Shown here: piece after piece, positions 1-64,000 of the stretch | Layout: each line of letters begins with the position of its first letter | How positions within the stretch are numbered: the stretch's first letter is position 1 | Source: a virus | Strand: one strand, 5' to 3' | DNA length: 64,000 nt | Virus record (IMG/VR): IMGVR_UViG_3300023179_000020 | Translations under genes and position numbers: made by a program | Notes under the pieces: model-generated | Told to the model about the DNA's origin: nothing | Seen by the model: the letters and a program-made list of their open reading frames with translations, nothing else | The model's database searches: none

Positions 1-2
1 CT

Positions 3-1400
3 GTAACAATTTTTAGTGTAGATAATACTAATGGGTTTCCTACATTTTTTCTACTTAAAAAATCAAGACAAGCAATTTCAGCCGATATTCAAACAACAAC
101 TTTTTCATTTGGCCCTCCAGAACGTTTCCAAACAGTTGAAATAAATGATGCTAGTATTATTCAAATATTAGACATTGTTGATAGTGATGGAAATGAATGG
201 TATGAAGTGCCATATATGGCTCAAGAAACAGTTTTTGATACTATTAAAAACACAAATCCAAATGATCCTAATTTCTATTCAGATCAATCAGAAGTTCCAT
301 ATTTATTACAATTAAGAAAAGTACCACGTAGATTTGTTTCTAGATTTATAGATAAAGAAACGTTACAACTACAATTTGGTGCAGGAACAACTACTCAAAA
401 TAATGATGAAGAAGTTATTCCTAATCCTGAAAATGTAGGTTTAGGACTTCCTTATAAACGTTCTTTATTAACAACTGCTTTTTCACCTACTAATTTTTTG
501 TATACTGACACTTATGGTATTTCTCCTTATAATACAACATTAACTGTTCGTTATTTAACAGGAGGAGGAGTTTCCTCAAATGTATCTGCTGGAACCTTAA
601 CTACTATTAACAACACAGAAAATATTAGATTTCAAAATAGCAATTTAGATCCGGTTTTATCCCAAACTGTTTTTGATTCAGTATTAGTTAATAACCCCAA
701 TGCTGCTTCAGGTGGACAAGACGGTGATACAACAGATGAAATAAGATTTAATTCTTTATCAACATTTGCTACTCAATTAAGAAGTGTAACACAAGATGAC
801 TATTTAGTTAGAGCATTGAGTATACCTTCTCAATATGGTAGTATAGCAAAAGCATATGTTGAACCACAAAAACTAGAAAATTTACTACCAGGTGAAACCC
901 CTTCAGTTTTAAATTTGTTTGTTTTAGCTTTTGATAATGATAAAAAATTAAAATTTGCTTCTACAGCTTTAAAACAAAATTTATCAACGTATCTTTCTCA
1001 ATATAGAATTGTTAATGATTCTATAAAAATTAAAGATGCCTTTTATATTAATATAGGAATAGATTTTGATATAACAGTTCTCCCAGAATATAATAATAAT
1101 GAAGTTATTTTTAATGGTATCCAAGCATTAAAAGATTATTTTCAAATTGATAAATGGCAAATCAATGAACCTATCTTATTAAAAGATTTATTTATTCTTT
1201 TAGACAAAATAGATGGAGTTCAAACTGTAAAAAATATTAATATTACAAATAAAGTAGGAGCAAATTTAGGATACTCAAATTTTGCTTATGATGTAAAAGG
1301 AGCAACTGTAAACAATGTTGTTTATCCTTCATTAGACCCAATGGTTTTTGAAGTAAGATTTCCTGATACTGATATTAAAGGACGTGTAGTGCCTTTATAA
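3..1400 (+). CDS. Baseplate wedge subunit (T4 gp6 / baseplate J-like), 5'-truncated by window edge
   Basis: Frame is open from nt 3 into the 207..1400 ORF. Motifs YLTGGG..SNV, ASGGQDGDT.DEIR, RSVTQDDY and GSIAKAYV are typical of gp6/J-like wedge proteins. Confidence 0.8.
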   Translation, partial: VTIFSVDNTNGFPTFFLLKKSRQAISADIQTTTFSFGPPERFQTVEINDASIIQILDIVDSDGNEWYEVPYMAQETVFDTIKNTNPNDPNFYSDQSEVPYLLQLRKVPRRFVSRFIDKETLQLQFGAGTTTQNNDEEVIPNPENVGLGLPYKRSLLTTAFSPTNFLYTDTYGISPYNTTLTVRYLTGGGVSSNVSAGTLTTINNTENIRFQNSNLDPVLSQTVFDSVLVNNPNAASGGQDGDTTDEIRFNSLSTFATQLRSVTQDDYLVRALSIPSQYGSIAKAYVEPQKLENLLPGETPSVLNLFVLAFDNDKKLKFASTALKQNLSTYLSQYRIVNDSIKIKDAFYINIGIDFDITVLPEYNNNEVIFNGIQALKDYFQIDKWQINEPILLKDLFILLDKIDGVQTVKNINITNKVGANLGYSNFAYDVKGATVNNVVYPSLDPMVFEVRFPDTDIKGRVVPL

Positions 1401-1421
1401 TTTTTATATTTATAATAAAAA

Positions 1422-2540
1422 ATGGCAGTTTATAAAATATTTCCTGTTAAAGACGCTTCCATTTATTCGCTATACCCTAGTAAAAATACAGGGTTAGATG
1501 AAATATTAGAATCATCTGCTGATATAGATATATCTGGTACCCCCCAATCAAGTAGATTTTTAGTTCAATTTTCTGATACTGAAATAAACGATATTATTAC
1601 TAATAAAATTAGTGGTTCTCAATGGCAAGCCAATTTTAGAGGATTTGTATCTAATTTAGAAGGATTAAACCTTACTACTACTCTTGAATTTTATCCATTA
1701 TCCGGATCATGGGATATGGGTACAGGAAAATATTCATATAATCCTGAATATATCAATGGAGTAAGTTGGGCCTGGAAATCATATTCTGGTAGTAATGCTT
1801 GGTCTACAAGTAATTTTTCAGCATATGTAACTGCTTCATATTCAGGATCAGCGGGAGGAGGAACATGGTATACAGGATCAGCTAATGCTACTGTTTTACC
1901 AATTTATTCAACTCAAAGTTTTGCATATCTTGATTCAGGTGATATTAATGTTAATATTACTAACATGGTTAAGGCATGGTATAGTGGATCTATATCTAAT
2001 AATGGTTTTATAGCTAAACAAGCAGTTGAATTTGTTGATAGTGAAGATTATCAAATTGAGATGAAATTTTTCTCAAGAGATACTCACACTATTTATCCTC
2101 CACAATTAGAATTTAGATGGAGAGATTATGCTTTCAACACAGGATCTTCAACTACTACCATTTTATCAACCCAAACCGCAACAGTAGCTATAGATGAAAA
2201 TCCTGGTTTATTTTACCCTGAAAGTGTAAATAAATTTAGAGTAAACTCAAGACCAACATACCCAGCAAGAACATTTCAAACATCTTCATATTATACAACA
2301 AATTATTATTTACCAACAGCATCATTTTTTGCTGTAAAAGACTTGGATACTAACGAATTTGTTATAGATTTTGATGATCAATATACTCAATTAAGTGCTG
2401 ATGAACAAGGAAATTATTTTACTCTTTATATGAACGGATTAGAACCTGAAAGGTATTATAAAATTTTAATTAAAAGTATTATTAATGGTTCAACTATAGT
2501 TTTTGATAATAATTATTCTTTTAAAGTAGTTAATGGCTAA
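1422..2540 (+). CDS. Putative virion structural protein
   Basis: 372-aa Ser/Thr/Gly-rich beta-type protein in the baseplate cluster; preceded by TATTTATA motif. Confidence 0.55.
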   Translation: MAVYKIFPVKDASIYSLYPSKNTGLDEILESSADIDISGTPQSSRFLVQFSDTEINDIITNKISGSQWQANFRGFVSNLEGLNLTTTLEFYPLSGSWDMGTGKYSYNPEYINGVSWAWKSYSGSNAWSTSNFSAYVTASYSGSAGGGTWYTGSANATVLPIYSTQSFAYLDSGDINVNITNMVKAWYSGSISNNGFIAKQAVEFVDSEDYQIEMKFFSRDTHTIYPPQLEFRWRDYAFNTGSSTTTILSTQTATVAIDENPGLFYPESVNKFRVNSRPTYPARTFQTSSYYTTNYYLPTASFFAVKDLDTNEFVIDFDDQYTQLSADEQGNYFTLYMNGLEPERYYKILIKSIINGSTIVFDNNYSFKVVNG

Positions 2541-2880
2541 TTATTCTTTAAATAAAACAGTCTATAATAAAGAGGCATATGAAAAAACAATTGATACTTC
2601 ATTTGCTCAAATTCAGACACCTCCTCCTCCTTTAGAGGATACTATAAGTGTTGCTGAGTTTTTTAATCTTTATACAGCTATTTTTTATGATATTCCAACA
2701 GAAGGAGATATAAATTCACATGCTTATTTAGTTAAAACAAGTGGTGATTACATAGGTGGAGAACAAATTAATGCTGATGTTCAAGCGTTACTAGACGAAA
2801 TAACTGCTTTAAGACAAGAAAATTTATCTTTACAACAAGAATTAGTTTCAACAATATCATCTTCTATTACCACAGCATAA
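2533..2880 (+). CDS. Hypothetical protein with C-terminal coiled coil
   Basis: 115-aa ORF translationally coupled to its neighbours. Confidence 0.6.
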   Translation: MANYSLNKTVYNKEAYEKTIDTSFAQIQTPPPPLEDTISVAEFFNLYTAIFYDIPTEGDINSHAYLVKTSGDYIGGEQINADVQALLDEITALRQENLSLQQELVSTISSSITTA

Positions 2881-2881
2881 A

Positions 2882-5800
2882 ATGGCAGCTACAATAACCA
2901 ATATAGACCCAGTTACTTTAAAAACTCAAACATATTCTTTTCAGGATTTAAACTTGGTTCCTGCTGAATCTGTTCCTTCACAGTTTGATCCTTCTAAAAA
3001 TTATATTGAATATATAATTCAATCCTTAGATGGTGTTTTTTCTATTACAGAACAAAATTATGGTGGTTATAAAGTTATAAATGATACTTCACCTGTTGGT
3101 GAACCTGTTATATATGACATAGATATTAATCCTGAACAAGATGTAATTGATAGAGGTTTTTCTCAAGGTTCATGGAATACAATTTATAATTTTTTAAATA
3201 ATGAATTAAGTTCCTCTTCTGAAACCCAACCATATTATATAAAAGAAATATCTTCGGACAGAACAGAAATTAGAATTGCTTCTAATGTTATTTCTAATGA
3301 AAGTTTAGAACCATTAGTAAATGAATTTTTAGATAAATTAACATCAACTGAATATTTTCAAGATTTTTACCTTAATTTTGGTAGCAATAATCTTATCATA
3401 GCAAATAATTTATTGCTTGATAATACTAAAGAACAATATGAAGTTCTAATTAATTTATACGAACCACTCCCCACACAATTTACAGATAAAAGTACTTTGT
3501 GGGTTGTAACAAAAGTAGCTGATTCATTAGCATTTAATATTACTTTTCAACCTACATTAGTTGTTCCTCAAAGTTTTAGCCCTACAATTAAAGGACCAAA
3601 TTTTGATTTACCTTTAAAAGATCAACTTAATAATTCAAGTTTTTATGTTAATTATGAACAATTATTAACCACTGAAGTAAATGCTTCTTATCAACAAATG
3701 TTATCGTATTTAAACGATAAAAGTATAAATATTGGAATTAACTTTACAGATTTTAGTAATTTTGTTCATTTATCATCAGCTGAAACCAGAATAAATAGGT
3801 TTTTTTATAAAATTCAACTATTAGAACAATATAATGCAGACTTAGGAAGTTTATCAGTAGTAACATCATCTTCACTTAATTCTAGTGTTACTGTTTTAAA
3901 TGAAAAAATTGATAATATATTTAAAAATTTTGATGCTTTTGAATATTATCTTTATTACGAATCTGGTTCAAACACATATCCAAAATCAAACTCAATCCCC
4001 CCATACTCAGTTGTTACTTCAACCAGTCCTCAAGCCATAACATGGTATAATGAACAAATAATAAGTGCATCAGCATATGATAGGAATAATCAAGATTATT
4101 TGGTAAATACAATACCTGATTATTTAAAAGACGATCCTCAAAATGATCCGTATAAAGTATTTGTAGATATGGTTGGTCATTTTTATGATAATATTTATGT
4201 TTATTATAAAGATGTTTCTAATCGTTACAATGGTGATAATAGATTAGAATACGGTATTTCTAAAGACTTAGTAGCAGATGCTTTAAGATCATTTGGTTTA
4301 AAAATTTATCAAAACAATTTTTCAACAGATAATTTATTTGCAGCTTTTACAGGTGTTAGTACTGATACAAATTTACCTCCTGGTGGATATATAATTAGTG
4401 GTAATTTATATGTTACTTCTTCATACATTGTAGAAGATGCTGATCCTCCAACTTTTAATGGTTATTTTGAAGAAGAATATACAGAATTTTTACCAAATCC
4501 TTTTGAATTAATAACAGATGCTATTTCTATTGGTGATCAATATACTCCAACAGATGATTTAATAAAAGAAATTTATAAACGTTTATATCATAACTTACCT
4601 CTTTTATTAAAACAAAAAGGTACAGTTGCTGGTTTAAGAAACCTTATAAACATTTATGGTATTCCTGACACTATTTTACGTATAAGTGAATTTGGAGGAA
4701 GAGATAAAGATGAAACTACTTATGATTATTTTTACGATAAATACAGTTTAGCAGCTACAGTATCTGGTTCTTCACTTGGGTATGTAAATACATTTTTTGA
4801 ATTAAATACAACTTGGAGTGCTCCTGATGATCGTCCAGCGTGTGTGCAATTTAGGTTTAATACTAATCAACAGCCTTCTGCTTCGATGGCTCCATTAGGA
4901 TTATTCCAAACAGATACTGGATTTATTAATCAAATGACCGGTAGTCTAATCTTAACATATACTGGATCAGGATACACAACAGCTTCATATTCATACCCAG
5001 ATTCAGGTTCAAAACTAGCCCCAGATTATCAATATGCTAAACTAGATTTTGTTCCTAACAGTGCTAATCCTAACACTAGTGCTAGTGTATACTTACCATT
5101 TTTTGACCAAAATTGGTGGTCAGTAATGATTAACAGATCTGGAAGTACAAATCCTACATTTACTTTATACGCAGGAAACAAGGTTACTTATAATGGGTAT
5201 GATGGAAACCAAATTGGATTTTTTGCTTCTTCTTCTGTAACTTCTACTTGGAGTTCAGGTTCAAATAGATTTGCACGATTTTTCTTAGCTAGTTCTAGTT
5301 TAGGGTTATTTCCTTTTACAAGTGGTTCTATACAAGAAATAAGATACTGGACTAGAACCCAAAGTGCAGAATCATTTAAGGATTTTATAATGAATCCTAG
5401 TTCTATTGATTTTGTAGGAGAAAATGAAGACTATGCTAATTACTTAGCCTTCAGAGCACCTTTAGGAAATGAATTATACATAGGATCATCTTCCGTTCAT
5501 CCTAAAGTTTCTGGTAGTTGGCCTACTACTGCTTCTCTTTATGACTTTACAATCGGATATATAGGAGAAACAAATGAATTTACTATTAATACTTCATCTA
5601 TAACATTTGTTCCTACCACAGATTCAGTATTATTTAATTCTCCAATTGGTGGTTTAAAAAACAGAGTAACAGATAAAATACAAATAGTATCTTCAAGTTA
5701 CCCTCCAGTTAGTTTGTTTTATACTCAATCTGGTGATACTTTATCACAATACAGAAGTATAGAACAGTTTCCACTTTCTACAAATAGTGAATCGCCTGAC

Positions 5801-6652
5801 GTAAATGCTTTAGAAGTTGCATTTTCACCTCAAAATGAAATTGATGATGACATAATATCTTCTTTAGGATACTTCAACATTGGAGAATACATTGGTGATC
5901 CAAGACAAATATCTTCTTCTGCTACTTCTTATCCTGATCTTGTTAGAATAAGGGACGATTATTTTAAAAAATATTTTGATAATTACGATTTAGTAGATTA
6001 CATCAGATTAATTAAGTTTTTTGACAATTCATTATTTAAAATGATTAAAGATTTTGTTCCTGCAAGAACAAATCTAAGATCAGGAATTGTTATAAAACCA
6101 CACATGTTAGAAAGAAATAAATATCCTCAACCACAAGCAAGTTGGAGAGATGAAGTAATAACAGCATCTGTTTATACTCAACAAGTATGGGATCCTGTTA
6201 CTCAAGACACATACATGTCTTCTTCATTAATAGAAAAAATATATGGTAGTACAGGTGGAACATTTAATGAATTTAATGGTCTAGATACTTCTCCTTATGG
6301 TATTAATACTTTAGGATTATCAAACAGATTCTTTTTAACACAATCCTGGTATGAAACAACAATAGGCCCTTCAGGCTCTACCCAATTATTACATGATGAT
6401 CAAAGTGAATTTTATAATGGAGAATTACAAGGAACAATTATTGAAGCATCAAATGGAGAATTAAATGAAGCTAATGTTTTTAAACATCCTAACACGTTAG
6501 ATATACCTTACTATGATTTAACATTTTATATAAGTACTATAACCTCAGAAACAGAATTTACAGATCCTTTAACTTCACCAAACCAAGGAGAAATGTATTT
6601 ATGGTATGATTCAGGTAGTATAATAAGAGATTCATTTAGTGGAAGAAAATAA
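2882..6652 (+). CDS. Large baseplate/tail structural protein (wedge-like)
   Basis: 1256 aa; LLKQKGTVAGLRNLINIYG resembles the KGT motif of P2 gpI / T4 gp7-like wedge proteins; located in the baseplate cluster. Confidence 0.55.
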   Translation: MAATITNIDPVTLKTQTYSFQDLNLVPAESVPSQFDPSKNYIEYIIQSLDGVFSITEQNYGGYKVINDTSPVGEPVIYDIDINPEQDVIDRGFSQGSWNTIYNFLNNELSSSSETQPYYIKEISSDRTEIRIASNVISNESLEPLVNEFLDKLTSTEYFQDFYLNFGSNNLIIANNLLLDNTKEQYEVLINLYEPLPTQFTDKSTLWVVTKVADSLAFNITFQPTLVVPQSFSPTIKGPNFDLPLKDQLNNSSFYVNYEQLLTTEVNASYQQMLSYLNDKSINIGINFTDFSNFVHLSSAETRINRFFYKIQLLEQYNADLGSLSVVTSSSLNSSVTVLNEKIDNIFKNFDAFEYYLYYESGSNTYPKSNSIPPYSVVTSTSPQAITWYNEQIISASAYDRNNQDYLVNTIPDYLKDDPQNDPYKVFVDMVGHFYDNIYVYYKDVSNRYNGDNRLEYGISKDLVADALRSFGLKIYQNNFSTDNLFAAFTGVSTDTNLPPGGYIISGNLYVTSSYIVEDADPPTFNGYFEEEYTEFLPNPFELITDAISIGDQYTPTDDLIKEIYKRLYHNLPLLLKQKGTVAGLRNLINIYGIPDTILRISEFGGRDKDETTYDYFYDKYSLAATVSGSSLGYVNTFFELNTTWSAPDDRPACVQFRFNTNQQPSASMAPLGLFQTDTGFINQMTGSLILTYTGSGYTTASYSYPDSGSKLAPDYQYAKLDFVPNSANPNTSASVYLPFFDQNWWSVMINRSGSTNPTFTLYAGNKVTYNGYDGNQIGFFASSSVTSTWSSGSNRFARFFLASSSLGLFPFTSGSIQEIRYWTRTQSAESFKDFIMNPSSIDFVGENEDYANYLAFRAPLGNELYIGSSSVHPKVSGSWPTTASLYDFTIGYIGETNEFTINTSSITFVPTTDSVLFNSPIGGLKNRVTDKIQIVSSSYPPVSLFYTQSGDTLSQYRSIEQFPLSTNSESPDVNALEVAFSPQNEIDDDIISSLGYFNIGEYIGDPRQISSSATSYPDLVRIRDDYFKKYFDNYDLVDYIRLIKFFDNSLFKMIKDFVPARTNLRSGIVIKPHMLERNKYPQPQASWRDEVITASVYTQQVWDPVTQDTYMSSSLIEKIYGSTGGTFNEFNGLDTSPYGINTLGLSNRFFLTQSWYETTIGPSGSTQLLHDDQSEFYNGELQGTIIEASNGELNEANVFKHPNTLDIPYYDLTFYISTITSETEFTDPLTSPNQGEMYLWYDSGSIIRDSFSGRK

Positions 6653-6664
6653 TATAAAAATATA

Positions 6665-7672
6665 ATGGCAACTTCAGGAACCCCCGGTTACGGTCAAATA
6701 AAAGCTGACGGAGTTAGATACATAAAAATCAATAAAGCTGATGGTAATGGTGTTGATAGATCATCATATTTAAATCAACTTGAACAGTTAACCATTAAAT
6801 ATACAGATATTGGTACAAAAACGTATCAAATTGTTAATATTCAAGAACAACCAACCTCTTATCTATACTCAGTATATCCATTTGTTGTTCAACCTTCAGG
6901 AGCAAATGATTCTGTAAATTATACAGTATTAGATTATAGTTTTTTAGCAACAAAAAATTCACCCACAGTTAACTCTGGAAAACCCACATTTTCAAATAGA
7001 ATACAATCATATAATAGTGTAACAGGTAATGCTTTAGGATACTTTACCAGCTCTTCAGGTACATACATAGCGGGAAATACACCTAATGTTATACTAAAAG
7101 TCCAAGTAAGTGGTAGTGGAACTGGAAATGCAGGAGGAGATCTTCAATTTTGGGTTGTTAGAAATCCTTTTTCAGAAGATAGGGTAGAATTTACATTAGC
7201 TTCTAGTTATAATGGTGGAACTTTTAATAAAACGTATTATTTTAGTTCTTCTTTTAATATTATAGAAACTGATCAATTTGGATTTCTTTTATATAAAACA
7301 GGTGGAACAATAGGTGTAAATGAAGTACATTTTAGTATGTCTATACATCAAGCTAATGTTAATTCTCCTAGTACTCCTCTTCCTTTAATAGTATTTGAAC
7401 CTGATTTTATTGATTTTACGTATAATGATTATAATGTACTATTAGGAAATGCGGATGGTAATAATACTTCAAATACGTATTTAGAAATAGATTATGTTCC
7501 TAATTCTTTAACACCTATAAATTTTGCTCAAATTATAGATGGAGTAGCAGTTCCTGCTCAAATTCAAGATTCTAATTATGCTTCAAAATCTTGGTCTAAT
7601 ATTCGTTATAATGGATCAAGACAAAGTGCTTATGATTTTAATAAACCTTTTATTAATCCTAATCAAACTTAA
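6665..7672 (+). CDS. Putative tail/baseplate-associated structural protein
   Basis: 335-aa S/T/N-rich ORF within the structural operon. Confidence 0.5.
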   Translation: MATSGTPGYGQIKADGVRYIKINKADGNGVDRSSYLNQLEQLTIKYTDIGTKTYQIVNIQEQPTSYLYSVYPFVVQPSGANDSVNYTVLDYSFLATKNSPTVNSGKPTFSNRIQSYNSVTGNALGYFTSSSGTYIAGNTPNVILKVQVSGSGTGNAGGDLQFWVVRNPFSEDRVEFTLASSYNGGTFNKTYYFSSSFNIIETDQFGFLLYKTGGTIGVNEVHFSMSIHQANVNSPSTPLPLIVFEPDFIDFTYNDYNVLLGNADGNNTSNTYLEIDYVPNSLTPINFAQIIDGVAVPAQIQDSNYASKSWSNIRYNGSRQSAYDFNKPFINPNQT

Positions 7673-7686
7673 TAAAGTTATATTTT

Positions 7687-9420
7687 ATGGTAGATAATTA
7701 TACATACGACTCACTTAATGATCCTGGTTATTACACGGGAGACTTATCAACTACTTCTATAGTAGACCAAAAAGACACATATATGGCGTTTTGTGCTGCT
7801 GTTGGAGGACGCAATGAACCCGAAATTATCAAATCACAAAAATACGAAATAACCACTTTAATAGATGAAAATGGAGAAATTTATACTCCAAATGATACTG
7901 ATATAGTATCTACTTCTATTATAAAAAATGTTTTTGGTCGTGGAAAAAGAACCGAAATCAGAGTAATTTCAAACCCTGGCAACGCAAACCTTAATTATCC
8001 CGGATATAAAGGTACTCATACCAGTCAAGGAGTAGGATATTTTCAAAACATACTAGTAACTACTTATGGTACAGGAGCAGGAGACTGGGTACAAACAATG
8101 AGTTTTGCTAATGCCATATCTCAAGACTTTGTAGTAGAAAATCTTAATGCAAAATGGGGAACAAATACTGGTTTTGATACTTACGGAAGAGTTCCTTTAA
8201 CCCAAAGCTATTGGAAAAGTGCCAGTTATATGTTTTCTCGTGGATTAACAGATATGCCTAACTTTACAACTGGAAGTGCCCCAGGTACGATAAGTAATAA
8301 TTATAAATTAATAAATTATAGTACAGATACAGCTAATACTAGGTTTAAAGTAAAAGTAAAAATGCCTTTTAGTAAAAGAATATATAGGAGTGATAGTGGA
8401 ACCTATTTAGTTGCTGATACTTATCCTCTTATTCAACCTATTAATATTCAATGGAGAGTAAGAAATTTAACCACAAACACTGTTTTATATACTTCCCCAT
8501 ATAGCCAAGTTTTCTACCCAGGAGATGGTGCTGCGTATCAAGGAGTAGAAGGAGAATCTTCATATTTTGATATGAATCAAAATGATACATTTCAAATTGA
8601 ATGGAGATATAATACTACTCTTCCTAATTCTTCTCTTTTTCCCTCTATTTATCAAATTGTTCCATTTTTTGATTTAAGATCATCATCAACTGAATGTTAT
8701 TATCAATTCATTCCTGAAAACCCAGCAGCATCTGTAGTAGGACAAATTACTTATATTAATGGTCAAAATTCATGGTTTGCCCCTTATATAAAAGATGTTT
8801 GGACTATTACTGGTTCTATTCAAAGTACAGATCCTGATACTGGTGATCCATTTGGTTACAATGCTGGTTCTTCACTTTTATTTTGGTCACCTACTGCTTC
8901 TGCTAATGCATTTAGTAGTTATCCTCAACAATTACCTGCTGCATCTGAAACTTTTGGTTTTGGAGGAGTAGAAGTACTTCCATTTAATCAAATAAGAGCT
9001 GGAGACTTTATACGATTTGGTTATTGGAAACCAGATCTTGAATCAGCTGTTCATTTTATTGAAAAAAAGTATATAAATGGCCTTAATTTTGGATTATTAG
9101 TCACACCAGCAGTAACAACTACAGGAACTCCTCTTGGTGGACTTCCTGCACTAGTAGGAACAGGAAGTCAATACCCTTCAGGATCAATTAATAATTTTAA
9201 TATTTACAGAATAGATGAAAATAATAATACTTCAACAGTAAATTTATACATAAATGAACTTTATCCTGCTAGAGGTCCTTTTAGTTATTTAAATCCACTT
9301 CCTGGAGGAAATGGAGTACCTCCATCTGTAATTTTGTTTCCTGAAAATGCTTCTCAAAAACTAAAAGATAATTATAATTCAATAATTAAAAGACTTACGG
9401 CAGAAGGTATAGTATACTAA
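7687..9420 (+). CDS. Putative tail/baseplate-associated structural protein
   Basis: 577-aa beta-rich ORF within the structural operon. Confidence 0.5.
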   Translation: MVDNYTYDSLNDPGYYTGDLSTTSIVDQKDTYMAFCAAVGGRNEPEIIKSQKYEITTLIDENGEIYTPNDTDIVSTSIIKNVFGRGKRTEIRVISNPGNANLNYPGYKGTHTSQGVGYFQNILVTTYGTGAGDWVQTMSFANAISQDFVVENLNAKWGTNTGFDTYGRVPLTQSYWKSASYMFSRGLTDMPNFTTGSAPGTISNNYKLINYSTDTANTRFKVKVKMPFSKRIYRSDSGTYLVADTYPLIQPINIQWRVRNLTTNTVLYTSPYSQVFYPGDGAAYQGVEGESSYFDMNQNDTFQIEWRYNTTLPNSSLFPSIYQIVPFFDLRSSSTECYYQFIPENPAASVVGQITYINGQNSWFAPYIKDVWTITGSIQSTDPDTGDPFGYNAGSSLLFWSPTASANAFSSYPQQLPAASETFGFGGVEVLPFNQIRAGDFIRFGYWKPDLESAVHFIEKKYINGLNFGLLVTPAVTTTGTPLGGLPALVGTGSQYPSGSINNFNIYRIDENNNTSTVNLYINELYPARGPFSYLNPLPGGNGVPPSVILFPENASQKLKDNYNSIIKRLTAEGIVY

Positions 9421-9428
9421 TATTTATA
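9421..9428 (+). promoter_or_regulatory. TATTTATA late-promoter-like motif (representative of ~25 copies)
   Basis: Motif immediately after a stop codon and 16 nt before the ATG at 9445; see findings for the full list. Confidence 0.65.
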
Positions 9429-9444
9429 ATAAAAATAATATAAA

Positions 9445-10101
9445 ATGGGATTTCTTAACAACTCAGTAGTCACAGTTGATGCTATTTTAACTCGCAAAGG
9501 TAGAGAGTTATTAGCCAAAAATGATGGTTCATTTCGTATAACACAATTTGCTTTAGCAGATGATGAAATTGATTATACACTTTATAATCCAACCCACCCA
9601 TCAGGTTCTGCTTATTATGGACAAGCAATTGATAATATGCCTTTATTAGAAGCATTTCCAGATGAAACACAGGTAATGAAATATTTGTTAACAACTTTAC
9701 CTAGAGGTACTTCTAAACTTCCAATTTTAGCTTTAGGTCAAGCATCTGTTACCTTAAAACAAGGTGAATCTAAAACTATTACTCCTCAAACTTTAAATTA
9801 CTTAGGAGGACTTAACACATTTGAATCATCAGGTTATAATGCTATAGTAGCAGACGTAAGATTATTAAACACATTTACTGGTACAGGTATTAATACAACT
9901 CAAGCAACCGCTTTAAATTCAACAACAACTATAGGAACAAATGTTTCTAAAACGGTTGTAGGAACATCAATAAGTTTTACAGCAACAACTGTTAATGTTT
10001 TATTCCCAACAGGAGTAACTCAAATTTCTACTACTTTAACTGTTATTGGTAGAGACAGTGGTGCTCGAATAACTATACCTCTTATTGTAACTAAATCTTA
10101 A
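9445..10101 (+). CDS. Structural protein resembling the N-terminal part of tail-collar/fibre attachment domains
   Basis: AILTRKGRELLA...ITQFALAD resembles the start of P2 gpH-type (DUF3751-like) domains; own TATTTATA at 9421. Confidence 0.5.
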   Translation: MGFLNNSVVTVDAILTRKGRELLAKNDGSFRITQFALADDEIDYTLYNPTHPSGSAYYGQAIDNMPLLEAFPDETQVMKYLLTTLPRGTSKLPILALGQASVTLKQGESKTITPQTLNYLGGLNTFESSGYNAIVADVRLLNTFTGTGINTTQATALNSTTTIGTNVSKTVVGTSISFTATTVNVLFPTGVTQISTTLTVIGRDSGARITIPLIVTKS

Positions 10102-10117
10102 TTTAAAAAATAAATAA

Positions 10118-11167
10118 ATGGCTTATAAAAGATTAGACCCAGAAGATTTTGTAGTTAGTGCAGATAGCATAACTGCTCCATGTTGGTCAGACAATATTCC
10201 TACTTTATCTAACTTATATACATCTTCAATACAAGAAGCAGGAAGTACAGGTACATATTATTTAAATGTATACCAAACAGAATCCAATAATTCACAAGCA
10301 GAAATCCAGTTTAACATAGCATATGGTGATGAAACAGGAGGTGGATCTTTATTATACCAAGCTGGTATAAGTGGTTTATCCCCAACTAGAACTATTTATG
10401 GACAATTTAGAAATTTAATATACCCCGATGCTGAGGATGCAAGTTTTATATTTAGTACTATAACAAGTTCTTATTTTTATGCTTTAACAGTAGAAAGAGC
10501 TAGATCAAAACAATCACTTTTCCCGGGTAGTTTAAATTTAACTTTATACAGTGCTTCCAGTCAAATCCAGCTTACTGATAATAGTAATGACTTAACAGTT
10601 GTCCCATTTGTTGGTAATTTAAGAATGTACCAAATAGTTTCAGGTAGTAATGGTAATGCTATTACTTTAGCTAATAGTGCTCCTAGTGCAACTGCTGCTG
10701 GAATGACAAGTCAAGGATCATACGGTTTATTTTTCCCAGACATTAGTACTATTATTTTAAATGGAGCAGCACTTGATTTAACATTTGCTAATGGTGGTAT
10801 TAATTTAGCAACAACTAGATCATCTAATGTTGATGCTAATAATAATTCAAGATTATTTAGTAGAATAACAAGTGGTAGTAATAATAATAGTTCATTTGGT
10901 CTTAATAGTCAAGAAACAATAACCTCAGACTTTGTATTCTGCAGAGCCCGAAACGCAGAATTTAACTACTCAGAAAATCCAAGTTTTATATCTGGTAGTA
11001 CTGGTACAATTTTATATGATGTATTTATTAATAATCCTCAAACATATGTTACAACTATAGGATTATACAATGATACAAATGAATTGTTAGCTGTAGCTAA
11101 ATTGTCAAAACCACTTAAAAAAGATTTTACTAAAGAAACTTTAGTAAGAGTTAAGTTAGATTTTTGA
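10118..11167 (+). CDS. Structural protein, paralog of 11171..12115
   Basis: C-terminus EFNYS.N...YVTTIGLYNDTNELLAVAKLSKPL is shared with the next gene. Confidence 0.6.
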   Translation: MAYKRLDPEDFVVSADSITAPCWSDNIPTLSNLYTSSIQEAGSTGTYYLNVYQTESNNSQAEIQFNIAYGDETGGGSLLYQAGISGLSPTRTIYGQFRNLIYPDAEDASFIFSTITSSYFYALTVERARSKQSLFPGSLNLTLYSASSQIQLTDNSNDLTVVPFVGNLRMYQIVSGSNGNAITLANSAPSATAAGMTSQGSYGLFFPDISTIILNGAALDLTFANGGINLATTRSSNVDANNNSRLFSRITSGSNNNSSFGLNSQETITSDFVFCRARNAEFNYSENPSFISGSTGTILYDVFINNPQTYVTTIGLYNDTNELLAVAKLSKPLKKDFTKETLVRVKLDF

Positions 11168-11170
11168 TGA

Positions 11171-12115
11171 ATGAGCGCCTTCAAATCTCTCACATCACAG
11201 GATGTTATTATAACACCCTTTGTAGTTAACAAAAGTTTTACTTTTGAAGGAAGTGCTTCTTTTGTTAATTCTAATGTTTTTATAGAAAGACTTTTAGGCA
11301 AAAACATTACTGGTTCTTTTAATGTTTTAACTGAACCAACTACTGGCACTACAGGATCAAATGGGTATTCATCTTCTTATTACCAAAGAAACATATACAA
11401 TAGTATTAAACAACTATACTATTCAAATGAATTGCCTAATCCTGAAGGAACATATATTGTAACAGATTATAATAATAACATAGTTGAAAGTAATTTAACA
11501 ACTAATGTTCATAGTAGATTTGATAATTATCTTCAAACTACACTATCACAATCAAGATTTTTTCCTACTGCTTCTAACACAGAAATATATGTGTTATCTA
11601 TTCCTTCTCAATTATTTGGTGATTACATAAACCCAAATTCATTTAGTTTAACAGTAAAAAATCCTGCTTCTCCGTCTACAACAGTTACATATTATGATGA
11701 TGGAGAAGGATCTATATACAAATCAGGTTCATCTGATTTTAGAGGAGTTATTACATACCAACATGGTTTAATAGCATTTACTCAACCTGGAGCAGATAGT
11801 GCTATGAGTTACTTTTTTGGTTCCCAAGTGAGTTGTAGTTTTCAAAGTGCAAGAACCATTTACGAAACCCAAGTTAAATGTACTATTAGAGAAAATGAAT
11901 TTAATTATTCACTAAATGCGAGCCTAATTTCAGGTAGTACACAAGACGGATACGTATATAATTTTGTTACAGGTTCTTCAGGTTTTTCTCCATATGTAAC
12001 AACAGTAGGTTTGTATAATGAAGCACAAGAGTTATTAGCAGTAGCAAAACTTGCTCAACCTCTTCCTACTAGTAGAACAACAGACATGTCAATTTTAGTA
12101 AACATCGATAGATAA
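11171..12115 (+). CDS. Structural protein, paralog of 10118..11167
   Basis: C-terminus EFNYSLN...YVTTVGLYNEAQELLAVAKLAQPL. Confidence 0.6.
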   Translation: MSAFKSLTSQDVIITPFVVNKSFTFEGSASFVNSNVFIERLLGKNITGSFNVLTEPTTGTTGSNGYSSSYYQRNIYNSIKQLYYSNELPNPEGTYIVTDYNNNIVESNLTTNVHSRFDNYLQTTLSQSRFFPTASNTEIYVLSIPSQLFGDYINPNSFSLTVKNPASPSTTVTYYDDGEGSIYKSGSSDFRGVITYQHGLIAFTQPGADSAMSYFFGSQVSCSFQSARTIYETQVKCTIRENEFNYSLNASLISGSTQDGYVYNFVTGSSGFSPYVTTVGLYNEAQELLAVAKLAQPLPTSRTTDMSILVNIDR

Positions 12116-12119
12116 AAAT

Positions 12120-12560
12120 ATGAGTAATTGGTTGTATCAAAACAAAGTTATAGATAAAATAGAAGATTTTCCTGAAGGGTGTTTTGGTTTTGTTTACAAA
12201 ATTACTAACCTCCAGACTAACCAATTTTACATTGGTAAAAAGTTTTTAACCCATAAAAAAACTAAAAAATTAGGAAAAAAAGCATTATTAACACAAACAG
12301 GCCCTGGTCGTAAAAAAACAAAAGAAATTACATTTTCTGAAAGTGACTGGAAAACATATTGGGGTAGTTGTAAACCTTTATTAGAAGATGTTAAAACTTT
12401 AGGTGAATATTTATTTTATAAAGAAATACTTGAATTTGCCTTTACATCAAAACACTTATCTTATTTAGAGGCTAAACACCAATTTGTTACTAATTGTCTA
12501 GAAATAAACAGCTATAACGATAACATACAAGCTCGTTATTATCGTAAAGATTTGCCCTAA
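12120..12560 (+). CDS. GIY-YIG nuclease-family protein (Seg-like)
   Basis: GFVYKITN...FYIGKK, YWGS, and a downstream conserved E and N. Confidence 0.75.
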   Translation: MSNWLYQNKVIDKIEDFPEGCFGFVYKITNLQTNQFYIGKKFLTHKKTKKLGKKALLTQTGPGRKKTKEITFSESDWKTYWGSCKPLLEDVKTLGEYLFYKEILEFAFTSKHLSYLEAKHQFVTNCLEINSYNDNIQARYYRKDLP

Positions 12561-12667
12561 GTTTTATTATTATATTTATAATAAAATTAAATAAAAATAT
12601 TTAAAGTTAAACTTGAGAAACTAAGTTTTCTTTGTTATATTATGATTATGTTCAATATTTATAATTA

Positions 12668-13273
12668 ATGGATAAAAAAACTAATATATATTACTTACAT
12701 AATGGTGACAATGTTCCTTTTTATATAGGAAAAACAGTTCAAAAACCATCAAAACGATTAAATAATCATAAAAAAGTTTTTGGAAATAATACATTATTAG
12801 AAGTTATAAATATAGTTGAAAATAATAATTGGTTATTTTGGGAAAAACATTATATTTCTTTATTTAAATTTTGGGGTTTTAATCTAAAAAATAAAAATGA
12901 AGGTGGAGGAGGATGTATAACTCATGAAGTATCAAAATCTGCTAGAGAAAAAATAAGTAAAACTCATAAAAATCTTAAAAAACCATTTACTGAGTCTCAT
13001 AAAATAAACCATAAAAATTCTTATAAGAACAGAAATGTAACTTGGGGAGATAAAATATCAGAAAGATTAAAAGGCAGAAAAATAACATGGGAACAAGGAA
13101 ATGTAGGAAAACCATCTTCACCAATTAACCAGTATGATTTAGAAGGAAATTTTATTAAAAAATGGGATAATATAAAAGATCCTTCTTTAATTTATAAATG
13201 TTATATAAGTGGTTGTCTTAAAGGAAGGCAAAAAACAGCTGGAGGTTATATTTGGGAATATGCAAATAAATGA
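12668..13273 (+). CDS. Freestanding GIY-YIG homing endonuclease with NUMOD-type DNA-binding repeats
   Basis: NIYYL...FYIGKT...RL..H, EKHYI, N.N.GG; C-terminal INQYDLEGNFIKKW...KTAGGYIW (NUMOD1/IENR1-like). Confidence 0.8.
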   Translation: MDKKTNIYYLHNGDNVPFYIGKTVQKPSKRLNNHKKVFGNNTLLEVINIVENNNWLFWEKHYISLFKFWGFNLKNKNEGGGGCITHEVSKSAREKISKTHKNLKKPFTESHKINHKNSYKNRNVTWGDKISERLKGRKITWEQGNVGKPSSPINQYDLEGNFIKKWDNIKDPSLIYKCYISGCLKGRQKTAGGYIWEYANK

Positions 13274-14195
13274 ATCATTAGTAGCGCTAGTTAATTCAGT
13301 TTTAGGAACAGGTAAATCTGCTGCTAGGGGAAATAAATCATATACCTGTCCAAAATGTAATCATCATAAACCTAAATTAGAAATTAATTTTGATATTACA
13401 TCTTCCCATTATCAAAAATTTGCTTGTTGGGTTTGTGGTTTTAAGGGTAAAAAAATCATTCAGCTATTTAAACAAACCCAAGCATCTCCAGAGGTACTTT
13501 TAAAGTTAAAATCTATTGTTAAAACAGAAATCTCCGATAGAGAATATGCTGTTACAGAAACAGTTACTTTACCTAAAGAATTCATTTCATTATCTGCTAT
13601 TACTCCAAATAATCTTATTGGAAGACGCGCTTTAGCTTACCTAAAACGCCGTGGTATTACTAAACAAGACATTTTAAAATACCAAATCGGATACTGTGAA
13701 GATGGACCATACTCTAATATGATTGTTATACCTTCATATGATGAAAAAGGAGTATTAAACTATTTTACTTCTAGAGGATTTGAAGAATTTTCTAGATCAA
13801 AGTATAAAAACCCAAACGTATCCCGAAACATTGTTCCATTTGAATTTTTTATAAACTGGAATGTTCCTATCATTTTATGTGAAGGCCCATTTGATATGAT
13901 GGCTATTAAACGTAATGTAATACCATTACTAGGCAAAAACATCCAGGACAAGCTAAAGAAAAAACTCGTTACTTCACAAGTACAAAAAATATATATAGCA
14001 TTGGATAAAGACGCAATTAAACAAGCTTTATCTTTTTGCGAAGAATTATTAAATGAGGGTAAAGAGGTTTATTTAGTAGAATTACAAGACAAAGACCCAA
14101 GTGAAATGGGATTTGAAAATTTTACTAAACTAATTCAAACCACTCAACCCCTAACATTCTCAAACCTATTTGAGAAAAAATTAACCTTAGTATGA
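13260..14195 (+). CDS. DNA primase (zinc finger + TOPRIM)
   Basis: CPKC-HH...CWVC zinc finger, YLKRRGI, LCEGPFD, IALDKDA, KDPSE. Start reassigned to ATG 13260 (in frame with the 13209 ORF). Confidence 0.85.
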   Translation: MQINESLVALVNSVLGTGKSAARGNKSYTCPKCNHHKPKLEINFDITSSHYQKFACWVCGFKGKKIIQLFKQTQASPEVLLKLKSIVKTEISDREYAVTETVTLPKEFISLSAITPNNLIGRRALAYLKRRGITKQDILKYQIGYCEDGPYSNMIVIPSYDEKGVLNYFTSRGFEEFSRSKYKNPNVSRNIVPFEFFINWNVPIILCEGPFDMMAIKRNVIPLLGKNIQDKLKKKLVTSQVQKIYIALDKDAIKQALSFCEELLNEGKEVYLVELQDKDPSEMGFENFTKLIQTTQPLTFSNLFEKKLTLV

Positions 14196-14962
14196 GTACA
14201 ATTAAACATTCCTATGATCGAATTTTAGAAATATCTGACGACCATAAACAAATCACATTACCAGATTCTCGTTTTTATAGGAGAAATGGTAATTATTATC
14301 CATCTGTTACTTACATTTTAAGTTATTACCCTAAAGGTAAGTTTTTTGAAGATTGGCTTAAAAAAGTAGGATATGCTTCAGAATACATTGTTAAAAAAGC
14401 AGCTGAAGAAGGAACACAAGTTCATGAAATGATTGAAGAGTATTTAAATGGTGAAGAATTACAGTTCTTAAACAAATTTGGAACACCACAATATAATCCT
14501 GATGTGTGGCAAATGTTTTTACGTTTTGTAGAATTTTGGGAAACCCATAAACCTAAACTTATAGAAACTGAAGTACACCTATTTTCAGATGAATTAAAAG
14601 TAGCTGGTACTTGTGACATGGTTTGTGAGATAAATGATGAATTATGGATTATAGACTTTAAAACATCCAACCAAATCCAAACTACATATGAGTTACAAAC
14701 AGCTGTTTATTCACAGTGTTATAAAGAGTGTTATGGAAAAGATGCTCAACGCAACGGGATACTGTGGTTAAAATCATCTAAGCGTGGTTCTAAAAAAGAT
14801 AAAATGCAAGGTAAAGGATGGGAAATAGTTGAACCGGAACGTACATTTGAGGAAAATATTGAAATATTTAAAACTATACGTAAGTTGTTTGATTTAGAAA
14901 ATCCAACATCTTCTCCTTCATTTGAGTCGTTTCGAACAACTGCAAAACGGGAAGACATTTAA
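14192..14962 (+). CDS. PD-(D/E)XK exonuclease (RecB/Cas4-like phage exonuclease)
   Basis: YPSVT.IL, GT.VH..IE, AGTCD, IIDFKTS, Q..VY motifs. Confidence 0.85.
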   Translation: MSTIKHSYDRILEISDDHKQITLPDSRFYRRNGNYYPSVTYILSYYPKGKFFEDWLKKVGYASEYIVKKAAEEGTQVHEMIEEYLNGEELQFLNKFGTPQYNPDVWQMFLRFVEFWETHKPKLIETEVHLFSDELKVAGTCDMVCEINDELWIIDFKTSNQIQTTYELQTAVYSQCYKECYGKDAQRNGILWLKSSKRGSKKDKMQGKGWEIVEPERTFEENIEIFKTIRKLFDLENPTSSPSFESFRTTAKREDI

Positions 14963-15015
14963 TATTTATAATAAGAAATTTGGCTTAGTCAAGTTTTGTT
15001 ATTATATTTATTAGA

Positions 15016-15813
15016 ATGATTAAACTAACTGATTTATTAAGAGAAGTTATAAATAACCCAAAAGCTATAATCATGGCTGGCGGTGCATCAGTTGGTAAAT
15101 CAACAGTACTAAAATCGTTACAACCCGTATTAAAAGGATTTGTAGACTTAAATGCTGACAAATATGTTGAAGATAAAGATTCTCCAATGTATGGTAATTT
15201 ATCTGCTGCCTCTGTTCAAATAAAAAAAACGGATTTACCTAACACTATTGACAACCAACAAAATCTTATTTACGACACTACAGCTTCTAATTTATCAACC
15301 CTTCAACCTACATTAGACATGTTAAATGATAAAGGGTATGAAATAATGATGATAATGGTTTATGCTCACCCCATAGTATCATTTTTAAGAAACTATAAAC
15401 GTGAACGTAAAGTACCAGCAGTTGGTGTTTTAGGAACATGGGTTAATGTTTATAATTTATTAGAAGAATATAAAAATATATTTGGTGATAATTTTGTATT
15501 AGTACATACACCTGCTAGTTCCGAAGAACAAACAGAAATAGATAATTTTGAATCTGCTTATCAACAGGGTACTTTAAAAGAATACTTCTCAGATCTATTA
15601 TCTTCAGGTCAATTTCAATCAACCTTTAGAAAAAGTGATGTTGGTTTATCACCTGAAGAATTAGAAAAACGAGAAAAAGACAGAGCCAAAACTAAAATTG
15701 TTTTAGAAAAAAACATAGATAAAATAGCTGATACATACGAGACTATTCAATCAAATCTAACCCCAGTTGATATGAAAGAATTGCCTAACATTGTTAAAAA
15801 TTTTGTTAGATGA
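15016..15813 (+). CDS. P-loop kinase (zeta-toxin/AAA_33-like) with MIKLTDLLRE leader
   Basis: Walker A MAGGASVGKST, LNADKY, IYDTT, R...RERKVP lid motif. Confidence 0.7.
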   Translation: MIKLTDLLREVINNPKAIIMAGGASVGKSTVLKSLQPVLKGFVDLNADKYVEDKDSPMYGNLSAASVQIKKTDLPNTIDNQQNLIYDTTASNLSTLQPTLDMLNDKGYEIMMIMVYAHPIVSFLRNYKRERKVPAVGVLGTWVNVYNLLEEYKNIFGDNFVLVHTPASSEEQTEIDNFESAYQQGTLKEYFSDLLSSGQFQSTFRKSDVGLSPEELEKREKDRAKTKIVLEKNIDKIADTYETIQSNLTPVDMKELPNIVKNFVR

Positions 15814-17618
15814 AATCATTAGTAAAATCACTTATAACACCGTTTTTAGCAGAAGTTGATATTCCTGTTCCAACTAAAACAATAGGTGTATTTGGAGGTG
15901 GGTTTCAACCACCAACAAAAGGCCATTTTGAAGTTGTTAAAAAAGCATTAGAATACCCTAACATAAACGAATTTAACATTTATGTTGGTACAGGTGGAGG
16001 CAGATCAGAAACAATTACCCAAGAACAATCAGTGGCAATTTGGAATATATATAAAAATTATTTACCTAGTATAGTAAATATTATTCCAACAGATAATCCA
16101 ATTACTTCAATTTATTCTTTAGCTAAAAATGAACCTGACACTCAAATCAAATGGTTTTTAGGGTCACGTGAAGGTAAAGAAGAAGATTTTGCTGATTTTG
16201 AAAAACGTACCAAATCTGCTTTAGGCAAAACAAATATTGAACCCATCAACATTATAACTTCAGATGGTATTAGTGGTACTAAAGCTAGAGCAGTATTAGA
16301 CGATAAAGAAAAATTATTTGCCTATTTGCCTGACATTGAAGAAACAGATAAAGAACAAATATACTCTATTCTACACCCAGTAGAAGAAGGAGAAGAAATA
16401 ACAAATTTTCTTGAAGAAAAAATTCAAGGTGATAGTATAGTTTGTGATAATTGTGGTTGGACATGGAAAATAGAGGATGGCGGAAACGATTTATTTATTT
16501 GTCACAAATGTGGACATGATAATACTCCTAAAAAAGAAACAACTAATTTCTTTGAACCATTACAAAACCAAGACATAGACATTAAAATATCTTCAGAACC
16601 TACTAGAGTTGACTATTATAAAGACCATATTAAAAATGTAGTACCATCTGATTTTAAAGTTGAAAAACATAAAGATAAAATAGTAGTTTCTAACATTTCT
16701 AAACCAGGACTAGAACATAACCCTGAATTTAAAGATAAATTAGTATCATTAACATTGTCTATGATAGATAATGGTATAAACATTGAACCGTTACCCGATT
16801 TAGTTTTTATAGAAGATGATAAGAAAAATGCAAACAACATATTAGGACGTACTGCTCATTATGACCCTAATAATAAATGTATTACTTTATACACTTATGG
16901 TCGTCATCCTAAAGACATATTACGTTCATACGCTCATGAAATGATTCATCACATGCAAAATCTTGAGGGTAGAATTCATGGTATTGAAGGACAAAACATA
17001 AATGAAGATGAATATCTAAAAGAATTAGAATTAGAAGCATATAGTAAAGGCAATATGTGTTTTAGAGGATGGGAAAATTCACTTAAAGAAAATATTAATG
17101 AATGGATTATTGATATTCCAAAATTTAATCAACCTAAAACATTTATAGATAATTTACGTGAATCTTTAAATGAAATTGTTTTGTCTAAAGAAAATGCAGT
17201 TGATATAGAGGGAAGTTTAACCGATGGACAATTTGTAGTAGGAGACCAAAAATATATTTATAAAATTAAAGAATTTCCAACACCTCCATATTACGACCCA
17301 GGTGTATTCTACAATATAGAATTTTATCCTGAAGGAAACATAAGTTCAGAACCGCAAGGAGGAAAAGAAAATTATGTAAAAATATTATCTACTATGTATA
17401 AAATAATAGTAGATTTTACTGAACAAGAAAAACCAAAATACATAGGTATTGCTTCTCTTGATAATGAAGGAAGCAAAAGTTACCATACAGTATATGCTAA
17501 TTTAACAGACAATAAATTTAACAGAATACCTGGATACTTTAGAAAAGATGTATCTTTAAAATTTGATGGGCCTAGGGGAAAAGGAAAAATGATAGTACTA
17601 AAAAGAAAAGATGATTAA
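15810..17618 (+). CDS. Multidomain protein: HIGH-type nucleotidyltransferase + Zn ribbon + HExxH metallopeptidase-like + C-terminal domain
   Basis: FGGGFQPPTKGH and ISGTKAR (cytidylyltransferase-like); CDNC...CHKC; SYAHEMIHH...E.EAY. Confidence 0.7.
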   Translation: MKSLVKSLITPFLAEVDIPVPTKTIGVFGGGFQPPTKGHFEVVKKALEYPNINEFNIYVGTGGGRSETITQEQSVAIWNIYKNYLPSIVNIIPTDNPITSIYSLAKNEPDTQIKWFLGSREGKEEDFADFEKRTKSALGKTNIEPINIITSDGISGTKARAVLDDKEKLFAYLPDIEETDKEQIYSILHPVEEGEEITNFLEEKIQGDSIVCDNCGWTWKIEDGGNDLFICHKCGHDNTPKKETTNFFEPLQNQDIDIKISSEPTRVDYYKDHIKNVVPSDFKVEKHKDKIVVSNISKPGLEHNPEFKDKLVSLTLSMIDNGINIEPLPDLVFIEDDKKNANNILGRTAHYDPNNKCITLYTYGRHPKDILRSYAHEMIHHMQNLEGRIHGIEGQNINEDEYLKELELEAYSKGNMCFRGWENSLKENINEWIIDIPKFNQPKTFIDNLRESLNEIVLSKENAVDIEGSLTDGQFVVGDQKYIYKIKEFPTPPYYDPGVFYNIEFYPEGNISSEPQGGKENYVKILSTMYKIIVDFTEQEKPKYIGIASLDNEGSKSYHTVYANLTDNKFNRIPGYFRKDVSLKFDGPRGKGKMIVLKRKDD

Positions 17619-18180
17619 ATTAACTGATTTATTAAAAGAAGTAGAAGATCAAAAATATACTATCTATTGTGACATGGATGGAGTATTAGTAGACTTTGAT
17701 AAGGGTTATAAGGATTTAACAGGAATGTCTACTAAAAAAGCTAATACGTATCCTAAAATGTTTTTTTGGAGATTTTTTAGAAAGAAATTAAAAGAAAAAA
17801 AAATGGATGAAAAAGATTTTTGGGCTAATTTAGAATCTTATCCTGGAAAAGAAGAATTATGGTCCTATATATCACCATACAAACCAAATATACTTTCATC
17901 CCCATCAATAGACTTTAAACTCCCTCCAAATCAACAACTTGACCCAGAGTATAATGAAGCTATTCAGGGTAAAAAAGCATGGATTTCAAATAATTTAAAT
18001 AATGTAAATAAAGAAATTTTTGTTCCTGCCTCTCAAAAACAACAATTTTCTGGCGAAAATAAAATACTTATAGACGATAGAGAAGACAATATAGAACAAT
18101 GGAAAAGTAAGGGAGGAATAGGTATCCTTCACACTTCTGCTTCTGACACAATTAAACAATTAAAAGAATTAAAATTATGA
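17611..18180 (+). CDS. HAD-family 5'(3')-deoxyribonucleotidase-like phosphatase with MIKLTDLLKE leader
   Basis: IYCDMDGVLVDF (motif I), ILSS, K, ILIDD...N..W...GG.GI. Confidence 0.8.
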   Translation: MIKLTDLLKEVEDQKYTIYCDMDGVLVDFDKGYKDLTGMSTKKANTYPKMFFWRFFRKKLKEKKMDEKDFWANLESYPGKEELWSYISPYKPNILSSPSIDFKLPPNQQLDPEYNEAIQGKKAWISNNLNNVNKEIFVPASQKQQFSGENKILIDDREDNIEQWKSKGGIGILHTSASDTIKQLKELKL

Positions 18181-18518
18181 AAAAATCACAATTACAACAG
18201 ATTATTAAAGAAGAAATTCAAAAAGTATTAAATGAAAACAAAGCTAATGATTTAAAAAATTTTATTAAAACAAATAAAGAAGAAGTAATAAACCAATTAA
18301 ATCAAAGAGAAAAAAAGAACAAAGACGCTAAAACCATTGATTTTAACATAATATATACTAAAGGAGACAAGGTTTATGCGGAGAGAGATTATCTTCCTAT
18401 TGGAGAAACAAATAAAGAAAATACAAGTCTAGATGAAATATCATTTAGTAAAACTACAGGTAAATACGAAATAACAGTATATGGACAAATATTGAAATAT
18501 TCAATATATAATATATAA
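18177..18518 (+). CDS. Hypothetical protein with MKKSQLQQIIKEEIQKVLNE leader
   Basis: Leader nearly identical to the internal segment at 36806. Confidence 0.65.
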   Translation: MKKSQLQQIIKEEIQKVLNENKANDLKNFIKTNKEEVINQLNQREKKNKDAKTIDFNIIYTKGDKVYAERDYLPIGETNKENTSLDEISFSKTTGKYEITVYGQILKYSIYNI

Positions 18519-18549
18519 ATACTAATACAAGATTAGAAAAATTAGGATT

Positions 18550-19008
18550 ATGAATAAATATAGTTTAGTAAAATTAATGGAGAATGAAGAAGATGGAACA
18601 TCTAAAAGATTAATTCTTAAAAAAAATTTATTATTAATACCTAAAACAAAAACAGCAGAAGAATTTTTAAAAATTATTAATGATCCTAAAAATACAAAAG
18701 GAGTATTTGTAAAAATCAATACTGATTTATATAATGGGTATTTTGGTCCTCCTGGTCCTCCAAATGTAAAACAAAAATTAGAAAGAGAAAGAGGAGAACC
18801 ATTTCCTCCTAAAACCTCAGATAATATAGAAAAATTCAAAACTGGTTCAAAAGATTTAGGAGCCCAAATACAAGGAAAAAATATTATTTTTACTACTAAT
18901 GAATTTACTACTATTAATTCTATTAAAGGAGATTTAGAAAAAATACTTAAAAATGCTAATTTAGAAAAAGGAACAGATTATACTTTATTAGAAAAAGAAG
19001 CCATATAA
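18550..19008 (+). CDS. Hypothetical protein
   Basis: 152-aa ORF in the co-directional gene run. Confidence 0.55.
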   Translation: MNKYSLVKLMENEEDGTSKRLILKKNLLLIPKTKTAEEFLKIINDPKNTKGVFVKINTDLYNGYFGPPGPPNVKQKLERERGEPFPPKTSDNIEKFKTGSKDLGAQIQGKNIIFTTNEFTTINSIKGDLEKILKNANLEKGTDYTLLEKEAI

Positions 19009-19009
19009 T

Positions 19010-19579
19010 ATGCCAGAAAATGTTCTAAAAAAAGAGTTCCAACAAAAGGACGTACAACGCCTCCGTAACCTAATGACAGGTAAATATGGTGAAAAAACCA
19101 TTGTTGGAACAGGTTATACTAAACAACAAGAATTTCATGAAGAAGGTGAAATTTGGGAAGAAGATGGAAGACAATGGACCATCAAAAATGGTATCAAACA
19201 AAACATTACTAAACTGGATAAAGCAAAAGAATCAATCCATTTACCAATGTTTTGTCCTTGTTGTAGTAATTTAATGAAACCCCACCTTGATAAACGTTTT
19301 TATTTACAATATAAAAGGTGTTTTAATTGTCAGGTTGATTTTGAAACCGAATTAAAAATTAAAGGTTTATGGAACGATTATGAAAAACATATCATCAATT
19401 CAGACATTGATGGTATAACACAAGAATTTAATATATGGATGGACGAAGAAATAAACGAGTCTAATACATCATACATTACAGAAGCTGGAGACGTAGAACG
19501 TTGGGTAGGTTCTTCAAAACAAAAACTGTTAGAAAGTAAAGAAGAAACAATTAAATACTTACAAAGTTTAAAAAAATAA
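19010..19579 (+). CDS. Zinc-finger-containing hypothetical protein
   Basis: CPCC...CFNC. Confidence 0.6.
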   Translation: MPENVLKKEFQQKDVQRLRNLMTGKYGEKTIVGTGYTKQQEFHEEGEIWEEDGRQWTIKNGIKQNITKLDKAKESIHLPMFCPCCSNLMKPHLDKRFYLQYKRCFNCQVDFETELKIKGLWNDYEKHIINSDIDGITQEFNIWMDEEINESNTSYITEAGDVERWVGSSKQKLLESKEETIKYLQSLKK

Positions 19580-19601
19580 ACCATATTTATTATAAAAATA
19601 T

Positions 19602-19964
19602 ATGGAATTTTCTAAGTTTATATCTTACCTATTTCATTCAAGAACCCAAACCCACATATTTCATTTACAAACACCTTCATTCGCCGAGCATATTGCTTTA
19701 CAAGCATACTATGAAGGAATTGTTCCTTTAATTGATGGTTTAGTAGAATCATATCAGGGTAAAAACGGTATAATTAATGATTATACCAATTTTAATTTAC
19801 AACAATACCAAGGTAAAGACCAAGTAATAGCATACTTGGATATGTTGTGTAAAGCAGCATACCAAGTGAGAGAAACAATTGAAGATAGTTACTTGCAGAA
19901 CCAAATTGATACTATAACTGAATTAATTAAATCAACTATTTACAAACTAACATACTTACAATAA
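19602..19964 (+). CDS. Ferritin/Dps-like four-helix-bundle protein (DUF5856-like)
   Basis: H.FHLQT.SFAEH.AL..YY.....LID.LVE.YQG metal-ligand pattern. Confidence 0.7.
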   Translation: MEFSKFISYLFHSRTQTHIFHLQTPSFAEHIALQAYYEGIVPLIDGLVESYQGKNGIINDYTNFNLQQYQGKDQVIAYLDMLCKAAYQVRETIEDSYLQNQIDTITELIKSTIYKLTYLQ

Positions 19965-19965
19965 C

Positions 19966-20214
19966 ATGGCATACAAATACAAATTAGTAAAAGAATTAGG
20001 GCCTCAAGACTTTGAAAAAGAAGAAGGTTATTATAAGGATCCTAAAACCGGAGAAATCAAACAAGGTTCTTTACAAACATCTTTAAATGCAAGAATGAAA
20101 TCTATGTTTGGTGAACCTAACCCTAATAAAGTTAAAAACACTTTTAAATCACCTGAAGAACAAGGTAAAGAAAAATTAACCCAAGAAGTTTTACGTAGAC
20201 TTAAAAACCGTTAA
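19966..20214 (+). CDS. Hypothetical protein
   Basis: 82-aa ORF, coupled to the upstream gene. Confidence 0.55.
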   Translation: MAYKYKLVKELGPQDFEKEEGYYKDPKTGEIKQGSLQTSLNARMKSMFGEPNPNKVKNTFKSPEEQGKEKLTQEVLRRLKNR

Positions 20215-20236
20215 TATTTATCACAAATCATTAATA

Positions 20237-20596
20237 ATGGAAAACAAATTACGTATCCTAATAAATCAACTTGTTAAAGAAGAGTTATCGATTTTTGAAA
20301 AAAAACTTAAAAAAGACGAAGAACCTCCTGTTGACGACGTTGAATTAGACCTTAGTGCTTCTGAAGAAACACCTGCTGAAGCTCCTTCTACCGATATGCC
20401 TTCAGTTGAGCCAAGCATGGACATGGGAGGTGGAGAATCAGTTGAAAAACGTATTGGGCAACACTTACAACAAGCATTAGACGCTGCTCGTGAAATGCCT
20501 GAAAGTGAAAATAAAAATAAATTGATAAGACAAATTGGAAACACAGCTTTATTCTTCCTGAAAACCCAAATTCCGGTTGATGGAGGACAAGCTTAA
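20237..20596 (+). CDS. Hypothetical protein with helical leader and acidic Pro-rich linker
   Basis: MENKLRILINQLVKEE leader; TATTTATC motif upstream. Confidence 0.6.
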   Translation: MENKLRILINQLVKEELSIFEKKLKKDEEPPVDDVELDLSASEETPAEAPSTDMPSVEPSMDMGGGESVEKRIGQHLQQALDAAREMPESENKNKLIRQIGNTALFFLKTQIPVDGGQA

Positions 20597-20619
20597 TATT
20601 AACTAAATAAATTAAATCT

Positions 20620-20793
20620 ATGAACAGTCAAGAGTTATTTGAACAAATGCAAGGTTTATGGGAAGAGTTTACAACTGAACATGCCAAAGCTTCTAAAGCA
20701 GCTCATAATAGAGCTCGCAAAGCAGCTGGCAATTTAAAAAAGTTGGTAACTGAGTACCGTAAAGCATCGGTTGCTGAAGACAAAGCAAAGTAA
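20620..20793 (+). CDS. Small Hc1-like (histone H1-like) protein, 57 aa, not in the supplied ORF track
   Basis: Hand translation MNSQELFEQMQGLWEEFTTEHAKASKAAHNRARKAAGNLKKLVTEYRKASVAEDKAK; KAA..RARK....L.KL..EYRK.S matches the Hc1 pattern; followed by a hairpin. Confidence 0.7.
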   Translation: MNSQELFEQMQGLWEEFTTEHAKASKAAHNRARKAAGNLKKLVTEYRKASVAEDKAK

Positions 20794-20804
20794 CCAAAAA
20801 CAAC

Positions 20805-20841
20805 AATAAGTTATAAGGGGGTAAAACCCCTTATTCTTATT
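20805..20841 (+). terminator. Stem-loop / probable intrinsic terminator
   Basis: ATAAGGGG(20813-20820)/CCCCTTAT(20827-20834), extended by AATAAG/CTTATT. Confidence 0.55.
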
Positions 20842-20854
20842 AAAAACACTTAAT

Positions 20855-21517
20855 ATGCCCTACGAAAGAAAAGGAAAATGCATATACAATAAAAAAACAG
20901 GCGAAAAAAAAGGCTGTTCATCCTCTGTGGGAAAAGCAAAATCTCATATGAGGGCTTTGTATGCTGCTGAAAAGGGTAGTATTAAAGAAGAAACAAGTAA
21001 AATTACACAAGCAATTCTAGACAGAGCAGAAGACATTTACCAGGCTATGAAAGCCTCTTCTGGTAGAAAAGCTGTAAAAAAATATGGAGCGGATGCTGAA
21101 GATGTGTTACGTGGTAGAGCAATGAACATAGCTAAAAAACAAGTCAAAATGAAAAACACAGACAGACTAAAAGAAATTATTAAAGATGCTTTAAGTGAGA
21201 AAAAAAATAAAAAATTTCCTGATTTAACAGGTGATGGTAAAGTAACTAAAGCTGATATTTTAAAGGGAAGAGGCGTTGAGTTAAAAGAAGAAGAACTTGA
21301 TTATGAAGGTGAAATGGCTAAATCTGAACTTCTTCGCATCATGCAAAATGCTCAAATGTTAATGTCTTCACTTGATGATGATACACAATTAGAAGCATGG
21401 GTACAAAGCAAAATTACTAAAGCAGCTGATTACTTAAATTCAGTAACCCAATACTTAACATATCAAAATACAAAACAAGGCCCTGTTGATGAAGAGGCCT
21501 ATTATTTAGACAAATAA
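20855..21517 (+). CDS. Modular hypothetical protein with EF-hand-like loop
   Basis: Modules separated by IKE/LSE/LKE; DLTGDGKVTKAD loop; C-terminal DYEGEMAKSEL...LEAWVQSKITKAADYL. Confidence 0.6.
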   Translation: MPYERKGKCIYNKKTGEKKGCSSSVGKAKSHMRALYAAEKGSIKEETSKITQAILDRAEDIYQAMKASSGRKAVKKYGADAEDVLRGRAMNIAKKQVKMKNTDRLKEIIKDALSEKKNKKFPDLTGDGKVTKADILKGRGVELKEEELDYEGEMAKSELLRIMQNAQMLMSSLDDDTQLEAWVQSKITKAADYLNSVTQYLTYQNTKQGPVDEEAYYLDK

Positions 21518-21518
21518 A

Positions 21519-22046
21519 ATGGCAAGTAAACAGGAACTTATAGATAAAATTCAAACAATAGCTAAACGTGTTTATTCTTCTAAAATAAAGGATAACACGT
21601 TAGGTGTTACTCCTAGTGACGTAAATTTTGATAAAGAAACATTTCCTGTTTTATCAAAGTTTCCAACTCTAAAACAAATTATTATAAATCTTTTAACAAA
21701 ACAATACGAAGATTTTATTTCTGACATTCATTGGGTTGCTCCTCGTCCTACTACTTTTAAAATCCTTTTAGCAAATGGACAGTATTTTTACTTAATATAC
21801 ACTGAACGTTCATGGATTGCTCAAGTTGAAGGTAAAAAGTACTATATGTTAAACTTAGACGAGGAAGAAAGAGCAGCTGAATCTATTGCTCGCATACTAA
21901 TGTATGGTAGTAAAAACAAAGAAGAAGAAACACCAGCCGAAGTACCAACAGGAGGAGAAACACCTGCTGACGAAACAGTACCTGAAGCACCCCCAACTGA
22001 AGAAACACCTCCAACAGAAGAAGTACCTGAAGAAGTTCCAGCATAA
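21519..22046 (+). CDS. Hypothetical protein with acidic EETP-repeat tail
   Basis: WVAPRPTTF core domain plus a low-complexity C-terminus. Confidence 0.6.
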   Translation: MASKQELIDKIQTIAKRVYSSKIKDNTLGVTPSDVNFDKETFPVLSKFPTLKQIIINLLTKQYEDFISDIHWVAPRPTTFKILLANGQYFYLIYTERSWIAQVEGKKYYMLNLDEEERAAESIARILMYGSKNKEEETPAEVPTGGETPADETVPEAPPTEETPPTEEVPEEVPA

Positions 22047-22048
22047 TT

Positions 22049-23026
22049 ATGAATATGTTTGACAAATTTTTAAATAGTATTTCTCATAAATTCCCTAAAG
22101 GATATCCTGACATGAATAATGAACAGGATATTTTATTGTTAGAAACTTTAATAAATAAAGTGTTAGGTGAAAATGTAAAATTAAATGAAATGGGAATTTT
22201 AACTGAAAACGATAATTCATATGATGATTTAATAAAATTATCTTTAAAAGTTAAAACAATCCCAAAATGCCAAACTCCCTTAGTTGTAGGCAAATCATTT
22301 TCTTTAACAGGAAAAGACGCTAAAATATGGGCTAGTCTATACTCAATTAAACCTTTAAAAGCAGATGGTACACCAACCGCAGGTTCAGGAAATGGAGAAG
22401 TGGCTACATATTGGGCTTATCAACATAATATAAAACCAATAAGTACTCAAGATGGTAGAGGAGGAGACAATCCCGATTTAATTATTAGTGGAATTGGAGT
22501 TGAAGTTAAAGCATATGACACTTCAACTATTACTTTAGGTAAATTTAAATCTGATGGAGAAAGTGTAAGTTTATTAAATAGAGTATTTGGAGTTTTAACT
22601 TTATTTGGTGAAGAAGATACTAAAGCTAATGCAGGTGGATTTAAACCTCAAGATTTATTAAACAGTTTTACTATAATATCAAGTGTGTATAATAATAAAG
22701 AATTAAGATCTTTATCTGTTACTCAACCATTTTTTGTTAAAATAGATAATTTGTATAAAGAATTAGGATTAGAATCTAATCCCACCCCAAAACAAGCTAC
22801 TGTTGCTTTGTTACGTAAACTTTTATGGAGTAAATTAATTAAAAAACCTAATAAAAATCAAGAAGTAGGATACATTTTAAATGTTGCTCTTAACGGAGCA
22901 GGAGAATATACTAAAATTACTAAACAAATAATAGATAGTATACCTGATGATAGTTTTATAAACAACGGAGTTACAGTTAAATCTTCTGAAATACAAATGA
23001 ATTTTAATCAATTATTCAAATCATGA
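22049..23026 (+). CDS. Putative PD-(D/E)XK (restriction-like) nuclease behind an N-terminal leader
   Basis: GNGEVA...NPDLIISGIGVEVKAY fits an E...PD...EVK catalytic pattern; leader FPKGYPD...LNE. Confidence 0.5.
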   Translation: MNMFDKFLNSISHKFPKGYPDMNNEQDILLLETLINKVLGENVKLNEMGILTENDNSYDDLIKLSLKVKTIPKCQTPLVVGKSFSLTGKDAKIWASLYSIKPLKADGTPTAGSGNGEVATYWAYQHNIKPISTQDGRGGDNPDLIISGIGVEVKAYDTSTITLGKFKSDGESVSLLNRVFGVLTLFGEEDTKANAGGFKPQDLLNSFTIISSVYNNKELRSLSVTQPFFVKIDNLYKELGLESNPTPKQATVALLRKLLWSKLIKKPNKNQEVGYILNVALNGAGEYTKITKQIIDSIPDDSFINNGVTVKSSEIQMNFNQLFKS

Positions 23027-23703
23027 AACAACGCCTCCTAGAAATAATAAAAAAAGCATTAACAGAACAACCCAAAAAGAAAAAATGCGATTGTGGTTGT
23101 AATGAATGTACTAGTGCTCCTTTATTAAACGAATCTAAACAATACAACATGGCTATTTCTGAAAACATGAGATACCATTTAGACAACAAGATTCAAATCC
23201 ATGACAACATTTTCAGACCAGGCTCAAAATCACACATTGAACTGATTCATGAAGCTCGTTTGTTATGGAAAAAAGAAATTATTGAATTAAAAGAAACTGA
23301 TAAACATTTATTTGAAAACACAGATTTAGGTCGTTTTGGAATGTATGAAGGTGAGGTGGTTCCACTTGATTATCCAATGATGGAAATTGAAACTTTAACA
23401 GAAGCTGAATTAGAAGAAGAAAAGAAACAACCTGCTTTAGGTAAACCAAAACGTGGTGGTTCTAAAAAGTTTTATGTTTATGTTAAAGATCCTAAAACCA
23501 AGCGTATTAAAAAAGTATCATTTGGTATGGCAGGTGGTGGATTAAGAGCAAAACTTAATAATCCTAAAGCACGTCAAGCGTTTTCAAAAAGACATGATTG
23601 TCCTAATAAAAAAGACAGAACAAAGGCGTCGTACTGGAGTTGTGCATTGCCCCGTATGGCTAAGCTACTAGGGTTCAAAACCACTTACACAGGGTATTGG
23701 TAA
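23023..23703 (+). CDS. Modular hypothetical protein with a basic C-terminal domain
   Basis: Leader ..ALTE, CDCGC..C, LNE, LTE/LEE; basic domain KKFYVYVK...KKVSFG...AF..RH.C...YWSC. Confidence 0.65.
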   Translation: MKQRLLEIIKKALTEQPKKKKCDCGCNECTSAPLLNESKQYNMAISENMRYHLDNKIQIHDNIFRPGSKSHIELIHEARLLWKKEIIELKETDKHLFENTDLGRFGMYEGEVVPLDYPMMEIETLTEAELEEEKKQPALGKPKRGGSKKFYVYVKDPKTKRIKKVSFGMAGGGLRAKLNNPKARQAFSKRHDCPNKKDRTKASYWSCALPRMAKLLGFKTTYTGYW

Positions 23704-23714
23704 GGGAAGCTACA

Positions 23715-23742
23715 CCCCCAATATTTATAATAAATTGGAGGG
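23715..23742 (+). promoter_or_regulatory. Hairpin sequestering the initiation region of a homing endonuclease gene, with a TATTTATA motif in its loop
   Basis: CCCCCAAT(23715-23722) pairs with ATTGGAGGG(23734-23742); TATTTATA at 23722-23729; ATG at 23746. Confidence 0.6.
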
Positions 23743-23745
23743 AAT

Positions 23746-24372
23746 ATGGCTTATGTTTATCTTATAACTAATGTCATCAACAATAAAAAATATATTGGAT
23801 CTTCTAGAAAGACTCAAGTTGATGAAAACTATTATGGTAGTGGAAAAGCATTAAAAAATGCTTTAAAAAAACATGGTAAAGAAAATTTCACTAGAGAAAT
23901 ATTATGGGAAGGTGAGGGAGATGCTCGAGTTATGGAAACATATTATTTGACAAAATTTAACGCAGCTGGAAATTCAATGTTTTATAATATGACTAATGAT
24001 GCTAGAGGAAATAATCTTCATAAAGAAGAAACTAAAAAGACAGTTAGTGAAAAACTAACAGGACGTAAATTCTCAAAAGAAACTTGCGAAAAAATATCTA
24101 AAGCCAAAACAGGTTCAACAACATCTAAAAAAGGTAAACCCGATGGCCCTAAACCTAATGTATCTAAAGCTCATAAAGGCAGAATAAGTCCTAATAAAGG
24201 AAAAGGTAACCCTGTAGCTTTATATAAAACATCAGGTGAATACATCCAAACATATCCTAGCTATCATGATTTAGCTCTTGATCTTCAAATTAACCCAGAA
24301 ACAGTAAGATGTCAACTTATTGGGAAAGCTCAAACTATTAAGAATAAGCAATATAGGGCTCAATATGTATAA
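23746..24372 (+). CDS. Freestanding GIY-YIG homing endonuclease (Seg-like, NUMOD3 repeats)
   Basis: AYVYLITN.INNKKYIGS...YYGSG..LK.A.KKHGKENF.REIL, E, FYN; EETKK..S / ETCEKISKAK repeats. Confidence 0.85.
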   Translation: MAYVYLITNVINNKKYIGSSRKTQVDENYYGSGKALKNALKKHGKENFTREILWEGEGDARVMETYYLTKFNAAGNSMFYNMTNDARGNNLHKEETKKTVSEKLTGRKFSKETCEKISKAKTGSTTSKKGKPDGPKPNVSKAHKGRISPNKGKGNPVALYKTSGEYIQTYPSYHDLALDLQINPETVRCQLIGKAQTIKNKQYRAQYV

Positions 24373-24376
24373 TCAT

Positions 24377-24760
24377 ATGAAACTAACACACATACTCCTT
24401 CAACTTCTTTTAGAAAAAAAAGAAGACAGATGTAAACGTATTGCTGATCGCAAATACGATAAACCATCTGCTTATAAATCAGGTGCAATTGTTAGATGCC
24501 GTAAGGGTGAAATTTGGAAAGATTTAAAAGAGGATGAATTAACTGAAAAACAAAAAGAAACCCTCCGCACCTGGTTCAAACGTAAAGGTGCTCCTGGTAA
24601 AACAGGTGGGTGGGTAGACTGTAATACTTGTAGAGACGGTAAATGTAAGCCTTGTGGTAGAAAAGAAGGAGAAAAACGTGCTAAATACCCTTCATGTCGC
24701 CCCACACCATCTCAATGTAAAACACCTGGCAAAGGCAAAAAATGGGGAAAAACAAAATGA
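24377..24760 (+). CDS. Basic Cys-containing hypothetical protein with MKLTHILL..LLE leader
   Basis: Start reassigned to ATG 24377; PSAYKSGAIVRCR and WF...WVDC...CGR...YPSCRP modules separated by LKE/LTE. Confidence 0.6.
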   Translation: MKLTHILLQLLLEKKEDRCKRIADRKYDKPSAYKSGAIVRCRKGEIWKDLKEDELTEKQKETLRTWFKRKGAPGKTGGWVDCNTCRDGKCKPCGRKEGEKRAKYPSCRPTPSQCKTPGKGKKWGKTK

Positions 24761-26052
24761 TTAAACTAACTAACATATTAAAAGAAATATTATTAACTGA
24801 ACTTAACAAGCAACAGTTAGATAGTATAGCTAAAGCATTAGGTGCTGAACGTACTAGTGAATTTGATAGTAAATTAAATTCATTAAATGCTAAGGGTATG
24901 ACTTACCCTGATATTTTAAAACAAGTTAAAGATGGTGTATCTCAAGGAAAATCTCCTGAAGAAATTTTTAGTAGCTTATCATCAACAGTAGGTAAATCTT
25001 CTAAAGATCTAGAATCAGATTTTGAAACTATAATTGATAATGAAAATATTATAGTACAAGTACCTCATACCCACGCTGCATCTCGCAAATTAGGCTTATC
25101 TACCTACGCTTATAGAGTATGTAAAGATGGCAGCAAAGATTCAGCCTGGTGTACCACTTATAAAATCCCAGATCATTTTAGAATTTATTACCATGATCAA
25201 AACAAAACTCTCTATTATATAAAAGTTAAATCTCCTGAAATAATACAACAATTAAAAGACAAGGGTTTGGCATCTTTAGTTGTATCAGCAGTTGTTGTTA
25301 ATGACAAAAATAATATAAGTGTTATATTTGATGGAAAAGATAAAGATATCCCATCTAATTGGTATCCCGCGTATCTAAAAATATTAGGACTTGATAAATC
25401 AATATTTGTTAATAAACGCTCTAAAAAAGAACGAGATTTAGCATTAAGTAGCGCTCAACTTGAACAGATGAAATATTATATTAAAAATGGAAGTAAAGGT
25501 CCACTAGAGATAGTAAAACTAGACTCTGAACTTCCTAGTGATTTAACTTTAGTTGGAGGTGATTTAAAATTAATTGCTTCTAAAATAACTAAATTACCTG
25601 ATAATTTAGTAGTTAAAGGTAAACTTATTATATCCCAATGTCCAAATATAACAACCATTCCTGAGGGTATAAAATATAAATCTCTAGCGTTATTTAGATG
25701 TCCTGCTATAACCTCTATTTCTAAACCTAAAAATAAAATAGAAGATTTAACTATAGATGATTGTCCCTCATTTACTGAACTTCCAAAAGGTATAAAAGCA
25801 AAATATATAAGAATTCAACAATGCCCACAATTCTCTAAATTACCTGATAATCTTACAAGTTCAACTGTAGATATTCGAAGTTTAAAAGTAAGTGAGATGC
25901 CTAATAATCTTAAAGTATATAGATTTCTATTAGCTGATACTCCTTTAGCTAAAAAATATGAATATGATGGGAATCAAATTATTAAGGCAATTCAAGATAA
26001 AGGTGGTGAAATAGTAAATTTTTCTTCTTTTAAACTTAATATAGTGATGTAA
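24757..26052 (+). CDS. Protein with MIKLTNILKE leader, WCTT (PcfJ-like) domain and LRR-like C-terminus
   Basis: SAWCTT...F..YY....LYYI; repeats IT.LP.NL.V / CP.IT.IP.GI. Confidence 0.6.
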   Translation: MIKLTNILKEILLTELNKQQLDSIAKALGAERTSEFDSKLNSLNAKGMTYPDILKQVKDGVSQGKSPEEIFSSLSSTVGKSSKDLESDFETIIDNENIIVQVPHTHAASRKLGLSTYAYRVCKDGSKDSAWCTTYKIPDHFRIYYHDQNKTLYYIKVKSPEIIQQLKDKGLASLVVSAVVVNDKNNISVIFDGKDKDIPSNWYPAYLKILGLDKSIFVNKRSKKERDLALSSAQLEQMKYYIKNGSKGPLEIVKLDSELPSDLTLVGGDLKLIASKITKLPDNLVVKGKLIISQCPNITTIPEGIKYKSLALFRCPAITSISKPKNKIEDLTIDDCPSFTELPKGIKAKYIRIQQCPQFSKLPDNLTSSTVDIRSLKVSEMPNNLKVYRFLLADTPLAKKYEYDGNQIIKAIQDKGGEIVNFSSFKLNIVM

Positions 26053-26309
26053 TGCTCCCTTATAAAGATCTTGAGATAACAGATAAATATATTATTCGTG
26101 AATTTAGCGAAAATATAGATCCTATTGAACTAAAATGGCATCGTGATAGAGAAGATCGTTTAATAGAAATAATAGGAGAAACAGATTGGATGGTACAACT
26201 TGAAAATCAACTACCAACTTCTTTAAATCAACCCATATTTATACCAAAAGGTGAATGGCATATAGTTATTAAAGGAAATGGTACTTTAATTCTTAAAATT
26301 AATAAGTAG
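26052..26309 (+). CDS. Small cupin-fold protein
   Basis: WHRD.E.R and IPKGEWH..IKG cupin motifs. Confidence 0.7.
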   Translation: MLPYKDLEITDKYIIREFSENIDPIELKWHRDREDRLIEIIGETDWMVQLENQLPTSLNQPIFIPKGEWHIVIKGNGTLILKINK

Positions 26310-28930
26310 TGAAAAATATACATAAGTTTATAGCATACGTTGTTTATAATTGGGGTTATCCTTTAAATGAAGATGAAATAAAGCTTGATAGAAACAGACA
26401 AAAGTTTTTTGATAAATTTAAAGTAGATGCTAATGATTTAAACATTAATATTACAGATGAACAATTAAAAACATACATTCAACGTTTTGACCAGTTAAAA
26501 AATTCATCTAAAGTTACTGAAAAGGACTTACATAAATACTCTTTATCTAAATTAATACAATTAGTTACTTCATCTGCTGGAGCAGACATGCCTGAACAAG
26601 CAGATATTACTCCTGACGTTGTTTATAATAATGATAATAATACTATTGTAATTTATAATGGTAGTAAAGAAGGCAACTGTATTAATTTTGGTCAAGGTGA
26701 AAGATGGTGCATAACTAGAGGCTCTTATGGTAATTACAGGTACGATGCTGATAGAGGCTTTCCTACATTTTATCTTGCTAAAAATACTAATTTACCTAAT
26801 ACTGATAAATTAAGTTTTGTTGCTATACAGGTTAGAGATACATCTGATGAAAATAAAAGGTACGTTTATACTAATAGACAGAATAGCCCATATGAGTCTA
26901 ATGCTATGTCTTTTAATAAATTAGTATCTGAGGTTCCTTGGCTTAGTGAAGTGCCTAATCTTAGTAATGTTTTAAGATATATCCCTTTAACTAGTAATGA
27001 GAAAATAACTCAAACATATAAAAACAAAGCTGCTACTTATAGAGAATGGACTCAATTCTCATTTGAAATGAAAAAACAATATCTAGTAGCCAGAAAAAAC
27101 CAATCAGAATTTTTTTCAGATATTAGTGATAATGAATTTGTAAGTACTTACCTTCCAGATTATCCACAAATAGCTGAATTTATTGCTTTAAACAATGATA
27201 TTATTGAAGATGAAGTTTTATTAAAATATTTAGATAAATTCTCTAACCAAGATAGAAGATCTATCATGGCTAACATGAGAACAAATGTGTCTTTAAAATA
27301 TTTAGATAAACAAACATTTTCATTTGACATTAAAAAATTATTAGTTAAATTAAATAAATGGAATCTTAGTAACAACGAAAGAATATATGTTACTAAAAAT
27401 GGTGAAGCTATAATTTTATTAACTTTAGACGACGATTTAAAAGTAGGAGTATACACAGAAGATGCTGATTATCCAAATATTAAACTTAATAAACGTACTT
27501 CTAAATTTTTAGCAGACTATCCCGAAATAGACACTATTCCTTTTAGGTATCTTTTAAAATTAGCATCTCAAGAAGCTATTGATAAATTAATTATCAATAA
27601 GGTTATAGAAAAAGCTAAAGAAGACCCAAACTCGGCTATAATAGTAAAAGACACAGAAGATGGACAAATATTAGTTGATTCTAATAGTTTTAATTCTTAT
27701 AAAATTAAAGATGATTCTATAACACCTATACCTTTTGATAGTGAAGAAGTTCAAAGAGTCCTTAATTCTGAAGGATCAGAAGAAAATGAAGGTATTCAAA
27801 ACAACATTTTACAATTATTTGGAAGTGGTATTCCTAACACTATAGACAAAACTACATTTGTTAATCTATTAAAAAATATTCCAATTAACAATAGAATAAC
27901 AACTGTAAGAAATATAGATTATGTAGTTATGTTAGATGATGAAAATGAAGAAATATTATTAATAGATAATAGGGAATTATCAACATCATTTAGAGCTCAA
28001 TTTCATTATAATCTTAATAGAACAAATTGGAGAGAATCACCGGGTTTAACTAATTTTGCTAGTAGTCTTGAAGTTCTTAGAGAATATTTTGAATATGCAA
28101 GAACAAAAGGATGGGCATATCAAGGTGATGAAATTATAGGTGCTATAAATAGTCAATATAATCGAAGTTATAAACAAAACATAATAGCCGCTAATCCACC
28201 ATTAGGTGAAAGATGGATGGCTGTAGTAGTAGAAGACAAATACATTTTATTAAACCGAATTAACCCTAGAAACAGTAAATTTATATCCAACACTTCAGGT
28301 AGATTAATCAATTATAATTTTCCTCCACGTGCTGCTGCTCAATACATTGGAGGACAAGCAAATGCTGCAACAACACCACCTGGTGCTGAAGAAAGAGAAT
28401 TAGCCCCTCTTAGAAGACCAGGAAGACCAGCTGGTGGTGGAACACCTAGACAAGCTCCAGCCGCCGCCGCGGCAAATCCAGATGTTACAGCCATGATTGA
28501 ACAATTTGGATTAACAGCAGGCTTTAATACCTTACCCCAAAATGTACGAAATGTAATATCTTCAGGACAAATCCTTGGTAGATTTGCAGGTGATAGAGGT
28601 GCATCTCGTAGAAACAATTTATTAAGACAATATGGAGGACAAGTTTCAAATACAATTGAATCAGGTAATTCTAAACTTTATATTATTCGTTTAAGAAGTG
28701 GAGCATACATAGGATCAGCAGTTTTTCAACCTGGTAATCAACATTACATAGTTACTACAAATTCTTCCTTTAGAATACCAAGTCCCGATGATCTTGTAAC
28801 ACAACTAAGAACACGTAACATAAACGAAAATGCAAAAGTAATGTTAGCGTTGCATGCTGAAGCAGATCCTGAATCAATGAATGAATTGAGACAAAAATTA
28901 ACTAATATTTATAAAAAACCAACATCATGA
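26309..28930 (+). CDS. Large hypothetical protein with WCIT (PcfJ-like) domain
   Basis: 873 aa, GTG start; G.RWCITR...Y..Y...TFY; RRPGRP AT-hook-like linker. Confidence 0.6.
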   Translation: MKNIHKFIAYVVYNWGYPLNEDEIKLDRNRQKFFDKFKVDANDLNINITDEQLKTYIQRFDQLKNSSKVTEKDLHKYSLSKLIQLVTSSAGADMPEQADITPDVVYNNDNNTIVIYNGSKEGNCINFGQGERWCITRGSYGNYRYDADRGFPTFYLAKNTNLPNTDKLSFVAIQVRDTSDENKRYVYTNRQNSPYESNAMSFNKLVSEVPWLSEVPNLSNVLRYIPLTSNEKITQTYKNKAATYREWTQFSFEMKKQYLVARKNQSEFFSDISDNEFVSTYLPDYPQIAEFIALNNDIIEDEVLLKYLDKFSNQDRRSIMANMRTNVSLKYLDKQTFSFDIKKLLVKLNKWNLSNNERIYVTKNGEAIILLTLDDDLKVGVYTEDADYPNIKLNKRTSKFLADYPEIDTIPFRYLLKLASQEAIDKLIINKVIEKAKEDPNSAIIVKDTEDGQILVDSNSFNSYKIKDDSITPIPFDSEEVQRVLNSEGSEENEGIQNNILQLFGSGIPNTIDKTTFVNLLKNIPINNRITTVRNIDYVVMLDDENEEILLIDNRELSTSFRAQFHYNLNRTNWRESPGLTNFASSLEVLREYFEYARTKGWAYQGDEIIGAINSQYNRSYKQNIIAANPPLGERWMAVVVEDKYILLNRINPRNSKFISNTSGRLINYNFPPRAAAQYIGGQANAATTPPGAEERELAPLRRPGRPAGGGTPRQAPAAAAANPDVTAMIEQFGLTAGFNTLPQNVRNVISSGQILGRFAGDRGASRRNNLLRQYGGQVSNTIESGNSKLYIIRLRSGAYIGSAVFQPGNQHYIVTTNSSFRIPSPDDLVTQLRTRNINENAKVMLALHAEADPESMNELRQKLTNIYKKPTS

Positions 28931-29196
28931 AAATTAACGAACTAAAACAAATCATCAGAGAAGAAATTGAAAAAGTATTAGCTGAAGCACCAATACGTGA
29001 AGAGGAAACACCAACACGTAAAAAGGAAGCACCAGTAAAACCAACAACTACACCTTCTCAACCAACAACTACACCTTCTCGAACAAAAAGACCTGGACCT
29101 GGTATAAAAGAAAAACCAAAAGCTGAAAAAACAGCTGAAAAAATAGCTGAAAAAATAGGAAATAGGTATAGCAAAATGCTTAAAAATAAAAAGTAA
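28927..29196 (+). CDS. Small protein with MKINELKQIIREEIEKVLAE leader
   Basis: Leader, Pro/Thr-rich linker and basic tail. Confidence 0.6.
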   Translation: MKINELKQIIREEIEKVLAEAPIREEETPTRKKEAPVKPTTTPSQPTTTPSRTKRPGPGIKEKPKAEKTAEKIAEKIGNRYSKMLKNKK

Positions 29197-30779
29197 TGCC
29201 TAAGTATCAAGACATATTTGATCCTGAAATCATAGCTAAGTTAAAGGCTAAATCCTCTGAAAAAATTAGAGGAAAAAGTCTTATGCAAATGATGAGATCT
29301 TCTCAAGAATTATTAAGTCTTGTAGTTTCAATTGAAGCCCCATATAAATCTCAATTATCACAATTAGCTATTGATATAGTTAAAGATCATTATCCTACTT
29401 TAGTAGAGGATAATATTGATGTAGAAGCTAGAATAGTTAGTAATGTTACTCTTGAAGAATATAACCCATATGAAAAACAAAGACGCATCTCTAATGCTTT
29501 AGTACAAGGAGCGTCAGTTGAAGAACTATATTCTTTATTTGAAAAAGAAAGTGTTATTCAACAAATACGTTCTATTAATTCAACATTATATGACAAGTAT
29601 AATGAATTAATGAAACAAGTTTTTGACATATATAATGATGATCAAGCCATAAACATGATGCTTGCTGCCATAGCTTCAGGCCAAAATTTAGCTGGTGGTA
29701 AATCTCAAATTGTAACTGAAAATGAAGGTCCTAAAATCATTGCTGAAGCAATTTGTTTCCCAATGTTGGTCCATGAAATTTTAAAAGGTTATTGGAGTAT
29801 TTTAGCACAAACTGGATTAAAAGGTAGTGATGAAGAAGCACAAGCTACAGTTGATAGAGTTGATAGATTAGAATATGAACCTGAAGATATTCGTTATGGT
29901 CCAATAATATTTAATAAATTAAAAACCATATATAAAGCATTTACTTCCCCAGATGTTGATGTAAGAACACTTGTTGTTTTTTATACAGCTATTCTTCAAA
30001 TGGAACCAGATGAATTTTTTTCATTTATAAGTAATGTTGTAGGTGATAGACCTTTAAGTGAAGACCAAATTGCTTGGATTGAAAATGAATTAGAAGACAT
30101 ACAAGTGTATTTGCAAACTATAGATGCTGAAAGAGCTATGAGTTCTTTTTCTAATAATGATGAAGATAATATAGACGATGTAGATTTGTCTGATTTAGGA
30201 TTAAATGAAAAAAAACGTCCATACAAAGACCTTGAAACAACCGACAAATACATTCTTCGTGAATTCAACGAAAACATTGACCCAATCGAATTAAAGTGGC
30301 ATCGTGATAAAGAAAACCGTATAATAGAAATTGTAGGTAAAACAAATTGGAAAATTCAACTTGAAAACCAGTTACCAGTTTCTATAAATCAACCCATTAG
30401 AATACCTAAAGGTGAATGGCACCGTTTAATTAAAGGTGACGGAACCTTAACTTTAAAAATATTAAAAGAAGAATCAACCCAATACAACATGGAAGGTATT
30501 CTATACACAGATACTAGAGAACGTCCTCAAAAAGATATTCTTTCAGACATTCGTTCTTTACCTGGTGTAACAATTGTGTCTTCTAAAGACATAAACCCAA
30601 ATGTGTATGCTACTAATAACCCAAATTACGGTACTATTATAAAAATTAAAGTTGATCCACACCCATATCCTTCTGGATTTAAAGATGAAGATTTACAACA
30701 ATTATTACAAGACATTAGAGCTGTTAAAGGTGTAAGAAATTTCAAATTAAACCAAAAAGTTGAAAAGAAAACAGTATAA
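29196..30779 (+). CDS. Multidomain protein including an internal cupin copy
   Basis: Helical N-terminal domain (LVHEILKG), cupin at ~30216-30470 and a C-terminal DIRSLPGVTIV domain, separated by LNE and LKE. Confidence 0.65.
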   Translation: MPKYQDIFDPEIIAKLKAKSSEKIRGKSLMQMMRSSQELLSLVVSIEAPYKSQLSQLAIDIVKDHYPTLVEDNIDVEARIVSNVTLEEYNPYEKQRRISNALVQGASVEELYSLFEKESVIQQIRSINSTLYDKYNELMKQVFDIYNDDQAINMMLAAIASGQNLAGGKSQIVTENEGPKIIAEAICFPMLVHEILKGYWSILAQTGLKGSDEEAQATVDRVDRLEYEPEDIRYGPIIFNKLKTIYKAFTSPDVDVRTLVVFYTAILQMEPDEFFSFISNVVGDRPLSEDQIAWIENELEDIQVYLQTIDAERAMSSFSNNDEDNIDDVDLSDLGLNEKKRPYKDLETTDKYILREFNENIDPIELKWHRDKENRIIEIVGKTNWKIQLENQLPVSINQPIRIPKGEWHRLIKGDGTLTLKILKEESTQYNMEGILYTDTRERPQKDILSDIRSLPGVTIVSSKDINPNVYATNNPNYGTIIKIKVDPHPYPSGFKDEDLQQLLQDIRAVKGVRNFKLNQKVEKKTV

Positions 30780-30781
30780 CT

Positions 30782-31564
30782 ATGAATAAAGAATTTTTAA
30801 GAATGCAACAATTAGCTGGTATTATTACTGAAAGTGAGTATAAAACTAATACTTTATTTGAAGGAGAAGAAGCTGAAACTATTGATCAAGTCCCTAACAA
30901 TATATTAAACATCATATCTAAAGCTACTGCCCAACCAGTTGAAAAAATTAAACAATTAGCTAAACAAGAAACTTCCACCCCTGAGGATAAAGTTGATGAA
31001 TCAGCTGTTTTAACTGCTGTTACAATAGCTGGATTAATTCCTTTAGCTATGGATGCTATAGGAGGTGTATCAAATTGGGTTTCTCGTAACACTGGAAAAA
31101 ATGAAGCTGAAATAGCACAATTAAAAAAATTTAATGAAAAAATTAAAGAAAAAGAAGAATTAATAAAGAATTTAGATAAAAAAGATGCTAAAAGTGAAAT
31201 GAGAGAAAGAGAACTTTTAAATAAATTAAAAAAACAAAGAGATGATATGTGGGGTTCTGATTTTGGGCAATGGATGAAAAAAAAAGCTCATGGGTTACAT
31301 CATGCTTATACTTGGCCTATTAGAACCTTATTAAAATGGGTTGGATTTATAACAGGAAATAAAAAATTAAAAAATAAAGAATTTAGAGAAAAATTAGCTA
31401 ATATACTATATGCTATTACGATGACTGGAATAGCTGGGGTTGGTATTCTTTCCCATTTAGGACATCTTACAGGAGTAGCCCCAGTAGCTATGACTATAGC
31501 AGATGGAGTTAAAGGAGGAAAAAGTATAGGTGAAATAGTTAATTCTATTGGTTTAGCAATTTAA
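30782..31564 (+). CDS. RMQxLAG-tagged protein with hydrophobic helices
   Basis: MNKEFLRMQQLAGIITE leader; hydrophobic AVLTAVTIAGLIPLAM and ILYAITMTGIAGVGIL. Confidence 0.65.
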   Translation: MNKEFLRMQQLAGIITESEYKTNTLFEGEEAETIDQVPNNILNIISKATAQPVEKIKQLAKQETSTPEDKVDESAVLTAVTIAGLIPLAMDAIGGVSNWVSRNTGKNEAEIAQLKKFNEKIKEKEELIKNLDKKDAKSEMRERELLNKLKKQRDDMWGSDFGQWMKKKAHGLHHAYTWPIRTLLKWVGFITGNKKLKNKEFREKLANILYAITMTGIAGVGILSHLGHLTGVAPVAMTIADGVKGGKSIGEIVNSIGLAI

Positions 31565-31597
31565 TAAAAAACAACATATTTATAAACAAAATTAAAA

Positions 31598-32044
31598 ATG
31601 AATATACTTGAAATTAAAAAAATGCAAAAAATTGCCGGAGTAATAACTGAAGGTGAATATAGAATGTTTATTGAGGCAATTCATGATGAAACTTTAGATG
31701 AAGGGTGGAAAAACTGGTTGTTAGGTGGTTTAATTACATTATCAACTTTAGGAGGAATAGGTAAAGTATATCAAATGGATCAACAAGCAAAAGCTGATAA
31801 AGCTAAACAAGTTGAATATTACAATAATGTTCTTAGTAACGAAGTTACTAAAATGAATGATGATGATCTTTTTAAACTAGGATCAGACATTAGTGATAAA
31901 ACAGGTGAAATGAAAGGTAATTCCAATGCTGACTCAGATACATATAAAAAAATGATGATAAATTACGCTAAGGATTATATTAAGAATCATCCAAACAAAT
32001 TTGCAGTAGGAATAAATGGTGGAATTTATGCCTTATCTAAATAA
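31598..32044 (+). CDS. RMQxLAG-tagged protein with hydrophobic helix
   Basis: KKMQKIAGVITE leader; LDE followed by GWKNWLLGGLITLSTLGGIG. Confidence 0.65.
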   Translation: MNILEIKKMQKIAGVITEGEYRMFIEAIHDETLDEGWKNWLLGGLITLSTLGGIGKVYQMDQQAKADKAKQVEYYNNVLSNEVTKMNDDDLFKLGSDISDKTGEMKGNSNADSDTYKKMMINYAKDYIKNHPNKFAVGINGGIYALSK

Positions 32045-32078
32045 CACATATTTATAAACAAATAAAAACCAAAATAAA

Positions 32079-32729
32079 ATGCAAGTAGAAAAATTACGTA
32101 CTCTTATAAGAGAATCTATCAACGAATATATTAGAGAAATTGAACAAGCAGCTAATGAAGCAGCTGTAGATGCTAGTATCACTAAATGTGAAGAAGCAAT
32201 CCAATCACGTCAAGAAAGACTAAATAAGATTAATGAAAATGATGATCTTAAAGAAATGGTTGATGAAACTAAAGTAAAAAATATTCAAGCCGAAATTAAA
32301 ATTTTAGAGAAAGCTAAGAAAAAATACGCTGCTCAAAAAGCTAAAATGCAAGCTAAAAAGGATAAAAAAGCAAATCCTGAAAAAGAAGTAACTACTGATG
32401 CTCCTATTGATGAAGCTGATGTAACAGCTGAAATGAACATGCCTGACAATACACAAGAAGAAGCATTAAACGAATCTTTTATTCGTATGCAAAAACTTGC
32501 AGGTATTATTAATGAAAATAAAAGTAAAATAGAAACAATTTTGAGTAAAATAGGTGATATTGAAGAAAAAATATATGATCAATATGGTGACGATGAAATA
32601 GAAGCTAAATTTGATTATAGTAAAGCTATAGATGATATTAAATCAAAATATAAAAATGACGAAAGTGGAATGTATGATGCTTTAATATCTCATTTAAAAA
32701 AACTAAAATCAACATTCCCAATAAAATAA
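32079..32729 (+). CDS. Coiled-coil protein carrying both leader types
   Basis: N-terminal KLRTLIRESINE; internal LNESFIRMQKLAGIINE. Confidence 0.65.
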   Translation: MQVEKLRTLIRESINEYIREIEQAANEAAVDASITKCEEAIQSRQERLNKINENDDLKEMVDETKVKNIQAEIKILEKAKKKYAAQKAKMQAKKDKKANPEKEVTTDAPIDEADVTAEMNMPDNTQEEALNESFIRMQKLAGIINENKSKIETILSKIGDIEEKIYDQYGDDEIEAKFDYSKAIDDIKSKYKNDESGMYDALISHLKKLKSTFPIK

Positions 32730-32734
32730 AATAA

Positions 32735-32818
32735 GGTACTAGAAAAGAATTTGAAAATAAATTCAATCTAAATGGTGGGAGACTTAGTCAACTAATTAAT
32801 AATAAAATATTAAAATAA
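32735..32818 (+). pseudogene. Possible remnant of a homing-endonuclease C-terminal HTH domain
   Basis: Start-less frame GTRKEFENKFNLNGGRLSQLINNKILK* in intergenic DNA. Confidence 0.3.
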
Positions 32819-32825
32819 ACATATA

Positions 32826-32904
32826 GACCGATTCATAGCCGGTCGCTCTAAACAGAGACAAAAATATGGTAGCTGTGGCACTCCTAAAAAGGTGCCACTT
32901 TTTT
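32826..32904 (+). ncRNA. Candidate structured RNA: H-type pseudoknot overlapping an intrinsic terminator
   Basis: GACCG/CGGTC stem; loop CATAGC pairs with GCTGTG (32872-32877); terminator GTGGCAC/GTGCCAC + T-tract. Confidence 0.45.
32875..32904 (+). terminator. Intrinsic terminator
   Basis: GTGGCAC(32875-32881)/GTGCCAC(32892-32898) followed by TTTTTT. Confidence 0.75.
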
Positions 32905-32905
32905 G

Positions 32906-32936
32906 TTTGTTTTTTAAATAAAATTTATTATCTTTA
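32906..32936 (+). promoter_or_regulatory. Bacteroidota-type sigma70 promoter (-33/-7)
   Basis: TTTG(32906-32909)-N19-TATCTTTA(32929-32936), one mismatch to TAnnTTTG, 4 nt before the ATG at 32941. Confidence 0.55.
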
Positions 32937-32940
32937 GAAT

Positions 32941-34248
32941 ATGAAAAATAAAAAAATAGTAATTGTAGGAGCAGGTGTAGCAGGCATTAATGCCGCGACA
33001 AAATTAGTAGATAATGGCTACCCAGGTGAGTTAATCACTATTATTGATAAAGGAAATGATCCACACAATCGTTTACCTGAGGAAGTAATGACAGGTATGT
33101 TAGGTGCTGGTGGTTGGAGTGATGGTAAATTAACATATCACACTGCAATTGGAGGTGTATTATCAAAGTATTGTGGTGAAGAGAAAGCAATGGAATTGAT
33201 GGATCAAGTCATTAATAACTTTAGACGTTTCCATCCTAAACCAGAAGAAATATTTTGCTCTGACCCACAATCAGAACCTGAATTTATTAAACCATATTTT
33301 GGTTTACGTTTATTTCCTGTATGGCATATTGGTTCAAATTATCTTCACGAGATTGCTAAAGCATGGTATCAATATTTAGTGGATAAAGGTGTTAGATTTG
33401 AATGGGAAACAGAAGTAGAGGACATTGATTTTAATAATAATAAAGTTTATACTCATAATACTACATTACAATATGATTCTTTAATATTTGCTGTAGGTAA
33501 AAGTGGTATTGACTTTGCTCAATCATTATCAAACCAATACCAACTACCTACAGAACCAAAATCAGTACAAATTGGAGTCCGTTACGAGGCACCACAAAAA
33601 TACTTTCAAAAACTAATTGATATCAGTTATGATTTTAAACTATACCAAAAGTTTGATAATGTATCGTTAAGATCATTTTGTACTAATAATAACGCAGCTT
33701 ACGTCGCAGTAGAGGAAACATATGGTGACATTAGTTACAATGGTCATGCTAAAAAAGGTGAAGAATTTAAAAACGATATGACCAACTTTGGTATCCTAAT
33801 GGAAATTAAAGGTATTGAAAATCCATTTGAATGGAGTAGAGAAATAGTTAAGAAGTGTCAATTTGATTTACCCGTAGCTAAAAAATCTGGTTTATATTAT
33901 TCACCTAATTTAACTCGAAAACCAAGTTTAACATCAGAAAATAATACAGTCGATAGTTATCAAATCGTTGAGTTAAGCTGGTTTAAAGACGCATTTAGTG
34001 AATATGCCGATTATATTCTTAATTTTATCGACCAAATGAATGAAGTATTTGAATTTGGTGATGATTGGGGTATGTATATTCCTGAAGTAAAATATGTCTC
34101 TGCAGAGCCTCTTGTTAACTATGATGATTTAAGTCTTACAACATACAACAATATTCATTTTGCCGGAGACGCTTTATCAGCTAGAGGTATAACAGTAGCA
34201 GGCAGTCAAGGTATTTACATTGCTGAAGGTATTTTAAAAAAAATGTAA
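32941..34248 (+). CDS. FAD-dependent oxidoreductase (HI0933/YhiN-like)
   Basis: Rossmann IVIVGAGVAG, GAGGWSDGKL, RSFCTN, NGHA, C-terminal FAGD...RGI..AG..G. Confidence 0.8.
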   Translation: MKNKKIVIVGAGVAGINAATKLVDNGYPGELITIIDKGNDPHNRLPEEVMTGMLGAGGWSDGKLTYHTAIGGVLSKYCGEEKAMELMDQVINNFRRFHPKPEEIFCSDPQSEPEFIKPYFGLRLFPVWHIGSNYLHEIAKAWYQYLVDKGVRFEWETEVEDIDFNNNKVYTHNTTLQYDSLIFAVGKSGIDFAQSLSNQYQLPTEPKSVQIGVRYEAPQKYFQKLIDISYDFKLYQKFDNVSLRSFCTNNNAAYVAVEETYGDISYNGHAKKGEEFKNDMTNFGILMEIKGIENPFEWSREIVKKCQFDLPVAKKSGLYYSPNLTRKPSLTSENNTVDSYQIVELSWFKDAFSEYADYILNFIDQMNEVFEFGDDWGMYIPEVKYVSAEPLVNYDDLSLTTYNNIHFAGDALSARGITVAGSQGIYIAEGILKKM

Positions 34249-34277
34249 GTATTTAATTTCTGGTGATATTTATAATT

Positions 34278-34886
34278 ATGAAATATTATGTATATCATTG
34301 GATTAGAAAAGATACTAATAAACCTTTTTATGTAGGAAAAGGAACAGGTAATAGAGCAGGTCATAAAAAATCAAATAAAGGATGGAAAAATATTACTTCT
34401 AAAGTTGAATGCTTTTGGGAAATTATTAAGTATTTTGATGATGAACAAACCGCATATCTATATGAACATACTCTTATTGAAGAATATAAAAAATTAGGGT
34501 ACAAAATAATTAATCAAACTAAATATTCTAAAGGTGGAGGTACTTGGGCATATACTGATGAAGTAAAACAACGTCAAAGTGAAAATAGAAAAGGTAAAGG
34601 TTTAGGACCTCGAAGTAAAGAATGGAAGCAAAATATTAGTAAAGCAAACAAAGGTAGAAATATATTATGGGCTAATAAAATAGGGGATGCCCTTAGAGGA
34701 AAACCTAAAAATTATTTAAGTCACCATAAACCAATACTCCAATATGATCTTCAAGGTAATCTACTTAATGAATACCAGTCAGCACAAGAAGCAGGTAGAT
34801 GTCTAAATAAATCAGGTAATCAAATAGCAGATTGCGCCTCAGGTAGGCAAAAAACCGCTTATGGTTATATTTGGAAATATATATAA
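34278..34886 (+). CDS. Freestanding GIY-YIG homing endonuclease (NUMOD)
   Basis: YYVY...PFYVGKG...RA, E..LI, N; C-terminal ILQYDLQGN...KTAYGYIW. Start reassigned to ATG 34278. Confidence 0.8.
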   Translation: MKYYVYHWIRKDTNKPFYVGKGTGNRAGHKKSNKGWKNITSKVECFWEIIKYFDDEQTAYLYEHTLIEEYKKLGYKIINQTKYSKGGGTWAYTDEVKQRQSENRKGKGLGPRSKEWKQNISKANKGRNILWANKIGDALRGKPKNYLSHHKPILQYDLQGNLLNEYQSAQEAGRCLNKSGNQIADCASGRQKTAYGYIWKYI

Positions 34887-34894
34887 TAAAACAT

Positions 34895-35152
34895 ATGGAA
34901 GAAGAAAAAAAGTATCAACTAGACCCAACACTAGAAACTAAAAAGTACACATCAACAGACGGTACAATTCGTTACATGAAAGATGGAAAATTACACAACT
35001 GGGATGGTCCAGCCGTAATCCACCCAGATGGTAAAGAAGAGTATTTTATTAATGGTTTTCAACATGACAAAGATAGTCATCATAAAGCAAAACGTGATGG
35101 AATTGGGTTACCTTGGTTTAAGAGTAGTGTAGGTAAAGGATCACGATCTTAG
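34895..35152 (+). CDS. Hypothetical protein with LH..DGPA motif
   Basis: DGKLHNWDGPAVIHPDGKEEYFING; start reassigned to ATG 34895. Confidence 0.6.
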   Translation: MEEEKKYQLDPTLETKKYTSTDGTIRYMKDGKLHNWDGPAVIHPDGKEEYFINGFQHDKDSHHKAKRDGIGLPWFKSSVGKGSRS

Positions 35153-35203
35153 TTTTTTTTTGATATTTATAATAAAATATACTAATTTAAAAAATAAAAG
35201 ACA

Positions 35204-35683
35204 ATGAACAAAGAGTTCCTTAAAATGCAAAAAATGGCTGGTATTATTACTGAAGGTCAATACCAAGAAAAATTAAATAAGACTCAAACTCCTTCTCCCA
35301 ACGAATGTCAGCGTATTATAGAGTTATATATAGACAGTCATGATGCTGAATATGTCGCTGGTTTCTTTGATGACACCCACAAAAGAGAAGTAGCAGCATA
35401 TTTGAAATCACTTAAACCATACCCTAAAGTAAGAACAGTAGAAGAACTAGCATCTACTATTAAAGAAATAGATGACAAAATAAATGAAATTACAAACTAC
35501 CCAGAAGATCTTTTTGATGAAGAAGTAATACCTCGATTAGAACAAATAGCTTCTAATAATCCTAATCTAAAAAACGCGGTAGATAAAGTATTAGTTGTAT
35601 TAAATGAACTATATGGTAGAAATAATGATGAAGATGATGAAGATGATGAGTTTGGTTGGAAGACTGATTATGATGAATTCTAA
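35204..35683 (+). CDS. RMQxLAG-tagged acidic protein
   Basis: MNKEFLKMQKMAGIITE leader; TATTTATA at 35164. Confidence 0.65.
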   Translation: MNKEFLKMQKMAGIITEGQYQEKLNKTQTPSPNECQRIIELYIDSHDAEYVAGFFDDTHKREVAAYLKSLKPYPKVRTVEELASTIKEIDDKINEITNYPEDLFDEEVIPRLEQIASNNPNLKNAVDKVLVVLNELYGRNNDEDDEDDEFGWKTDYDEF

Positions 35684-35702
35684 AAAACAGTATTTTAAAT
35701 TA

Positions 35703-35736
35703 GGCTTGGGAAACCAGGCCTTTTTTATTATATTAC
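35703..35736 (+). promoter_or_regulatory. GAAA-tetraloop terminator overlapping a TTG-N20-TATATTAC promoter-like element
   Basis: GGCTTGG-GAAA-CCAGGCC-TTTTTT; TTG at 35706, TATATTAC at 35729. Confidence 0.55.
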
Positions 35737-35740
35737 TAAT

Positions 35741-36271
35741 ATGAAGATAGGACTATGTGGAACAATGAGTGTTGGCAAATCAACACTAGTACATGCTTTA
35801 AAAGAATTACCTGAATTTAAAGATTATTTCTTTGCTACTGAACGTAGTAAATACTTACGTGATTTAGGTATTCCATTAAACACTGATAGTACATTAAAAG
35901 GTCAAACAATATTCTTAGCTGAACGTTGTTCTGAACTAATGAGAGAAAATGTTATTACTGATAGAACAATTATCGATGTGATGGCTTTTACTCAATGTGC
36001 CAAGTCAATTTGTCAAGATGATAAAAATGCATTTGTTAAATATGCTGCTCCATTTATTTGGGACTATGATTATGTTTTTTATGTGTCTCCTATTGGTGTA
36101 AAAATTGAAGATAATGGTGTTAGAGAAACTAATGCTGATTATCGTGAATTAATTGATTTTACTATAAAAAGCACAATACATGAACATTTAAATCAAATTA
36201 AAAATCTAGCATTCATTTCAGGCACTACTGAAGAAAGAATTAAACAGATTAAAGGTTACTTAGGTTTCTAA
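35741..36271 (+). CDS. P-loop NMP-kinase-like protein (NadR/Ttd14 AAA_28-like)
   Basis: IGLCGTMSVGKST, ITDRT.ID, YD.VFY, EDNGVR. Confidence 0.75.
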   Translation: MKIGLCGTMSVGKSTLVHALKELPEFKDYFFATERSKYLRDLGIPLNTDSTLKGQTIFLAERCSELMRENVITDRTIIDVMAFTQCAKSICQDDKNAFVKYAAPFIWDYDYVFYVSPIGVKIEDNGVRETNADYRELIDFTIKSTIHEHLNQIKNLAFISGTTEERIKQIKGYLGF

Positions 36272-36298
36272 TATTTATGGCCAAAAACTATAAATACA

Positions 36299-37084
36299 AT
36301 GAAACTATCTGAATTAAGAAAACAAATAGAAGATACTATTACGGAGATATTAACTATTACTCCCGGATCTAACGCTATGGATGTAAAAAATGCGGCTAGA
36401 CAAAAAGGAGTACCACAAGCTGCGGTAACCTCAGCATTACAACAAGCTAATACCTCTGGACAATCAGTGACATTAACTGGAAAAGTAGCTGAATCAGACG
36501 AAGACGTAGAAGATACTTATGGTAAAGAAGATGAAGATGATAAAAAAGATGCTAAAATAGCTAACGCTAAGCCATCAAAATCAGATTTGAAAAAAAATGC
36601 TAGTATAGCTACTATAACAGATGCTATAGCTAAATTAGTTATAGATCGTAAAAATGTTAATGAAAAATATAAGAAAGCCGAAGGTAAAGAAAAAGCAAAG
36701 TTGTTAGATGAATTAAAAGACCTAACATCTAAAATACAATCATTAGATAAAATTCTTAAAGAAAAAGAGAAAACTCTTAAAGAAAATAATTTAAAAACCA
36801 AAACTATGAAAAAATCACAATTGCAACAAATCATTAAAGAAGAAATTCAAAAAATTTTAAAAGAAGCAAAAGAAATTAAAGTTGATATATACAGTGCTGA
36901 GACTATAACTTTAAATGGAAAACCCCTAGACTCAGACAAAATGAATAGCACTAAATATAGAAATATGCTTTTATCACAACCTGATAAAGCATTTATGTAT
37001 AAAGGAAAACCCGTCTCTCTTGACGCTATTGATCCAGCTGATGGTTCACAAGATGATCCAAAAATTTATTTAAGAGCTGATTAA
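36299..37084 (+). CDS. Hypothetical protein, apparent fusion of two leader-tagged modules
   Basis: MKLSELRKQIEDTITE leader; second leader MKKSQLQQIIKEEIQKILKE starting at ATG 36806. Confidence 0.6.
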   Translation: MKLSELRKQIEDTITEILTITPGSNAMDVKNAARQKGVPQAAVTSALQQANTSGQSVTLTGKVAESDEDVEDTYGKEDEDDKKDAKIANAKPSKSDLKKNASIATITDAIAKLVIDRKNVNEKYKKAEGKEKAKLLDELKDLTSKIQSLDKILKEKEKTLKENNLKTKTMKKSQLQQIIKEEIQKILKEAKEIKVDIYSAETITLNGKPLDSDKMNSTKYRNMLLSQPDKAFMYKGKPVSLDAIDPADGSQDDPKIYLRAD

Positions 37085-37122
37085 TTAAAAATTACTTAAC
37101 ATAACCCTATAAAGGGACAGTT

Positions 37123-38694
37123 ATGTCTCAAGACTTAAAACAAATAATACGAGATGAGTATGTAAAGTGTTCAAAAGATCCGGCGCACTTTATGAAAAAA
37201 TACTGCCACATCCAACACCCAACTCGTGGTAGAATTATATTCAATCTTTACCCATTCCAAGAAAAAGTATTACGTTTATGGAGAGACAATCCATATAACA
37301 TAGTACTCAAATCCAGACAATTAGGAATTTCAACCTTAACTGCTGGTTATTCATTATGGTTAATGTTGTTTCAAAAGGATAAAAATATCCTTTGCATTGC
37401 TACTAAACAAGAAACTGCTAAAAACATGGTTACAAAGGTAAAATTCATGTTTGAAAATTTACCTTCTTGGTTAAAAGTACCTGCAGATGAAAACAATAAA
37501 CTAACACTTCGACTTAATAATGGTTCTCAAATCAAAGCAGTTTCAGCAGCAGGTGATGCGGGTCGATCAGAAGCAGTATCACTCCTAATAATAGACGAGG
37601 CTGCCTTCATTGACGGAATTGGTGAAATATGGGCTTCTGCTCAACAAACCTTAGCAACTGGTGGTGGAGCCATTATATTATCAACTCCATTTGGTACTGG
37701 TAATTGGTTTCATCAAACATGGGTAAGAGCAGAAGCACAAGACAATGACTTTTTACCAATCAAATTGCCTTGGTATGTTCACCCTGAACGTGATGAAAGT
37801 TGGAGAAAAAAACAAGACGAATTATTAGGAGACCCAAGATTAGCAGCACAAGAATGTGACTGTGACTTTAATACTTCAGGTGATACTGTGTTCTACAATG
37901 AACAATTAGATTTTATTTTAGCAACGTCTATTAAGGATCCCTTGGAAAAACGTGGAATTGATCATAACTTATGGATATGGGAATTACCCGATTATACAAG
38001 AAACTATATGGTTGTTGCTGACGTTGCTCGTGGGGATGGAAAAGACTTTTCAACATTTCACGTAATAGACGTTGAAACAAATACACAAGTTGCTGAATAC
38101 AGAAGTCAACTTTCACCAAAAGAATTTGGTTATTTGTTAGTAAGCATTGCAACAGAGTATAATGATGCATTGTTAGTTGTTGAAAACGCTAACATAGGCT
38201 GGTCAACTCTTGATGCAATTATAGAAAGAGGATACAGAAATTTATACTATTCTCCAAAAACTGAAGCATTAAACGCTGAATCATACTTAGAAAGAACAGA
38301 TGACCCATCAAGAATGGTACCTGGTTTTACAATGTCTATGAGAACAAGACCATTAGTCATAAACAAATTCAGAGAATACATAGGAGACAAAAGTGTAAAC
38401 ATACAGTCTCGTCGTTTATTTGAAGAAATGAAAGTGTTTATTTGGAAAAATGGTAGACCTGAAGCACAATCTGGTTATAATGATGATTTGGTTATGAGTT
38501 TTGCAATTGGAATGTATGTTCGTGATACAGCTTTAAAATTTAAAACCCAAAACCTAGACTTAACCCGAGCTGCTTTAAAAAACATAGCAACAGTTAGACA
38601 AAACCCTCAAGGTAACTATACAACTAATGGTCAAGCAAATCCTTACCAAATGAATATTAATGGAAGGAATGAGGATATTAGTTGGTTACTATAA
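37123..38694 (+). CDS. terL: Terminase large subunit (T4 gp17-like)
   Basis: LYPFQ, KSRQLGIST (Walker A), LLIIDEAAF (Walker B), STPFG, VADVARGDG.DFS and NDDLVMS nuclease motifs. Confidence 0.95.
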   Translation: MSQDLKQIIRDEYVKCSKDPAHFMKKYCHIQHPTRGRIIFNLYPFQEKVLRLWRDNPYNIVLKSRQLGISTLTAGYSLWLMLFQKDKNILCIATKQETAKNMVTKVKFMFENLPSWLKVPADENNKLTLRLNNGSQIKAVSAAGDAGRSEAVSLLIIDEAAFIDGIGEIWASAQQTLATGGGAIILSTPFGTGNWFHQTWVRAEAQDNDFLPIKLPWYVHPERDESWRKKQDELLGDPRLAAQECDCDFNTSGDTVFYNEQLDFILATSIKDPLEKRGIDHNLWIWELPDYTRNYMVVADVARGDGKDFSTFHVIDVETNTQVAEYRSQLSPKEFGYLLVSIATEYNDALLVVENANIGWSTLDAIIERGYRNLYYSPKTEALNAESYLERTDDPSRMVPGFTMSMRTRPLVINKFREYIGDKSVNIQSRRLFEEMKVFIWKNGRPEAQSGYNDDLVMSFAIGMYVRDTALKFKTQNLDLTRAALKNIATVRQNPQGNYTTNGQANPYQMNINGRNEDISWLL

Positions 38695-38702
38695 TATTTA
38701 TG
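38695..38702 (+). promoter_or_regulatory. TATTTATG late-promoter-like motif before portal
   Basis: Directly after the TerL stop, 19 nt before the portal ATG. Confidence 0.55.
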
Positions 38703-38721
38703 GTAAATAATACAATTTATA

Positions 38722-40611
38722 ATGGCTGATACAAGTATCTTTACAAGGTTAAGAAAATTATTCTCAACTGATGTTATAATCCGCAATGCTGGTGGTAATC
38801 AGTTAAAAGTAATGGATGTGAATAGCATTCAAAAAAGTGGAGAATTTCAAACCAATGCTTTAGTTGACAGATACAACCGAATCTATTCAAGCAACAGTAC
38901 ATCTTTATTTGGAGCCCAATTAAATCTTAACTGGAGATACCTTCGTACTCAAGTATACTCAGATTACGATGCAATGGATACAGATGCTATTGTAGCCTCT
39001 GCTTTAGACATTATAGCTGATGAATGTACTCTTAAAAATGACATGGGAGAAGTACTTCAAATCAAAAGCAGCAACGAAGACACACAAAAAATACTTTATA
39101 ATTTGTTCTATGATGTGTTAAACATTGAGTTTAATTTGTGGTCATGGATTAGACAAATGTGTAAGTATGGTGATTTCTTTTTAAAATTAGAAATTGCTGA
39201 AAAATTTGGAGTATACAATGTTATCCCTTACATGGCTTACCACATCATGAGAGAAGAAAATTATGACCCTGCCAACCCAGCTGAAGTAAGATTTGCTTTC
39301 TCACCAGATGGTTTTTCAGGTGGTTCTACAGGTTTTTATGGTGTGACAGGTAAAGGAACATATAGTCCTAACAAAAATGATAAAAATATCTATTTTGATA
39401 ATTATGAAATGGCTCATTTTAGACTAGTAGCTGATACTAATTATCTTCCTTATGGTCGTTCATACTTAGAACCAGCACGTAAATTGTTTAAACAATACAT
39501 TTTGATGGAAGATGCTATGCTGATTCATCGTATTGTTCGTGCCCCTGAAAAAAGAATATTTTACATAAATGTAGGTTCTATTCCTCCTAATGAAGTTGAA
39601 AACTTTATGCAAAAGACAATTTCACAGATGAAAAGAACACCATTCATCGACCCACAAACTGGTGAATATAATTTAAAGTATAATTTACAAAATTCATTAG
39701 AAGACTTTTACATTCCAGTTAGAGGAAACGATACAACAACTAAAATTGAACCTACAAAAGGTTTAGATTATACAGCAATTGAAGACGTTACTTACTTAAG
39801 GGATAAATTATTTGCTGCTTTAAAAGTTCCTAAAGCATTTATGGGTTATGAAAAAGACTTAACCGGTAAAGCAACATTAGCAGCAGAAGACATTCGTTTT
39901 GCTCGTACAATTGATAGACTACAACGCATTATACTTTCAGAATTATACAAAATTGCATTAGTACATTTGTATACTCAAGGTTATAGAAACGAAGCATTAA
40001 CCAATTTTGAATTATCATTAACTACTCCTTCAATCATTTATGATCAAGAAAGAATAGCGTTAATGAGAGAAAAAGTATCATTAGCAAAAGACATTGTTGA
40101 CGGTAAATTATTACCTACAGATTGGATTTATGATAACATTTTCCACTTAAGTGAAGACCAATACGATGAATACAGAGATTTAATTGTTGAAGACCAAAAA
40201 CGAATCTTTAGGTTTAAACAAATTGAAAATGAAGGAAACGACCCATTAGAATCTGGCAAATCATATGGTACACCTCATGACTTAGCTGCTTTATACGGGG
40301 CAGGAAGAAACAATATGGGAGTACCTGACGGATACGATAAAGATGAAATATTAGGAAGACCAACCGAAAAATCATCAACTATGGGTACTCAACAAAATGC
40401 TTTAGGAAAAGACAGATTAGGAAGCATGGGTATGAAAAAAGGTGATGCTACAGGTGAAGATGCATCTATAAAAAACAGTTTTAAAGGAGGATCCCCACTA
40501 GCCTTAGAAACTAAATTAAAAAATAAATCATTGTTAGAGTCTTTAGACAAAAAGTTGTCTATTAAAAAAGAAGATTCTTCACTGTTAGATGAATCTCAAA
40601 TACGAGAATAA
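38722..40611 (+). CDS. Portal protein (T4 gp20-like)
   Basis: PYGRSYLE.AR, LMEDAMLIHRI.RAPEKRIFY, EDFYIPVRG, LF.ALKVPK; directly follows TerL. Confidence 0.93.
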   Translation: MADTSIFTRLRKLFSTDVIIRNAGGNQLKVMDVNSIQKSGEFQTNALVDRYNRIYSSNSTSLFGAQLNLNWRYLRTQVYSDYDAMDTDAIVASALDIIADECTLKNDMGEVLQIKSSNEDTQKILYNLFYDVLNIEFNLWSWIRQMCKYGDFFLKLEIAEKFGVYNVIPYMAYHIMREENYDPANPAEVRFAFSPDGFSGGSTGFYGVTGKGTYSPNKNDKNIYFDNYEMAHFRLVADTNYLPYGRSYLEPARKLFKQYILMEDAMLIHRIVRAPEKRIFYINVGSIPPNEVENFMQKTISQMKRTPFIDPQTGEYNLKYNLQNSLEDFYIPVRGNDTTTKIEPTKGLDYTAIEDVTYLRDKLFAALKVPKAFMGYEKDLTGKATLAAEDIRFARTIDRLQRIILSELYKIALVHLYTQGYRNEALTNFELSLTTPSIIYDQERIALMREKVSLAKDIVDGKLLPTDWIYDNIFHLSEDQYDEYRDLIVEDQKRIFRFKQIENEGNDPLESGKSYGTPHDLAALYGAGRNNMGVPDGYDKDEILGRPTEKSSTMGTQQNALGKDRLGSMGMKKGDATGEDASIKNSFKGGSPLALETKLKNKSLLESLDKKLSIKKEDSSLLDESQIRE

Positions 40612-40649
40612 CATTTCATACATATTTATAACTAAAATATTAGCCAAGA

Positions 40650-41504
40650 ATGGTAATTAAACATTCAAAGTACAAAAATACTGGGATCCTTTTTGAACTA
40701 CTTGTTAGACAAATTACAGCTGATACTTTATCAGGTGATGCTTCCCCAGCTACTACCATTTTAAAAAAATACTTTACTAAAACTGAATTAGGAAGAGAGT
40801 ATAAGTTGTATGAAAGCTTTTTTAAGCATACTAATATTAGTGAGGCTAAAGCTGATATGGTTATAACAACTCTTGTTGAAAGTTCAAAGTATTTAAACCG
40901 TTCTATACTAAAAAGACAAAAATATAATTTGATTAAAGAGATTAAGGCGCATTACAATTTAGAAGAGTTTTTTAAAACTAAACTTCCTAATTATAAAGCA
41001 CAAGCCGCTTTATTTACTCTTTTAGAAGTGTATAACAGTGAAAACTTATCCAACCCAAATCAAATTATAGAAAATAAAACCGCGCTTTTAGAATTTTTAA
41101 CTAAAGGACCTATTAACAAAACAGAAGTTAAAAACAATATTTTAGAAGAATTTAAACATCAAGATAAAGATATTCGTGTTTTAGCATATAGAGTACTACT
41201 TGAAAAATTTAATGACAAATACTCAAATTTAAATTCAAACCAAAAAATCATATTAAAAGAATTTATAAACAGTGTTGATAATACTCCCAAATTAAAAGAA
41301 TTTTACAACACTAAAGTATTTGAAATTAAAACCCAATTATCAGTACTTAACAAATCAGTTTCTAACCCTGCCACTAAAATAAAAATCAACGAAGTAATAA
41401 ATATTTTACCTGTTTTAAGCAAAAACGACAGAATTAATGATGACCAATTAGTAAATCTTTTACAATACTGTGAATTGATAGAAGAATTAAAAATTGTAAA
41501 ATGA
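40650..41504 (+). CDS. Conserved head-morphogenesis-region protein
   Basis: KHSKYKNTGILFELLVRQIT N-terminus; lies between portal and protease. Confidence 0.55.
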   Translation: MVIKHSKYKNTGILFELLVRQITADTLSGDASPATTILKKYFTKTELGREYKLYESFFKHTNISEAKADMVITTLVESSKYLNRSILKRQKYNLIKEIKAHYNLEEFFKTKLPNYKAQAALFTLLEVYNSENLSNPNQIIENKTALLEFLTKGPINKTEVKNNILEEFKHQDKDIRVLAYRVLLEKFNDKYSNLNSNQKIILKEFINSVDNTPKLKEFYNTKVFEIKTQLSVLNKSVSNPATKIKINEVINILPVLSKNDRINDDQLVNLLQYCELIEELKIVK

Positions 41505-42004
41505 ATAAAAAAGACCAAATACGTGAATTAATTCAAAAGCGTTTAAAAGAAATAAGCGCTACAGGCACTGGTGCTTCTTTTACTGCTGGTACTGGTGCTA
41601 ATTATGCTACACCTAATGCTTTTAATCCAAATAAAAAGGCTAAAGGTGCTAAAAACATTTATTATTACAAATTAGGATTCAAACCAGTAAACCAAAAAGC
41701 TTTAAATAAAAAGGCTAAAGGCATTGAAGTAAAACATTTGTGGGAAGAAGAAACACCTAAATTTGACATTGAAGGATTTGTAAGTGCTTTACAAACTGAT
41801 AATGAAGAATTAAAAAAATACATAGCAGGACGTTTAGGAGACTTTGATTTACTTGCTAGCAAATTAAAAGAACTTATTGAATTAATACAAGAAGCTAAAA
41901 AAGAAACAATAAACAGTTACAGAGAAAATCCTGAATTTAAAGCTGTTTATGGTACAGATTTAGCAATTTCATTAATAGACGACACTATAAAACTATTTAC
42001 ATAA
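41501..42004 (+). CDS. Putative prohead core protein with leader
   Basis: QIRELIQKRLKE leader, then SATGTG..YATP.AF. Confidence 0.5.
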   Translation: MNKKDQIRELIQKRLKEISATGTGASFTAGTGANYATPNAFNPNKKAKGAKNIYYYKLGFKPVNQKALNKKAKGIEVKHLWEEETPKFDIEGFVSALQTDNEELKKYIAGRLGDFDLLASKLKELIELIQEAKKETINSYRENPEFKAVYGTDLAISLIDDTIKLFT

Positions 42005-42005
42005 A

Positions 42006-43271
42006 ATGAGAAATACATTACAAGAACAATATAACCTTATTAAAGAAGGTAAAGGTAATAAACAGCAATTTTTTAAATCTGCTCGTCATTTATTCCCTAA
42101 TTTAATTACTCCTGTTAACACATTAAATGATGCTGTTACCATCCTTAAAAACAAAGGTATCATTAGTGAAATGTTTGTAGGAGGAGGTGTAGTTACTAAA
42201 GGTAAAACACCTGATTGGTTTTCTATTTTTAAAGAAAACATAACTGAGTATGGAGAAGACTCAGGTGGACAAGATATGACATACGGAATGTATAATAGAT
42301 CATCAGCCCGTAAAAATCAAGGCATTCAAGACTTTATAAATAAAGGAAAAGAAGATTATTATGATGATGTACCATATGAAGCATGTCCATATGAAGATGG
42401 TTATAATAAATATTATAAAGCAGATTTAGCTAAATTATGGCAAATGGGATGGAAAGAAGCAGAAATATCAAGCAATGAAGAAAACATAACTGAATTATCA
42501 GGAAAATTTGGTTCTAAAGAAGAAGTTACCGTTATTAATAATAAAACTGGTAAAAAAGCTAAAGCAATGATTACCAGCACATCAATGAGTACAGGTACAG
42601 GAATAGAATATAATCTTAAATATTCTGGTGAAAAACCAAATGGATTCCCAGACACTATAAAAGATGATGATTTAGACTCAACATATTCTTTAAAAAGATT
42701 AACTGAAGCTAAAGAAGCTAAAGCTGAAGAAAAAGAAACTACTAAAGAAGTAACTGACATGGCAACACGTGGTTACGACTATAAAGACACTAAAAACATT
42801 GATAACATTTTTGGTACTGCGTTTTTAAAAGGATTCTATAGTGAAATGCAAGATCCAAAAAACGAGGACAAAACAGTTGAAGAATTAAAACAAATCGTAG
42901 CTAAAAATTTAGCTAAAGACTGTTTACACTATGTTAAAAACAGCCCATTTGGTGTTGAAGGAGCTGGTTATTCAGTAGAAGCACCTGGATTAGGCGAACC
43001 AAAACCTGCTAAAGGTAAACACAAATCTTCAGGTTATGGTGATTTAAAAGAATCAGTTTTACGTTCTCAAATTCATTTGTTAGTAAAAGAAGTATTAGCT
43101 GAAAGTAAAATTAGTGAAGATCAATTTGAAAAAGCACTTAAAATGCATAAAAAAGGCAAATCACCCGAAAACATAGCTAAAGAATTAAAAATTGATCCGG
43201 TTATATTAAAAAACCAACTAAAAAAATACAAAGAAGAAAAAGAAAATTTAAAAACAAGTGATAAGGGCTAA
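42006..43271 (+). CDS. Modular putative head-core protein
   Basis: Segments delimited by IKE, ISE, ITE, ITE, LTE, LKE, LAE; located just before the protease. Confidence 0.55.
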   Translation: MRNTLQEQYNLIKEGKGNKQQFFKSARHLFPNLITPVNTLNDAVTILKNKGIISEMFVGGGVVTKGKTPDWFSIFKENITEYGEDSGGQDMTYGMYNRSSARKNQGIQDFINKGKEDYYDDVPYEACPYEDGYNKYYKADLAKLWQMGWKEAEISSNEENITELSGKFGSKEEVTVINNKTGKKAKAMITSTSMSTGTGIEYNLKYSGEKPNGFPDTIKDDDLDSTYSLKRLTEAKEAKAEEKETTKEVTDMATRGYDYKDTKNIDNIFGTAFLKGFYSEMQDPKNEDKTVEELKQIVAKNLAKDCLHYVKNSPFGVEGAGYSVEAPGLGEPKPAKGKHKSSGYGDLKESVLRSQIHLLVKEVLAESKISEDQFEKALKMHKKGKSPENIAKELKIDPVILKNQLKKYKEEKENLKTSDKG

Positions 43272-43273
43272 TT

Positions 43274-43882
43274 ATGAAACAAGTACTTATTGAAACCCAA
43301 ATATTTTCTGCTAAACCAGTTAAACTAGTTGAAGGTAAAGGTGGTAATAGCAATTTATTAGTTGAAGGAATACTAGCAACAGCCGAAGTAAAAAACGGTA
43401 ACGGCCGTTACTACTCAAAAGATTTATGGGAAAGAGAAATTAATAAGTACATGGAGAATGTAAAATCAAATCGTGCTTTAGGTGAACTAGACCATCCCGA
43501 TTCTCAAATCATCAATTTAAAAAACGTATCCCACAACATTAAAAAAATATGGTGGGATAATGATAATGTAATGGGAGCAATAGAAATTTTACCTACACCT
43601 TCAGGCAACATATTAGCAGCATTATTCCAAAACAACATTCCAGTAGGTGTATCATCACGTGGTATGGGCTCATTAAAACAAATGGGAGAAATAATGGAAG
43701 TACAAGACGATTTTGAATTGTTGTGTTTTGACTTTGTTTCTACCCCATCTAACCCAGGATCATTCATGCACCCAGTAGGACAAATACATGAAGGATTATC
43801 ATCTCCGATTAACCCATATTCTAAAGTTAATTCAATAGTAACTGAGATTCTTTGCGCAAACGGAACCTGTCCAATTTTTTAA
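43274..43882 (+). CDS. Prohead core protease (T4 gp21-like)
   Basis: N.NGRYY, ALGELDHP, VSH, GVSSRGMGS, DFVSTPS. Confidence 0.93.
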   Translation: MKQVLIETQIFSAKPVKLVEGKGGNSNLLVEGILATAEVKNGNGRYYSKDLWEREINKYMENVKSNRALGELDHPDSQIINLKNVSHNIKKIWWDNDNVMGAIEILPTPSGNILAALFQNNIPVGVSSRGMGSLKQMGEIMEVQDDFELLCFDFVSTPSNPGSFMHPVGQIHEGLSSPINPYSKVNSIVTEILCANGTCPIF

Positions 43883-43932
43883 TCCAACGTATTCTTTCAA
43901 AATCTTTGACATATTTATAATAAAATATAGAT

Positions 43933-44607
43933 ATGCTAAAACTTTGCCCTACTTGTAATAAAACTAAAGAATTAATTGAGTTTAATAAAAATAAAAATCG
44001 TAAGGATGGTTATCAACGTGAATGTAAGAGTTGCTGTCATAATCATCATAACAAATATTATCATACTAAAAAATCTCCTCGTTTAAAAGAAAATATAAAA
44101 GAAGGACATAAAGTATGTACTAGTTGTAAACAAGAATTGTTACTAACTGAATTTAAACCAGGAAAAGGACGTTTTGGAGTCGGGGCAAATTGCAAAATAT
44201 GTTTTAATAAAAAATGGAATGATTATCAAAAAAGAACAGGCCAAAATAAAAAACATAACAAATTAAAACGTCAAACAGATATACAATGGAAACTTAAAGC
44301 TAATCTTAGAGGTAGATATTTAGACGCTCTTAAACGCCACACTTCAGGCGGCAAAGTAAACAAACATCACTCAGCTATAGATTTATTAGGTTGTAGTATA
44401 GAATTTTATAAACAATATTTAGAACAACAGTTTAAACCAGATATGAACTGGGAAAATCATGGAATACTATGGGAGATAGATCATATAAAGCCATGTGCTG
44501 TTTTTGATTTAACAAATTCTAAACACCAACAAGAATGTTTTAATTATACAAACACCCAACCTTTATATTACTCAGATAATAGAAGTAAAGGAGATAAATA
44601 TTTATAA
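43933..44607 (+). CDS. HNH-type (His-Me finger) putative homing endonuclease with Zn-finger repeats
   Basis: Two CxxC...CxxC repeats; LLGC...L..QF...MNWENHG..WEIDHIKP...NYTN.QPL...N..K. Confidence 0.75.
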   Translation: MLKLCPTCNKTKELIEFNKNKNRKDGYQRECKSCCHNHHNKYYHTKKSPRLKENIKEGHKVCTSCKQELLLTEFKPGKGRFGVGANCKICFNKKWNDYQKRTGQNKKHNKLKRQTDIQWKLKANLRGRYLDALKRHTSGGKVNKHHSAIDLLGCSIEFYKQYLEQQFKPDMNWENHGILWEIDHIKPCAVFDLTNSKHQQECFNYTNTQPLYYSDNRSKGDKYL

Positions 44608-44609
44608 TT

Positions 44610-44783
44610 ATGGAAAAACAAGAATTAAACGAAGAATTTTTTAAAATGCAAAAACTTGCAGGTTTAATTACTGAAGAAGAATATAAAGCTAGATTATGGT
44701 ATAAACAATATTCTGAAAATATATCTAAAGCCTTAGATGATTTAAAACAAACATTAAAAAATGAAGGCTATGATATTAAATGA
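44610..44783 (+). CDS. 57-aa RMQxLAG-tagged peptide, not in the supplied ORF track
   Basis: Hand translation MEKQELNEEFFKMQKLAGLITEEEYKARLWYKQYSENISKALDDLKQTLKNEGYDIK; TATTTATA at 44599. Confidence 0.7.
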   Translation: MEKQELNEEFFKMQKLAGLITEEEYKARLWYKQYSENISKALDDLKQTLKNEGYDIK

Positions 44784-45018
44784 AGATAATAAATCTATTT
44801 TAGATCTAGTAAATTATATAGATTCTAAAATTGTAGCTCTTCGTAATGATAACAAATTTTCTAAAAATACTATAGATAGTTTATCTAATTTGTATAATTT
44901 AACTGTTGGAGAGTGGATGAGTAAAAATTACATAACTGATATTGAACCTGGTTCTAATGAAGAAGAAGAAATAGTAAATAAACTTTTAGAAGTAATCGAT
45001 TTTTTAAATAAACTTTAA
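44770..45018 (+). CDS. Hypothetical protein (MILNE...)
   Basis: Overlaps the end of the 44610 ORF; start at 44761 or 44770. Confidence 0.5.
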   Translation: MILNEDNKSILDLVNYIDSKIVALRNDNKFSKNTIDSLSNLYNLTVGEWMSKNYITDIEPGSNEEEEIVNKLLEVIDFLNKL

Positions 45019-45045
45019 CCCCTCTTAGAATAGTATTTTAAGATT

Positions 45046-45078
45046 GATGCCTCTCAAAAAAGAGGCATTTCTTTTTTT
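45046..45078 (+). terminator. Intrinsic terminator
   Basis: GATGCCTCT/AGAGGCATT stem followed by TCTTTTTTT. Confidence 0.7.
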
Positions 45079-45214
45079 AAAAAGCGACTTTTCGTAGATC
45101 CGTATATATGTATATTCAAATATGCTACCCTTTCCCCTTATGTAGCATTAATTAGTTAACAATCTATTACGTTTATAATAAGCGTATTTCCAAAACAAAA
45201 TTATTTGAGGACAA

Positions 45215-46324
45215 ATGAACAGAGAAATGCTTAAAGAAGCAATTGCTGAAGCTAAAACTATTAGAGAAACAGCAATTGAAAGCGCAAAAATCGCCCTTGA
45301 AGAAGCTTTTACTCCCCAATTAACAGCTATGTTTGCTGAAAAGTTAAACGAGTTGGAATTAGAGGAAAAAGAAGAAAAGGACGAAACAAATGAAATGTAC
45401 GGTATGGAAGAAGAAGGATTAGAAGAAAATTTTAATCTTGAAGAACTTCTTGCCGAGTTAGAGGAAGCTGAATTACAAGCTGAAGCAGAAGACATGAAAA
45501 CAGAAAATCTTGATGAAGATTTAATGCTTGAAGAAATGTCTGACGAGGAAATTGAAGAACTTGTAAAATCAGTAATCGACGACATGATTGCATCTGGTAA
45601 GCTTATGGCTGGTGAAGAAGCCGAAGACGAGGACATGGACATGGATGACATGGACATGGATGATATGGACATGGGTGACGAGGAAGAAATTGAAGACGAA
45701 GAAGAAGAAGAAATTGATGAAGACATCAATCTTGAAGAACTTCTTGCTGAAATTGATTCTGAGAAAAAAGAAGTAGTAAACGAAGAATTTTTTGATCCTG
45801 AAACTTTAAAATTAGTAGCTCAAGCTGCTGAATTTCTTAATGTAAGTAAAGATGCTATAATGGGAATGATAGCAGGATTACCTGGAGCAGCAGTTGCTGC
45901 TGCGTTTTTAAGAGCTACAATGAAAGCTAAAAAAGAAGCAAAAAGTGGAAAAGTTGATGAAACAACTGATACTACTGAAATGGAAGAAACAATTAACGAG
46001 TTGAGAAATGAGTTAAACGAAGTAAACCTTTTAAATGCTAAACTTCTTTATACCAACAAAATCTTCAAAGCTAAGAATCTTACCGAATCAGAAAAAATTA
46101 AGGTTTTAAACACATTTGACAAAGCAGAAACTGTTAAAGAAGTTAAACTCGTATTTGAAACTCTAACTGAATCTTTTAAAACTACTACAGTTAAAAAGAA
46201 CCCAATTAAAGAATCATTAGGATCAGCTTCTAGAACAATTGCCCCTGCTACCCCTAAACAACCAATAATCGAGGTTAACAGCGCGTTTGCTCGTATGCAA
46301 CAACTCGCAGGCCTCAAAAAGTAA
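45215..46324 (+). CDS. Prohead scaffolding protein
   Basis: Very acidic coiled-coil protein between protease and capsid genes; many L/I-x-E sites; LNEVNLLNAKLLY; ends FARMQQLAGLKK. Confidence 0.8.
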   Translation: MNREMLKEAIAEAKTIRETAIESAKIALEEAFTPQLTAMFAEKLNELELEEKEEKDETNEMYGMEEEGLEENFNLEELLAELEEAELQAEAEDMKTENLDEDLMLEEMSDEEIEELVKSVIDDMIASGKLMAGEEAEDEDMDMDDMDMDDMDMGDEEEIEDEEEEEIDEDINLEELLAEIDSEKKEVVNEEFFDPETLKLVAQAAEFLNVSKDAIMGMIAGLPGAAVAAAFLRATMKAKKEAKSGKVDETTDTTEMEETINELRNELNEVNLLNAKLLYTNKIFKAKNLTESEKIKVLNTFDKAETVKEVKLVFETLTESFKTTTVKKNPIKESLGSASRTIAPATPKQPIIEVNSAFARMQQLAGLKK

Positions 46325-46362
46325 AAATTAACATTAACAATTAAAACAATTTTTTTAAAATT

Positions 46363-48096
46363 ATGGAAACAATTCAACAATTAGTAGAGTCCGCAAACCC
46401 ATGGAGATCACTTCAAAGTGATGCTGCTAAATTAGCACGCAAATGGGAAAAAACCGGCCTTTTAGAAGGTCTTGGTGAGGACGTTAACAAAAACAACATG
46501 GCTTTGATGTTGGAAAACCAAGCAAAGCAATTAGTAGTAGAAACATCTCAAACTGGTACTGGTGCTACTTTTACAGTAGGTACTGGTGAACAATGGGCTG
46601 GTATTGCACTTCCTTTAGTACGTAAGGTATTTGGTCAAATCGCAGCGAAAGAATTCGTTAGCGTTCAACCAATGAACTTACCTTCAGGTCTTGTATTCTT
46701 CCTTGACTTTCAGTATGGTACTGCTAAGAACCCATTTACTTCAGGTGGTTCTATGTATGGTACTCGTAATGCAAGTGGTCAGTATCCATTTGCTACACCT
46801 GATCCTGTTGGTGGTTTGTATGGTGCTGGTCGTTTTACTTACTCTACTAACCAATTCTCAGCTTCTGTATGGGTATCAGGTTCGTCAGCAGGTGGAACTA
46901 CTCCAGTATTAGCAGCTAGTACGGGTTCAGTAGTTACAGCTTCTTGGGCTGAATTAAACTACGATACTGCTCTTTCAGCTTCTGTAAAAGCTAATGGTAT
47001 CTATAAAGTAACTGTTACTACTGCTTCATTATTAACTAATTTTGATCCTGATGCAGTTCGTGCATTCTATGTTAGTGGTGGTGGATTTACTGTAGCTAAT
47101 GCTTTACCAGCATTTACAACTTACAATTATACTAATAATACTATTGCATTTTTCATTACTGGTACTGCTACAGCGTTTTCTGGTGCCCCTGCAGCTCAAT
47201 TAACTGTATTCTATCAAAAGAACACAGCTGATAATAAGCGTGGTGATTTTGAAGATCCAACAGGTGCTACATTACCTACTTACTCAACACCAAACGATCA
47301 AAATGCTACTACAATTTCTATCCCAGAAATTAACATCTCGATGCAATCTCAAGCTATTACTGCTAAGACTAAAAAGTTAAAGGCTGTATGGACTCCTGAA
47401 TTTGCTCAAGACCTTAATGCTTACCAGAACTTAGATGCTGAAGCTGAATTAACTAACATCATGAGCGAGTACATTTCATTAGAAATTGATCTCGAAATTC
47501 TTGATATGTTGATCGAAGATGTTCCTCAAGCTAACACTGAGTATTGGACTGTATTGAATAATGGTGTTTATAATAGCACAAATCCTAATGGATTTGATTT
47601 CCCAACATCAACCAATAACAGTGGATTCTATAACACTCAAGGTCAGTGGTTCCAAACCCTTGGTACTAAAATTCAAAAGATTAGCAACCGAATTCACCAA
47701 TTAACCCTTCGTGGTGGTGCTAACTTTATGGTAATCAGCCCAACTATTGCAACTATTATCGAGTCTATTCCTGGATTCGCTTCTAATAGCAATGGTGATG
47801 CTGCTGACATGGATTATGCATTTGGTGTACAGAAAGCTGGTCAATTCAACAGCCGTTACACTGTGTATAAGAACCCTTACATGACTGAAAACACTATCTT
47901 ATTAGGTTTCCGTGGTAAGCAATTCTTAGAAGCAGGTGCTGTGTTTGCTCCTTACATTCCATTGATCATGACTCCTCTTATCTACGATCCAAACACCTTC
48001 ACTCCACGTAAAGGTCTGTTGACTCGTTATGCTAAGAAGATGTTACGTCCTGAATTCTATGGTAAAGTTTATGTTAGTGGTTTAAGTTCCCTCTAA
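46363..48096 (+). CDS. Major capsid protein (T4 gp23-like)
   Basis: KWEKTGLLEGL, LENQA, PLVRKVF, VSVQPM..P.GL.F.LD, KTKKLKA.WT.E.AQDL, YIPL, F.PRKG..TRY. Confidence 0.95.
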   Translation: METIQQLVESANPWRSLQSDAAKLARKWEKTGLLEGLGEDVNKNNMALMLENQAKQLVVETSQTGTGATFTVGTGEQWAGIALPLVRKVFGQIAAKEFVSVQPMNLPSGLVFFLDFQYGTAKNPFTSGGSMYGTRNASGQYPFATPDPVGGLYGAGRFTYSTNQFSASVWVSGSSAGGTTPVLAASTGSVVTASWAELNYDTALSASVKANGIYKVTVTTASLLTNFDPDAVRAFYVSGGGFTVANALPAFTTYNYTNNTIAFFITGTATAFSGAPAAQLTVFYQKNTADNKRGDFEDPTGATLPTYSTPNDQNATTISIPEINISMQSQAITAKTKKLKAVWTPEFAQDLNAYQNLDAEAELTNIMSEYISLEIDLEILDMLIEDVPQANTEYWTVLNNGVYNSTNPNGFDFPTSTNNSGFYNTQGQWFQTLGTKIQKISNRIHQLTLRGGANFMVISPTIATIIESIPGFASNSNGDAADMDYAFGVQKAGQFNSRYTVYKNPYMTENTILLGFRGKQFLEAGAVFAPYIPLIMTPLIYDPNTFTPRKGLLTRYAKKMLRPEFYGKVYVSGLSSL

Positions 48097-48120
48097 TATA
48101 ACTTAGAATTATAACAATTA

Positions 48121-48150
48121 AGCCCAGAGAAATCTGGGCTTTTTTGTTTT
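48121..48150 (+). terminator. Intrinsic terminator after the major capsid gene
   Basis: AGCCCAGA-GAAA-TCTGGGCT-TTTTTGTTTT. Confidence 0.85.
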
Positions 48151-48177
48151 CTTTAATATTTATACACAAATACGACT

Positions 48178-50010
48178 ATGTCTGACTTTAACAGAACCGA
48201 ACAGGCGCAACAGATTTTTAAAGAAAAACGTAAGCCTAAAAACCCAATTTCATTTAAAATTCAATTAAATGAAGAACAAAAAATAGCTAAACAACTAATT
48301 TTAGACAACCCAGTAACACTATTAAAAGGTATGGCTGGTAGTGGCAAGGCTCAAGATGTAGATAGTCTTGTTATTACTCCGGATGGGACTAAACGAATAG
48401 GAGATATAACCCCAGGAGATTTTGTTATTTCTGAATATGGGGACCCTATTAAAGTATTAGACATATTCCCACAAGGGAAAAAAGATTTATATAAAATTAC
48501 TTTTTCTGATGGGTTTTCAACAACGTGTTGTAAAGAACATTTATGGAATGTAATTCGAAGAAATAATCTTCATTCCCAATATAATAGGAATAATAAACCA
48601 AATCTTAAATACCAAGAATACGAAACTTTATCCTTAGAAGAAATAATAAATAAGGGGATAAAAACAGGAAAAAAAGATAAATGGTTTATTCCGGTTCAAG
48701 GATTAACCCAATTTAATAATAGGCAAGTAACTATAGATCCATATATTGTAGGGTGTTTAATTGGAGATGGCTCTTTAACTGGTCTAACCCCAGAAATAAC
48801 AAGTGAAGATAAAGAAATAGTAGATTATTTTCAATTATGGTGTGATAGAAATAATTTAAATTTTTATCAAAAACAAAGTGTAAATAAAAAAGGAAATAGA
48901 ATACAATATAGCATAACTAGTAATAAAAATCAAGAAATAGTAGAATATAATACTTTAACTAAAAAATTAAAAGAATATAATCTAATGGGATCTAATAGTT
49001 TTAATAAATTTATTCCTAAAGATTATTTATATAATTCAAAAGAAGTTAGATTAGAACTTTTACAAGGATTAATGGATACTGATGGTTGGATTCAAACAAA
49101 TAAATTTAGAAATAATAAGGGAATTTCTTCCCAACCATATTATTGTACTGTATCTAAGCAATTAAAAGATGATTTTGTTTTCTTAATTCAAAGTTTAGGT
49201 GGGATATGCTATGTAACTGAAAAACAAGGTAAATATAAAGCTAAAGGAGAAAAAGATTATAAACTAACTGCTATTAATTACAGAATTTGTATAAACTTTC
49301 CTAATGAATTAAGAGAAAATATATTTAAATTAAACAGAAAAAAAGAAAGGATAACTGAACAAAAAAGTATTATAAATAGAAGCATATCTAAAATAGAATT
49401 TCTAAAAACAGATGAAGCCGTTTGTATTTTAGTTGATTCTCCTACTCATTTATATCTTACTGATAATTTTATTGTTACTCATAATACTCTTGTAGCATGT
49501 CAAGTAGCATTAGATTTAGTGTTTAAAAAAGACGTTGAAAGAATTATTATTACTCGTCCTACTGTAGCTAAAGAAGAAATAGGATTTTTACCTGGTGACT
49601 TAAAAGAAAAAATGGATCCTTGGTTAGCTCCAATTTATGCTAATTTACATATGTTGTATGACAAAGCAAAAATTGATAAAATGATTCAAGACCAAACTAT
49701 TGAAATTGTTCCTTTTGCATTTATGAGAGGAAGAACATTTCCCAATGCTGTAGTAATTGTAGATGAATGTCAAAACATTACTCATGGTCAAACAGAAATG
49801 ATTTTAGGACGATTGGGAAAAGGTGGTAAAATGATTTTTTGTGGAGACATTACTCAAACTGACCTTAAAAATAAAAAAGACAGTGGTATAGGTTTTTTTA
49901 CCCGTTTAGAAGAAAATATTAAAGGTGTTAAAATTGTTATTTTAAAAACAAATCATCGCCACGACATTGTAGAACCTATTCTTCATTTATACTCAGAATA
50001 CAGGGATTGA
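48178..50010 (+). CDS. phoH: PhoH-family ATPase interrupted by an intein
   Basis: GMAGSGK|T P-loop, ITRP, GFLPG...EKM.PW, FMRGRT, VDECQN, R.G, GD..Q.DL, HRH. Confidence 0.9.
   Translation: MSDFNRTEQAQQIFKEKRKPKNPISFKIQLNEEQKIAKQLILDNPVTLLKGMAGSGKAQDVDSLVITPDGTKRIGDITPGDFVISEYGDPIKVLDIFPQGKKDLYKITFSDGFSTTCCKEHLWNVIRRNNLHSQYNRNNKPNLKYQEYETLSLEEIINKGIKTGKKDKWFIPVQGLTQFNNRQVTIDPYIVGCLIGDGSLTGLTPEITSEDKEIVDYFQLWCDRNNLNFYQKQSVNKKGNRIQYSITSNKNQEIVEYNTLTKKLKEYNLMGSNSFNKFIPKDYLYNSKEVRLELLQGLMDTDGWIQTNKFRNNKGISSQPYYCTVSKQLKDDFVFLIQSLGGICYVTEKQGKYKAKGEKDYKLTAINYRICINFPNELRENIFKLNRKKERITEQKSIINRSISKIEFLKTDEAVCILVDSPTHLYLTDNFIVTHNTLVACQVALDLVFKKDVERIIITRPTVAKEEIGFLPGDLKEKMDPWLAPIYANLHMLYDKAKIDKMIQDQTIEIVPFAFMRGRTFPNAVVIVDECQNITHGQTEMILGRLGKGGKMIFCGDITQTDLKNKKDSGIGFFTRLEENIKGVKIVILKTNHRHDIVEPILHLYSEYRD
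48349..49485 (+). mobile_element. Intein (379 aa) with LAGLIDADG homing endonuclease, class-3 type
   Basis: Starts AQDVDS.V.TPDG, ends FIVTHN before T. Carries HLW (block B), VCI (block F) and the endonuclease motifs GCLIGDG and LLQGLMDTDG. Confidence 0.9.
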
Positions 50011-50032
50011 TATTTATAACCAAATCCTAAAC

Positions 50033-50518
50033 ATGGCAGATTTAAAAATAACTTTACAAGAAAGTATAGTATTACCAAATAGGAATAAAGAAGTATTAAC
50101 CAATACTGCTACTATATCTGGTGTAAATCAAATTTTAAGAAGAACAGACACTATAGCAACTGATTTTAGTGGTTCTGGAATTGAAATTTTAAAATTTGTT
50201 GATAGTGAAGAAGAACAAACAGCAGGCTCATTTGTCAAATCAGATGTAAAATATTTACGTATTACCAATTTAGACACTACCAATTCAGCTTTAATTTATT
50301 TAGTAGACACTAATGAAGAAAGTGTTTTATTTAAATTAGAAGCTAAAAAATCACTTATGTTTGGAAACGTAGATTTTAATGCTACTCAAAACGGTGATTA
50401 TGTTGTAGAAGGAGTATGGGATGAAGATTATTACTCTAGTTTTGTTTATTATGATACAATAAAAGCAAAAGCAGAAACAGCTGATTTACAACTTGAATAT
50501 TTTGTAGCATCTGCTTAA
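50033..50518 (+). CDS. Hypothetical (probably virion) protein
   Basis: 161 aa; TATTTATA at 50011. Confidence 0.55.
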   Translation: MADLKITLQESIVLPNRNKEVLTNTATISGVNQILRRTDTIATDFSGSGIEILKFVDSEEEQTAGSFVKSDVKYLRITNLDTTNSALIYLVDTNEESVLFKLEAKKSLMFGNVDFNATQNGDYVVEGVWDEDYYSSFVYYDTIKAKAETADLQLEYFVASA

Positions 50519-50555
50519 CAAAACAATATATTTATAAATAAAACAAAATAATAGT

Positions 50556-51026
50556 ATGACACATTCTTTTCAATTAAACTATAAACCTCTTCCTAATGAT
50601 GAAAAAAATTTAAGAACAGGTTTAATTGCGTTTTTAGTATTTTCTAGTTTATTATTAGGATATAATACTTATCAAGATAACTGTATATCAGTTAATGATG
50701 TAGAAAGAGTAGGTACTGGTGACACAGTAGATGGATTTAAATTAGGTACTGGTGATACAGTAGATGGATTTAAATTAGGTATTGGTGACACAGTAGATGG
50801 ATATTTAAGAGGATTTACTGGTGATACAGTTGATGGTTATATAAACGGAGTTAAAGCTATTGACCGTTATGGTAATACATCTACAATTTCACGGAGCGTA
50901 AACGGTGAAGAAGAGTATTTAAATTCTCAAAATAGTATTCTTGAATACAATTTACCTTTTTCTACTACAAATTCTGAATCTCAACTCCAAATGGTTATGC
51001 CTATTATGGATACTTTAAAACACTAA
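50556..51026 (+). CDS. Hypothetical protein with a hydrophobic segment and GDTVDG repeats
   Basis: GLIAFLVFSSLLLGY; four GDTVDG units. Confidence 0.55.
   Translation: MTHSFQLNYKPLPNDEKNLRTGLIAFLVFSSLLLGYNTYQDNCISVNDVERVGTGDTVDGFKLGTGDTVDGFKLGIGDTVDGYLRGFTGDTVDGYINGVKAIDRYGNTSTISRSVNGEEEYLNSQNSILEYNLPFSTTNSESQLQMVMPIMDTLKH
50712..50840 (+). repeat. Intragenic 33-nt tandem repeat (GTGDTVDGFKL), ~4 copies
   Basis: ggtactggtgacacagtagatggatttaaatta at 50712, near-identical copies at 50745 and 50778, degenerate fourth copy. Confidence 0.85.
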
Positions 51027-51044
51027 TAAAACCAAAACACAACA

Positions 51045-53246
51045 ATGGGATTAACATACAGAAAAAATTTAGGACGCCCTTTAACATCTGATGAAATAGA
51101 TGCTAATTTTGCCTATTTTACCGGATCACAAAGTATAACAGGCTCAATCACCATTTCAGGAAGCATAATTCCTGTAGTAGGAGCAGGAGAATTAACTTCA
51201 TCTTTTAGTCTAGGCTCAGAAACAGCAGCTTGGAAGGACATTTACGTATCTGAAGGATCAATTCGATTTGTAAAATCAGGTTCAAATGCTGTTGTTCTTT
51301 CAGCTACAGCTGAAGGAGGAATTGCAGTTGGTGGTGTTCCTGTTCCAACAGCTGAATACAGTGGTAGTTCAATTGTAGATGGTACTTCAACAGTTTCTGG
51401 AAGTTTAAAAGTTTCAGGTAGTTCAGATTTTGATGGCAGTATTAAAATAGGAACAGGTAATACAGTTTCAGATAAAGGAGCATTTGCTTCTGGGGATTGT
51501 AATTCAGCTATTGGTGATTTTTCTTCAGCTAAAGGAGCAAATTCCAGAGCATCTGGTTTTGTTTCAGATGCTAAAGGATTATTTGTAACATCTTCATTTA
51601 CAGCATCTAGTGCTAAAGGATACGGAACAATAGCTTCAAATTTAGCATCAAGTGCTAAAGGTTACTATACAGTAGCATCAGGTATAATTTCTAATGCTAA
51701 AGGATATATGACTACTGCCTCAGGTACTGGTTCAAATGCTGATGGTTATAAAACTAAAGCTACAAACGATTTTGCAGAATCTAAAGGATATTATTCAATA
51801 GCATCAGGTATTTATTCTCATGCTAAAGGTGCATATACTACAGCATCAGGAACATCATCATATGCAGAAGGAAATCAAGCAAATGCTTCTGGTCCTTTTT
51901 CACATGCTCAAGGAGCGGCTACTATTGCTTCAGGTATTTATTCTTATGCAGAAGGTGATCAAACTTTAGCATTAGGTGCTTTTTCTCACACTAAAGGAGC
52001 ATTTACAACTGCTTCAGGAGTAGCTTCAGTAGCTATAGGTAACCAATCCTTAGCATCTGGTCCTTTTTCACATGCTCAAGGAGCGGCTACTATTGCTTCA
52101 GGTATTTATTCTCATGCAGAAGGTGATCGAACCTTAGCTTCAGGCAATTATTCACGTGCAAAAGGTGTTTATGCTACTGCTTCAGGACAAGCATCTAGTG
52201 CTGAAGGTAATAATACTTTAGCATCTGGTTTTTATTCCCGTGCTGAAGGATTAGCAACAATTGCTTCAGGAAAAGCATCTAATGCTAAAGGCAGACAAAC
52301 TATTGCTTCAGGTACTGGTTCTCATGCTGAAGGTATAGGAACCGTTTCTAGTGGTTTAGGTTCTCATGCTGAGGGTTGGTTTACAACTGCATCAGGTGGT
52401 AATTCACACGCTGAAGGAAACCAAACCGTATCCTCAGGTGAAGTGTCACATGCTGAAGGTGTTTTAAATTTAGCTTTAGGAGGTGGTTCTCACGCTGAAG
52501 GTGTTTTAACAACCTCTTCAGGTCTTTGGTCTCACTCTGAAGGTAGAGGCACATTAACCTTAGGAACTGGTTCTCATGCTGAAGGCCGATTAACAGTTGC
52601 TTCAGGTGATTATTCACATGCTGCTGGTTCTGCTTCTTTAGCTTCAGGTATAGGTTCTTATGCTGCAGGTCTTTTATCAACTGCTTCCGGTGATTATTCG
52701 CATGCTGAAGGATATTTAACCATAGCTTCAGGTTCTCAATCACATGCTGAAGGATTTAGTACAGAAGCATTAGGACAATCTTCTCATGCTGAAGGTACAA
52801 ATACAATTGCTTTAGCAACTGCTACTCATACTGAAGGAGCAAATACAATTGCTTTAGGTTCTTATTCTCATGCTGAAGGTCAATACACAACAGCTAGTGG
52901 TGTTGGTTCACATGCCGAAGGTCAATATACAACCGCTTTAGGTACTTACTCACATGCTAGTGGAATAAACACAGTAGCATCAGGTAGTGGACAAACAGTA
53001 GTAGGAACATATAATGCTTTAAATAACGATAATTCTTTATTTGTTGTAGGAGCAGGTAAGTCAGGTAATAGAAAAGACGGATTCTCAGTAGAACTAGATA
53101 CTATTAACGTTAGACCTCACATTGTTATACCTACAAATACTGGTAATCCTAATAATCCAAAAGCTGGATCTATGTATTTTAATTCTTCTAGCCTTTTATT
53201 ATACATTTATGATGGTGCGGCTTGGAGATCATCTTCATTCGCTTAA
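51045..53246 (+). CDS. Fibre/adhesin with YadA-head-like (Hep/Hag) 14-aa S(H/S)A(E/K)G repeats
   Basis: Dozens of ASG..SHAEG..T. units; N-terminal R...GRPLT..E.DANF fibre-attachment motif. Confidence 0.75.
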   Translation: MGLTYRKNLGRPLTSDEIDANFAYFTGSQSITGSITISGSIIPVVGAGELTSSFSLGSETAAWKDIYVSEGSIRFVKSGSNAVVLSATAEGGIAVGGVPVPTAEYSGSSIVDGTSTVSGSLKVSGSSDFDGSIKIGTGNTVSDKGAFASGDCNSAIGDFSSAKGANSRASGFVSDAKGLFVTSSFTASSAKGYGTIASNLASSAKGYYTVASGIISNAKGYMTTASGTGSNADGYKTKATNDFAESKGYYSIASGIYSHAKGAYTTASGTSSYAEGNQANASGPFSHAQGAATIASGIYSYAEGDQTLALGAFSHTKGAFTTASGVASVAIGNQSLASGPFSHAQGAATIASGIYSHAEGDRTLASGNYSRAKGVYATASGQASSAEGNNTLASGFYSRAEGLATIASGKASNAKGRQTIASGTGSHAEGIGTVSSGLGSHAEGWFTTASGGNSHAEGNQTVSSGEVSHAEGVLNLALGGGSHAEGVLTTSSGLWSHSEGRGTLTLGTGSHAEGRLTVASGDYSHAAGSASLASGIGSYAAGLLSTASGDYSHAEGYLTIASGSQSHAEGFSTEALGQSSHAEGTNTIALATATHTEGANTIALGSYSHAEGQYTTASGVGSHAEGQYTTALGTYSHASGINTVASGSGQTVVGTYNALNNDNSLFVVGAGKSGNRKDGFSVELDTINVRPHIVIPTNTGNPNNPKAGSMYFNSSSLLLYIYDGAAWRSSSFA

Positions 53247-53265
53247 TAAAATAAACATAACAATA

Positions 53266-53296
53266 AGAAGACCCAATTTAGGGTCTTCTGTTTTCT
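53266..53296 (+). terminator. Probable intrinsic terminator
   Basis: AGAAGACCC/GGGTCTTCT stem followed by GTTTTCT. Confidence 0.65.
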
Positions 53297-53301
53297 CTTA
53301 A

Positions 53302-53309
53302 TATTTATA
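53302..53309 (+). promoter_or_regulatory. TATTTATA late-promoter-like motif before the neck gene
   Basis: Follows a terminator, 14 nt before the ATG at 53324. Confidence 0.65.
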
Positions 53310-53323
53310 AACAAACTCTATTC

Positions 53324-54487
53324 ATGTCTAACATTCCTATATACCCAGGCTCTTCATCATTTCTTCCAGGCCAAACACCTTTTGGATTCTATGACAATGA
53401 TATTCAATTTCAAGAAGACATTGATAAATTTGTTACATATTGTGCTAGAAGATTAGGTTATCCTTTAGTAGACGTTGAATTACAAGATTTAAATTTTTAT
53501 GCTGCATTTGAAGATGCGATAACTACTTATGGTAATGAAATTTATTCATTTCAAATAAGAGATAATCTTTTATCATTAGAAGGAGCACCAACAGATACTT
53601 TTGTAAACGATGCTATTATTACTCCTAATATGGGGGCAATAATAAAATTGTCACAACAGTATGCTGCTGAAGCAGGTGCAGGAGGAAACATAACTTATTA
53701 CAGTGGTGCTTTAGCATTAACACCAGGCCAACAAACATACGATTTAAAAGAATGGGCTGTTAGTCAAAGCATTTCAGGTGGTATAGAAATTAAAAAAGTA
53801 TTCTATCAAGACTTACCAGCTATAAATCAAATGTATGCACCTTTTGGTGGATTTGCTGGATTAGGAGGATTACCTGCTGCTGGTATTTACGGTGGAATGT
53901 ATGGTGGAGGATACGGAGGAGGATACTTAATGATGCCTGTAGCATATGATGCTGCTGTAATACAAGGATTAGAATTAAGTAATACCATTCGTTTATCAAA
54001 TTACACATTTGAAATTATAAACAATAATATAAAAATATTCCCTATACCAACAGACAACGATGTTAGGCAAGGATTTTTATGGTTTGAATACATAAAAGTT
54101 GAAGACAGATACGCTGACAGTATAACACAAACTGATGGAAGTAAAGTAACAAATGTATCAAATGCTCCATATAATTATCCTATTTATTCTCAACTAAATG
54201 CTGTTGGTAGATCATGGATTTTTGAATACGGTTTAGCACTCTGTAAAGAAATGTTAGGATACGTTCGTGGTAAATACAGTACCGTTCCTATCCCAGACCA
54301 AAATATTTCTTTAAACCAAGCTGATTTATTATCAGCAGCAACTGCTGAAAAAACAGCTTTAATTGAAAGATTAAGAACATACCTTGATGAAACTTCTAAT
54401 AAAGCTTTACTTGAAAGAAGAAAAGATGAAAGCGAATTTAGAAAGCAAGAGATTAATAATGTACCAATGTGTATATTTATCGGCTGA
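53324..54487 (+). CDS. Neck / head-tail adaptor protein (T4 gp13-like)
   Basis: RRLGYPLVDVEL, W...Y.LAL.KE.LG.VRGKY, LN...L...A..EK..L. Confidence 0.75.
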   Translation: MSNIPIYPGSSSFLPGQTPFGFYDNDIQFQEDIDKFVTYCARRLGYPLVDVELQDLNFYAAFEDAITTYGNEIYSFQIRDNLLSLEGAPTDTFVNDAIITPNMGAIIKLSQQYAAEAGAGGNITYYSGALALTPGQQTYDLKEWAVSQSISGGIEIKKVFYQDLPAINQMYAPFGGFAGLGGLPAAGIYGGMYGGGYGGGYLMMPVAYDAAVIQGLELSNTIRLSNYTFEIINNNIKIFPIPTDNDVRQGFLWFEYIKVEDRYADSITQTDGSKVTNVSNAPYNYPIYSQLNAVGRSWIFEYGLALCKEMLGYVRGKYSTVPIPDQNISLNQADLLSAATAEKTALIERLRTYLDETSNKALLERRKDESEFRKQEINNVPMCIFIG

Positions 54488-54489
54488 TT

Positions 54490-55200
54490 ATGATAGTATA
54501 TTGTATACATAATATAATAAATGGAAAAAAATATATAGGATCTGATAGTAAAAATGACCCTAAATATCTTGGATCAGGGGTATATATCAAAAAAGCTATT
54601 AAAAAATATGGTAAAGAAAATTTTATCAAATGTATTTTAGCTAAGGTAGATTCATATGATATCATGAAAGAATTAGAAGAATACTGGATAGATTATTTTG
54701 ACGCTTACAATAACAATATGTTTTATAACGCCACAAAATATTCATCAGGTATAACTAAATTTCCTGAAGATAAAAAAATTAATATATCATTAGCTAACAA
54801 AAATAATACATACCATAAAGGATATAGACAAACTGAATTCCAAAAATCCCAAACATCTAAAGCTAATACAGGGAGAAAACACTCAGATATTTCTAATAAG
54901 CTAAAAAGACAAGCTAAAATAGGTAATAAATATGCTTTAGGAAACAAATTATCCGAAGAACAAAAGAAAAAAATATCACAAAGTAAAAAAAATCATCCTT
55001 GTTATAATAATGTAGAACGTAATAAGAAAATAAGTGAAAAAAACAGTAAACCTATACTTCAATTTGATAAACAAGGTAATTTTATACAAGAATGGCCTAA
55101 TGCTAAATCAATATGTCTTTATTTAAATATAACAAGTATTAGTAGATCTTTAAAAGATTGGAATAATAATAGTAGGGGATTTAAATTTAAATACAAATAA
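54490..55200 (+). CDS. Freestanding GIY-YIG homing endonuclease (NUMOD3 + NUMOD1)
   Basis: IVYCI.N.INGKKYIGS...YLGSG..IKKAIKKYGKENF, EEYWI, FYN; KHS/SEEQKKKIS repeats. Start reassigned to ATG 54490. Confidence 0.85.
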   Translation: MIVYCIHNIINGKKYIGSDSKNDPKYLGSGVYIKKAIKKYGKENFIKCILAKVDSYDIMKELEEYWIDYFDAYNNNMFYNATKYSSGITKFPEDKKINISLANKNNTYHKGYRQTEFQKSQTSKANTGRKHSDISNKLKRQAKIGNKYALGNKLSEEQKKKISQSKKNHPCYNNVERNKKISEKNSKPILQFDKQGNFIQEWPNAKSICLYLNITSISRSLKDWNNNSRGFKFKYK

Positions 55201-55202
55201 GT

Positions 55203-55715
55203 ATGTGCGCACTTTTTGGTGGAAAAAGAGATATTTCCCTTTTTAGGCATATTAACAGAGAACTGTTAGGGGATATTATTACTCAACAATGTGCTTTTTA
55301 CAAATTTGTTTTAGACAAAACCATTGTTAACATGTATGGAGAAGCATCAGGTGGTAAATTTTATGATGGTCCTGTACTATTAAATTCTTTAATAACAGTA
55401 GCAGACAATACTTCTCCTACAAACGAATTTGGTGTTGATTTTAATTGGAGTATAAAAGTTGCATTTTTACGAGACGATTTAGTAGAAGCAAATGTGCATC
55501 CTGAAGTAGGAGACATTATACTTTATCAAGAAAGTTATTTTGAAGTTGATAATACTAACATAGTTCAGTTCTTTGCAGGCAAAGACCCAGACTATCCGTA
55601 CGCTACTAATCCATTAAACCCAGGATTAGAAAATTTTGGTTACAACGTAAGTGTAATATGTGAAACCCATTACGTTCCTGCGGATCGTGTGAATTTGATA
55701 AAACAAAGATTATAA
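55203..55715 (+). CDS. Head completion / neck protein (T4 gp14-like)
   Basis: N.YGEA, F.R..L......PEVGDII......FEV; follows the gp13-like gene. Confidence 0.65.
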   Translation: MCALFGGKRDISLFRHINRELLGDIITQQCAFYKFVLDKTIVNMYGEASGGKFYDGPVLLNSLITVADNTSPTNEFGVDFNWSIKVAFLRDDLVEANVHPEVGDIILYQESYFEVDNTNIVQFFAGKDPDYPYATNPLNPGLENFGYNVSVICETHYVPADRVNLIKQRL

Positions 55716-56977
55716 TGGCTGGAAGAAAACCAATACCTAAAACACAGAGAGAAATTAGCATTTCTCAACAAACTCCATTTGTACCACCACCTGGAGCACC
55801 TGGTTTTCAGTCTACTGGTAATCCTAATAAAGCTGAGGGTATTAACAGAGCAGAACAAACATCATTTAGAGACGATACTGTTAAACCTTTATCTATTGGT
55901 ATCCAAGACATGGATGAAGCAGTAATGTATTATTTTCAAAACGTTATAAACCCATCAGTTTTACAAAATGGAGAAAAAATATCTGTACCTATAATTTACG
56001 GTTCACCAGAAAAATGGAAATCATTCCAAAAAGATGGATACTATAGAGATTTAAATGGTCGTATAATGGCTCCTCTTATTATGTTTAAGAAAAACAGTAT
56101 AGAGAAAGTTAGAAATTTAACCAATAAATTGGATGCTAACAATCCTAACAATGTTGTTGTGTATGGTAAAAGGTATAGTAAACAAAATGAGTACAGTAAA
56201 TTTAACATTTTAAACAATGTTAAACGTGAAAAAACATACTACGCCACAGTAGTACCTGACTACTTAAATATCACTTATGATTGCGTTATTTTCACCTATT
56301 ATAATGACCAATTAAACAAAATTATAGAAACATTAGAATATGCTTCTGATTCATATTGGGGTGATCCTGAAAGATTTAAGTTTAAAGCAACTATAAGTAC
56401 ATTTACCCCAACTGTAGAATTATCAGACAATTCTGAACGTATAGTAAAATGTACTTTATCCATAACACTTTATGGATACATCATTCCAGACATTCCTCAA
56501 AAAGATTTAAATTCTATAAAGAAGTTTTCTGAAAAAAATAAATTAACATTTACTGTAGAAACAGTAAGTGGAGAAATAAATAATTTTAATTCTAACGTTA
56601 ATCAAACAACTATGCAAAAAGGAGGTTTAGCAAGTATTATAGATTCACCTAATATTGTTAACAATATAACAATATCAAATGTAGGTGCAGATGTATTAAC
56701 TTATCTTAATACAAGTAAAGCACTTCAAGCAACAACTGTTACTGCTCCTGATACAGCAGTATTTACAGGAGCATTTTTAACAGCTCCTACTGGCTTACCA
56801 GCTACAAGTGCTACTTCATTTTCTTATTTTATAAATGGACAATTAGTAGAACCAAATGCTGTTACATCTTTTGTTGATAATGGAGGAAGTACTTGTACAT
56901 TAACAATTAATACAACTAATTTAGGTTTTACTTTACAATCAACAGACGAAGTAGTAGCAATAGGTAAATTTGCATAA
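55715..56977 (+). CDS. Tail terminator/completion protein (T4 gp15-like) with C-terminal extension
   Basis: VPIIYGSPEKW, P.I.F, VPDY.NITY; gene order gp13-gp14-gp15. Confidence 0.6.
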   Translation: MAGRKPIPKTQREISISQQTPFVPPPGAPGFQSTGNPNKAEGINRAEQTSFRDDTVKPLSIGIQDMDEAVMYYFQNVINPSVLQNGEKISVPIIYGSPEKWKSFQKDGYYRDLNGRIMAPLIMFKKNSIEKVRNLTNKLDANNPNNVVVYGKRYSKQNEYSKFNILNNVKREKTYYATVVPDYLNITYDCVIFTYYNDQLNKIIETLEYASDSYWGDPERFKFKATISTFTPTVELSDNSERIVKCTLSITLYGYIIPDIPQKDLNSIKKFSEKNKLTFTVETVSGEINNFNSNVNQTTMQKGGLASIIDSPNIVNNITISNVGADVLTYLNTSKALQATTVTAPDTAVFTGAFLTAPTGLPATSATSFSYFINGQLVEPNAVTSFVDNGGSTCTLTINTTNLGFTLQSTDEVVAIGKFA

Positions 56978-56979
56978 AC

Positions 56980-58599
56980 ATGAGTATACTTAGAAAAGAA
57001 CAATCAATTAATCCTTTAAGTACATTACCGGATGAATCTATCCAATTTAATAGTGGAAGTTCATTTAGTGGAAGTTCTAACTTTATGTATAACTATTTAT
57101 CCCAAAGTTTAGAACAAGGGAATAGTGTTATAGCTTCAGGTCATTTTTCACATGCTGAAGGATCAAGTTCATTAGCTTCAGGTTATAGTTCTCACGCTGA
57201 AGGTAATAATACAACTGCTTCAGGTGAGTATTCACATGCTGAAGGTTTTAATACAAAAGCTTTAGGTGATGTTTCTCACGCTGAAGGCGAATACTCTACA
57301 GCTCTAGGTAATTATTCCCATGCTGAAGGTGGATTTACAAATGCTTCAGGTGAGTATTCACATGCTGAAGGTTCAGGATCATTCGCTTTAGGTTCTTATT
57401 CACACGCTGAAGGAAATAATACATATGCTAGTGGTTCTTATTCTCACGCTGAAGGTGGATTTACAAGTGCTTCAGGTGAGTATTCACATGCTGAAGGATC
57501 AAGTTCATTGGCTTCAGGTTTATTTTCTCACGCTGAAGGTTTTAACACAACTGCTTCAGGTACTGGTTCCCATGCTGAAGGAAGTGGAACAAAAACTTTT
57601 GATTTAGTAACATATTCTCATGTTGAAGGCCTTACAACTCAAGCAGGAACTAATAAAGCATATTCTGCCTCTATTTCTAATGGTACTGCTTCATTTATGT
57701 CTTCTTATGGAAACATAACAAGTTTATTTACTGTAGGCAACTATGCTATTATATATAATCCTTCAAATATAACTTATACTCTTCCTTTAATTACAAGTAG
57801 ATCATTTAATAGTGGTACAAACATAACTCAAATGTTTTTTACTCCAATAGGAAGTAATATAACTACTGCTTACATTTTAAACACAACTCCTTCAAATTGG
57901 AATGGTGATCAAAATGTATTAGTTAACGTAGCACATGCTGAAGGTTTTAACACAGTAGTAATAGGCGCAGCATCACATGCTGAAGGTAGAGGAACATTAG
58001 CTGGAGGCTCTTATTCTCATGCTGAGGGCCGAGATACAATAACTATAGGTTTATATTCACATGCTGAAGGTCAAAATACAACATCTGTAGGTTCTTATTC
58101 TCATGCTGAAGGATTAAATACTAATGCTTTAGGTAATTATTCTCACGCTGAAGGACAAAATAATGTTGCTTCAGGTTCCTACTCTCATGCTGAGGGTTTA
58201 AACAACCTAGCAGGAGGTACTCATTCTCATGTTGAAGGACAAAGTAATACAGCTTCAGGTAACTATTCTCATGCTGAAGGAAATGCAACAAAAGCTTTAG
58301 GTCCTTACTCTCATACCGAAGGCCAAGGCACAATTGCCTCCGGTTCATATCAAACTGTAGTAGGTCGTTATAATGCTCAAAATGATTCAACTAGTTATTT
58401 TATAGTTGGAGGAGGAACATCTGATAGTATTAGAAGAGATTATTTTAAAGTAACAAGTAAACCTTCAATAGTTGTTCCTACTCAAAGTGTTGCTCCATCA
58501 TTGAATATTGAAGGAGAAATGGTTCTTGCATTAGTTAGTGGAAATCCACGTTTATATGCTTACATTGGAGGAACTTTAAGATCATGTTCTTTATTTTAA
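56980..58599 (+). CDS. Second YadA-head-like SHAEG-repeat fibre/adhesin
   Basis: Two SHAEG repeat blocks separated by a ~100-aa insert; C-terminal YQTVVGRYN...FIVGGG like that of 51045. Confidence 0.75.
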   Translation: MSILRKEQSINPLSTLPDESIQFNSGSSFSGSSNFMYNYLSQSLEQGNSVIASGHFSHAEGSSSLASGYSSHAEGNNTTASGEYSHAEGFNTKALGDVSHAEGEYSTALGNYSHAEGGFTNASGEYSHAEGSGSFALGSYSHAEGNNTYASGSYSHAEGGFTSASGEYSHAEGSSSLASGLFSHAEGFNTTASGTGSHAEGSGTKTFDLVTYSHVEGLTTQAGTNKAYSASISNGTASFMSSYGNITSLFTVGNYAIIYNPSNITYTLPLITSRSFNSGTNITQMFFTPIGSNITTAYILNTTPSNWNGDQNVLVNVAHAEGFNTVVIGAASHAEGRGTLAGGSYSHAEGRDTITIGLYSHAEGQNTTSVGSYSHAEGLNTNALGNYSHAEGQNNVASGSYSHAEGLNNLAGGTHSHVEGQSNTASGNYSHAEGNATKALGPYSHTEGQGTIASGSYQTVVGRYNAQNDSTSYFIVGGGTSDSIRRDYFKVTSKPSIVVPTQSVAPSLNIEGEMVLALVSGNPRLYAYIGGTLRSCSLF

Positions 58600-58611
58600 A
58601 AATAAATTTTA

Positions 58612-58941
58612 ATGTCATCTAGAAGATCCCTTTTTTCTGTAAATGCCAATAATGCAACTTCTGCATCTTTTTCTAATAAAGCAGCATTAGCAACCCTAGC
58701 AACACTTGCAACTAATGCAAACCATGCAACATCAGCAAGTTATGCTTTAACTGCTTCGTATGCTATGAATGGTGGAGGTGGAGGAAGTACAGATACTGGT
58801 TCTTTACTAACAACTGCTTCTTTTTCTAATCCAAACTTAACTTTTACTAAAGGTGATAAATCCACATTTCCAGTTAATTTAATAACTTTAATACCAACTA
58901 ATGCTTCAACTGCTAGTTATATTAATGGAGGAACATTTTAA
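58612..58941 (+). CDS. Short fibre-like protein ending INGGTF
   Basis: ASYALTASYA repeats; LTFTKGD.STF; terminal YINGGTF. Confidence 0.55.
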   Translation: MSSRRSLFSVNANNATSASFSNKAALATLATLATNANHATSASYALTASYAMNGGGGGSTDTGSLLTTASFSNPNLTFTKGDKSTFPVNLITLIPTNASTASYINGGTF

Positions 58942-59264
58942 TGGCAACTAGAATACCGTTTCAATGGGGCAATGCAAATTTTGCTTGGGAAACTAACCCT
59001 TTTCCTAACCAAAGTAAAAATCCATTTACTTGGGATGACTGTGCTTTAATAACTGAAATTTTAGAAGGATTAGCAGGTGGTAAAGCACCTGAAGATTTAT
59101 GGAAAGATAAAGAAAAGAAAAAACGATTTATTAAATTGCTTTGTAAAGTTGAAGGCAAAGAATACAAAGAAACTAAAGAAGTAACAAATCGTAAAATACG
59201 TATATCGGACATAGCCTTAGTAGCTAAAGAAGTTCTAGGCATAAACATTAAAGTAGATTTATAA
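58941..59264 (+). CDS. Hypothetical protein
   Basis: 107-aa Trp-rich ORF, coupled to neighbours. Confidence 0.55.
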   Translation: MATRIPFQWGNANFAWETNPFPNQSKNPFTWDDCALITEILEGLAGGKAPEDLWKDKEKKKRFIKLLCKVEGKEYKETKEVTNRKIRISDIALVAKEVLGINIKVDL

Positions 59265-59827
59265 TGTACAAATTATTTACAGACAAACCTGAATTATTTG
59301 AGTGCAACATAAAAATTGAAGGCGCCTCACTTAAAAATAGTCAAGCTCGATTAGTAATTGAAACAGAAGACATTAGTCTTTTATTCAATGGTACTATAAA
59401 CAAAGATGGTAAATGCACCATTCCAGTAAAAAAATTAAAAGGCTTACTAGAAAATAACACAGAAGGACAAATAAAACTTGAGGTTATAGCAGAGGATACG
59501 TATTTTACTCCTTGGAAATCAAATTTTCAGGTTGAAGCGTCAAGAAAAATAACAGTAGAAGTTAAATCCCAAGACGCAGAAATTATAACTGAAAGTGCTC
59601 CTAAAGTTCAAGTTACTGGAATTAAAGAAGAAAGTATTGATCCTATAACAGAACACGTTATAAAATTAGTTAGAATGTTAGTTAAAGAAGATATTAATGT
59701 TAAAAACTTAACTATTAAAAAAGATAAAGTAAATAACATTGTTGCTACATACTTACAAGAAAACAAAATTGAACAAAACCAAGTTCAAGAAATTATAAAC
59801 GGAATTTTATCAAAACTTCCTAAATAA
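59264..59827 (+). CDS. Hypothetical protein
   Basis: 187-aa ORF, coupled to the upstream gene. Confidence 0.55.
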   Translation: MYKLFTDKPELFECNIKIEGASLKNSQARLVIETEDISLLFNGTINKDGKCTIPVKKLKGLLENNTEGQIKLEVIAEDTYFTPWKSNFQVEASRKITVEVKSQDAEIITESAPKVQVTGIKEESIDPITEHVIKLVRMLVKEDINVKNLTIKKDKVNNIVATYLQENKIEQNQVQEIINGILSKLPK

Positions 59828-59842
59828 AACAAATAAAAAGTT

Positions 59843-60871
59843 ATGGCAGGACCATTTGACTTAACCGGTCAAAATATAGAGAATACATACCAACGAGTCC
59901 TACAAACACCAGATGGGGTTAACATTTATGATGGTACTGGTTCCGCATTTACAGTTACGGCTGTAATTAATACAAGCAGTTTAGTAACAACTTCAAGTTT
60001 CAATGCGTTTACTTCAAGTATAAACAACTTTACATCATCCTATAACACAGGTTCTTTTACTGGTAGTTTTACAGGTAGTTTTAACGGTACTGCGAGTTGG
60101 GCTGATAGTGCATCTCAAGCTACAACAGCATCCTATGCTTTAAATGGAGGAGTAACTAGATTATTAGAAGGACCTGGAATAAGTTTATCCCCAACTAATG
60201 GTTTAGGCAATGTTACTATAAGTTCTACAGCAGGTGCCTACAACACAGCCACAGGTTCATATGGCAGTTTCTATGACACTGGTTCTCAAACTGCTGTTAG
60301 TGCTACTACCATATACTCAATGTCTATATCTACAACAGATATTTCCAATGGTGTTTTTATAAGTGGTTCTACAAATCCGTATAACACTTATGTTAAAGTT
60401 ACTAATGCTGGAGTATATAATATACAATTTTCTGCTCAGCTTAGAAACGCAGGAAATAACCCAGTAGATGTGACTGTATGGGTTAGAAAAAACAATATAT
60501 CATCAACTAATGACATTGCTGATTCTTCGGGTAAATGTACTGTACCTGCTAAAAAAGGAGCTGTACCTGGTCATTTAATTGCTAGTTGGAATTATTACAT
60601 ATCATTAGCAAATAATGACTTTATTCAATTGTTATGGCATGCTGATACAAGCAATGATGTAACTTTAGAAACTATAGCAGCAGGAGTTAACCCAACCCAC
60701 CCTAGAATCCCATCACTCATATTAACAGCACAACGTGTTGATACATTTTTAAGCAACACTGGATCATTTAGTGGATCATTTACCGGCGAATTAATAGGAA
60801 CATCAAGTTGGGCTTCTCAAGCATTAACTGCTTCATATTTTGACGGAGTAATAAATGGAGGTACTTTTTAA
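59843..60871 (+). CDS. Fibre protein with C1q/TNF-like domain, ending INGGTF
   Basis: GSFTGSF and ASWA..AS.A.TAS repeats; AGVYNIQFSAQ ... L..ND.I.L jelly-roll-like domain. Confidence 0.6.
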   Translation: MAGPFDLTGQNIENTYQRVLQTPDGVNIYDGTGSAFTVTAVINTSSLVTTSSFNAFTSSINNFTSSYNTGSFTGSFTGSFNGTASWADSASQATTASYALNGGVTRLLEGPGISLSPTNGLGNVTISSTAGAYNTATGSYGSFYDTGSQTAVSATTIYSMSISTTDISNGVFISGSTNPYNTYVKVTNAGVYNIQFSAQLRNAGNNPVDVTVWVRKNNISSTNDIADSSGKCTVPAKKGAVPGHLIASWNYYISLANNDFIQLLWHADTSNDVTLETIAAGVNPTHPRIPSLILTAQRVDTFLSNTGSFSGSFTGELIGTSSWASQALTASYFDGVINGGTF

Positions 60872-60886
60872 TATTTATAAAAGATA

Positions 60887-61915
60887 ATGGCTACAATAAT
60901 AATAAAAAATAGTACAGGTTCAAACTCAGTACCTGCCTCTTTATTGCAAGGAGAATTAGCTGTTAATACAGTAACAGGTAAACTGTTTTATGGTAGTGGT
61001 TCAGGAAATGCTGTAAGAGAATATACTGCTTCATTAGCATTAACTTCTTCAAATGGTTTTCCATATTCTGGTAGTGCTGTTATAACAGGTAGTTTAATAG
61101 TAAATAATGGAACTAATAATATTTTAACAGTTGACACAATTAATGGAAACTATCAACTAAATGATGGTAGTGGTATTCTTAGTATAGATTGGAATAATAG
61201 AACTTTAAGTGATGGAAATAGAGCCCCATTAGACTGGTTTAACAGATACTTACAATCATCAAATGCTGATGAATTGTCTGTTGATTGGGAAAATAGAGTT
61301 CTATACGCAAGTGACGGAACAACAGCTCATTTAGATTGGAGTAATCCATCATATATGCAGTTAGGTGGTACAACTGAAAGTCCAATAACAAATGTATTAG
61401 GCATAGATGGTAGTGGTAGATTATACTACACTGCCTCAAGTGCAATTGGAGGAGGTGGTGCTTCTTTTCCATATACAGGCAGTGCAATAATTACTGGCTC
61501 ATTAGTAATAACAGGCTCAACAACCTCAACTTCAGGATTTACAGGTAGTTTATTTGGTACATCATCTTGGGCTGAAAGTGCTTCTCAAGCGTTAACTGCT
61601 TCATACGTAACAGGATCAATATTTACAAGTACAAATCCTGCTTTATCAGCATCATATGCGTTAACAGCAAGTTATGCGGCTAATGCTGGTAGTACTTTTA
61701 ACTCGACTTCATCTGTTATAGGAAATGGATTATCATCTTCCTTTAATATAAACCACGGCTTTAACACAAGAAATCTTCATATTACAGTCTATGAAAGCAG
61801 TTCAAATGGAGAAACAGTATACCCAGATATAAGAAGAATTAATGCTAATACAGCAAGTATCATATTTGCAAATCCACCTACATCAAACCAATATATAGTT
61901 TACATTTCACAGTAA
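60887..61915 (+). CDS. Fibre protein with N-terminal GELA.N...KLF.G attachment domain
   Basis: VP.SLLQGELAVN.VTGKLFYG; DW.NR.L repeats; FPY.GSA.ITGSL units; C-terminal I.H.F.T domain. Confidence 0.6.
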   Translation: MATIIIKNSTGSNSVPASLLQGELAVNTVTGKLFYGSGSGNAVREYTASLALTSSNGFPYSGSAVITGSLIVNNGTNNILTVDTINGNYQLNDGSGILSIDWNNRTLSDGNRAPLDWFNRYLQSSNADELSVDWENRVLYASDGTTAHLDWSNPSYMQLGGTTESPITNVLGIDGSGRLYYTASSAIGGGGASFPYTGSAIITGSLVITGSTTSTSGFTGSLFGTSSWAESASQALTASYVTGSIFTSTNPALSASYALTASYAANAGSTFNSTSSVIGNGLSSSFNINHGFNTRNLHITVYESSSNGETVYPDIRRINANTASIIFANPPTSNQYIVYISQ

Positions 61916-62061
61916 TGTCACAGTTTTTAACTGAAATACAATTTGTTGCTACTGGGTCGATAGAAACACCTGACAGTGGGTTTGTCACCTTATACATGAA
62001 TACAGATGGATTTATATATGTAAAATTTTCTGATGGAACACAAGCAAGATTAACACCATAA
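61915..62061 (+). CDS. 48-aa protein homologous to the N-termini of the two downstream Gly-rich proteins, not in the supplied ORF track
   Basis: Hand translation MSQFLTEIQFVATGSIETPDSGFVTLYMNTDGFIYVKFSDGTQARLTP; ATG overlaps the upstream TAA. Confidence 0.6.
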   Translation: MSQFLTEIQFVATGSIETPDSGFVTLYMNTDGFIYVKFSDGTQARLTP

Positions 62062-62070
62062 AAAGTTGTT

Positions 62071-63210
62071 ATGAGTCAAATACTAAAAAGTTTACAGTTA
62101 TCAACCACAGGATCAGCACCTGGAACACCAAACTCAGATTTTGGAGTTGTGTACGCTAGTGGAAGCAATAAGTTTTTTTTTAAAAACGCTGCAGGTACTG
62201 AATTTGATTTAACAGCTACAAACGGTCTTATAAACACACTTTATTACACTGGCTCAGCTATAGGAAACGGAACAACACAAACATATACTTGGAACAAACC
62301 AGTTGGTTTAAAGTATATTGAAGTGTGTTGTGTTGGTGCTGGAGGTGGAGGTGGTGGCGGAATGAGGTCTACTAATAGTAGTACTGTTGGAGGAGCAGGA
62401 GGAGGTGGTGGAGCAATAGTTTGGCTAACTCTTGATGCTAATACACTAACAAATGCTAGTTATACAATTGTAGTAGGAGCTGGAGGTGCAGGAGGAGGAG
62501 GCAGTACAACTAGTACTGGAAACACCGGAATAACTGGAGGGACTTCTTCTTTTGGTACTTTAGTAATAGCAAGAGGAGGAGCAGGGGGAGTTGCTGGAGG
62601 ATTTGCAATAAGTAGCCAAACTTCAGGAGGACAAGCATTATTATGTACTCCTGCAGGATATCCATATTCTATAAACGGATGCAATGCCGGAACATTAGAT
62701 GCTAATGCTATAGGCCCATCTTATGCTTCTCCGGCTTTTGTTATTTTCGATAATGCTGCTCTTACTTTAGATGAAGGTAGAACAGGTGGAGGTGTTTTAA
62801 CTAATATTCCAAAAGGAAGAGGAGGAGGAGGAGGAGGATATGGAGGAGGACTTCAAGGTGGAATCCATTCTGGGTCTCGTGGATCAAATGGATACCAATT
62901 TACTACACTAATTACAAATGGAGGATTTCCTGGTAGTGGTTCTAGTGGTCAAAATGCAACTACACCTACAGATAACATGATAACAACTCTTTTACAATTT
63001 AGTGGAAGTACAACAACTTATGGACTAGGAGGAGGAGGACACGGTGGAGGATACGGTTCTAGTGGAAATGGAGGAAATGGAAGCAATGGTGGTCTATATG
63101 GTGCAGCAGGTGGTGGAGGAGGACATTGTGGTACAGGATCTGCTGCATTTAGAGGAGGAAACGGAGGATCTGGTTCTTCAGGTTTATGTATTATTACTGA
63201 ATTTTATTAA
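62071..63210 (+). CDS. Glycine-rich fibre/adhesin protein
   Basis: TW.KP.G...IEV..VGAGGGGGGG and many Gly-rich loops. Confidence 0.7.
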   Translation: MSQILKSLQLSTTGSAPGTPNSDFGVVYASGSNKFFFKNAAGTEFDLTATNGLINTLYYTGSAIGNGTTQTYTWNKPVGLKYIEVCCVGAGGGGGGGMRSTNSSTVGGAGGGGGAIVWLTLDANTLTNASYTIVVGAGGAGGGGSTTSTGNTGITGGTSSFGTLVIARGGAGGVAGGFAISSQTSGGQALLCTPAGYPYSINGCNAGTLDANAIGPSYASPAFVIFDNAALTLDEGRTGGGVLTNIPKGRGGGGGGYGGGLQGGIHSGSRGSNGYQFTTLITNGGFPGSGSSGQNATTPTDNMITTLLQFSGSTTTYGLGGGGHGGGYGSSGNGGNGSNGGLYGAAGGGGGHCGTGSAAFRGGNGGSGSSGLCIITEFY

Positions 63211-63216
63211 AAAAAT

Positions 63217-64000
63217 ATGCCTAAGTTTTTAAATACAATTTATCAAATTACACAATCCGCTCCGGCTACTCCAAGCACAGGAGGAGTGTTATATGCCAGT
63301 GGAAGCAGTGTATTTTTTAAAAATACTACTGGTACTGAATATAATTTAACAGGCTCAAAAGGATATATACAAATTGTAGAGTACACTAGTAGTGGTACTT
63401 GGAGTAAACCAGCAAATGTTAAGTATATTAAATTAGCAGCAGTAGGTGCTGGAGGCGGAGGCGGTGGTGGAGCTAGAGATGCTGTAACTAATGCTGTAGG
63501 AGGAGGTGGTGGAGGTGCAGGTGGACAAATTTCTATTGTGTTTTATAACGCATCTGATATACCCGCAGGTTTATATACTGCTAGTGTAGCAACTTCTGCT
63601 AATGGAGGAGCAGGCAGAACAACAACTAATGGTGCAGGAACTGGAGGCTCTAGTGGTGGTACAACTTCTCTTGTTAGTGCTTCAAGAACATTAATTACTG
63701 CTGGAGGTGGAGGAGGTGGCACAGGTGGGGTTACAGGTGGAGGAAATGCTGCTGGAGGAAGCAATTCTGTTTCTGCTACTCTTTTAAACACCTTACCATT
63801 TCGTTTAATAGGAAATGGAGGAGGAAGATATGCTACCACTCCTCAAGTTCCAACCCCTAATCCTGGTATTACTTATACTATATACCATGCTAGATCAGGA
63901 TTTAGAGGAACCGGAGGAGGAGGTGCAGGTGGAGGAATAACAGCAGCTGGAGGACTACAAAATGGAGCATCAGGATCCGGAATATATTTAATTGATGGAA
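63217..64000 (+). CDS. Second glycine-rich fibre/adhesin paralog, 3'-truncated by window edge
   Basis: MPKFLNTIYQITQSAPATPSTGGVLYASGS...GTWSKPANVKYIKLAAVGAGGGGGGG; frame appears open to the window end. Confidence 0.7.
   Translation, partial: MPKFLNTIYQITQSAPATPSTGGVLYASGSSVFFKNTTGTEYNLTGSKGYIQIVEYTSSGTWSKPANVKYIKLAAVGAGGGGGGGARDAVTNAVGGGGGGAGGQISIVFYNASDIPAGLYTASVATSANGGAGRTTTNGAGTGGSSGGTTSLVSASRTLITAGGGGGGTGGVTGGGNAAGGSNSVSATLLNTLPFRLIGNGGGRYATTPQVPTPNPGITYTIYHARSGFRGTGGGGAGGGITAAGGLQNGASGSGIYLIDG

Follow-up and report, generated by a model that had tools for sequence, protein, structure and literature searches.

Two families of short leaders, of 10 aa (leader A) and 20 aa (leader B), precede unrelated proteins in an aquatic phage that is uncultured and has a head of the T4 type, and these leaders are probably capsid-targeting propeptides of the T4 type, cleaved by the prohead protease encoded at 43274. 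The tagged proteins would most likely be loaded into the capsid as the internal proteins of T4 are. The window analysed is the whole 64,000-nt stretch of IMG/VR record IMGVR_UViG_3300023179_000020, in which the region studied covers positions 15,016-43,271 (Table 1). There is direct support for the structure of the tags and for their modularity, for their being confined to phages with an S77 protease, for their closeness to the head module and for their resemblance to the T4 decapeptides. No published description of these leaders was found in the literature.

Leaders in the window

Thirteen leaders had been proposed for this region, and all 13 were found at their coordinates. Of these, three copies of leader A and three of leader B proved to be canonical, and the remaining seven are better described as leader-like. 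The consensus of leader A is MIKLT[DN][IL]LxE (genes 15016, 17611 and 24757) and that of leader B is MKKSxLxQIIKEEIxKVLxE (sites 18177, 28927 and 36806). Leader A is always located at the start of an ORF. Leader B begins at an ATG, 5 or 7 residues upstream of its core motif, with a single internal copy at 36806, through which ORF 36299-37084 is a two-module protein; this copy and that at 18177 differ by 3 synonymous nucleotides. In gene 24757, the longest ORF opens at 24742, with the ATG at 24757 as its codon 6; this ATG overlaps the stop of the preceding gene.

A degenerate DNA pattern for leader A gave 3 matches in the window compared to none in 100 shuffles. For leader B, an HMM trained solely on B leaders from IMG/VR was run on the window, and sites 18177, 28927 and 36806 were recovered with E values from 4e-13 to 9e-10. 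When a strict pattern of an amphipathic helix plus [LIVMF]xE was applied, 13 of the 35 proteins of the region matched within their first 24 aa, compared to 16 of 320 internal 24-aa segments (odds ratio 11, p = 2e-7); outside the region, 2 of 34 plus-strand proteins matched. The bare [LIV]xE is present in 24% of the internal 16-aa segments of the AT-rich proteins of the region. The N-terminus of TerL also matches the loose, B-like pattern and is there integral to the fold.

The original prediction held that the recognisable domain starts right after the Glu. The domains do start after the tag, that of the Zeta_toxin/P-loop kinase at aa 13 and that of NT5C at aa 18 (profile position 4). In two other phages, NT5C orthologs open directly with the domain (MDAIYCDMDG and MYTIYCDMDG). 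Orthologs of 17611 are leaderless in G001 and L209 and carry different leaders in L083, L117 and immuto, a cultured Flavobacterium phage that has leaders of type B. A single-sequence AlphaFold model of the 17611 protein was of too low a quality to resolve a detached leader.

Table 1. Positions of leaders, leader-like segments, the promoter-like motif and head genes (a slash marks a predicted cut)
Feature	Position	Strand	Gene and remarks
Leader A MIKLTDLLRE	15016..15045	+	Gene 15016-15813, Zeta_toxin-like P-loop kinase; Pfam domain from aa 13
Leader A MIKLTDLLKE	17611..17640	+	Gene 17611-18180, NT5C/HAD 5'-nucleotidase
Leader B MKKSQLQQIIKEEIQKVLNE	18177..18236	+	Gene 18177-18518; HMM E 4e-13
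Leader-like N-terminus MENKLRILINQLVKE	20237..20281	+	Gene 20237-20596; weak match
Leader-like N-terminus MKQRLLEIIKKALTE	23023..23067	+	Gene 23023-23703, CxxC cargo
Degenerate leader A MKLTHILLQLLLE	24377..24415	+	Gene 24377-24760, DUF5872
Leader A MIKLTNILKE plus second ILLTE site	24757..24801	+	Gene 24757-26052, 431 aa
Leader B MKINELKQIIREEIEKVLAE	28927..28986	+	Gene 28927-29196; HMM E 4.5e-10
Leader-like N-terminus MQVEKLRTLIRESINE	32079..32126	+	Gene 32079-32729; retained among orthologs
Leader-like N-terminus MKLSELRKQIEDTITE	36299..36346	+	ORF 36299-37084; weak match
Internal leader B MKKSQLQQIIKEEIQKILKE	36806..36865	+	Met at aa 170 of ORF 36299-37084; HMM E 9e-10
Promoter-like motif ATATTTAT, portal gene example	38694..38701	+	Others at 15004, 20214, 28905, 32048, 36271, 40622
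Leader of head-module protein p41501, MNKKDQIRELIQKRLKE/ISATGTGASF	41501..41551	+	Located between portal and protease
N-terminal LIKE/G site of head-module protein p42006	42006..42047	+	Gene 42006-43271; LQEQYNLIKEGKG kept in orthologs
Internal leader-like helix LRSQIHLLVKEVLAE	43059..43103	+	aa 352-366 of p42006; observed in this one sequence
Prohead protease, T4 gp21 family (Peptidase_S77, PF03420)	43274..43882	+	Pfam E 1.7e-30
Scaffold-like acidic protein, gp22 position	45215..46324	+	26 [LIV]xE sites; C-terminus ..ARMQQLAGLKK
Major capsid protein (MCP), Gp23 family	46363..48096	+	Predicted maturation site QLVVE60/TSQTG

Leaders across viral and cellular genomes

Across IMG/VR, leader A was found at the ORF starts of at least 56 unrelated cargo clusters and leader B at those of at least 99, giving a total of at least 155 in what is a partial sample. 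The cargos of leader B are often tiny (median 111 aa). Orthologs of 17611, 23023, 21519, 35204 and 24377 bear leader A, leader B, an RMQxLAG tag or no leader.

When the 56 clusters with leader A were compared, L4, I/L7 and L8 were near-invariant and position 9 was variable (K, N, L, S, T, Q and others), with Glu at position 10 in 47 clusters and I, V or L immediately after it in 32. Among matches not pre-selected for Glu, position 10 was Glu in 59 of 83. For leader B, with a search pattern that fixed positions 6-14 alone, L18 was found in 40 and E20 in 43 of 51 sequences around a variable position 19, with no consensus beyond. As conservation ends at the Glu and the position before it is variable, in keeping with the gp21 rule, a targeting propeptide is the reading that the profiles suggest; the exact cut position is ambiguous, because the helix often continues and reaches another [LIV]xE.

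A search of cellular genomes (596 Gb) gave two matches to leader A, one spurious and the other on a phage-like MAG contig. Leaders integral to cellular homologs had been put forward as a finding that would speak against the proposal, and this objection fails, as leader A is nearly absent from these genomes. By this distribution, the leaders are modular, virus-specific N-terminal tags. That they form an integral part of the enzyme fold was rejected on the NT5C profile starting at aa 18, the leaderless orthologs and the cellular near-absence.

The head module and the role of the tags

The protease at 43274 is 34% identical to T4 gp21. The two align at the catalytic His, Ser and Asp, including the motifs GELxHP and GVSSRG, and an N-terminal LIE is conserved; judged by this alignment, the protease is a bona fide S77 enzyme. 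The equivalents of the predicted MCP maturation site are LVTE/A in G001 and LLKE/S in G020. The N-terminus of p41501 is similar to the end of the MCP delta-domain plus its cleavage site, and in several lineages head-module proteins open with B-type leaders. No separate gp24 vertex paralog was found in this phage.

The protease was present in 4 of 4 leader-A records that are at least 90% complete, in 6 of 9 leader-A fragments that are 27-41% complete and in 5 of 5 large leader-B contigs, an association that is partly phylogenetic because all carriers fall within one broad clade. In leader loci of ~9 kb each, TerL, portal, 40650, protease or MCP was detected in 95 of 198 A loci (48%) and 47 of 119 B loci (39%), compared to ~12% expected. 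The commonest conserved neighbours of leader genes were TerL, portal, 40650 and the protease.

The promoter-like motif ATATTTAT occurs 30 times on the plus strand and 9 times on the minus strand, and ~24 of the 30 plus-strand copies lie 5-50 nt upstream of a start. It precedes the portal, 40650 and tail genes, as well as the leader genes 15016, 20237, 28927, 32079 and 36299. The claim that many leader genes follow a late-type motif stands for these five, and by the promoter-like motif that they have in common with structural genes their expression may be late. That the motif is common to leader and structural genes also argues for targeting propeptides.

If the leaders are propeptides of this kind, they would act as short amphipathic helices that dock the tagged protein on the scaffolding core during prohead assembly. 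The gp21-family protease would then cut behind the Glu that closes the terminal [LIV]-x-E, as it would cut the capsid protein at QLVVE60/T and the core proteins p41501 and p42006, and the released cargo would remain within the head. Core binding, cleavage, a stay of the cargo in the virion and its entry into the host together with the DNA are inferences, and so are its injection and its role as an 'effector arsenal', both part of the original prediction.

It is unlikely that the tags, while targeting the prohead and being cut, are borne by assembly or core components or by head-internal actors that are degraded, expelled or retained and are not host effectors. In T4, gp67, gp68 and gp22 carry the same gp21-type sites and are degraded (PMC9958956, PMC9026906). 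In addition, two conserved genes of the head module, p41501 and p42006, have leaders, aa 18-117 of the 32079 protein match p42006-family head proteins from other phages, so that a domain is common to both, and many B cargos are tiny, with the median of 111 aa given above. However, the extreme diversity and high turnover of the cargo (at least 155 unrelated clusters), the gain and loss of the tag among orthologs and the presence of enzymes (kinase, NT5C) fit accessory cargo better than structural parts.

We also give a low probability to the tags being docking or recognition elements for some other partner (a modifying enzyme, a chaperone, a replication or metabolic complex, a membrane site), with the Glu as a feature of the helix and no cut. 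The module comprises enzymes with obvious substrates in the cytoplasm and the P1' residue of leader A is often hydrophobic, but the conserved genes that most often adjoin leader genes are those of TerL, portal, 40650 and the protease, a variable P2 and an invariant P1 Glu at the boundary between conserved and variable sequence fit the gp21 rule, and the tags are similar to peptides whose cleavage in T4 is established. A leader for a co-encoded modifying enzyme was rejected, as the neighbours are head genes and no Pfam family of a candidate maturase (RiPP-like, rSAM/SPASM) was found in the 15-43 kb region. In the Pelagibacter phage HTVC008M, a kinase/NMNAT/NT5C module is located amid replication genes, with N-termini that are poor leaders or lack the Glu; from this location, a cytoplasmic role for these predicted enzymes is equally possible.

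It is very improbable that the leader repeat acts mainly at the DNA level, as an AT-rich, unstructured translation start or cassette junction spread by recombination, with a functionless peptide. Such a module could account for the stops of ATGATTAAA in both other frames, the difference of 2 of 32 nt between the leaders of 15016 and 17611, the 39 of 186 leader-A genes in which an upstream ORF (at least 60 aa) ends inside the first 9 nt, and a degree of codon bias at positions 6 and 7. Nevertheless, synonymous variation among leader codons is roughly at background level, and therefore selection acts on the leader peptide, which is retained through this wide variation. The B leader, moreover, is conserved across 20 residues with two window copies that differ synonymously, and the conservation of L18 and E20 around the free position 19 is unexplained by DNA.

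Among the looser examples, orthologs of 24377 carry a canonical MIKLTDILKE.. immediately ahead of the DRCxRIA domain, an ortholog of 36299 (L079) opens with MKKSELKKYI, and the 23023 protein has orthologs with an A leader (L164), with a B-like one (L071) and without a leader (L079, L207). That the looser examples (20237, 23023, 32079, the N-terminus of 36299 and the internal helix of 42006) match by chance, as the usual N-terminal helices of proteins rich in E, K, L and I, has hardly any probability, for even if the leader-B HMM scores them at E >1, [LIV]xE is found in 24% of internal segments and a comparable sequence in TerL belongs to its fold, the N-terminal enrichment is 11-fold and canonical A or B leaders occupy the same position in orthologs of 23023 and 24377.

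Significance and comparison with known systems

A wider proposal, which we put forward tentatively and hold to be rather doubtful, is that a widespread aquatic T4-like clade (related to immuto, Mel-JY01 and RM378) has two to three interchangeable tags as an address code to load into the capsid, and co-inject with the DNA, far more than 100 unrelated and fast-changing protein families, including ready-made nucleotide/NAD-salvage enzymes. If co-injection occurs, the virion would deliver a pre-made counter-defence or takeover proteome far larger than that of T4. If the tags act as in T4, capsid protein delivery would be a major, modular and fast-evolving weapon of abundant environmental phages, and would no longer be peculiar to T-even and jumbo phages. 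The tags could then serve as a sequence-only filter for hundreds of candidate injected anti-defence or takeover factors in viral dark matter, and the 10-aa and 20-aa peptides as handles to load foreign proteins into phages of Bacteroidota or other aquatic hosts.

In T4, the capsid-targeting sequences (CTS) or N-terminal propeptides of IPI/IPII/IPIII, Alt and gp24 are removed by the prohead protease gp21 (Mullaney & Black 1996, reviewed in PMC9026906, PMC9958956, PMC5694885), and hydrophobic positions 4 and 7 of the CTS are needed for targeting and 8 for processing (PMC9026906). The decapeptides in the T4 record are MAKINELLRE (gp24), MELITELFDE (Alt) and MKTYQEFIAE (IPII/IPIII), and that of gp24 is identical to MIKLTDLLRE of this phage at 6 of 10 positions. 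When the marine leader-A profile was run on 49 kb of T4, the gp24 N-terminus ranked third of 30,446 positions and first among the Met-initiated ones. Both systems have tags of 10-20 residues at the extreme N-terminus, with hydrophobic positions 4/7/8 and L/I-x-E at 8-10, the use of one tag on unrelated proteins, a gp21-family protease, a Gp23-type capsid protein and a T4-type portal.

Unlike T4, with its four or five cargos, this phage has two to three interchangeable tag families (A, B and RMQxLAG), there are dozens of cargo families per lineage (at least 155 in the partial sample), and some of the cargos are predicted to be enzymes of nucleotide/NAD metabolism. The P1' residue of leader A is often hydrophobic, whereas it is A, S, D or G in the T4 sites read; the separate gp24 vertex paralog is missing here, and the system is known in this phage from sequence alone.

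The giant phages phiKZ, 201phi2-1 and SPN3US also have a large protein cargo, and in them a gp21-related protease cleaves many head-internal proteins after Glu. Their motif is S/A-X-E and their propeptides are mostly longer than 100 residues, with no common short tag, whereas the tags of this phage are short, portable and common to many proteins. Finally, the polyvalent proteins of phages and plasmids combine several effector-like modules in one polypeptide and are thought to be delivered and processed (PMC5512222). The comparison covers ORF 36299-37084, in which the two modules are separated by a second full leader; unlike the polyvalent proteins, most cargos here are single small proteins with their own tag.

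Two leader families in the window

The window is a phage segment of ~30% GC in which the + strand holds nearly all genes. The N-terminal leaders listed in the original prediction were all present, although only two canonical families could be defined among them, the rest being looser. Family A, a 10-residue leader of consensus MIKLT[DN][IL]LxE, was found at 15016 (Zeta_toxin-like kinase), 17611 (NT5C/HAD nucleotidase) and 24757, with three pattern matches compared to none in shuffled sequences, and its profile matched at N-termini only. Family B, of 20 residues (MKKSxLxQIIKEEIxKVLxE), was found at 18177 and 28927 and as an internal copy at 36806, and its copies were recovered with E values of 4e-13 to 9e-10 by an HMM trained solely on other phages. 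The copies at 18177 and 36806 show 3 synonymous differences.

The remaining listed leaders are looser amphipathic N-termini with a terminal [LIV]xE, and could, with low probability, be chance matches. N-termini of this type occurred in 13 of the 35 proteins of the region compared to 5% of internal windows (p = 2e-7). Loose matches also include the N-terminus of TerL (MSQDLKQIIRDEY, 37123-37170), B-like yet conserved as part of TerL in the Flavobacterium phage vB_FspM_immuto and in the complete relative G001; therefore, the [LIV]xE-type motif is not diagnostic by itself. An AlphaFold2 model of the 17611 protein, made without alignment, had a mean pLDDT of 48, too low to judge leader detachment.

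Features of the window, with their positions (a slash marks a predicted cut site or leader end)
Feature	Position	Remarks
GIY-YIG/SegE-type homing-endonuclease genes	12120, 23746, 54469; also 12668, 34263	ATATTTAT motif immediately precedes 12668 and 23746
Zeta-like kinase, NMNAT-like nucleotidyltransferase, NT5C nucleotidase	15016-18180	GGGFQPPTKGH in the NMNAT-like protein
Genes with RMQ-type N-termini	30782, 31598, 35204, 44610	begin ..RMQxxAGIITE, likewise ending in I-x-E
Protein resembling p42006-family head proteins	32079-32729	match at aa 18-117
AAA_28 (NadR-type) kinase	35741-36271	
Two-module 'polyprotein' ORF	36299-37084	loose leader at N-terminus, full B leader at aa 170
TerL	37123	head module, T4-type
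Portal_T4	38722	head module, T4-type
N-terminus of head-module protein p41501	41501-41608	..IRELIQKRLKE/ISATGTGASFTAGTG
Prohead protease, Peptidase_S77	43274	E 1.7e-30
Scaffold-like acidic protein	45215-46324	head module; C-terminus ..ARMQQLAGLKK
Capsid protein, Gp23 family	46363	head module
Capsid delta-domain end, predicted cut site and N-arm	46480-46599	..ENQAKQLVVE/TSQTGTGATFTVGTG
PhoH gene (610 aa)	48178-50010	LAGLIDADG_3 (aa 289-366) precedes PhoH domain (aa 436-605)

Genes similar to the 'polyprotein' ORF, with a leader open upstream, also occur in IMG/VR (L301, L300, L262). The LAGLIDADG_3 segment of the PhoH gene looks like an intein or a homing-endonuclease insertion. The kinase, NMNAT, NT5C and AAA_28 genes possibly serve NAD/nucleotide salvage; the first three form a module conserved in the HTVC008M and Melnitz phages, and are fused as a single protein in some IMG/VR phages (L134, L038, L007).

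Portability of the tags and selection on the leaders

IMG/VR was scanned with a degenerate DNA pattern of each leader, yielding at least 119 loci per scan, and among the matches listed the motif was always at an ORF start. Grouping the proteins behind the tags gave at least 56 clusters for A and at least 99 for B, without detectable mutual similarity, and orthologs of one cargo may bear different tags or none. The NT5C protein bears leader A in the window, different leaders in immuto and in L083, and none in G001 and L209; because of these leaderless orthologs, we rejected the idea that the leader belongs to the NT5C fold. In the 23023 family, L164 carries an A leader, L071 a B-like one, and other members lack a leader; the C-terminal domain of 21519 is preceded in other phages by either A or B. 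The 35204 cargo bears the RMQxLAG tag in the window and leader A in L052, so that the RMQ tag is seemingly interchangeable with A. A comparison with cellular genomes, proposed together with the leaders, agreed with a phage-specific tag, as leader A was essentially absent from 596 Gb. Cargos and other proteins showed no difference in isoelectric point, leaving DNA-binding, basic internal proteins unsupported.

The leader might alternatively, though with low probability, be a DNA-level cassette. The 9-nt leader-A DNA ATGATTAAA, found at 15016, 17611, 24757 and IMG/VR loci, contains TGA in the +1 frame and TAA in the +2 frame, and in 39 of 186 leader-A genes among the matches listed, an ORF that comes from upstream and is 60 aa or longer terminates within it. 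These stop codons would make the leader-A start a ready-made coupling or cassette junction. Synonymous codons of the leaders vary roughly like those of the rest of the genes, and leaders A and B appear, from their sequences, to be selected as peptides. The ATATTTAT motif is strand-biased (30 vs 9) and lies 5-50 nt upstream of the portal gene, 40650, tail genes and five leader genes.

Leader ends, T4 propeptides and the head module

Among the matches listed, leader A is unconstrained at position 9 and has Glu at position 10 in 47 of 56 clusters; of 83 matches obtained without preselection for Glu, 59 have it. For leader B, in which the search pattern fixed positions 6-14 only, L18 was found in 40 and E20 in 43 of 51 among the matches listed, with position 19 free and no conservation beyond E20. 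Cleavage by the T4 protease gp21 follows L/I-x-E (PMC9026906, PMC9958956). Capsid targeting of T4 IPIII needs just its first 10 residues, of which positions 4 and 7 are used for targeting and positions 8 and 10 for processing (PMC9026906); gp24 is shortened by exactly 10 residues, and short N-terminal peptides are removed from IPI-III and Alt (PMC9958956). The decapeptides in the T4 record (gp24 MAKINELLRE, Alt MELITELFDE, IPII/IPIII MKTYQEFIAE) have the length and register of leader A MIKLTDLLRE, and when a marine A-leader profile was run on 49 kb of T4, the gp24 N-terminus ranked 3rd of 30,446 positions. The idea that leader A is anchored by a gp24-like vertex paralog was rejected, as no such paralog is present in the window or in G001.

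The 43274 protease is 34% identical to T4 gp21; the His in GELxHP, the Ser in GVSSRG and the Asp align, and LIE is retained at the N-terminus. At the position where T4 gp23 is cleaved, the capsid protein carries a conserved [LV]-x-E (QLVVE60/T in the window, LVTE/A in G001, LLKE/S in G020). The head-module protein p41501 starts with a leader, and its next segment resembles the predicted cleavage region of the capsid protein (tblastn E 0.004). In other lineages, small genes located between those for the portal and the capsid protein start with B-type leaders. The 32079 protein matches an internal segment of head proteins of the p42006 family in other phages (L186, L192, L013), and so may be a module that split off from a head protein. 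No match was found in PHROGs or the protein atlas for 40650, 41501, 42006, the scaffold or most cargos.

Among the matches listed, the protease was present in all four leader-A records at least 90% complete and in 6 of 9 leader-A fragments 27-41% complete; it was also present in 5/5 large leader-B contigs, and the sole complete record without it held only a false match (MIKFTNFFKK). When loci were picked by tag alone (mean ~9 kb), TerL, portal, 40650, protease or MCP were found in 48% (A) and 39% (B) of the loci listed, compared to ~12% expected. TerL was the commonest neighbour among the matches listed, so that an island of variable cargo genes ahead of TerL is a clade feature.

We moderately favour the reading of leaders A and B as capsid-targeting propeptides cleaved by the 43274 protease; the tagged proteins would then be packaged, cleaved and injected, as originally proposed. 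Several points count against a capsid propeptide: among the matches listed, most A leaders have a hydrophobic residue after the Glu (P1'); the association between leader and protease is partly phylogenetic; the kinase/NMNAT/NT5C module of HTVC008M is located among replication genes and its leaders are poor; and the motif also gives loose matches, such as TerL. Less probably, the tagged proteins could instead be head-internal assembly factors, or the tag could serve another partner, for instance as a 'maturase tag', although no co-encoded maturase was found in the leader region.

Comparison with known phages

The nearest cultured relatives are immuto, at 68% nt identity across TerL and portal, Microcystis phage Mel-JY01 and Rhodothermus phage RM378, the last on the basis of its capsid protein; no virion proteomics of the three was found in the literature. 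In immuto, B-type leaders are borne by immuto26A_176, 177, 191 and 199. Among cultured phages, the leader B profile matched immuto only (E 7.7e-5), apart from a weak match in HTVC008M, and leader B was absent by pattern and by profile from Syn9, S-PM2 and P-SSM2, whose virion proteomes are published. Across about 8.4 million papers and preprints, literal searches for the motifs found no published description of the tags, and a search for the capsid targeting sequence (CTS) in cyanophage or marine contexts yielded T4 reviews only. The proposed mechanism is the same as that of T4; the novelty lies in the tags and the clade that carries them, in the way several tag families coexist and are interchanged, and in the size of the cargo set and its turnover.

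Follow-up and report, generated by a model that had tools for sequence, protein, structure and literature searches.

Six proteins encoded in a stretch of viral DNA share a short peptide tag, which closes the head scaffold protein and recurs in five proteins that are otherwise unrelated. We propose that the tag probably directs proteins to the capsid, that it is a copy of the extreme C-terminus of the scaffold of the same phage and that a protease removes it. Its most likely role, judging from its sequence context, is that of a clip-off label that loads proteins into the capsid. The source is an uncultured T4-like phage, probably with flavobacteria as hosts, and is represented by 64,000 nt, the whole of which was analysed here and is referred to as the window.

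Results

We searched all six frames of the window with the pattern [RK]-M-Q-[QK]-[LIM]-A-G. Six copies were found, each in an open reading frame (ORF) on the + strand and each where a preliminary description of this DNA had placed it; neither this pattern nor looser ones gave a seventh copy in any frame. The amino-acid composition of the window leads us to expect just 1.4e-4 copies by chance, and 300 shuffles produced 0.

The tag forms residues 1-17 of ORF 30782-31564 (30782..30832, 17 aa ending in I-T-E), residues 1-18 of the 148-aa ORF 31598-32044 (31598..31651, 18 aa, again ending in I-T-E) and residues 1-17 of the acidic, 159-aa ORF 35204-35683 (35204..35254, 17 aa, I-T-E). A longer N-terminal form of 22 aa, with L-N-E before the core and L-I-T-E after it, makes up residues 1-22 of the 57-aa ORF 44610-44783 (44610..44675), which sits within the head module. 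The tag of ORF 32079-32729 is internal (32466..32516, residues 130-146), runs from L-N-E to I-I-N-E and separates a conserved coiled-coil N-domain from a variable C-domain. In all five of these proteins the motif is directly followed by [ILV]-I-[TN]-E, and in the scaffold by K-K-stop. With the tag left aside, each of the five cargo parts belongs to a BLAST cluster of its own, in agreement with the earlier view that the proteins are unrelated. The 260-aa cargo of ORF 30782-31564 has hydrophobic Gly-rich segments.

The codons for L, A, G, R and N vary from copy to copy. The similarity is therefore one at the protein level, where selection acts, and does not stem from a recent DNA duplication; a repeat at the DNA or RNA level was ruled out on the same grounds.

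The scaffold protein (369 aa, 45215..46324, + strand) is encoded directly upstream of the capsid gene and is conserved in 68 relatives. It consists of an N-terminus that resembles that of T4 gp22, an acidic middle, a three-helix domain (AlphaFold2 pLDDT about 90), a flexible linker, which spans 33 residues in the AlphaFold2 model, and a tail formed by the last 16 residues (46274..46321, + strand). The motif terminates 64 of the 68 related scaffolds, 1-6 residues before the stop and downstream of a conserved P-I-x-E site, and is thus a conserved scaffold C-terminus, as had been claimed; the scaffold copy, at the very end of the protein, lies 10-11 residues past this upstream cut-site motif. In form the tail is a putative short helix, a glycine and a 3-residue hook, which reads L-K-K in the window and I-I-K or I-K in most relatives. 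DSSP assigns a helix to nine motif residues, followed by G and three further residues, in a low-confidence model (pLDDT about 50-57). A sequence search of solved structures with the scaffold tail and the tag profile returned chance matches only.

The tags and the scaffold tail agree at 13 aligned positions and share the 13-residue core N-x-x-F-x-[RK]-M-Q-K-L-A-G-[ILV]. We built a profile solely from the scaffold tails of other phages and ran this on the 728 frames of the window. It ranked the window scaffold 1 and the five tagged ORFs 2-6, with ORF 30782-31564 as the second-to-third best match. The tags retain M at a position where scaffolds carry W or F; this position is thus uninformative, and co-variation between scaffold and tag was discarded as a clue to the binding partner.

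What follows the core sets the tags apart from the scaffolds. In 117 tags the glycine is followed by I (117/117), T (113/117) and E (117/117), and among the global profile matches h-h-T-E follows the core in 152 of 156; scaffolds have no E at the position where tags have the E of I-T-E. L/I-x-E is the known cleavage site of T4 gp21 (PMC9026906), and the I-T-E behind the tag is a putative protease site of this T4 type. A further site of this kind, L-[NS]-E, lies just upstream in internal copies and in longer N-terminal leaders. The tag itself is 16-22 residues long, amphipathic and charged, and its hydrophobic run of at most 5 residues is followed by acidic residues. We rejected a Sec/Tat signal peptide, which would have a hydrophobic core of at least 10 residues after a basic N-region and would stand at the N-terminus only; the tag lacks such a core, and copies also occur internally and at the C-terminus.

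The window encodes the remainder of a T4-type head module. The preliminary description had pointed to a gp21-family prohead protease as the enzyme that releases the cargo, and such a protease is encoded at 43274..43882 (+ strand; Pfam Peptidase_S77 1.7e-30, PHROG head maturation protease 1.2e-57). The gp23-type major capsid protein (46363..48096, + strand; Pfam Gp23 1.1e-70) has an N-terminal propeptide that aligns with the T4 gp23 propeptide (E 3e-7). A T4-type portal (38722..40611, + strand; Pfam Portal_T4 6.6e-68) and Terminase_6N are also encoded.

Distribution and origin of the tag

The tag is highly portable. A search of 1.84 billion protein clusters with the tag profile (E<=1e-3) found 1,915 clusters, and 134 tagged ORFs comprise at least 83 cargo clusters. 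Tags begin at residue 1-2 in 4/5 window copies, in 111/142 tagged frames of viral contigs and in 138 of the best 150 global matches. Globally the usual starting position is residue 2, and some tags are internal, doubled or C-terminal; the doubly tagged proteins include some of 874-969 aa. Tagged genes are often arranged in tandem arrays of recombinogenic appearance.

It had been suggested that the idea of a phage packaging signal would fall if the motif were equally common in non-phage proteins. The tag DNA pattern is present on more than 120 viral contigs and has a single match in 185,579 prokaryote genomes, which lies on a binned phage contig and belongs to the ORF 44610-44783 family. The capsid gene is found on 8/10 large tag-bearing contigs. 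The refuting condition thus fails: the tag is virus-specific and confined to the present phage lineage.

Relatives of the window illustrate how tags and cargo are combined. The same tag is found on homologs of the ORF 31598-32044 cargo (L108 and L112) and on a homolog of ORF 35204-35683 (L090), the internal layout of ORF 32079-32729 recurs in L083:1656, P0017 and ~12 further loci, and the ORF 44610-44783 family is represented by a 56-64 aa ORF close to the scaffold gene. Leaders can also be exchanged, e.g. cargo homologous to ORF 30782-31564 bears another leader in L027. Homologous cargo can instead bear a different leader with L-x-E at its end, or sit within head-module proteins as a fusion. 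In the window at least two other leader classes exchange with the tag on homologous cargo, and many leaders end in L-x-E without the motif. Searches of Pfam, PHROGs and the ESM Atlas for cargo function gave DUF6576 in 4/126 cases and otherwise only viral hypothetical clusters. The motif was not found in the literature searched.

The scaffold tail has a wider distribution than the tags. It is kept in the distant phages Mel-JY01 and RM378 and in the huge phages LR756508 and LR756511. Whole-genome regular-expression scans of RM378 and Mel-JY01, which both have the scaffold tail, found zero tagged proteins. Because the tail persists in distant relatives while these two phages are without tags, we conclude that the scaffold tail is the older form and the tags are copies of it, the direction that was originally proposed. 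The same distribution implies that the tail's primary role is independent of cargo. In RM378 the tail is kept though the scaffold body has no recognisable similarity to that of the window; conserved in this phage are also the capsid protein, the portal and the protease.

A model of cargo loading

We infer that loading, cleavage and ejection would proceed as follows. During prohead assembly the scaffold tail, i.e. an amphipathic helix, a glycine and a hydrophobic-basic hook, would dock on a conserved partner, for which we favour the inner face, or else the N-terminal part, of the gp23-type capsid protein. Tagged proteins would fill the same kind of site and so become part of the prohead. Next, the S77 (gp21-type) protease would cut after the I-T-E behind the tag; L-[NS]-E upstream of internal tags and longer leaders, and P-I-x-E upstream in scaffolds, are further sites of this kind. 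In this way the mature cargo would be set free within the head and the tag cut loose as a small peptide. The cargo, mostly small proteins, would remain there and reach the host along with the DNA, in the manner of the T4 internal proteins.

The capsid protein has about an even chance of being the partner; the scaffold core is a doubtful candidate, and some other partner is unlikely. For a single-chain AlphaFold2 model we joined the last 120 scaffold residues of the relative L005 to its capsid protein through a 13-residue linker, reading through the TAA stops between the two genes (block-diagonal alignment, 119 rows). The result was a poor model (pLDDT 63.6, pTM 0.41, motif helix about 50-57), in which no docking was predicted. 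More tentatively, a single shell-docking "helix-and-hook" for the gp23-type capsids of this lineage may underlie both the scaffold tail and the tag. Cargo would then compete with scaffold for sites on the capsid protein, and the ~1,900 tagged clusters would make up the proteome that a large group of Bacteroidota phages injects.

Does the tag bind the core rather than the shell? It might load by attaching to, e.g., the three-helix domain of neighbouring scaffolds, so that the tail is a self-assembly element and cargo is co-polymerised into the core. T4 internal proteins do co-purify with gp22 and not with the shell, and their targeting sequence (CTS) is described as conferring core affinity (PMC9026906). 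This sequence also resembles the gp22 N-terminus, a possible precedent for imitating a scaffold end in order to join the core, and in the present scaffold a confident three-helix domain lies just across the linker from the tail. We nevertheless consider core binding unlikely: RM378 combines the tail and a dissimilar scaffold body with a conserved capsid protein, portal and protease; no docking of the tail onto the three-helix domain of its own chain was seen with AlphaFold2, albeit in a poor model; and scaffold C-termini bind capsid protein in phages with solved procapsids (PMC5644958).

The motif is almost constantly accompanied by L/I-x-E, lying upstream of it in scaffolds, downstream of it in tags and to either side of internal copies. 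This would also be expected if the prohead protease docked on the motif or used it as an extended recognition element. Such an element would recruit the protease to the core via the scaffold and improve a nearby L/I-x-E elsewhere, with loading achieved by other means. The targeting of gp21-type proteases is called unresolved, yet the short L/I-x-E motif suffices for T4 gp21 (both PMC9026906) and the many motif-free L-x-E leaders of the window argue against such a need. In addition, a protease present at tens of copies cannot explain loading, and the scaffold copy sits at the extreme end of the protein, beyond the cut site, so this reading is highly improbable. We give still less credence to a leader unrelated to the head, whether it served for export or membrane targeting, enhanced translation as a 5' coding leader or spread as a functionless recombination cassette. 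The Gly-rich hydrophobic segments in several cargo proteins and the recombinogenic look of the tandem arrays would suit it, but the peptide is amphipathic and charged without a hydrophobic core of signal-peptide length, is also placed internally and C-terminally, varies in its codons, is the same as the scaffold tail and does not occur in cellular genomes.

Relation to known systems

The closest parallel to a capsid-targeting tag copied from the scaffold is the T4 CTS. Mullaney and Black reportedly described this capsid targeting sequence on T4 internal proteins in 1996. It is carried by IPI-III and Alt and is removed by gp21 (PMC9026906, PMC9958956). Both are short leaders, removable in T4 and predicted to be so here, of unrelated, fast-evolving small proteins and end in L/I-x-E (here at the level of sequence), and the leader is presumed to suffice for loading. 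In both systems the phage encodes a protease of the S77/gp21 type along with a capsid protein of the gp23 type, and cargo genes are often in tandem. There are also clear differences. The window tag has no sequence similarity to the CTS, is longer (16-22 residues), matches the scaffold C-terminal tail at 13 positions, also occurs internally and C-terminally, and is found in ~1,900 protein clusters versus a handful. The ten-residue CTS pattern has exactly two matches in T4 (IPII and IPIII) and none in the window; the tag profile matched nothing in T4, in a coarse search that also missed the Mel-JY01 scaffold tail. The original claim of a system distinct from the CTS is therefore half right: sequence and apparent origin differ, while the removable leader, the L/I-x-E site, the S77 protease and the hypervariable cargo follow the same logic. 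The logic of the tag is, as far as can be read from these features, that of the CTS, with a new sequence and origin.

Scaffold C-termini that bind capsid protein include a helix-turn-helix in P22 and a helix-and-hook in Staphylococcus phage 80alpha, and the present motif likewise stands at the extreme C-terminus of a scaffold encoded beside the capsid gene. Copying of a scaffold end has a precedent in 80alpha, whose scaffold closes with 16 residues that make the helix-and-hook on the N-arm of the capsid protein; CpmB of SaPI1 copies them (PMC5644958). These 16 residues are an amphipathic helix and then a short hydrophobic-basic hook, for which the present tail is a candidate, and a second protein carries the copy and uses, or here would use, the same site. 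That copy is the parasite's alternative scaffold, which changes capsid size, and not a cargo tag; it is not cut off and is C-terminal only, and its binding to the capsid N-arm has been solved, whereas the binding proposed here is putative. The resemblance in sequence is restricted to the hook (R-I-I-K in 80alpha, G-I-I-K in most relatives, G-L-K-K in the window) and may be convergent.

Encapsulin cargo-loading peptides are similar by analogy only, as short terminal peptides by which unrelated cargo is brought inside a shell of HK97 fold. They have another, Gly/Ser/Leu-rich consensus, are usually C-terminal, go with a shell gene next to the cargo gene and involve neither removal by a protease nor a scaffold protein. 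We rejected this identity for the tag, which differs in consensus, is mostly N-terminal with a protease site next to it and belongs with a gp23-type capsid that has a scaffold, portal and terminase. Ejection proteins of the giant phages SPN3US, phiKZ and 201phi2-1 carry long N-terminal propeptides (PMC5694885, PMC10052503). As is proposed for the tag, these mark head-internal or ejected proteins, are processed by a gp21-related protease after a small-x-E motif and have a presumed prohead-targeting role. They differ in being 80-160 residues long and protein-specific, with no shared short cassette and no relation to a scaffold terminus (none was identified there).

Implications

According to a 2023 review, the mechanisms that localise proteins to the T4 scaffolding core "remain mysterious" (PMC9958956). 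An address label that is a copy of the scaffold end makes a testable prediction, namely that the scaffold tail and the cargo share a binding partner. If docking on the shell is correct, it would explain in concrete terms how the contents of T4-type heads are selected, and the injected proteome could be read from sequence. The tag marks ~1,900 unrelated, unannotated families in aquatic metagenomes as likely to be delivered by virions, a pool of candidate host-takeover or anti-defence factors.

The label is short, independent of position and flanked by putative cut sites, and could be used to package proteins into phages of flavobacteria, in the way that the T4 CTS is used for E. coli. Among cultured phages, Flavobacterium phage immuto has two tagged genes.

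Copies of the motif in the window

The core motif [RK]-M-Q-[QK]-[LIM]-A-G occurs six times in the window, always in a plus-strand ORF, and the six positions listed in the preliminary description were all recovered. Four copies are N-terminal (30782, 31598, 35204 and 44610), one is internal (residues 130-146 of ORF 32079) and one forms the very end of ORF 45215-46324; we call the last of these the tail and the others, which lead on to cargo, tags. No additional copy was found in any frame of the window, looser patterns included. Composition alone predicts 1.4e-4 copies, and 300 shuffled sequences contained none. The codons for L, A, G, R and N vary between copies, therefore the conservation is at the level of protein and not of DNA. 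The five non-scaffold proteins had been called otherwise unrelated, which holds: with the tag removed they fall into separate BLAST clusters.

Judging by its domain matches, the surrounding region is a T4-type head module, with Terminase_6N (37123), Portal_T4 (38722, 6.6e-68), Peptidase_S77 of the gp21 family (43274, 1.7e-30) and the Gp23 major capsid protein (46363, 1.1e-70), the propeptide of which can be aligned with that of T4 gp23. ORF 45215, which is acidic and has the capsid gene directly downstream, resembles T4 gp22 at its start, a short helix with I-A-E at its end; by these features its product is the scaffold. The window has no match at the nucleotide level in the phage collection. 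Its closest cultured relative is Flavobacterium phage immuto (capsid identity 53%), followed by Microcystis phage Mel-JY01, a 484-kb uncultured phage, Rhodothermus phage RM378 and a 595-kb uncultured phage, in order of capsid relatedness.

Tag, tail and predicted cut site

With the glycine as anchor of the alignment, the tags and the tails have 13 positions in common, N-x-x-[FV]-x-R-[MWF]-Q-K-L-A-G-[ILV]. We ranked all 728 frames of at least 30 residues in the window with a profile made only from the scaffold tails of other phages. The window's scaffold was the top match (E 7e-11), and the five tagged ORFs took ranks 2-6. The I-T-E after the glycine is present in tags but not in the scaffold copy. 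Across 117 tags the three residues are I in 117/117, T in 113/117 and E in 117/117, and 152 of the 156 cores among the best global hits are followed by hydrophobic-hydrophobic-T-E. The established specificity of T4 gp21 is L/I-x-E, with the cut after Glu (PMC9026906). In the longer leaders and in every internal copy an L-[NS]-E also lies just upstream of the core, so that, with I-T-E downstream, cuts on both sides could release the tag as a peptide of some 15 residues. A cut at the P-I-x-E of the scaffold would free its tail likewise.

A portable leader

A degenerate DNA pattern for M-Q-K-L-A-G-x-I-T-E matched at least 120 viral contigs. The pattern-matched loci listed, together with the loci of capsid relatives, hold 142 distinct tagged frames. 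Among these matches no more than 25 residues separate the tag from the first methionine in 111 of the 142 frames, and the 134 complete tagged ORFs form at least 83 cargo clusters, hardly any of which is recognised by Pfam. Leaders of 17 and 22 residues are common, and tagged genes often form tandem runs of two or three. Internal tags characterize two families: the 32079 type, with a conserved coiled-coil N-domain, the tag and a variable C-domain, and proteins of 500-690 residues with the tag close to the C-terminal end. A profile of the 117 tags, run against 1.84 billion cluster representatives, matched 1,915 proteins at E<=1e-3, of which 88 also pass E<=1e-10; most matches start at residue 2. 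Some of these proteins carry two tag-plus-cargo modules each, and two (874 and 969 residues) have a tag at both ends. Metagenomes are the sole source of ten sampled tag clusters.

Homologous cargo can also be found under other leaders or in fusions. Cargo of the 30782 type in L027, a locus of a relative, has another 18-residue leader ending L-K-E (58% identity over 179 residues). The window itself encodes at least two further classes of N-terminal leader ending L/I-x-E on unrelated proteins, M-I-K-L-T-D-L-L-K-E (15016, 17611 and 24742) and M-K-x-x-E-L-K-Q-I-I-x-E-E-I (18177, 28927 and 20237, and internally at 36806). Six other phages have the cargo domain of ORF 20237 with the R-M-Q-K-L-A-G tag, which means that one leader class can replace another on homologous cargo. 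Fusions are illustrated by the conserved head-module protein encoded upstream of the protease (42006-43271). Its homologue in a second relative (L043:6352, 561 aa) contains an extra domain with 58% identity to a free-standing tagged protein in a third, L109. Because the same domain is hosted in one phage and free and tagged in another, we regard head-module proteins of the 42006 type, on this comparison, as carrier polyproteins. Another tagged domain corresponds to the C-terminal part of a 20855-type protein. The tag thus appears to be one among several equivalent delivery routes, and the swapping fits a loading signal, not a role bound to one cargo.

Distribution and age

The M-Q-K-L-A-G-x-I-T-E pattern had a single match in 185,579 prokaryote genomes (596 billion bases). 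This is a contig in a Flavobacteriaceae MAG bin that is syntenic with the window's head module and has both the scaffold tail and a 57-residue tagged gene. Eight of ten large tag-bearing viral contigs encode a capsid protein 54-81% identical to the window's, and on seven of these eight the scaffold ends in the motif; the two without a capsid gene are 38% and 61% complete. Complete relatives have between 0 and 4 tagged genes. The cultured phage immuto (vB_FspM_immuto, NC_055915), which infects Flavobacterium sp. LMO8, has two, at 111675-112139 and about 25061-25456 of its record.

For the tail, 80 of at least 599 capsid relatives in IMG/VR were fetched, and 68 of the 80 had an ORF upstream of the capsid gene. 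This ORF ends R-[MWF]-[QKR]-K-L-A-G-[IL] plus 0-5 residues in 64 of the 68, and P-I-x-E precedes the tail at a fixed distance in the scaffolds of 64 relatives. Further away, the tail reads M-K-K-L-A-G in Mel-JY01, K-T-L-A-G in the 595-kb phage and I-K-R-L-A-G-L-stop in RM378, where the rest of the scaffold is no longer recognisable; the 484-kb phage has a variant ending L-A-D. Whole-genome scans of RM378 and Mel-JY01 found no copy besides the scaffold's. As these phages have the tail though not the tags, the scaffold copy is ancestral and the tags derived. Cyanophage P-SSM4 gp22 (L231) has the same layout, P-L-V-E-S-N and then a 17-residue tail, but the tail sequence differs, and T4 gp22 (L082) ends in yet another. 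It may be a general property of gp22-type scaffolds that a short peptide at the end of the protein comes after a cut site.

The 484-kb phage (LR756508, L230), the scaffold of which ends R-M-Q-K-L-A-D, also has two small ORFs (~2126 and ~2397) starting with a divergent tag-like R-[LF]-Q-E-L-A-G, in one case followed by L-S-E. These leaders are possibly a divergent version of the tag system.

Mechanism and binding partner

These patterns fit a removable capsid-targeting label that mimics the scaffold tail, with cargo that would be packaged, cleaved from its leader and ejected. The partner of the label could be the capsid protein or the scaffold core. An argument for the core comes from T4, whose internal proteins are purified together with gp22 (PMC9026906) and whose capsid targeting sequence (CTS) is like the gp22 N-terminus. 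The capsid protein is favoured by the RM378 tail, which appears to have outlived the rest of its scaffold while capsid, portal and protease are conserved, and by analogy with solved structures, in which scaffold C-termini bind capsid proteins. In phage 80alpha the 16 C-terminal residues of the scaffold fold into a helix and an R-I-I-K hook that sit on the N-arm of the capsid protein, and CpmB of SaPI1 carries a copy of this helix-and-hook (PMC5644958), a precedent that would likewise favour the capsid protein. We also modelled the scaffold tail, a linker and the capsid protein as one read-through chain, in which no docking was confident: a three-helix scaffold domain was confident, the 33-residue linker was disordered and a short helix over the motif had low confidence.

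The principle is already known: variable cargo carries a leader, which a protease of the gp21 type removes. In the T4 CTS, changing Glu to Asp at the cut site blocks cleavage and still allows packaging. The ten-residue CTS is all that reviews of T4 describe in this respect, and they term core localisation mysterious (PMC9958956); the motif strings had no match in the literature searched. Nothing in that literature describes the tag itself, its scaffold-tail origin, its occurrence at any position in a protein or its spread.

Other features of the region

Homing-endonuclease-like genes split both the cargo array (34263-34886) and the head module (43933-44607). ORF 34263 has a NUMOD1 domain; ORF 43933, rich in Cys and His, is located between the genes for protease and scaffold. 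At this place Mel-JY01 has a gene for ribosomal protein bS21 (L209, 9185-9412), in agreement with the clades of Bacteroidota phages that encode bS21 (PMC9723584); in the window, no bS21 gene lies between protease and scaffold. The PhoH-like ATPase (48178-50010) has 610 aa, against ~229 aa in phage immuto; past its P-loop is a large insertion resembling an intein that contains a homing endonuclease. Finally, the 167-aa product of ORF 41501-42004 in the head module has a Gly/Thr-rich stretch, T-G-T-G-A-S-F-T-A-G-T-G, closely like the T-G-T-G-A-T-F-T-V-G-T-G of the capsid protein (46363-46600), just past the predicted maturation site.

Follow-up and report, generated by a model that had tools for sequence, protein, structure and literature searches.

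In the preQ1-I and SAM-II aptamers, which are compact RNAs, a short linker of fixed length lines a groove, while the ZTP riboswitch is made up of two sub-domains that are joined by a variable linker. A different kind of module is known from the T4-like phages, where the PeSL cassettes, consisting of a stem-loop terminator followed by a promoter, occupy the borders of gene cassettes; they occur in many repeats per genome and carry no extra conserved domain. In the guanidine-IV riboswitch (mepA motif) a kissing loop stabilised by the ligand blocks the completion of the terminator and gives read-through, thus the RNA functions as an ON switch (PMC11611296).

The element described here lies in a 64,000-nt stretch of viral DNA (IMG/VR record IMGVR_UViG_3300023179_000020; the whole stretch is called the window below), and the logic nearest to it among the known systems is that of guanidine-IV, since in both RNAs two hairpins with kissing loops compete with a terminator. 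There are nevertheless clear differences. The element has no sequence or covariance-model match to guanidine-IV (the mepA model is assumed to be part of Rfam 15) and its loop sequences are different; the guanidine-IV terminator is an extension of the second hairpin, whereas in our element a separate hairpin reuses the loop and the 3' strand of hairpin P3; furthermore, guanidine-IV precedes genes of guanidine exporters or of the MATE type, and here the gene is that of an FAD oxidoreductase.

A preliminary description of the locus had compared it with the ZTP (pfl) and fluoride (crcB) switches, and this comparison is useful as far as the ON-switch logic is concerned: in all of them the 3' strand of the pseudoknot overlaps the 5' arm of the terminator, and two sub-domains with a variable linker between them are a further feature in common with ZTP. 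The helices, the conserved nucleotides and the gene context are different, however, no Rfam match was obtained, and the kissing-loop antiterminator of guanidine-IV is closer in its logic. The suggested likeness to preQ1-I and SAM-II, namely a hairpin loop that pairs with a downstream strand past an A-rich segment, had to be given up, since the linker of the element is long and variable and can hold a hairpin, the 3' strand sits in a hairpin loop of its own, and neither family was matched in Rfam. As in the PeSL cassettes, the terminator stands directly before a promoter-like motif and partial copies flank inserted genes; unlike them, the element is single-copy and possesses a covarying kissing-loop domain.

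No known family had been recognised in the locus, and the database searches agree with this. Rfam 15 gave no match at the gathering threshold in the whole window, and no plus-strand match overlapping the fold was obtained between 32600 and 33100 at E values up to 10, where a plant microRNA precursor model, covering the terminator and the start of the gene, was the only plus-strand row (13.8 bits; its gathering score is 85). Sixteen diverse copies compared with Rfam at E values up to 5 yielded no match on the element, and literature searches found no description of the motif. To our knowledge few structured regulatory RNAs that are the phages' own have been described, and orphan riboswitch candidates seldom show covariation of such clarity.

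The phage locus and its relatives

The long open reading frames of the window are all on the plus strand and tightly packed, and 3' of the element PHROGs matches were obtained for the large terminase, the portal protein, the head protease, the major head protein and PhoH. By its large terminase (60% identity) the nearest cultured relative is the 160-kb Flavobacterium phage vB_FspM_immuto, which is absent among the oxidoreductase matches listed (48 records, all of them Campylobacter phages or unnamed bacteriophage records). The DNA of the window was recovered in lake-water metagenomes, and there are related contigs, rated complete, with lengths of up to 160-180 kb. No near-identical DNA was found among the GenBank phages, and a search of the window for tRNA and tmRNA genes gave none. 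The window reads as part of an uncultured myophage, the host of which was probably a member of the Bacteroidota.

The gene behind the element codes for a COG2509-like protein in which Pfam and NCBIfam matched little beyond the Rossmann N-terminus. Its AF2 model has a pLDDT of 87.8 and resembles best, within the PDB, the uncharacterised VP0956 (3nlc, TM 0.71); the cellular look-alikes carry PF21688. The predicted protein is a Rossmann-type flavoprotein, and the searches in Pfam, NCBIfam, PHROGs, the PDB (by sequence and by fold) and the ESM Atlas lead no further than "uncharacterised FAD-dependent protein". Since the function of the enzyme is uncharacterised, no ligand can be argued from a pathway.

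Relatives of the locus were collected in several ways. The search anchored on the protein, with the downstream reading frame as query, yielded 80 IMG/VR loci of 75-86% identity, about three quarters of which contain the element, either directly 5' of the gene or about 0.6 kb 5' of it with one extra gene between them. A pattern scan independent of the protein returned at least 120 contigs, and the covariance model built from 132 distinct copies (alignment A2) recovered divergent copies that lie outside the regular-expression matches. About 170 copies from these searches were examined; conserved copies of the structured RNA, which occupies 32815-32912 in the window, are present in more than 170 related contigs of phages, and it is abundant in viromes from lakes and the sea.

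When the pattern scan was extended to bacterial genomes at least 120 matches were obtained, and among the 80 loci scored by the covariance model only L255 (56.6 bits) and L256 (50.0 bits) reached strong scores; by our own estimate nearly all of these bacterial matches are due to chance. Both of the high-scoring loci contain the element and are filed in genome_contigs under a Microbacteriaceae MAG (L255) and a Gammaproteobacteria MAG (L256), where it is followed by the start of the oxidoreductase gene and of a Pyr_excise-like gene, respectively. Both have the appearance of phage contigs that ended up in MAG bins, and their labels should not be taken as hosts.

The covariance model detects exactly one copy in each of five phage records of 136-180 kb, four of which are rated complete. 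All copies are on the coding strand, and the position upstream of the oxidoreductase gene, first reported for the window, is a general one: 172 of the 174 occurrences are followed by the gene on the same strand, at a distance of at most 200 nt in 133 and behind one to three inserted genes in 39, while in the remaining two the available DNA ends before the gene. The genes 5' of the element are unrelated between the loci, and the element is always found where variable genes border on the conserved one. In 49 of the 137 distinct contexts the upstream reading frame has its stop codon at a distance of exactly 6 nt from P1, and in 79 the distance is not more than 10 nt; in the relatives the TAA of the conserved 5' flank is very often this stop codon, and TAA was noticed to be the upstream stop codon in 133 of the 137 (L001-L200). 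In the window the upstream frame ends at 32729, which leaves a gap of 96 nt to P1. A ribosome terminating 6 nt before P1 would cover the 5' arm of this hairpin, and in this way the fold could be influenced by translation of the gene before it. A stop-codon readthrough or frameshift signal was also considered and rejected, since the frame past the stop codon is closed in relatives, e.g. in L010.

The inserted genes belong to GIY-YIG-type endonucleases, recognised by their N-terminal motifs, and most often to pyrimidine-dimer glycosylases of two lineages. Glycosylase genes of the Pyr_excise type (Pfam) stand between the element and the oxidoreductase gene in L004, L008, L060, L088, L164 and about 15 more loci; the two lineages occupy the same slot, and in one of them the glycosylase gene ends in an overlap with the start codon of the oxidoreductase gene. 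This neighbourhood hints at a functional link of the flavoenzyme to the repair of UV damage. Partial copies consisting of the flank, P1 and part of the linker were seen at L080:3446-3505, L208:796-850 and L255:3952-4006, in each case as the left border of an extra gene that has the complete element on its right, and the genes seem to have been inserted by recombination within the element. In three other loci the element is broken within or just after the kissing strand and is continued by other sequence (L034:3328-3399, L048:919-981, and L094 at 1013-1053 on the minus strand); in L094 a GIY-YIG endonuclease gene comes after the replacing sequence. The invariant loop DNA may be a homing site.

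Helices, loop-loop pairing and the overlapping terminator

The coordinates of the features in the window are collected in Table 1. The hairpin P1, the complementarity of its loop to a downstream strand, the small hairpin, the A-rich linker and the terminator were all found where the preliminary description had placed them. It had taken the fold for a pseudoknot: the pairing of the loop with the downstream strand stands, but a third helix, P3, had been overlooked. The pairing of the two 9-nt loops is, as read from the aligned copies, an intramolecular kissing complex, and in the window its helix consists of 6 bp with one G-U pair. Across the relatives P1 has 5-6 bp and P3 has 3-4 bp, and the element comprises about 60-75 nt in addition to the terminator. 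The P1 loop invariably begins with AUU. On inspection of the variants, P2 is a stem of 3-4 bp with a GNRA tetraloop in many relatives, and in others this region is only an A/U-rich linker. RNAfold applied to 32730-32945 returned P1, the small hairpin and the terminator. An extension of P1 into the 5' flank was also looked for, and on inspection the pairing was not consistent.

Table 1. Positions of the element and of the neighbouring features in the window
Feature	Position	Strand	Description
Conserved 5' flank	32815-32825	+	consensus TAA-YWTWYA, then the G that opens P1; columns 3-12 of A2 conserved
P1 hairpin	32826-32844	+	5-bp stem 32826-30/32840-44, 9-nt loop 32831-39
Loop-loop (kissing) helix, 5' strand	32834-32839	+	within P1 loop; partner 32872-77
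P2, optional small hairpin in the linker	32846-32857	+	4 bp (32846-49/32854-57), 4-nt loop
A/U-rich linker	32858-32867	+	length and sequence variable among relatives (A2, A4)
P3 hairpin	32868-32882	+	3-bp stem 32868-70/32880-82 (one G-U in the window), conserved 9-nt loop 32871-79
Loop-loop helix, 3' strand	32872-32877	+	within P3 loop; 32875-77 are the first three bases of the terminator 5' arm
Intrinsic terminator	32875-32912	+	stem 32875-82/32891-98, then six T; T-rich tail 32899-32912
Promoter-like bipartite motif (putative)	32906-32936	+	TTTG 32906-09, 19-nt spacer, 8-nt TA-nn-TTT-A box 32929-36
FAD-dependent oxidoreductase gene, COG2509-like	32941-34248	+	435 aa
10-nt A/T box sites	31565-31597, 32045-32078, 35153-35203, 40612-40649, 43883-43932, 50519-50555, 53247-53323		

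The covariation of P1 and of the loop-loop helix, for which the preliminary description had asked, was found in the homologous regions. In the 132 distinct copies of A2, 97.9% of the cells are paired as compared with 82.9% in the shuffles, and changes on both sides occur at all pairs of P1 and at all pairs of P3. Since the loop sequences had been fixed by the pattern scan, the count was repeated on alignment A4, which holds 67 distinct rows taken from the protein-anchored loci only, with no sequence pattern imposed. Here 98.6% of the cells are paired (84.4% in the shuffles), with both-side changes at five of five P1 pairs, three of six loop-loop pairs and three of three P3 pairs, and none of the 500 shuffles matched the observed values of pairing and covariation. 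When the 3' partners were slid by 1-3 columns in A4 the pairing fell to 24-41%. Taken singly, the P1 pairs are formed in 99.4-99.7% of the cells and the loop-loop helix of A4 in 99.7%; one of the P3 pairs is composed of 72 GC, 37 CG, 14 UA and 5 AU, and the loop-loop helix exists in six distinct compensated variants. Joint alterations of P1 loop, kissing strand and terminator 3' arm were seen in the variant L206. The loop sequences are near-invariant although the oxidoreductases of the same contigs are only 56-88% identical, and in this they look like a candidate binding site.

The terminator consists in the window of a G+C-rich hairpin followed by a U-run, as is expected of an intrinsic (Rho-independent) terminator, and the terminator scan lists 32875-32898 plus the T-run; the two arms named in the preliminary description lie at 32875-81 and 32892-98. 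In 124 of the 151 distinct variants the stem has 6 bp or more with a U-run behind it. The competition of the two folds, which had been proposed from the overlap at 32875-77, is a recurrent feature of the variants: the 5' arm of the terminator shares 3-7 nt with the kissing strand in 137 of the 151 (3 nt in 59 variants, 4 nt in 13, and 6-7 nt in 65, where the whole kissing strand lies within the arm), 1-2 nt in 13 and none in a single one. In the variants inspected, though this was not tallied, the 3' strand of P3 is likewise within the terminator 5' arm. Since the terminator draws on nucleotides that also make up the loop-loop helix and P3, the two folds are mutually exclusive.

Additionally, the 5' strand of P3 mimics the 3' arm of the terminator in every variant type, and the segment 5' of the kissing strand covaries with the terminator 5' arm. 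This mimicry is not needed by the terminator, which argues that both alternative pairings are under selection. The nearest-neighbour energies in the window are -12.1 kcal/mol for the terminator, +2.3 for P3 alone and -7.8 for the loop-loop duplex; on this calculation the kissing state is predicted to be weaker than the terminator. The kissing-loop domain was not found at three other intergenic terminators, for which 20 kb were scanned. From the comparison of the copies it can be regarded as established that the element has three helices and paired loops, overlaps with the terminator, occurs once per genome and is linked to the gene.

A marine sub-lineage (L090, L115, L142, L172, L173, L199) has kept P1, P3, both loops and the promoter-like motif, and no convincing terminator hairpin was seen in these six variants. 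The retention of the domain in such terminator-poor variants suggests that it may act beyond the control of the terminator.

A promoter-like motif between the terminator and the gene

The sigma-A promoters of Bacteroidota have the consensus TTTG at -33 and TAnnTTTG at -7. A bipartite motif of this kind, the 8-nt box of which ends 4 nt before the ATG, is found 3' of the terminator, and we take it to be a putative -33/-7 promoter of the Bacteroidota type. The caveat of the preliminary description, that a separate promoter-like element lies downstream of the terminator, has thus gained weight: TTTG-N19/20-TAnnTT is present in 107 of the 143 distinct downstream regions, and in 5 in the shuffles. 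The spacer is 19 or 20 nt in all but one of the 107 motif-bearing regions, and at its 3' end the -7 box mostly reads AA or TA where the consensus has TG. In many relatives the motif overlaps the terminator, and in the marine variants inspected the TTTG is inside the terminator loop; the spacing between TTTG and the box is conserved, whereas their position relative to the hairpin is not. The oxidoreductase gene very probably has its own promoter. With a conserved promoter placed past the terminator and ahead of the gene, our element would stand at the 3' end of the upstream transcripts and would gate only the read-through.

As to transcription, assembled RNA-library contigs of two studies bridge the element and the start of the gene; one contig from a lake and several marine ones start in the element or more than 100 nt before the ATG and run into the gene. 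Positions 32874-32914 are not covered by the RNA-library contigs, a gap that is uninformative. The contigs agree with read-through transcripts, but they may be carry-over of DNA and display neither ends nor strand nor level, thus they give a weak hint.

The same layout as before the oxidoreductase gene, with a hairpin and T-run, then a TTATTATATTA-like box and an ATG 5-8 nt further on, was noticed at 14963-15015 and 35684-35740 of the window, where the kissing-loop domain is absent. So small a gap between box and ATG suggests leaderless or near-leaderless mRNAs. A different box, the 10-nt A/T sequence ATATTTATAA with its close variants, stands 15-25 nt 5' of many, mostly structural, genes and is probably the late-promoter motif of the phage, comparable to the late box of T4. 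Each of the two genes just 5' of the element in the window is preceded by this box.

Regulated switching and the alternative explanations

We lean to the reading that the element is a cis-acting RNA switch on an intrinsic terminator, in which the choice between the two folds is regulated. According to this model RNA polymerase would arrive from the upstream genes and P1 would fold first, followed by P3, the 9-nt loop of which would pair with the P1 loop over 6-7 bp. The kissing complex would hold 6 of the 8 nt of the terminator 5' arm, so that the terminator is blocked and the polymerase would continue into the oxidoreductase gene; should the complex fail to persist, the terminator, as the more stable fold, would form and the upstream transcripts would end at the T-run. 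Since the kissing state is calculated to be the weaker one, an effector, or a kinetic advantage, would be needed, which points to an ON switch; on the other hand, a kissing complex of 6-7 bp can be stable with Mg2+ alone, thus an effector might not be strictly required. The regulation of the fold choice, the direction of the switch and the effector are what we infer here. Such a switch would add or withhold the read-through from upstream, and the whole expression of the gene would not be under its control.

It is a tentative suggestion that the effector is a small molecule, in which case the element would be a true riboswitch; a protein, such as the oxidoreductase or an antiterminator of the phage, is a less probable effector. 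In common with riboswitches in general there is a conserved, covarying, aptamer-like domain, a variable expression platform and a consistent association with one gene. The element is, however, not a 5' leader with no promoter between it and the gene, and it speaks against the switch that a riboswitch leader is not normally bypassed by a conserved promoter. A slightly more doubtful form of the suggestion is that of a new riboswitch class confined to phages, where a kissing-loop aptamer would sense a small metabolite and turn on the read-through into the gene of the COG2509-like flavoenzyme, which in many relatives shares an operon with a pyrimidine-dimer glycosylase gene; the ligand of such a class could possibly be a flavin, a nucleotide-related or a damage-related compound.

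Alternatively, the element might be a passive module of the gene boundary which receives no signal, its terminator insulating the oxidoreductase promoter from upstream transcription and its kissing domain either setting a fixed efficiency of termination or shielding the 3' ends of the upstream mRNA from exonucleases. We consider this unlikely, though a serious rival, and several features fit it: the promoter-like motif comes directly after the terminator and overlaps it in many relatives, the element is always at the junction of variable and conserved genes with the upstream stop codon abutting, and the six marine variants keep the domain without a clear terminator. A fixed efficiency or a cap does not account, however, for near-invariant loops together with covarying stems, and the kept complementarity of both alternative partners of the terminator 5' arm would be left unexplained. 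Moreover, the other terminator-plus-promoter modules of the window do without the domain, and the terminator, once formed, buries most of the kissing strand, hence the domain could not cap the terminated RNA.

Improbable, and somewhat more so, is an operator recognised by protein, where a phage protein (the oxidoreductase regulating itself, or a dedicated antiterminator) would bind the kissing complex and no metabolite would be involved. The strict linkage to one gene, the single copy and the conserved loop sequences are compatible with this; the gene 32 of phage T4 regulates itself via a pseudoknot in its leader, and Rossmann-fold enzymes are recurrent RNA binders. Against it, no RNA-binding domain was found in the oxidoreductase by Pfam, NCBIfam and fold search, and no candidate partner protein came to light. 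The present data do not separate a protein from a small-molecule effector.

It is very improbable that the element works as DNA, i.e. as a target of recombination or of a homing endonuclease or as a palindrome bound by a transcription factor. The P1-only partial copies that flank inserted genes and the endonuclease genes that interrupt the element just past the kissing strand would suit such a site, but the stems vary in sequence without losing their complementarity, and covariation links two loops that are separated by 30-60 nt, whereas protein-binding DNA sites conserve sequence and not complementarity; besides, the copies all lie on the coding strand. A self-cleaving ribozyme with pistol-like topology, in which a hairpin loop is paired to an internal loop within a long-range helix, can hardly be upheld: the pistol ribozyme does have a 5-bp hairpin the loop of which forms a 6-bp pseudoknot after an A-rich linker, and in some freshwater variants the segment before the kissing strand can, on inspection, pair with the one after the GC hairpin, but this long-range helix was rejected since permuted partners pair at least as well (mean 4.66, as compared with 4.40 for the true ones), P3 covaries instead, neither pistol nor any other ribozyme was matched in Rfam at E values up to 10, and the strict linkage to one gene is atypical of ribozymes.

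The element is tied to one enzyme family, the function of which is uncharacterised in cells and phages alike; a ligand would point to this function. Should a ligand be found, it would define a new riboswitch class, give a clue to the COG2509/PF21688 flavoproteins and provide an example of a phage that senses the metabolism of its host at the level of transcription. If the element is dependent on a protein or is passive, it still represents a structured RNA that marks the border where gene cassettes are swapped.

Two minor observations concern the neighbouring genes. A homing endonuclease gene of the NUMOD1/HNH type lies directly 3' of the oxidoreductase gene (34263-34886 of the window). Furthermore, several unrelated upstream proteins have the end K/R-M-Q-K-I/L-A-G in common, which was seen in L025, L031, L045, L052 and L055 and, in the window, at 32466-32516.
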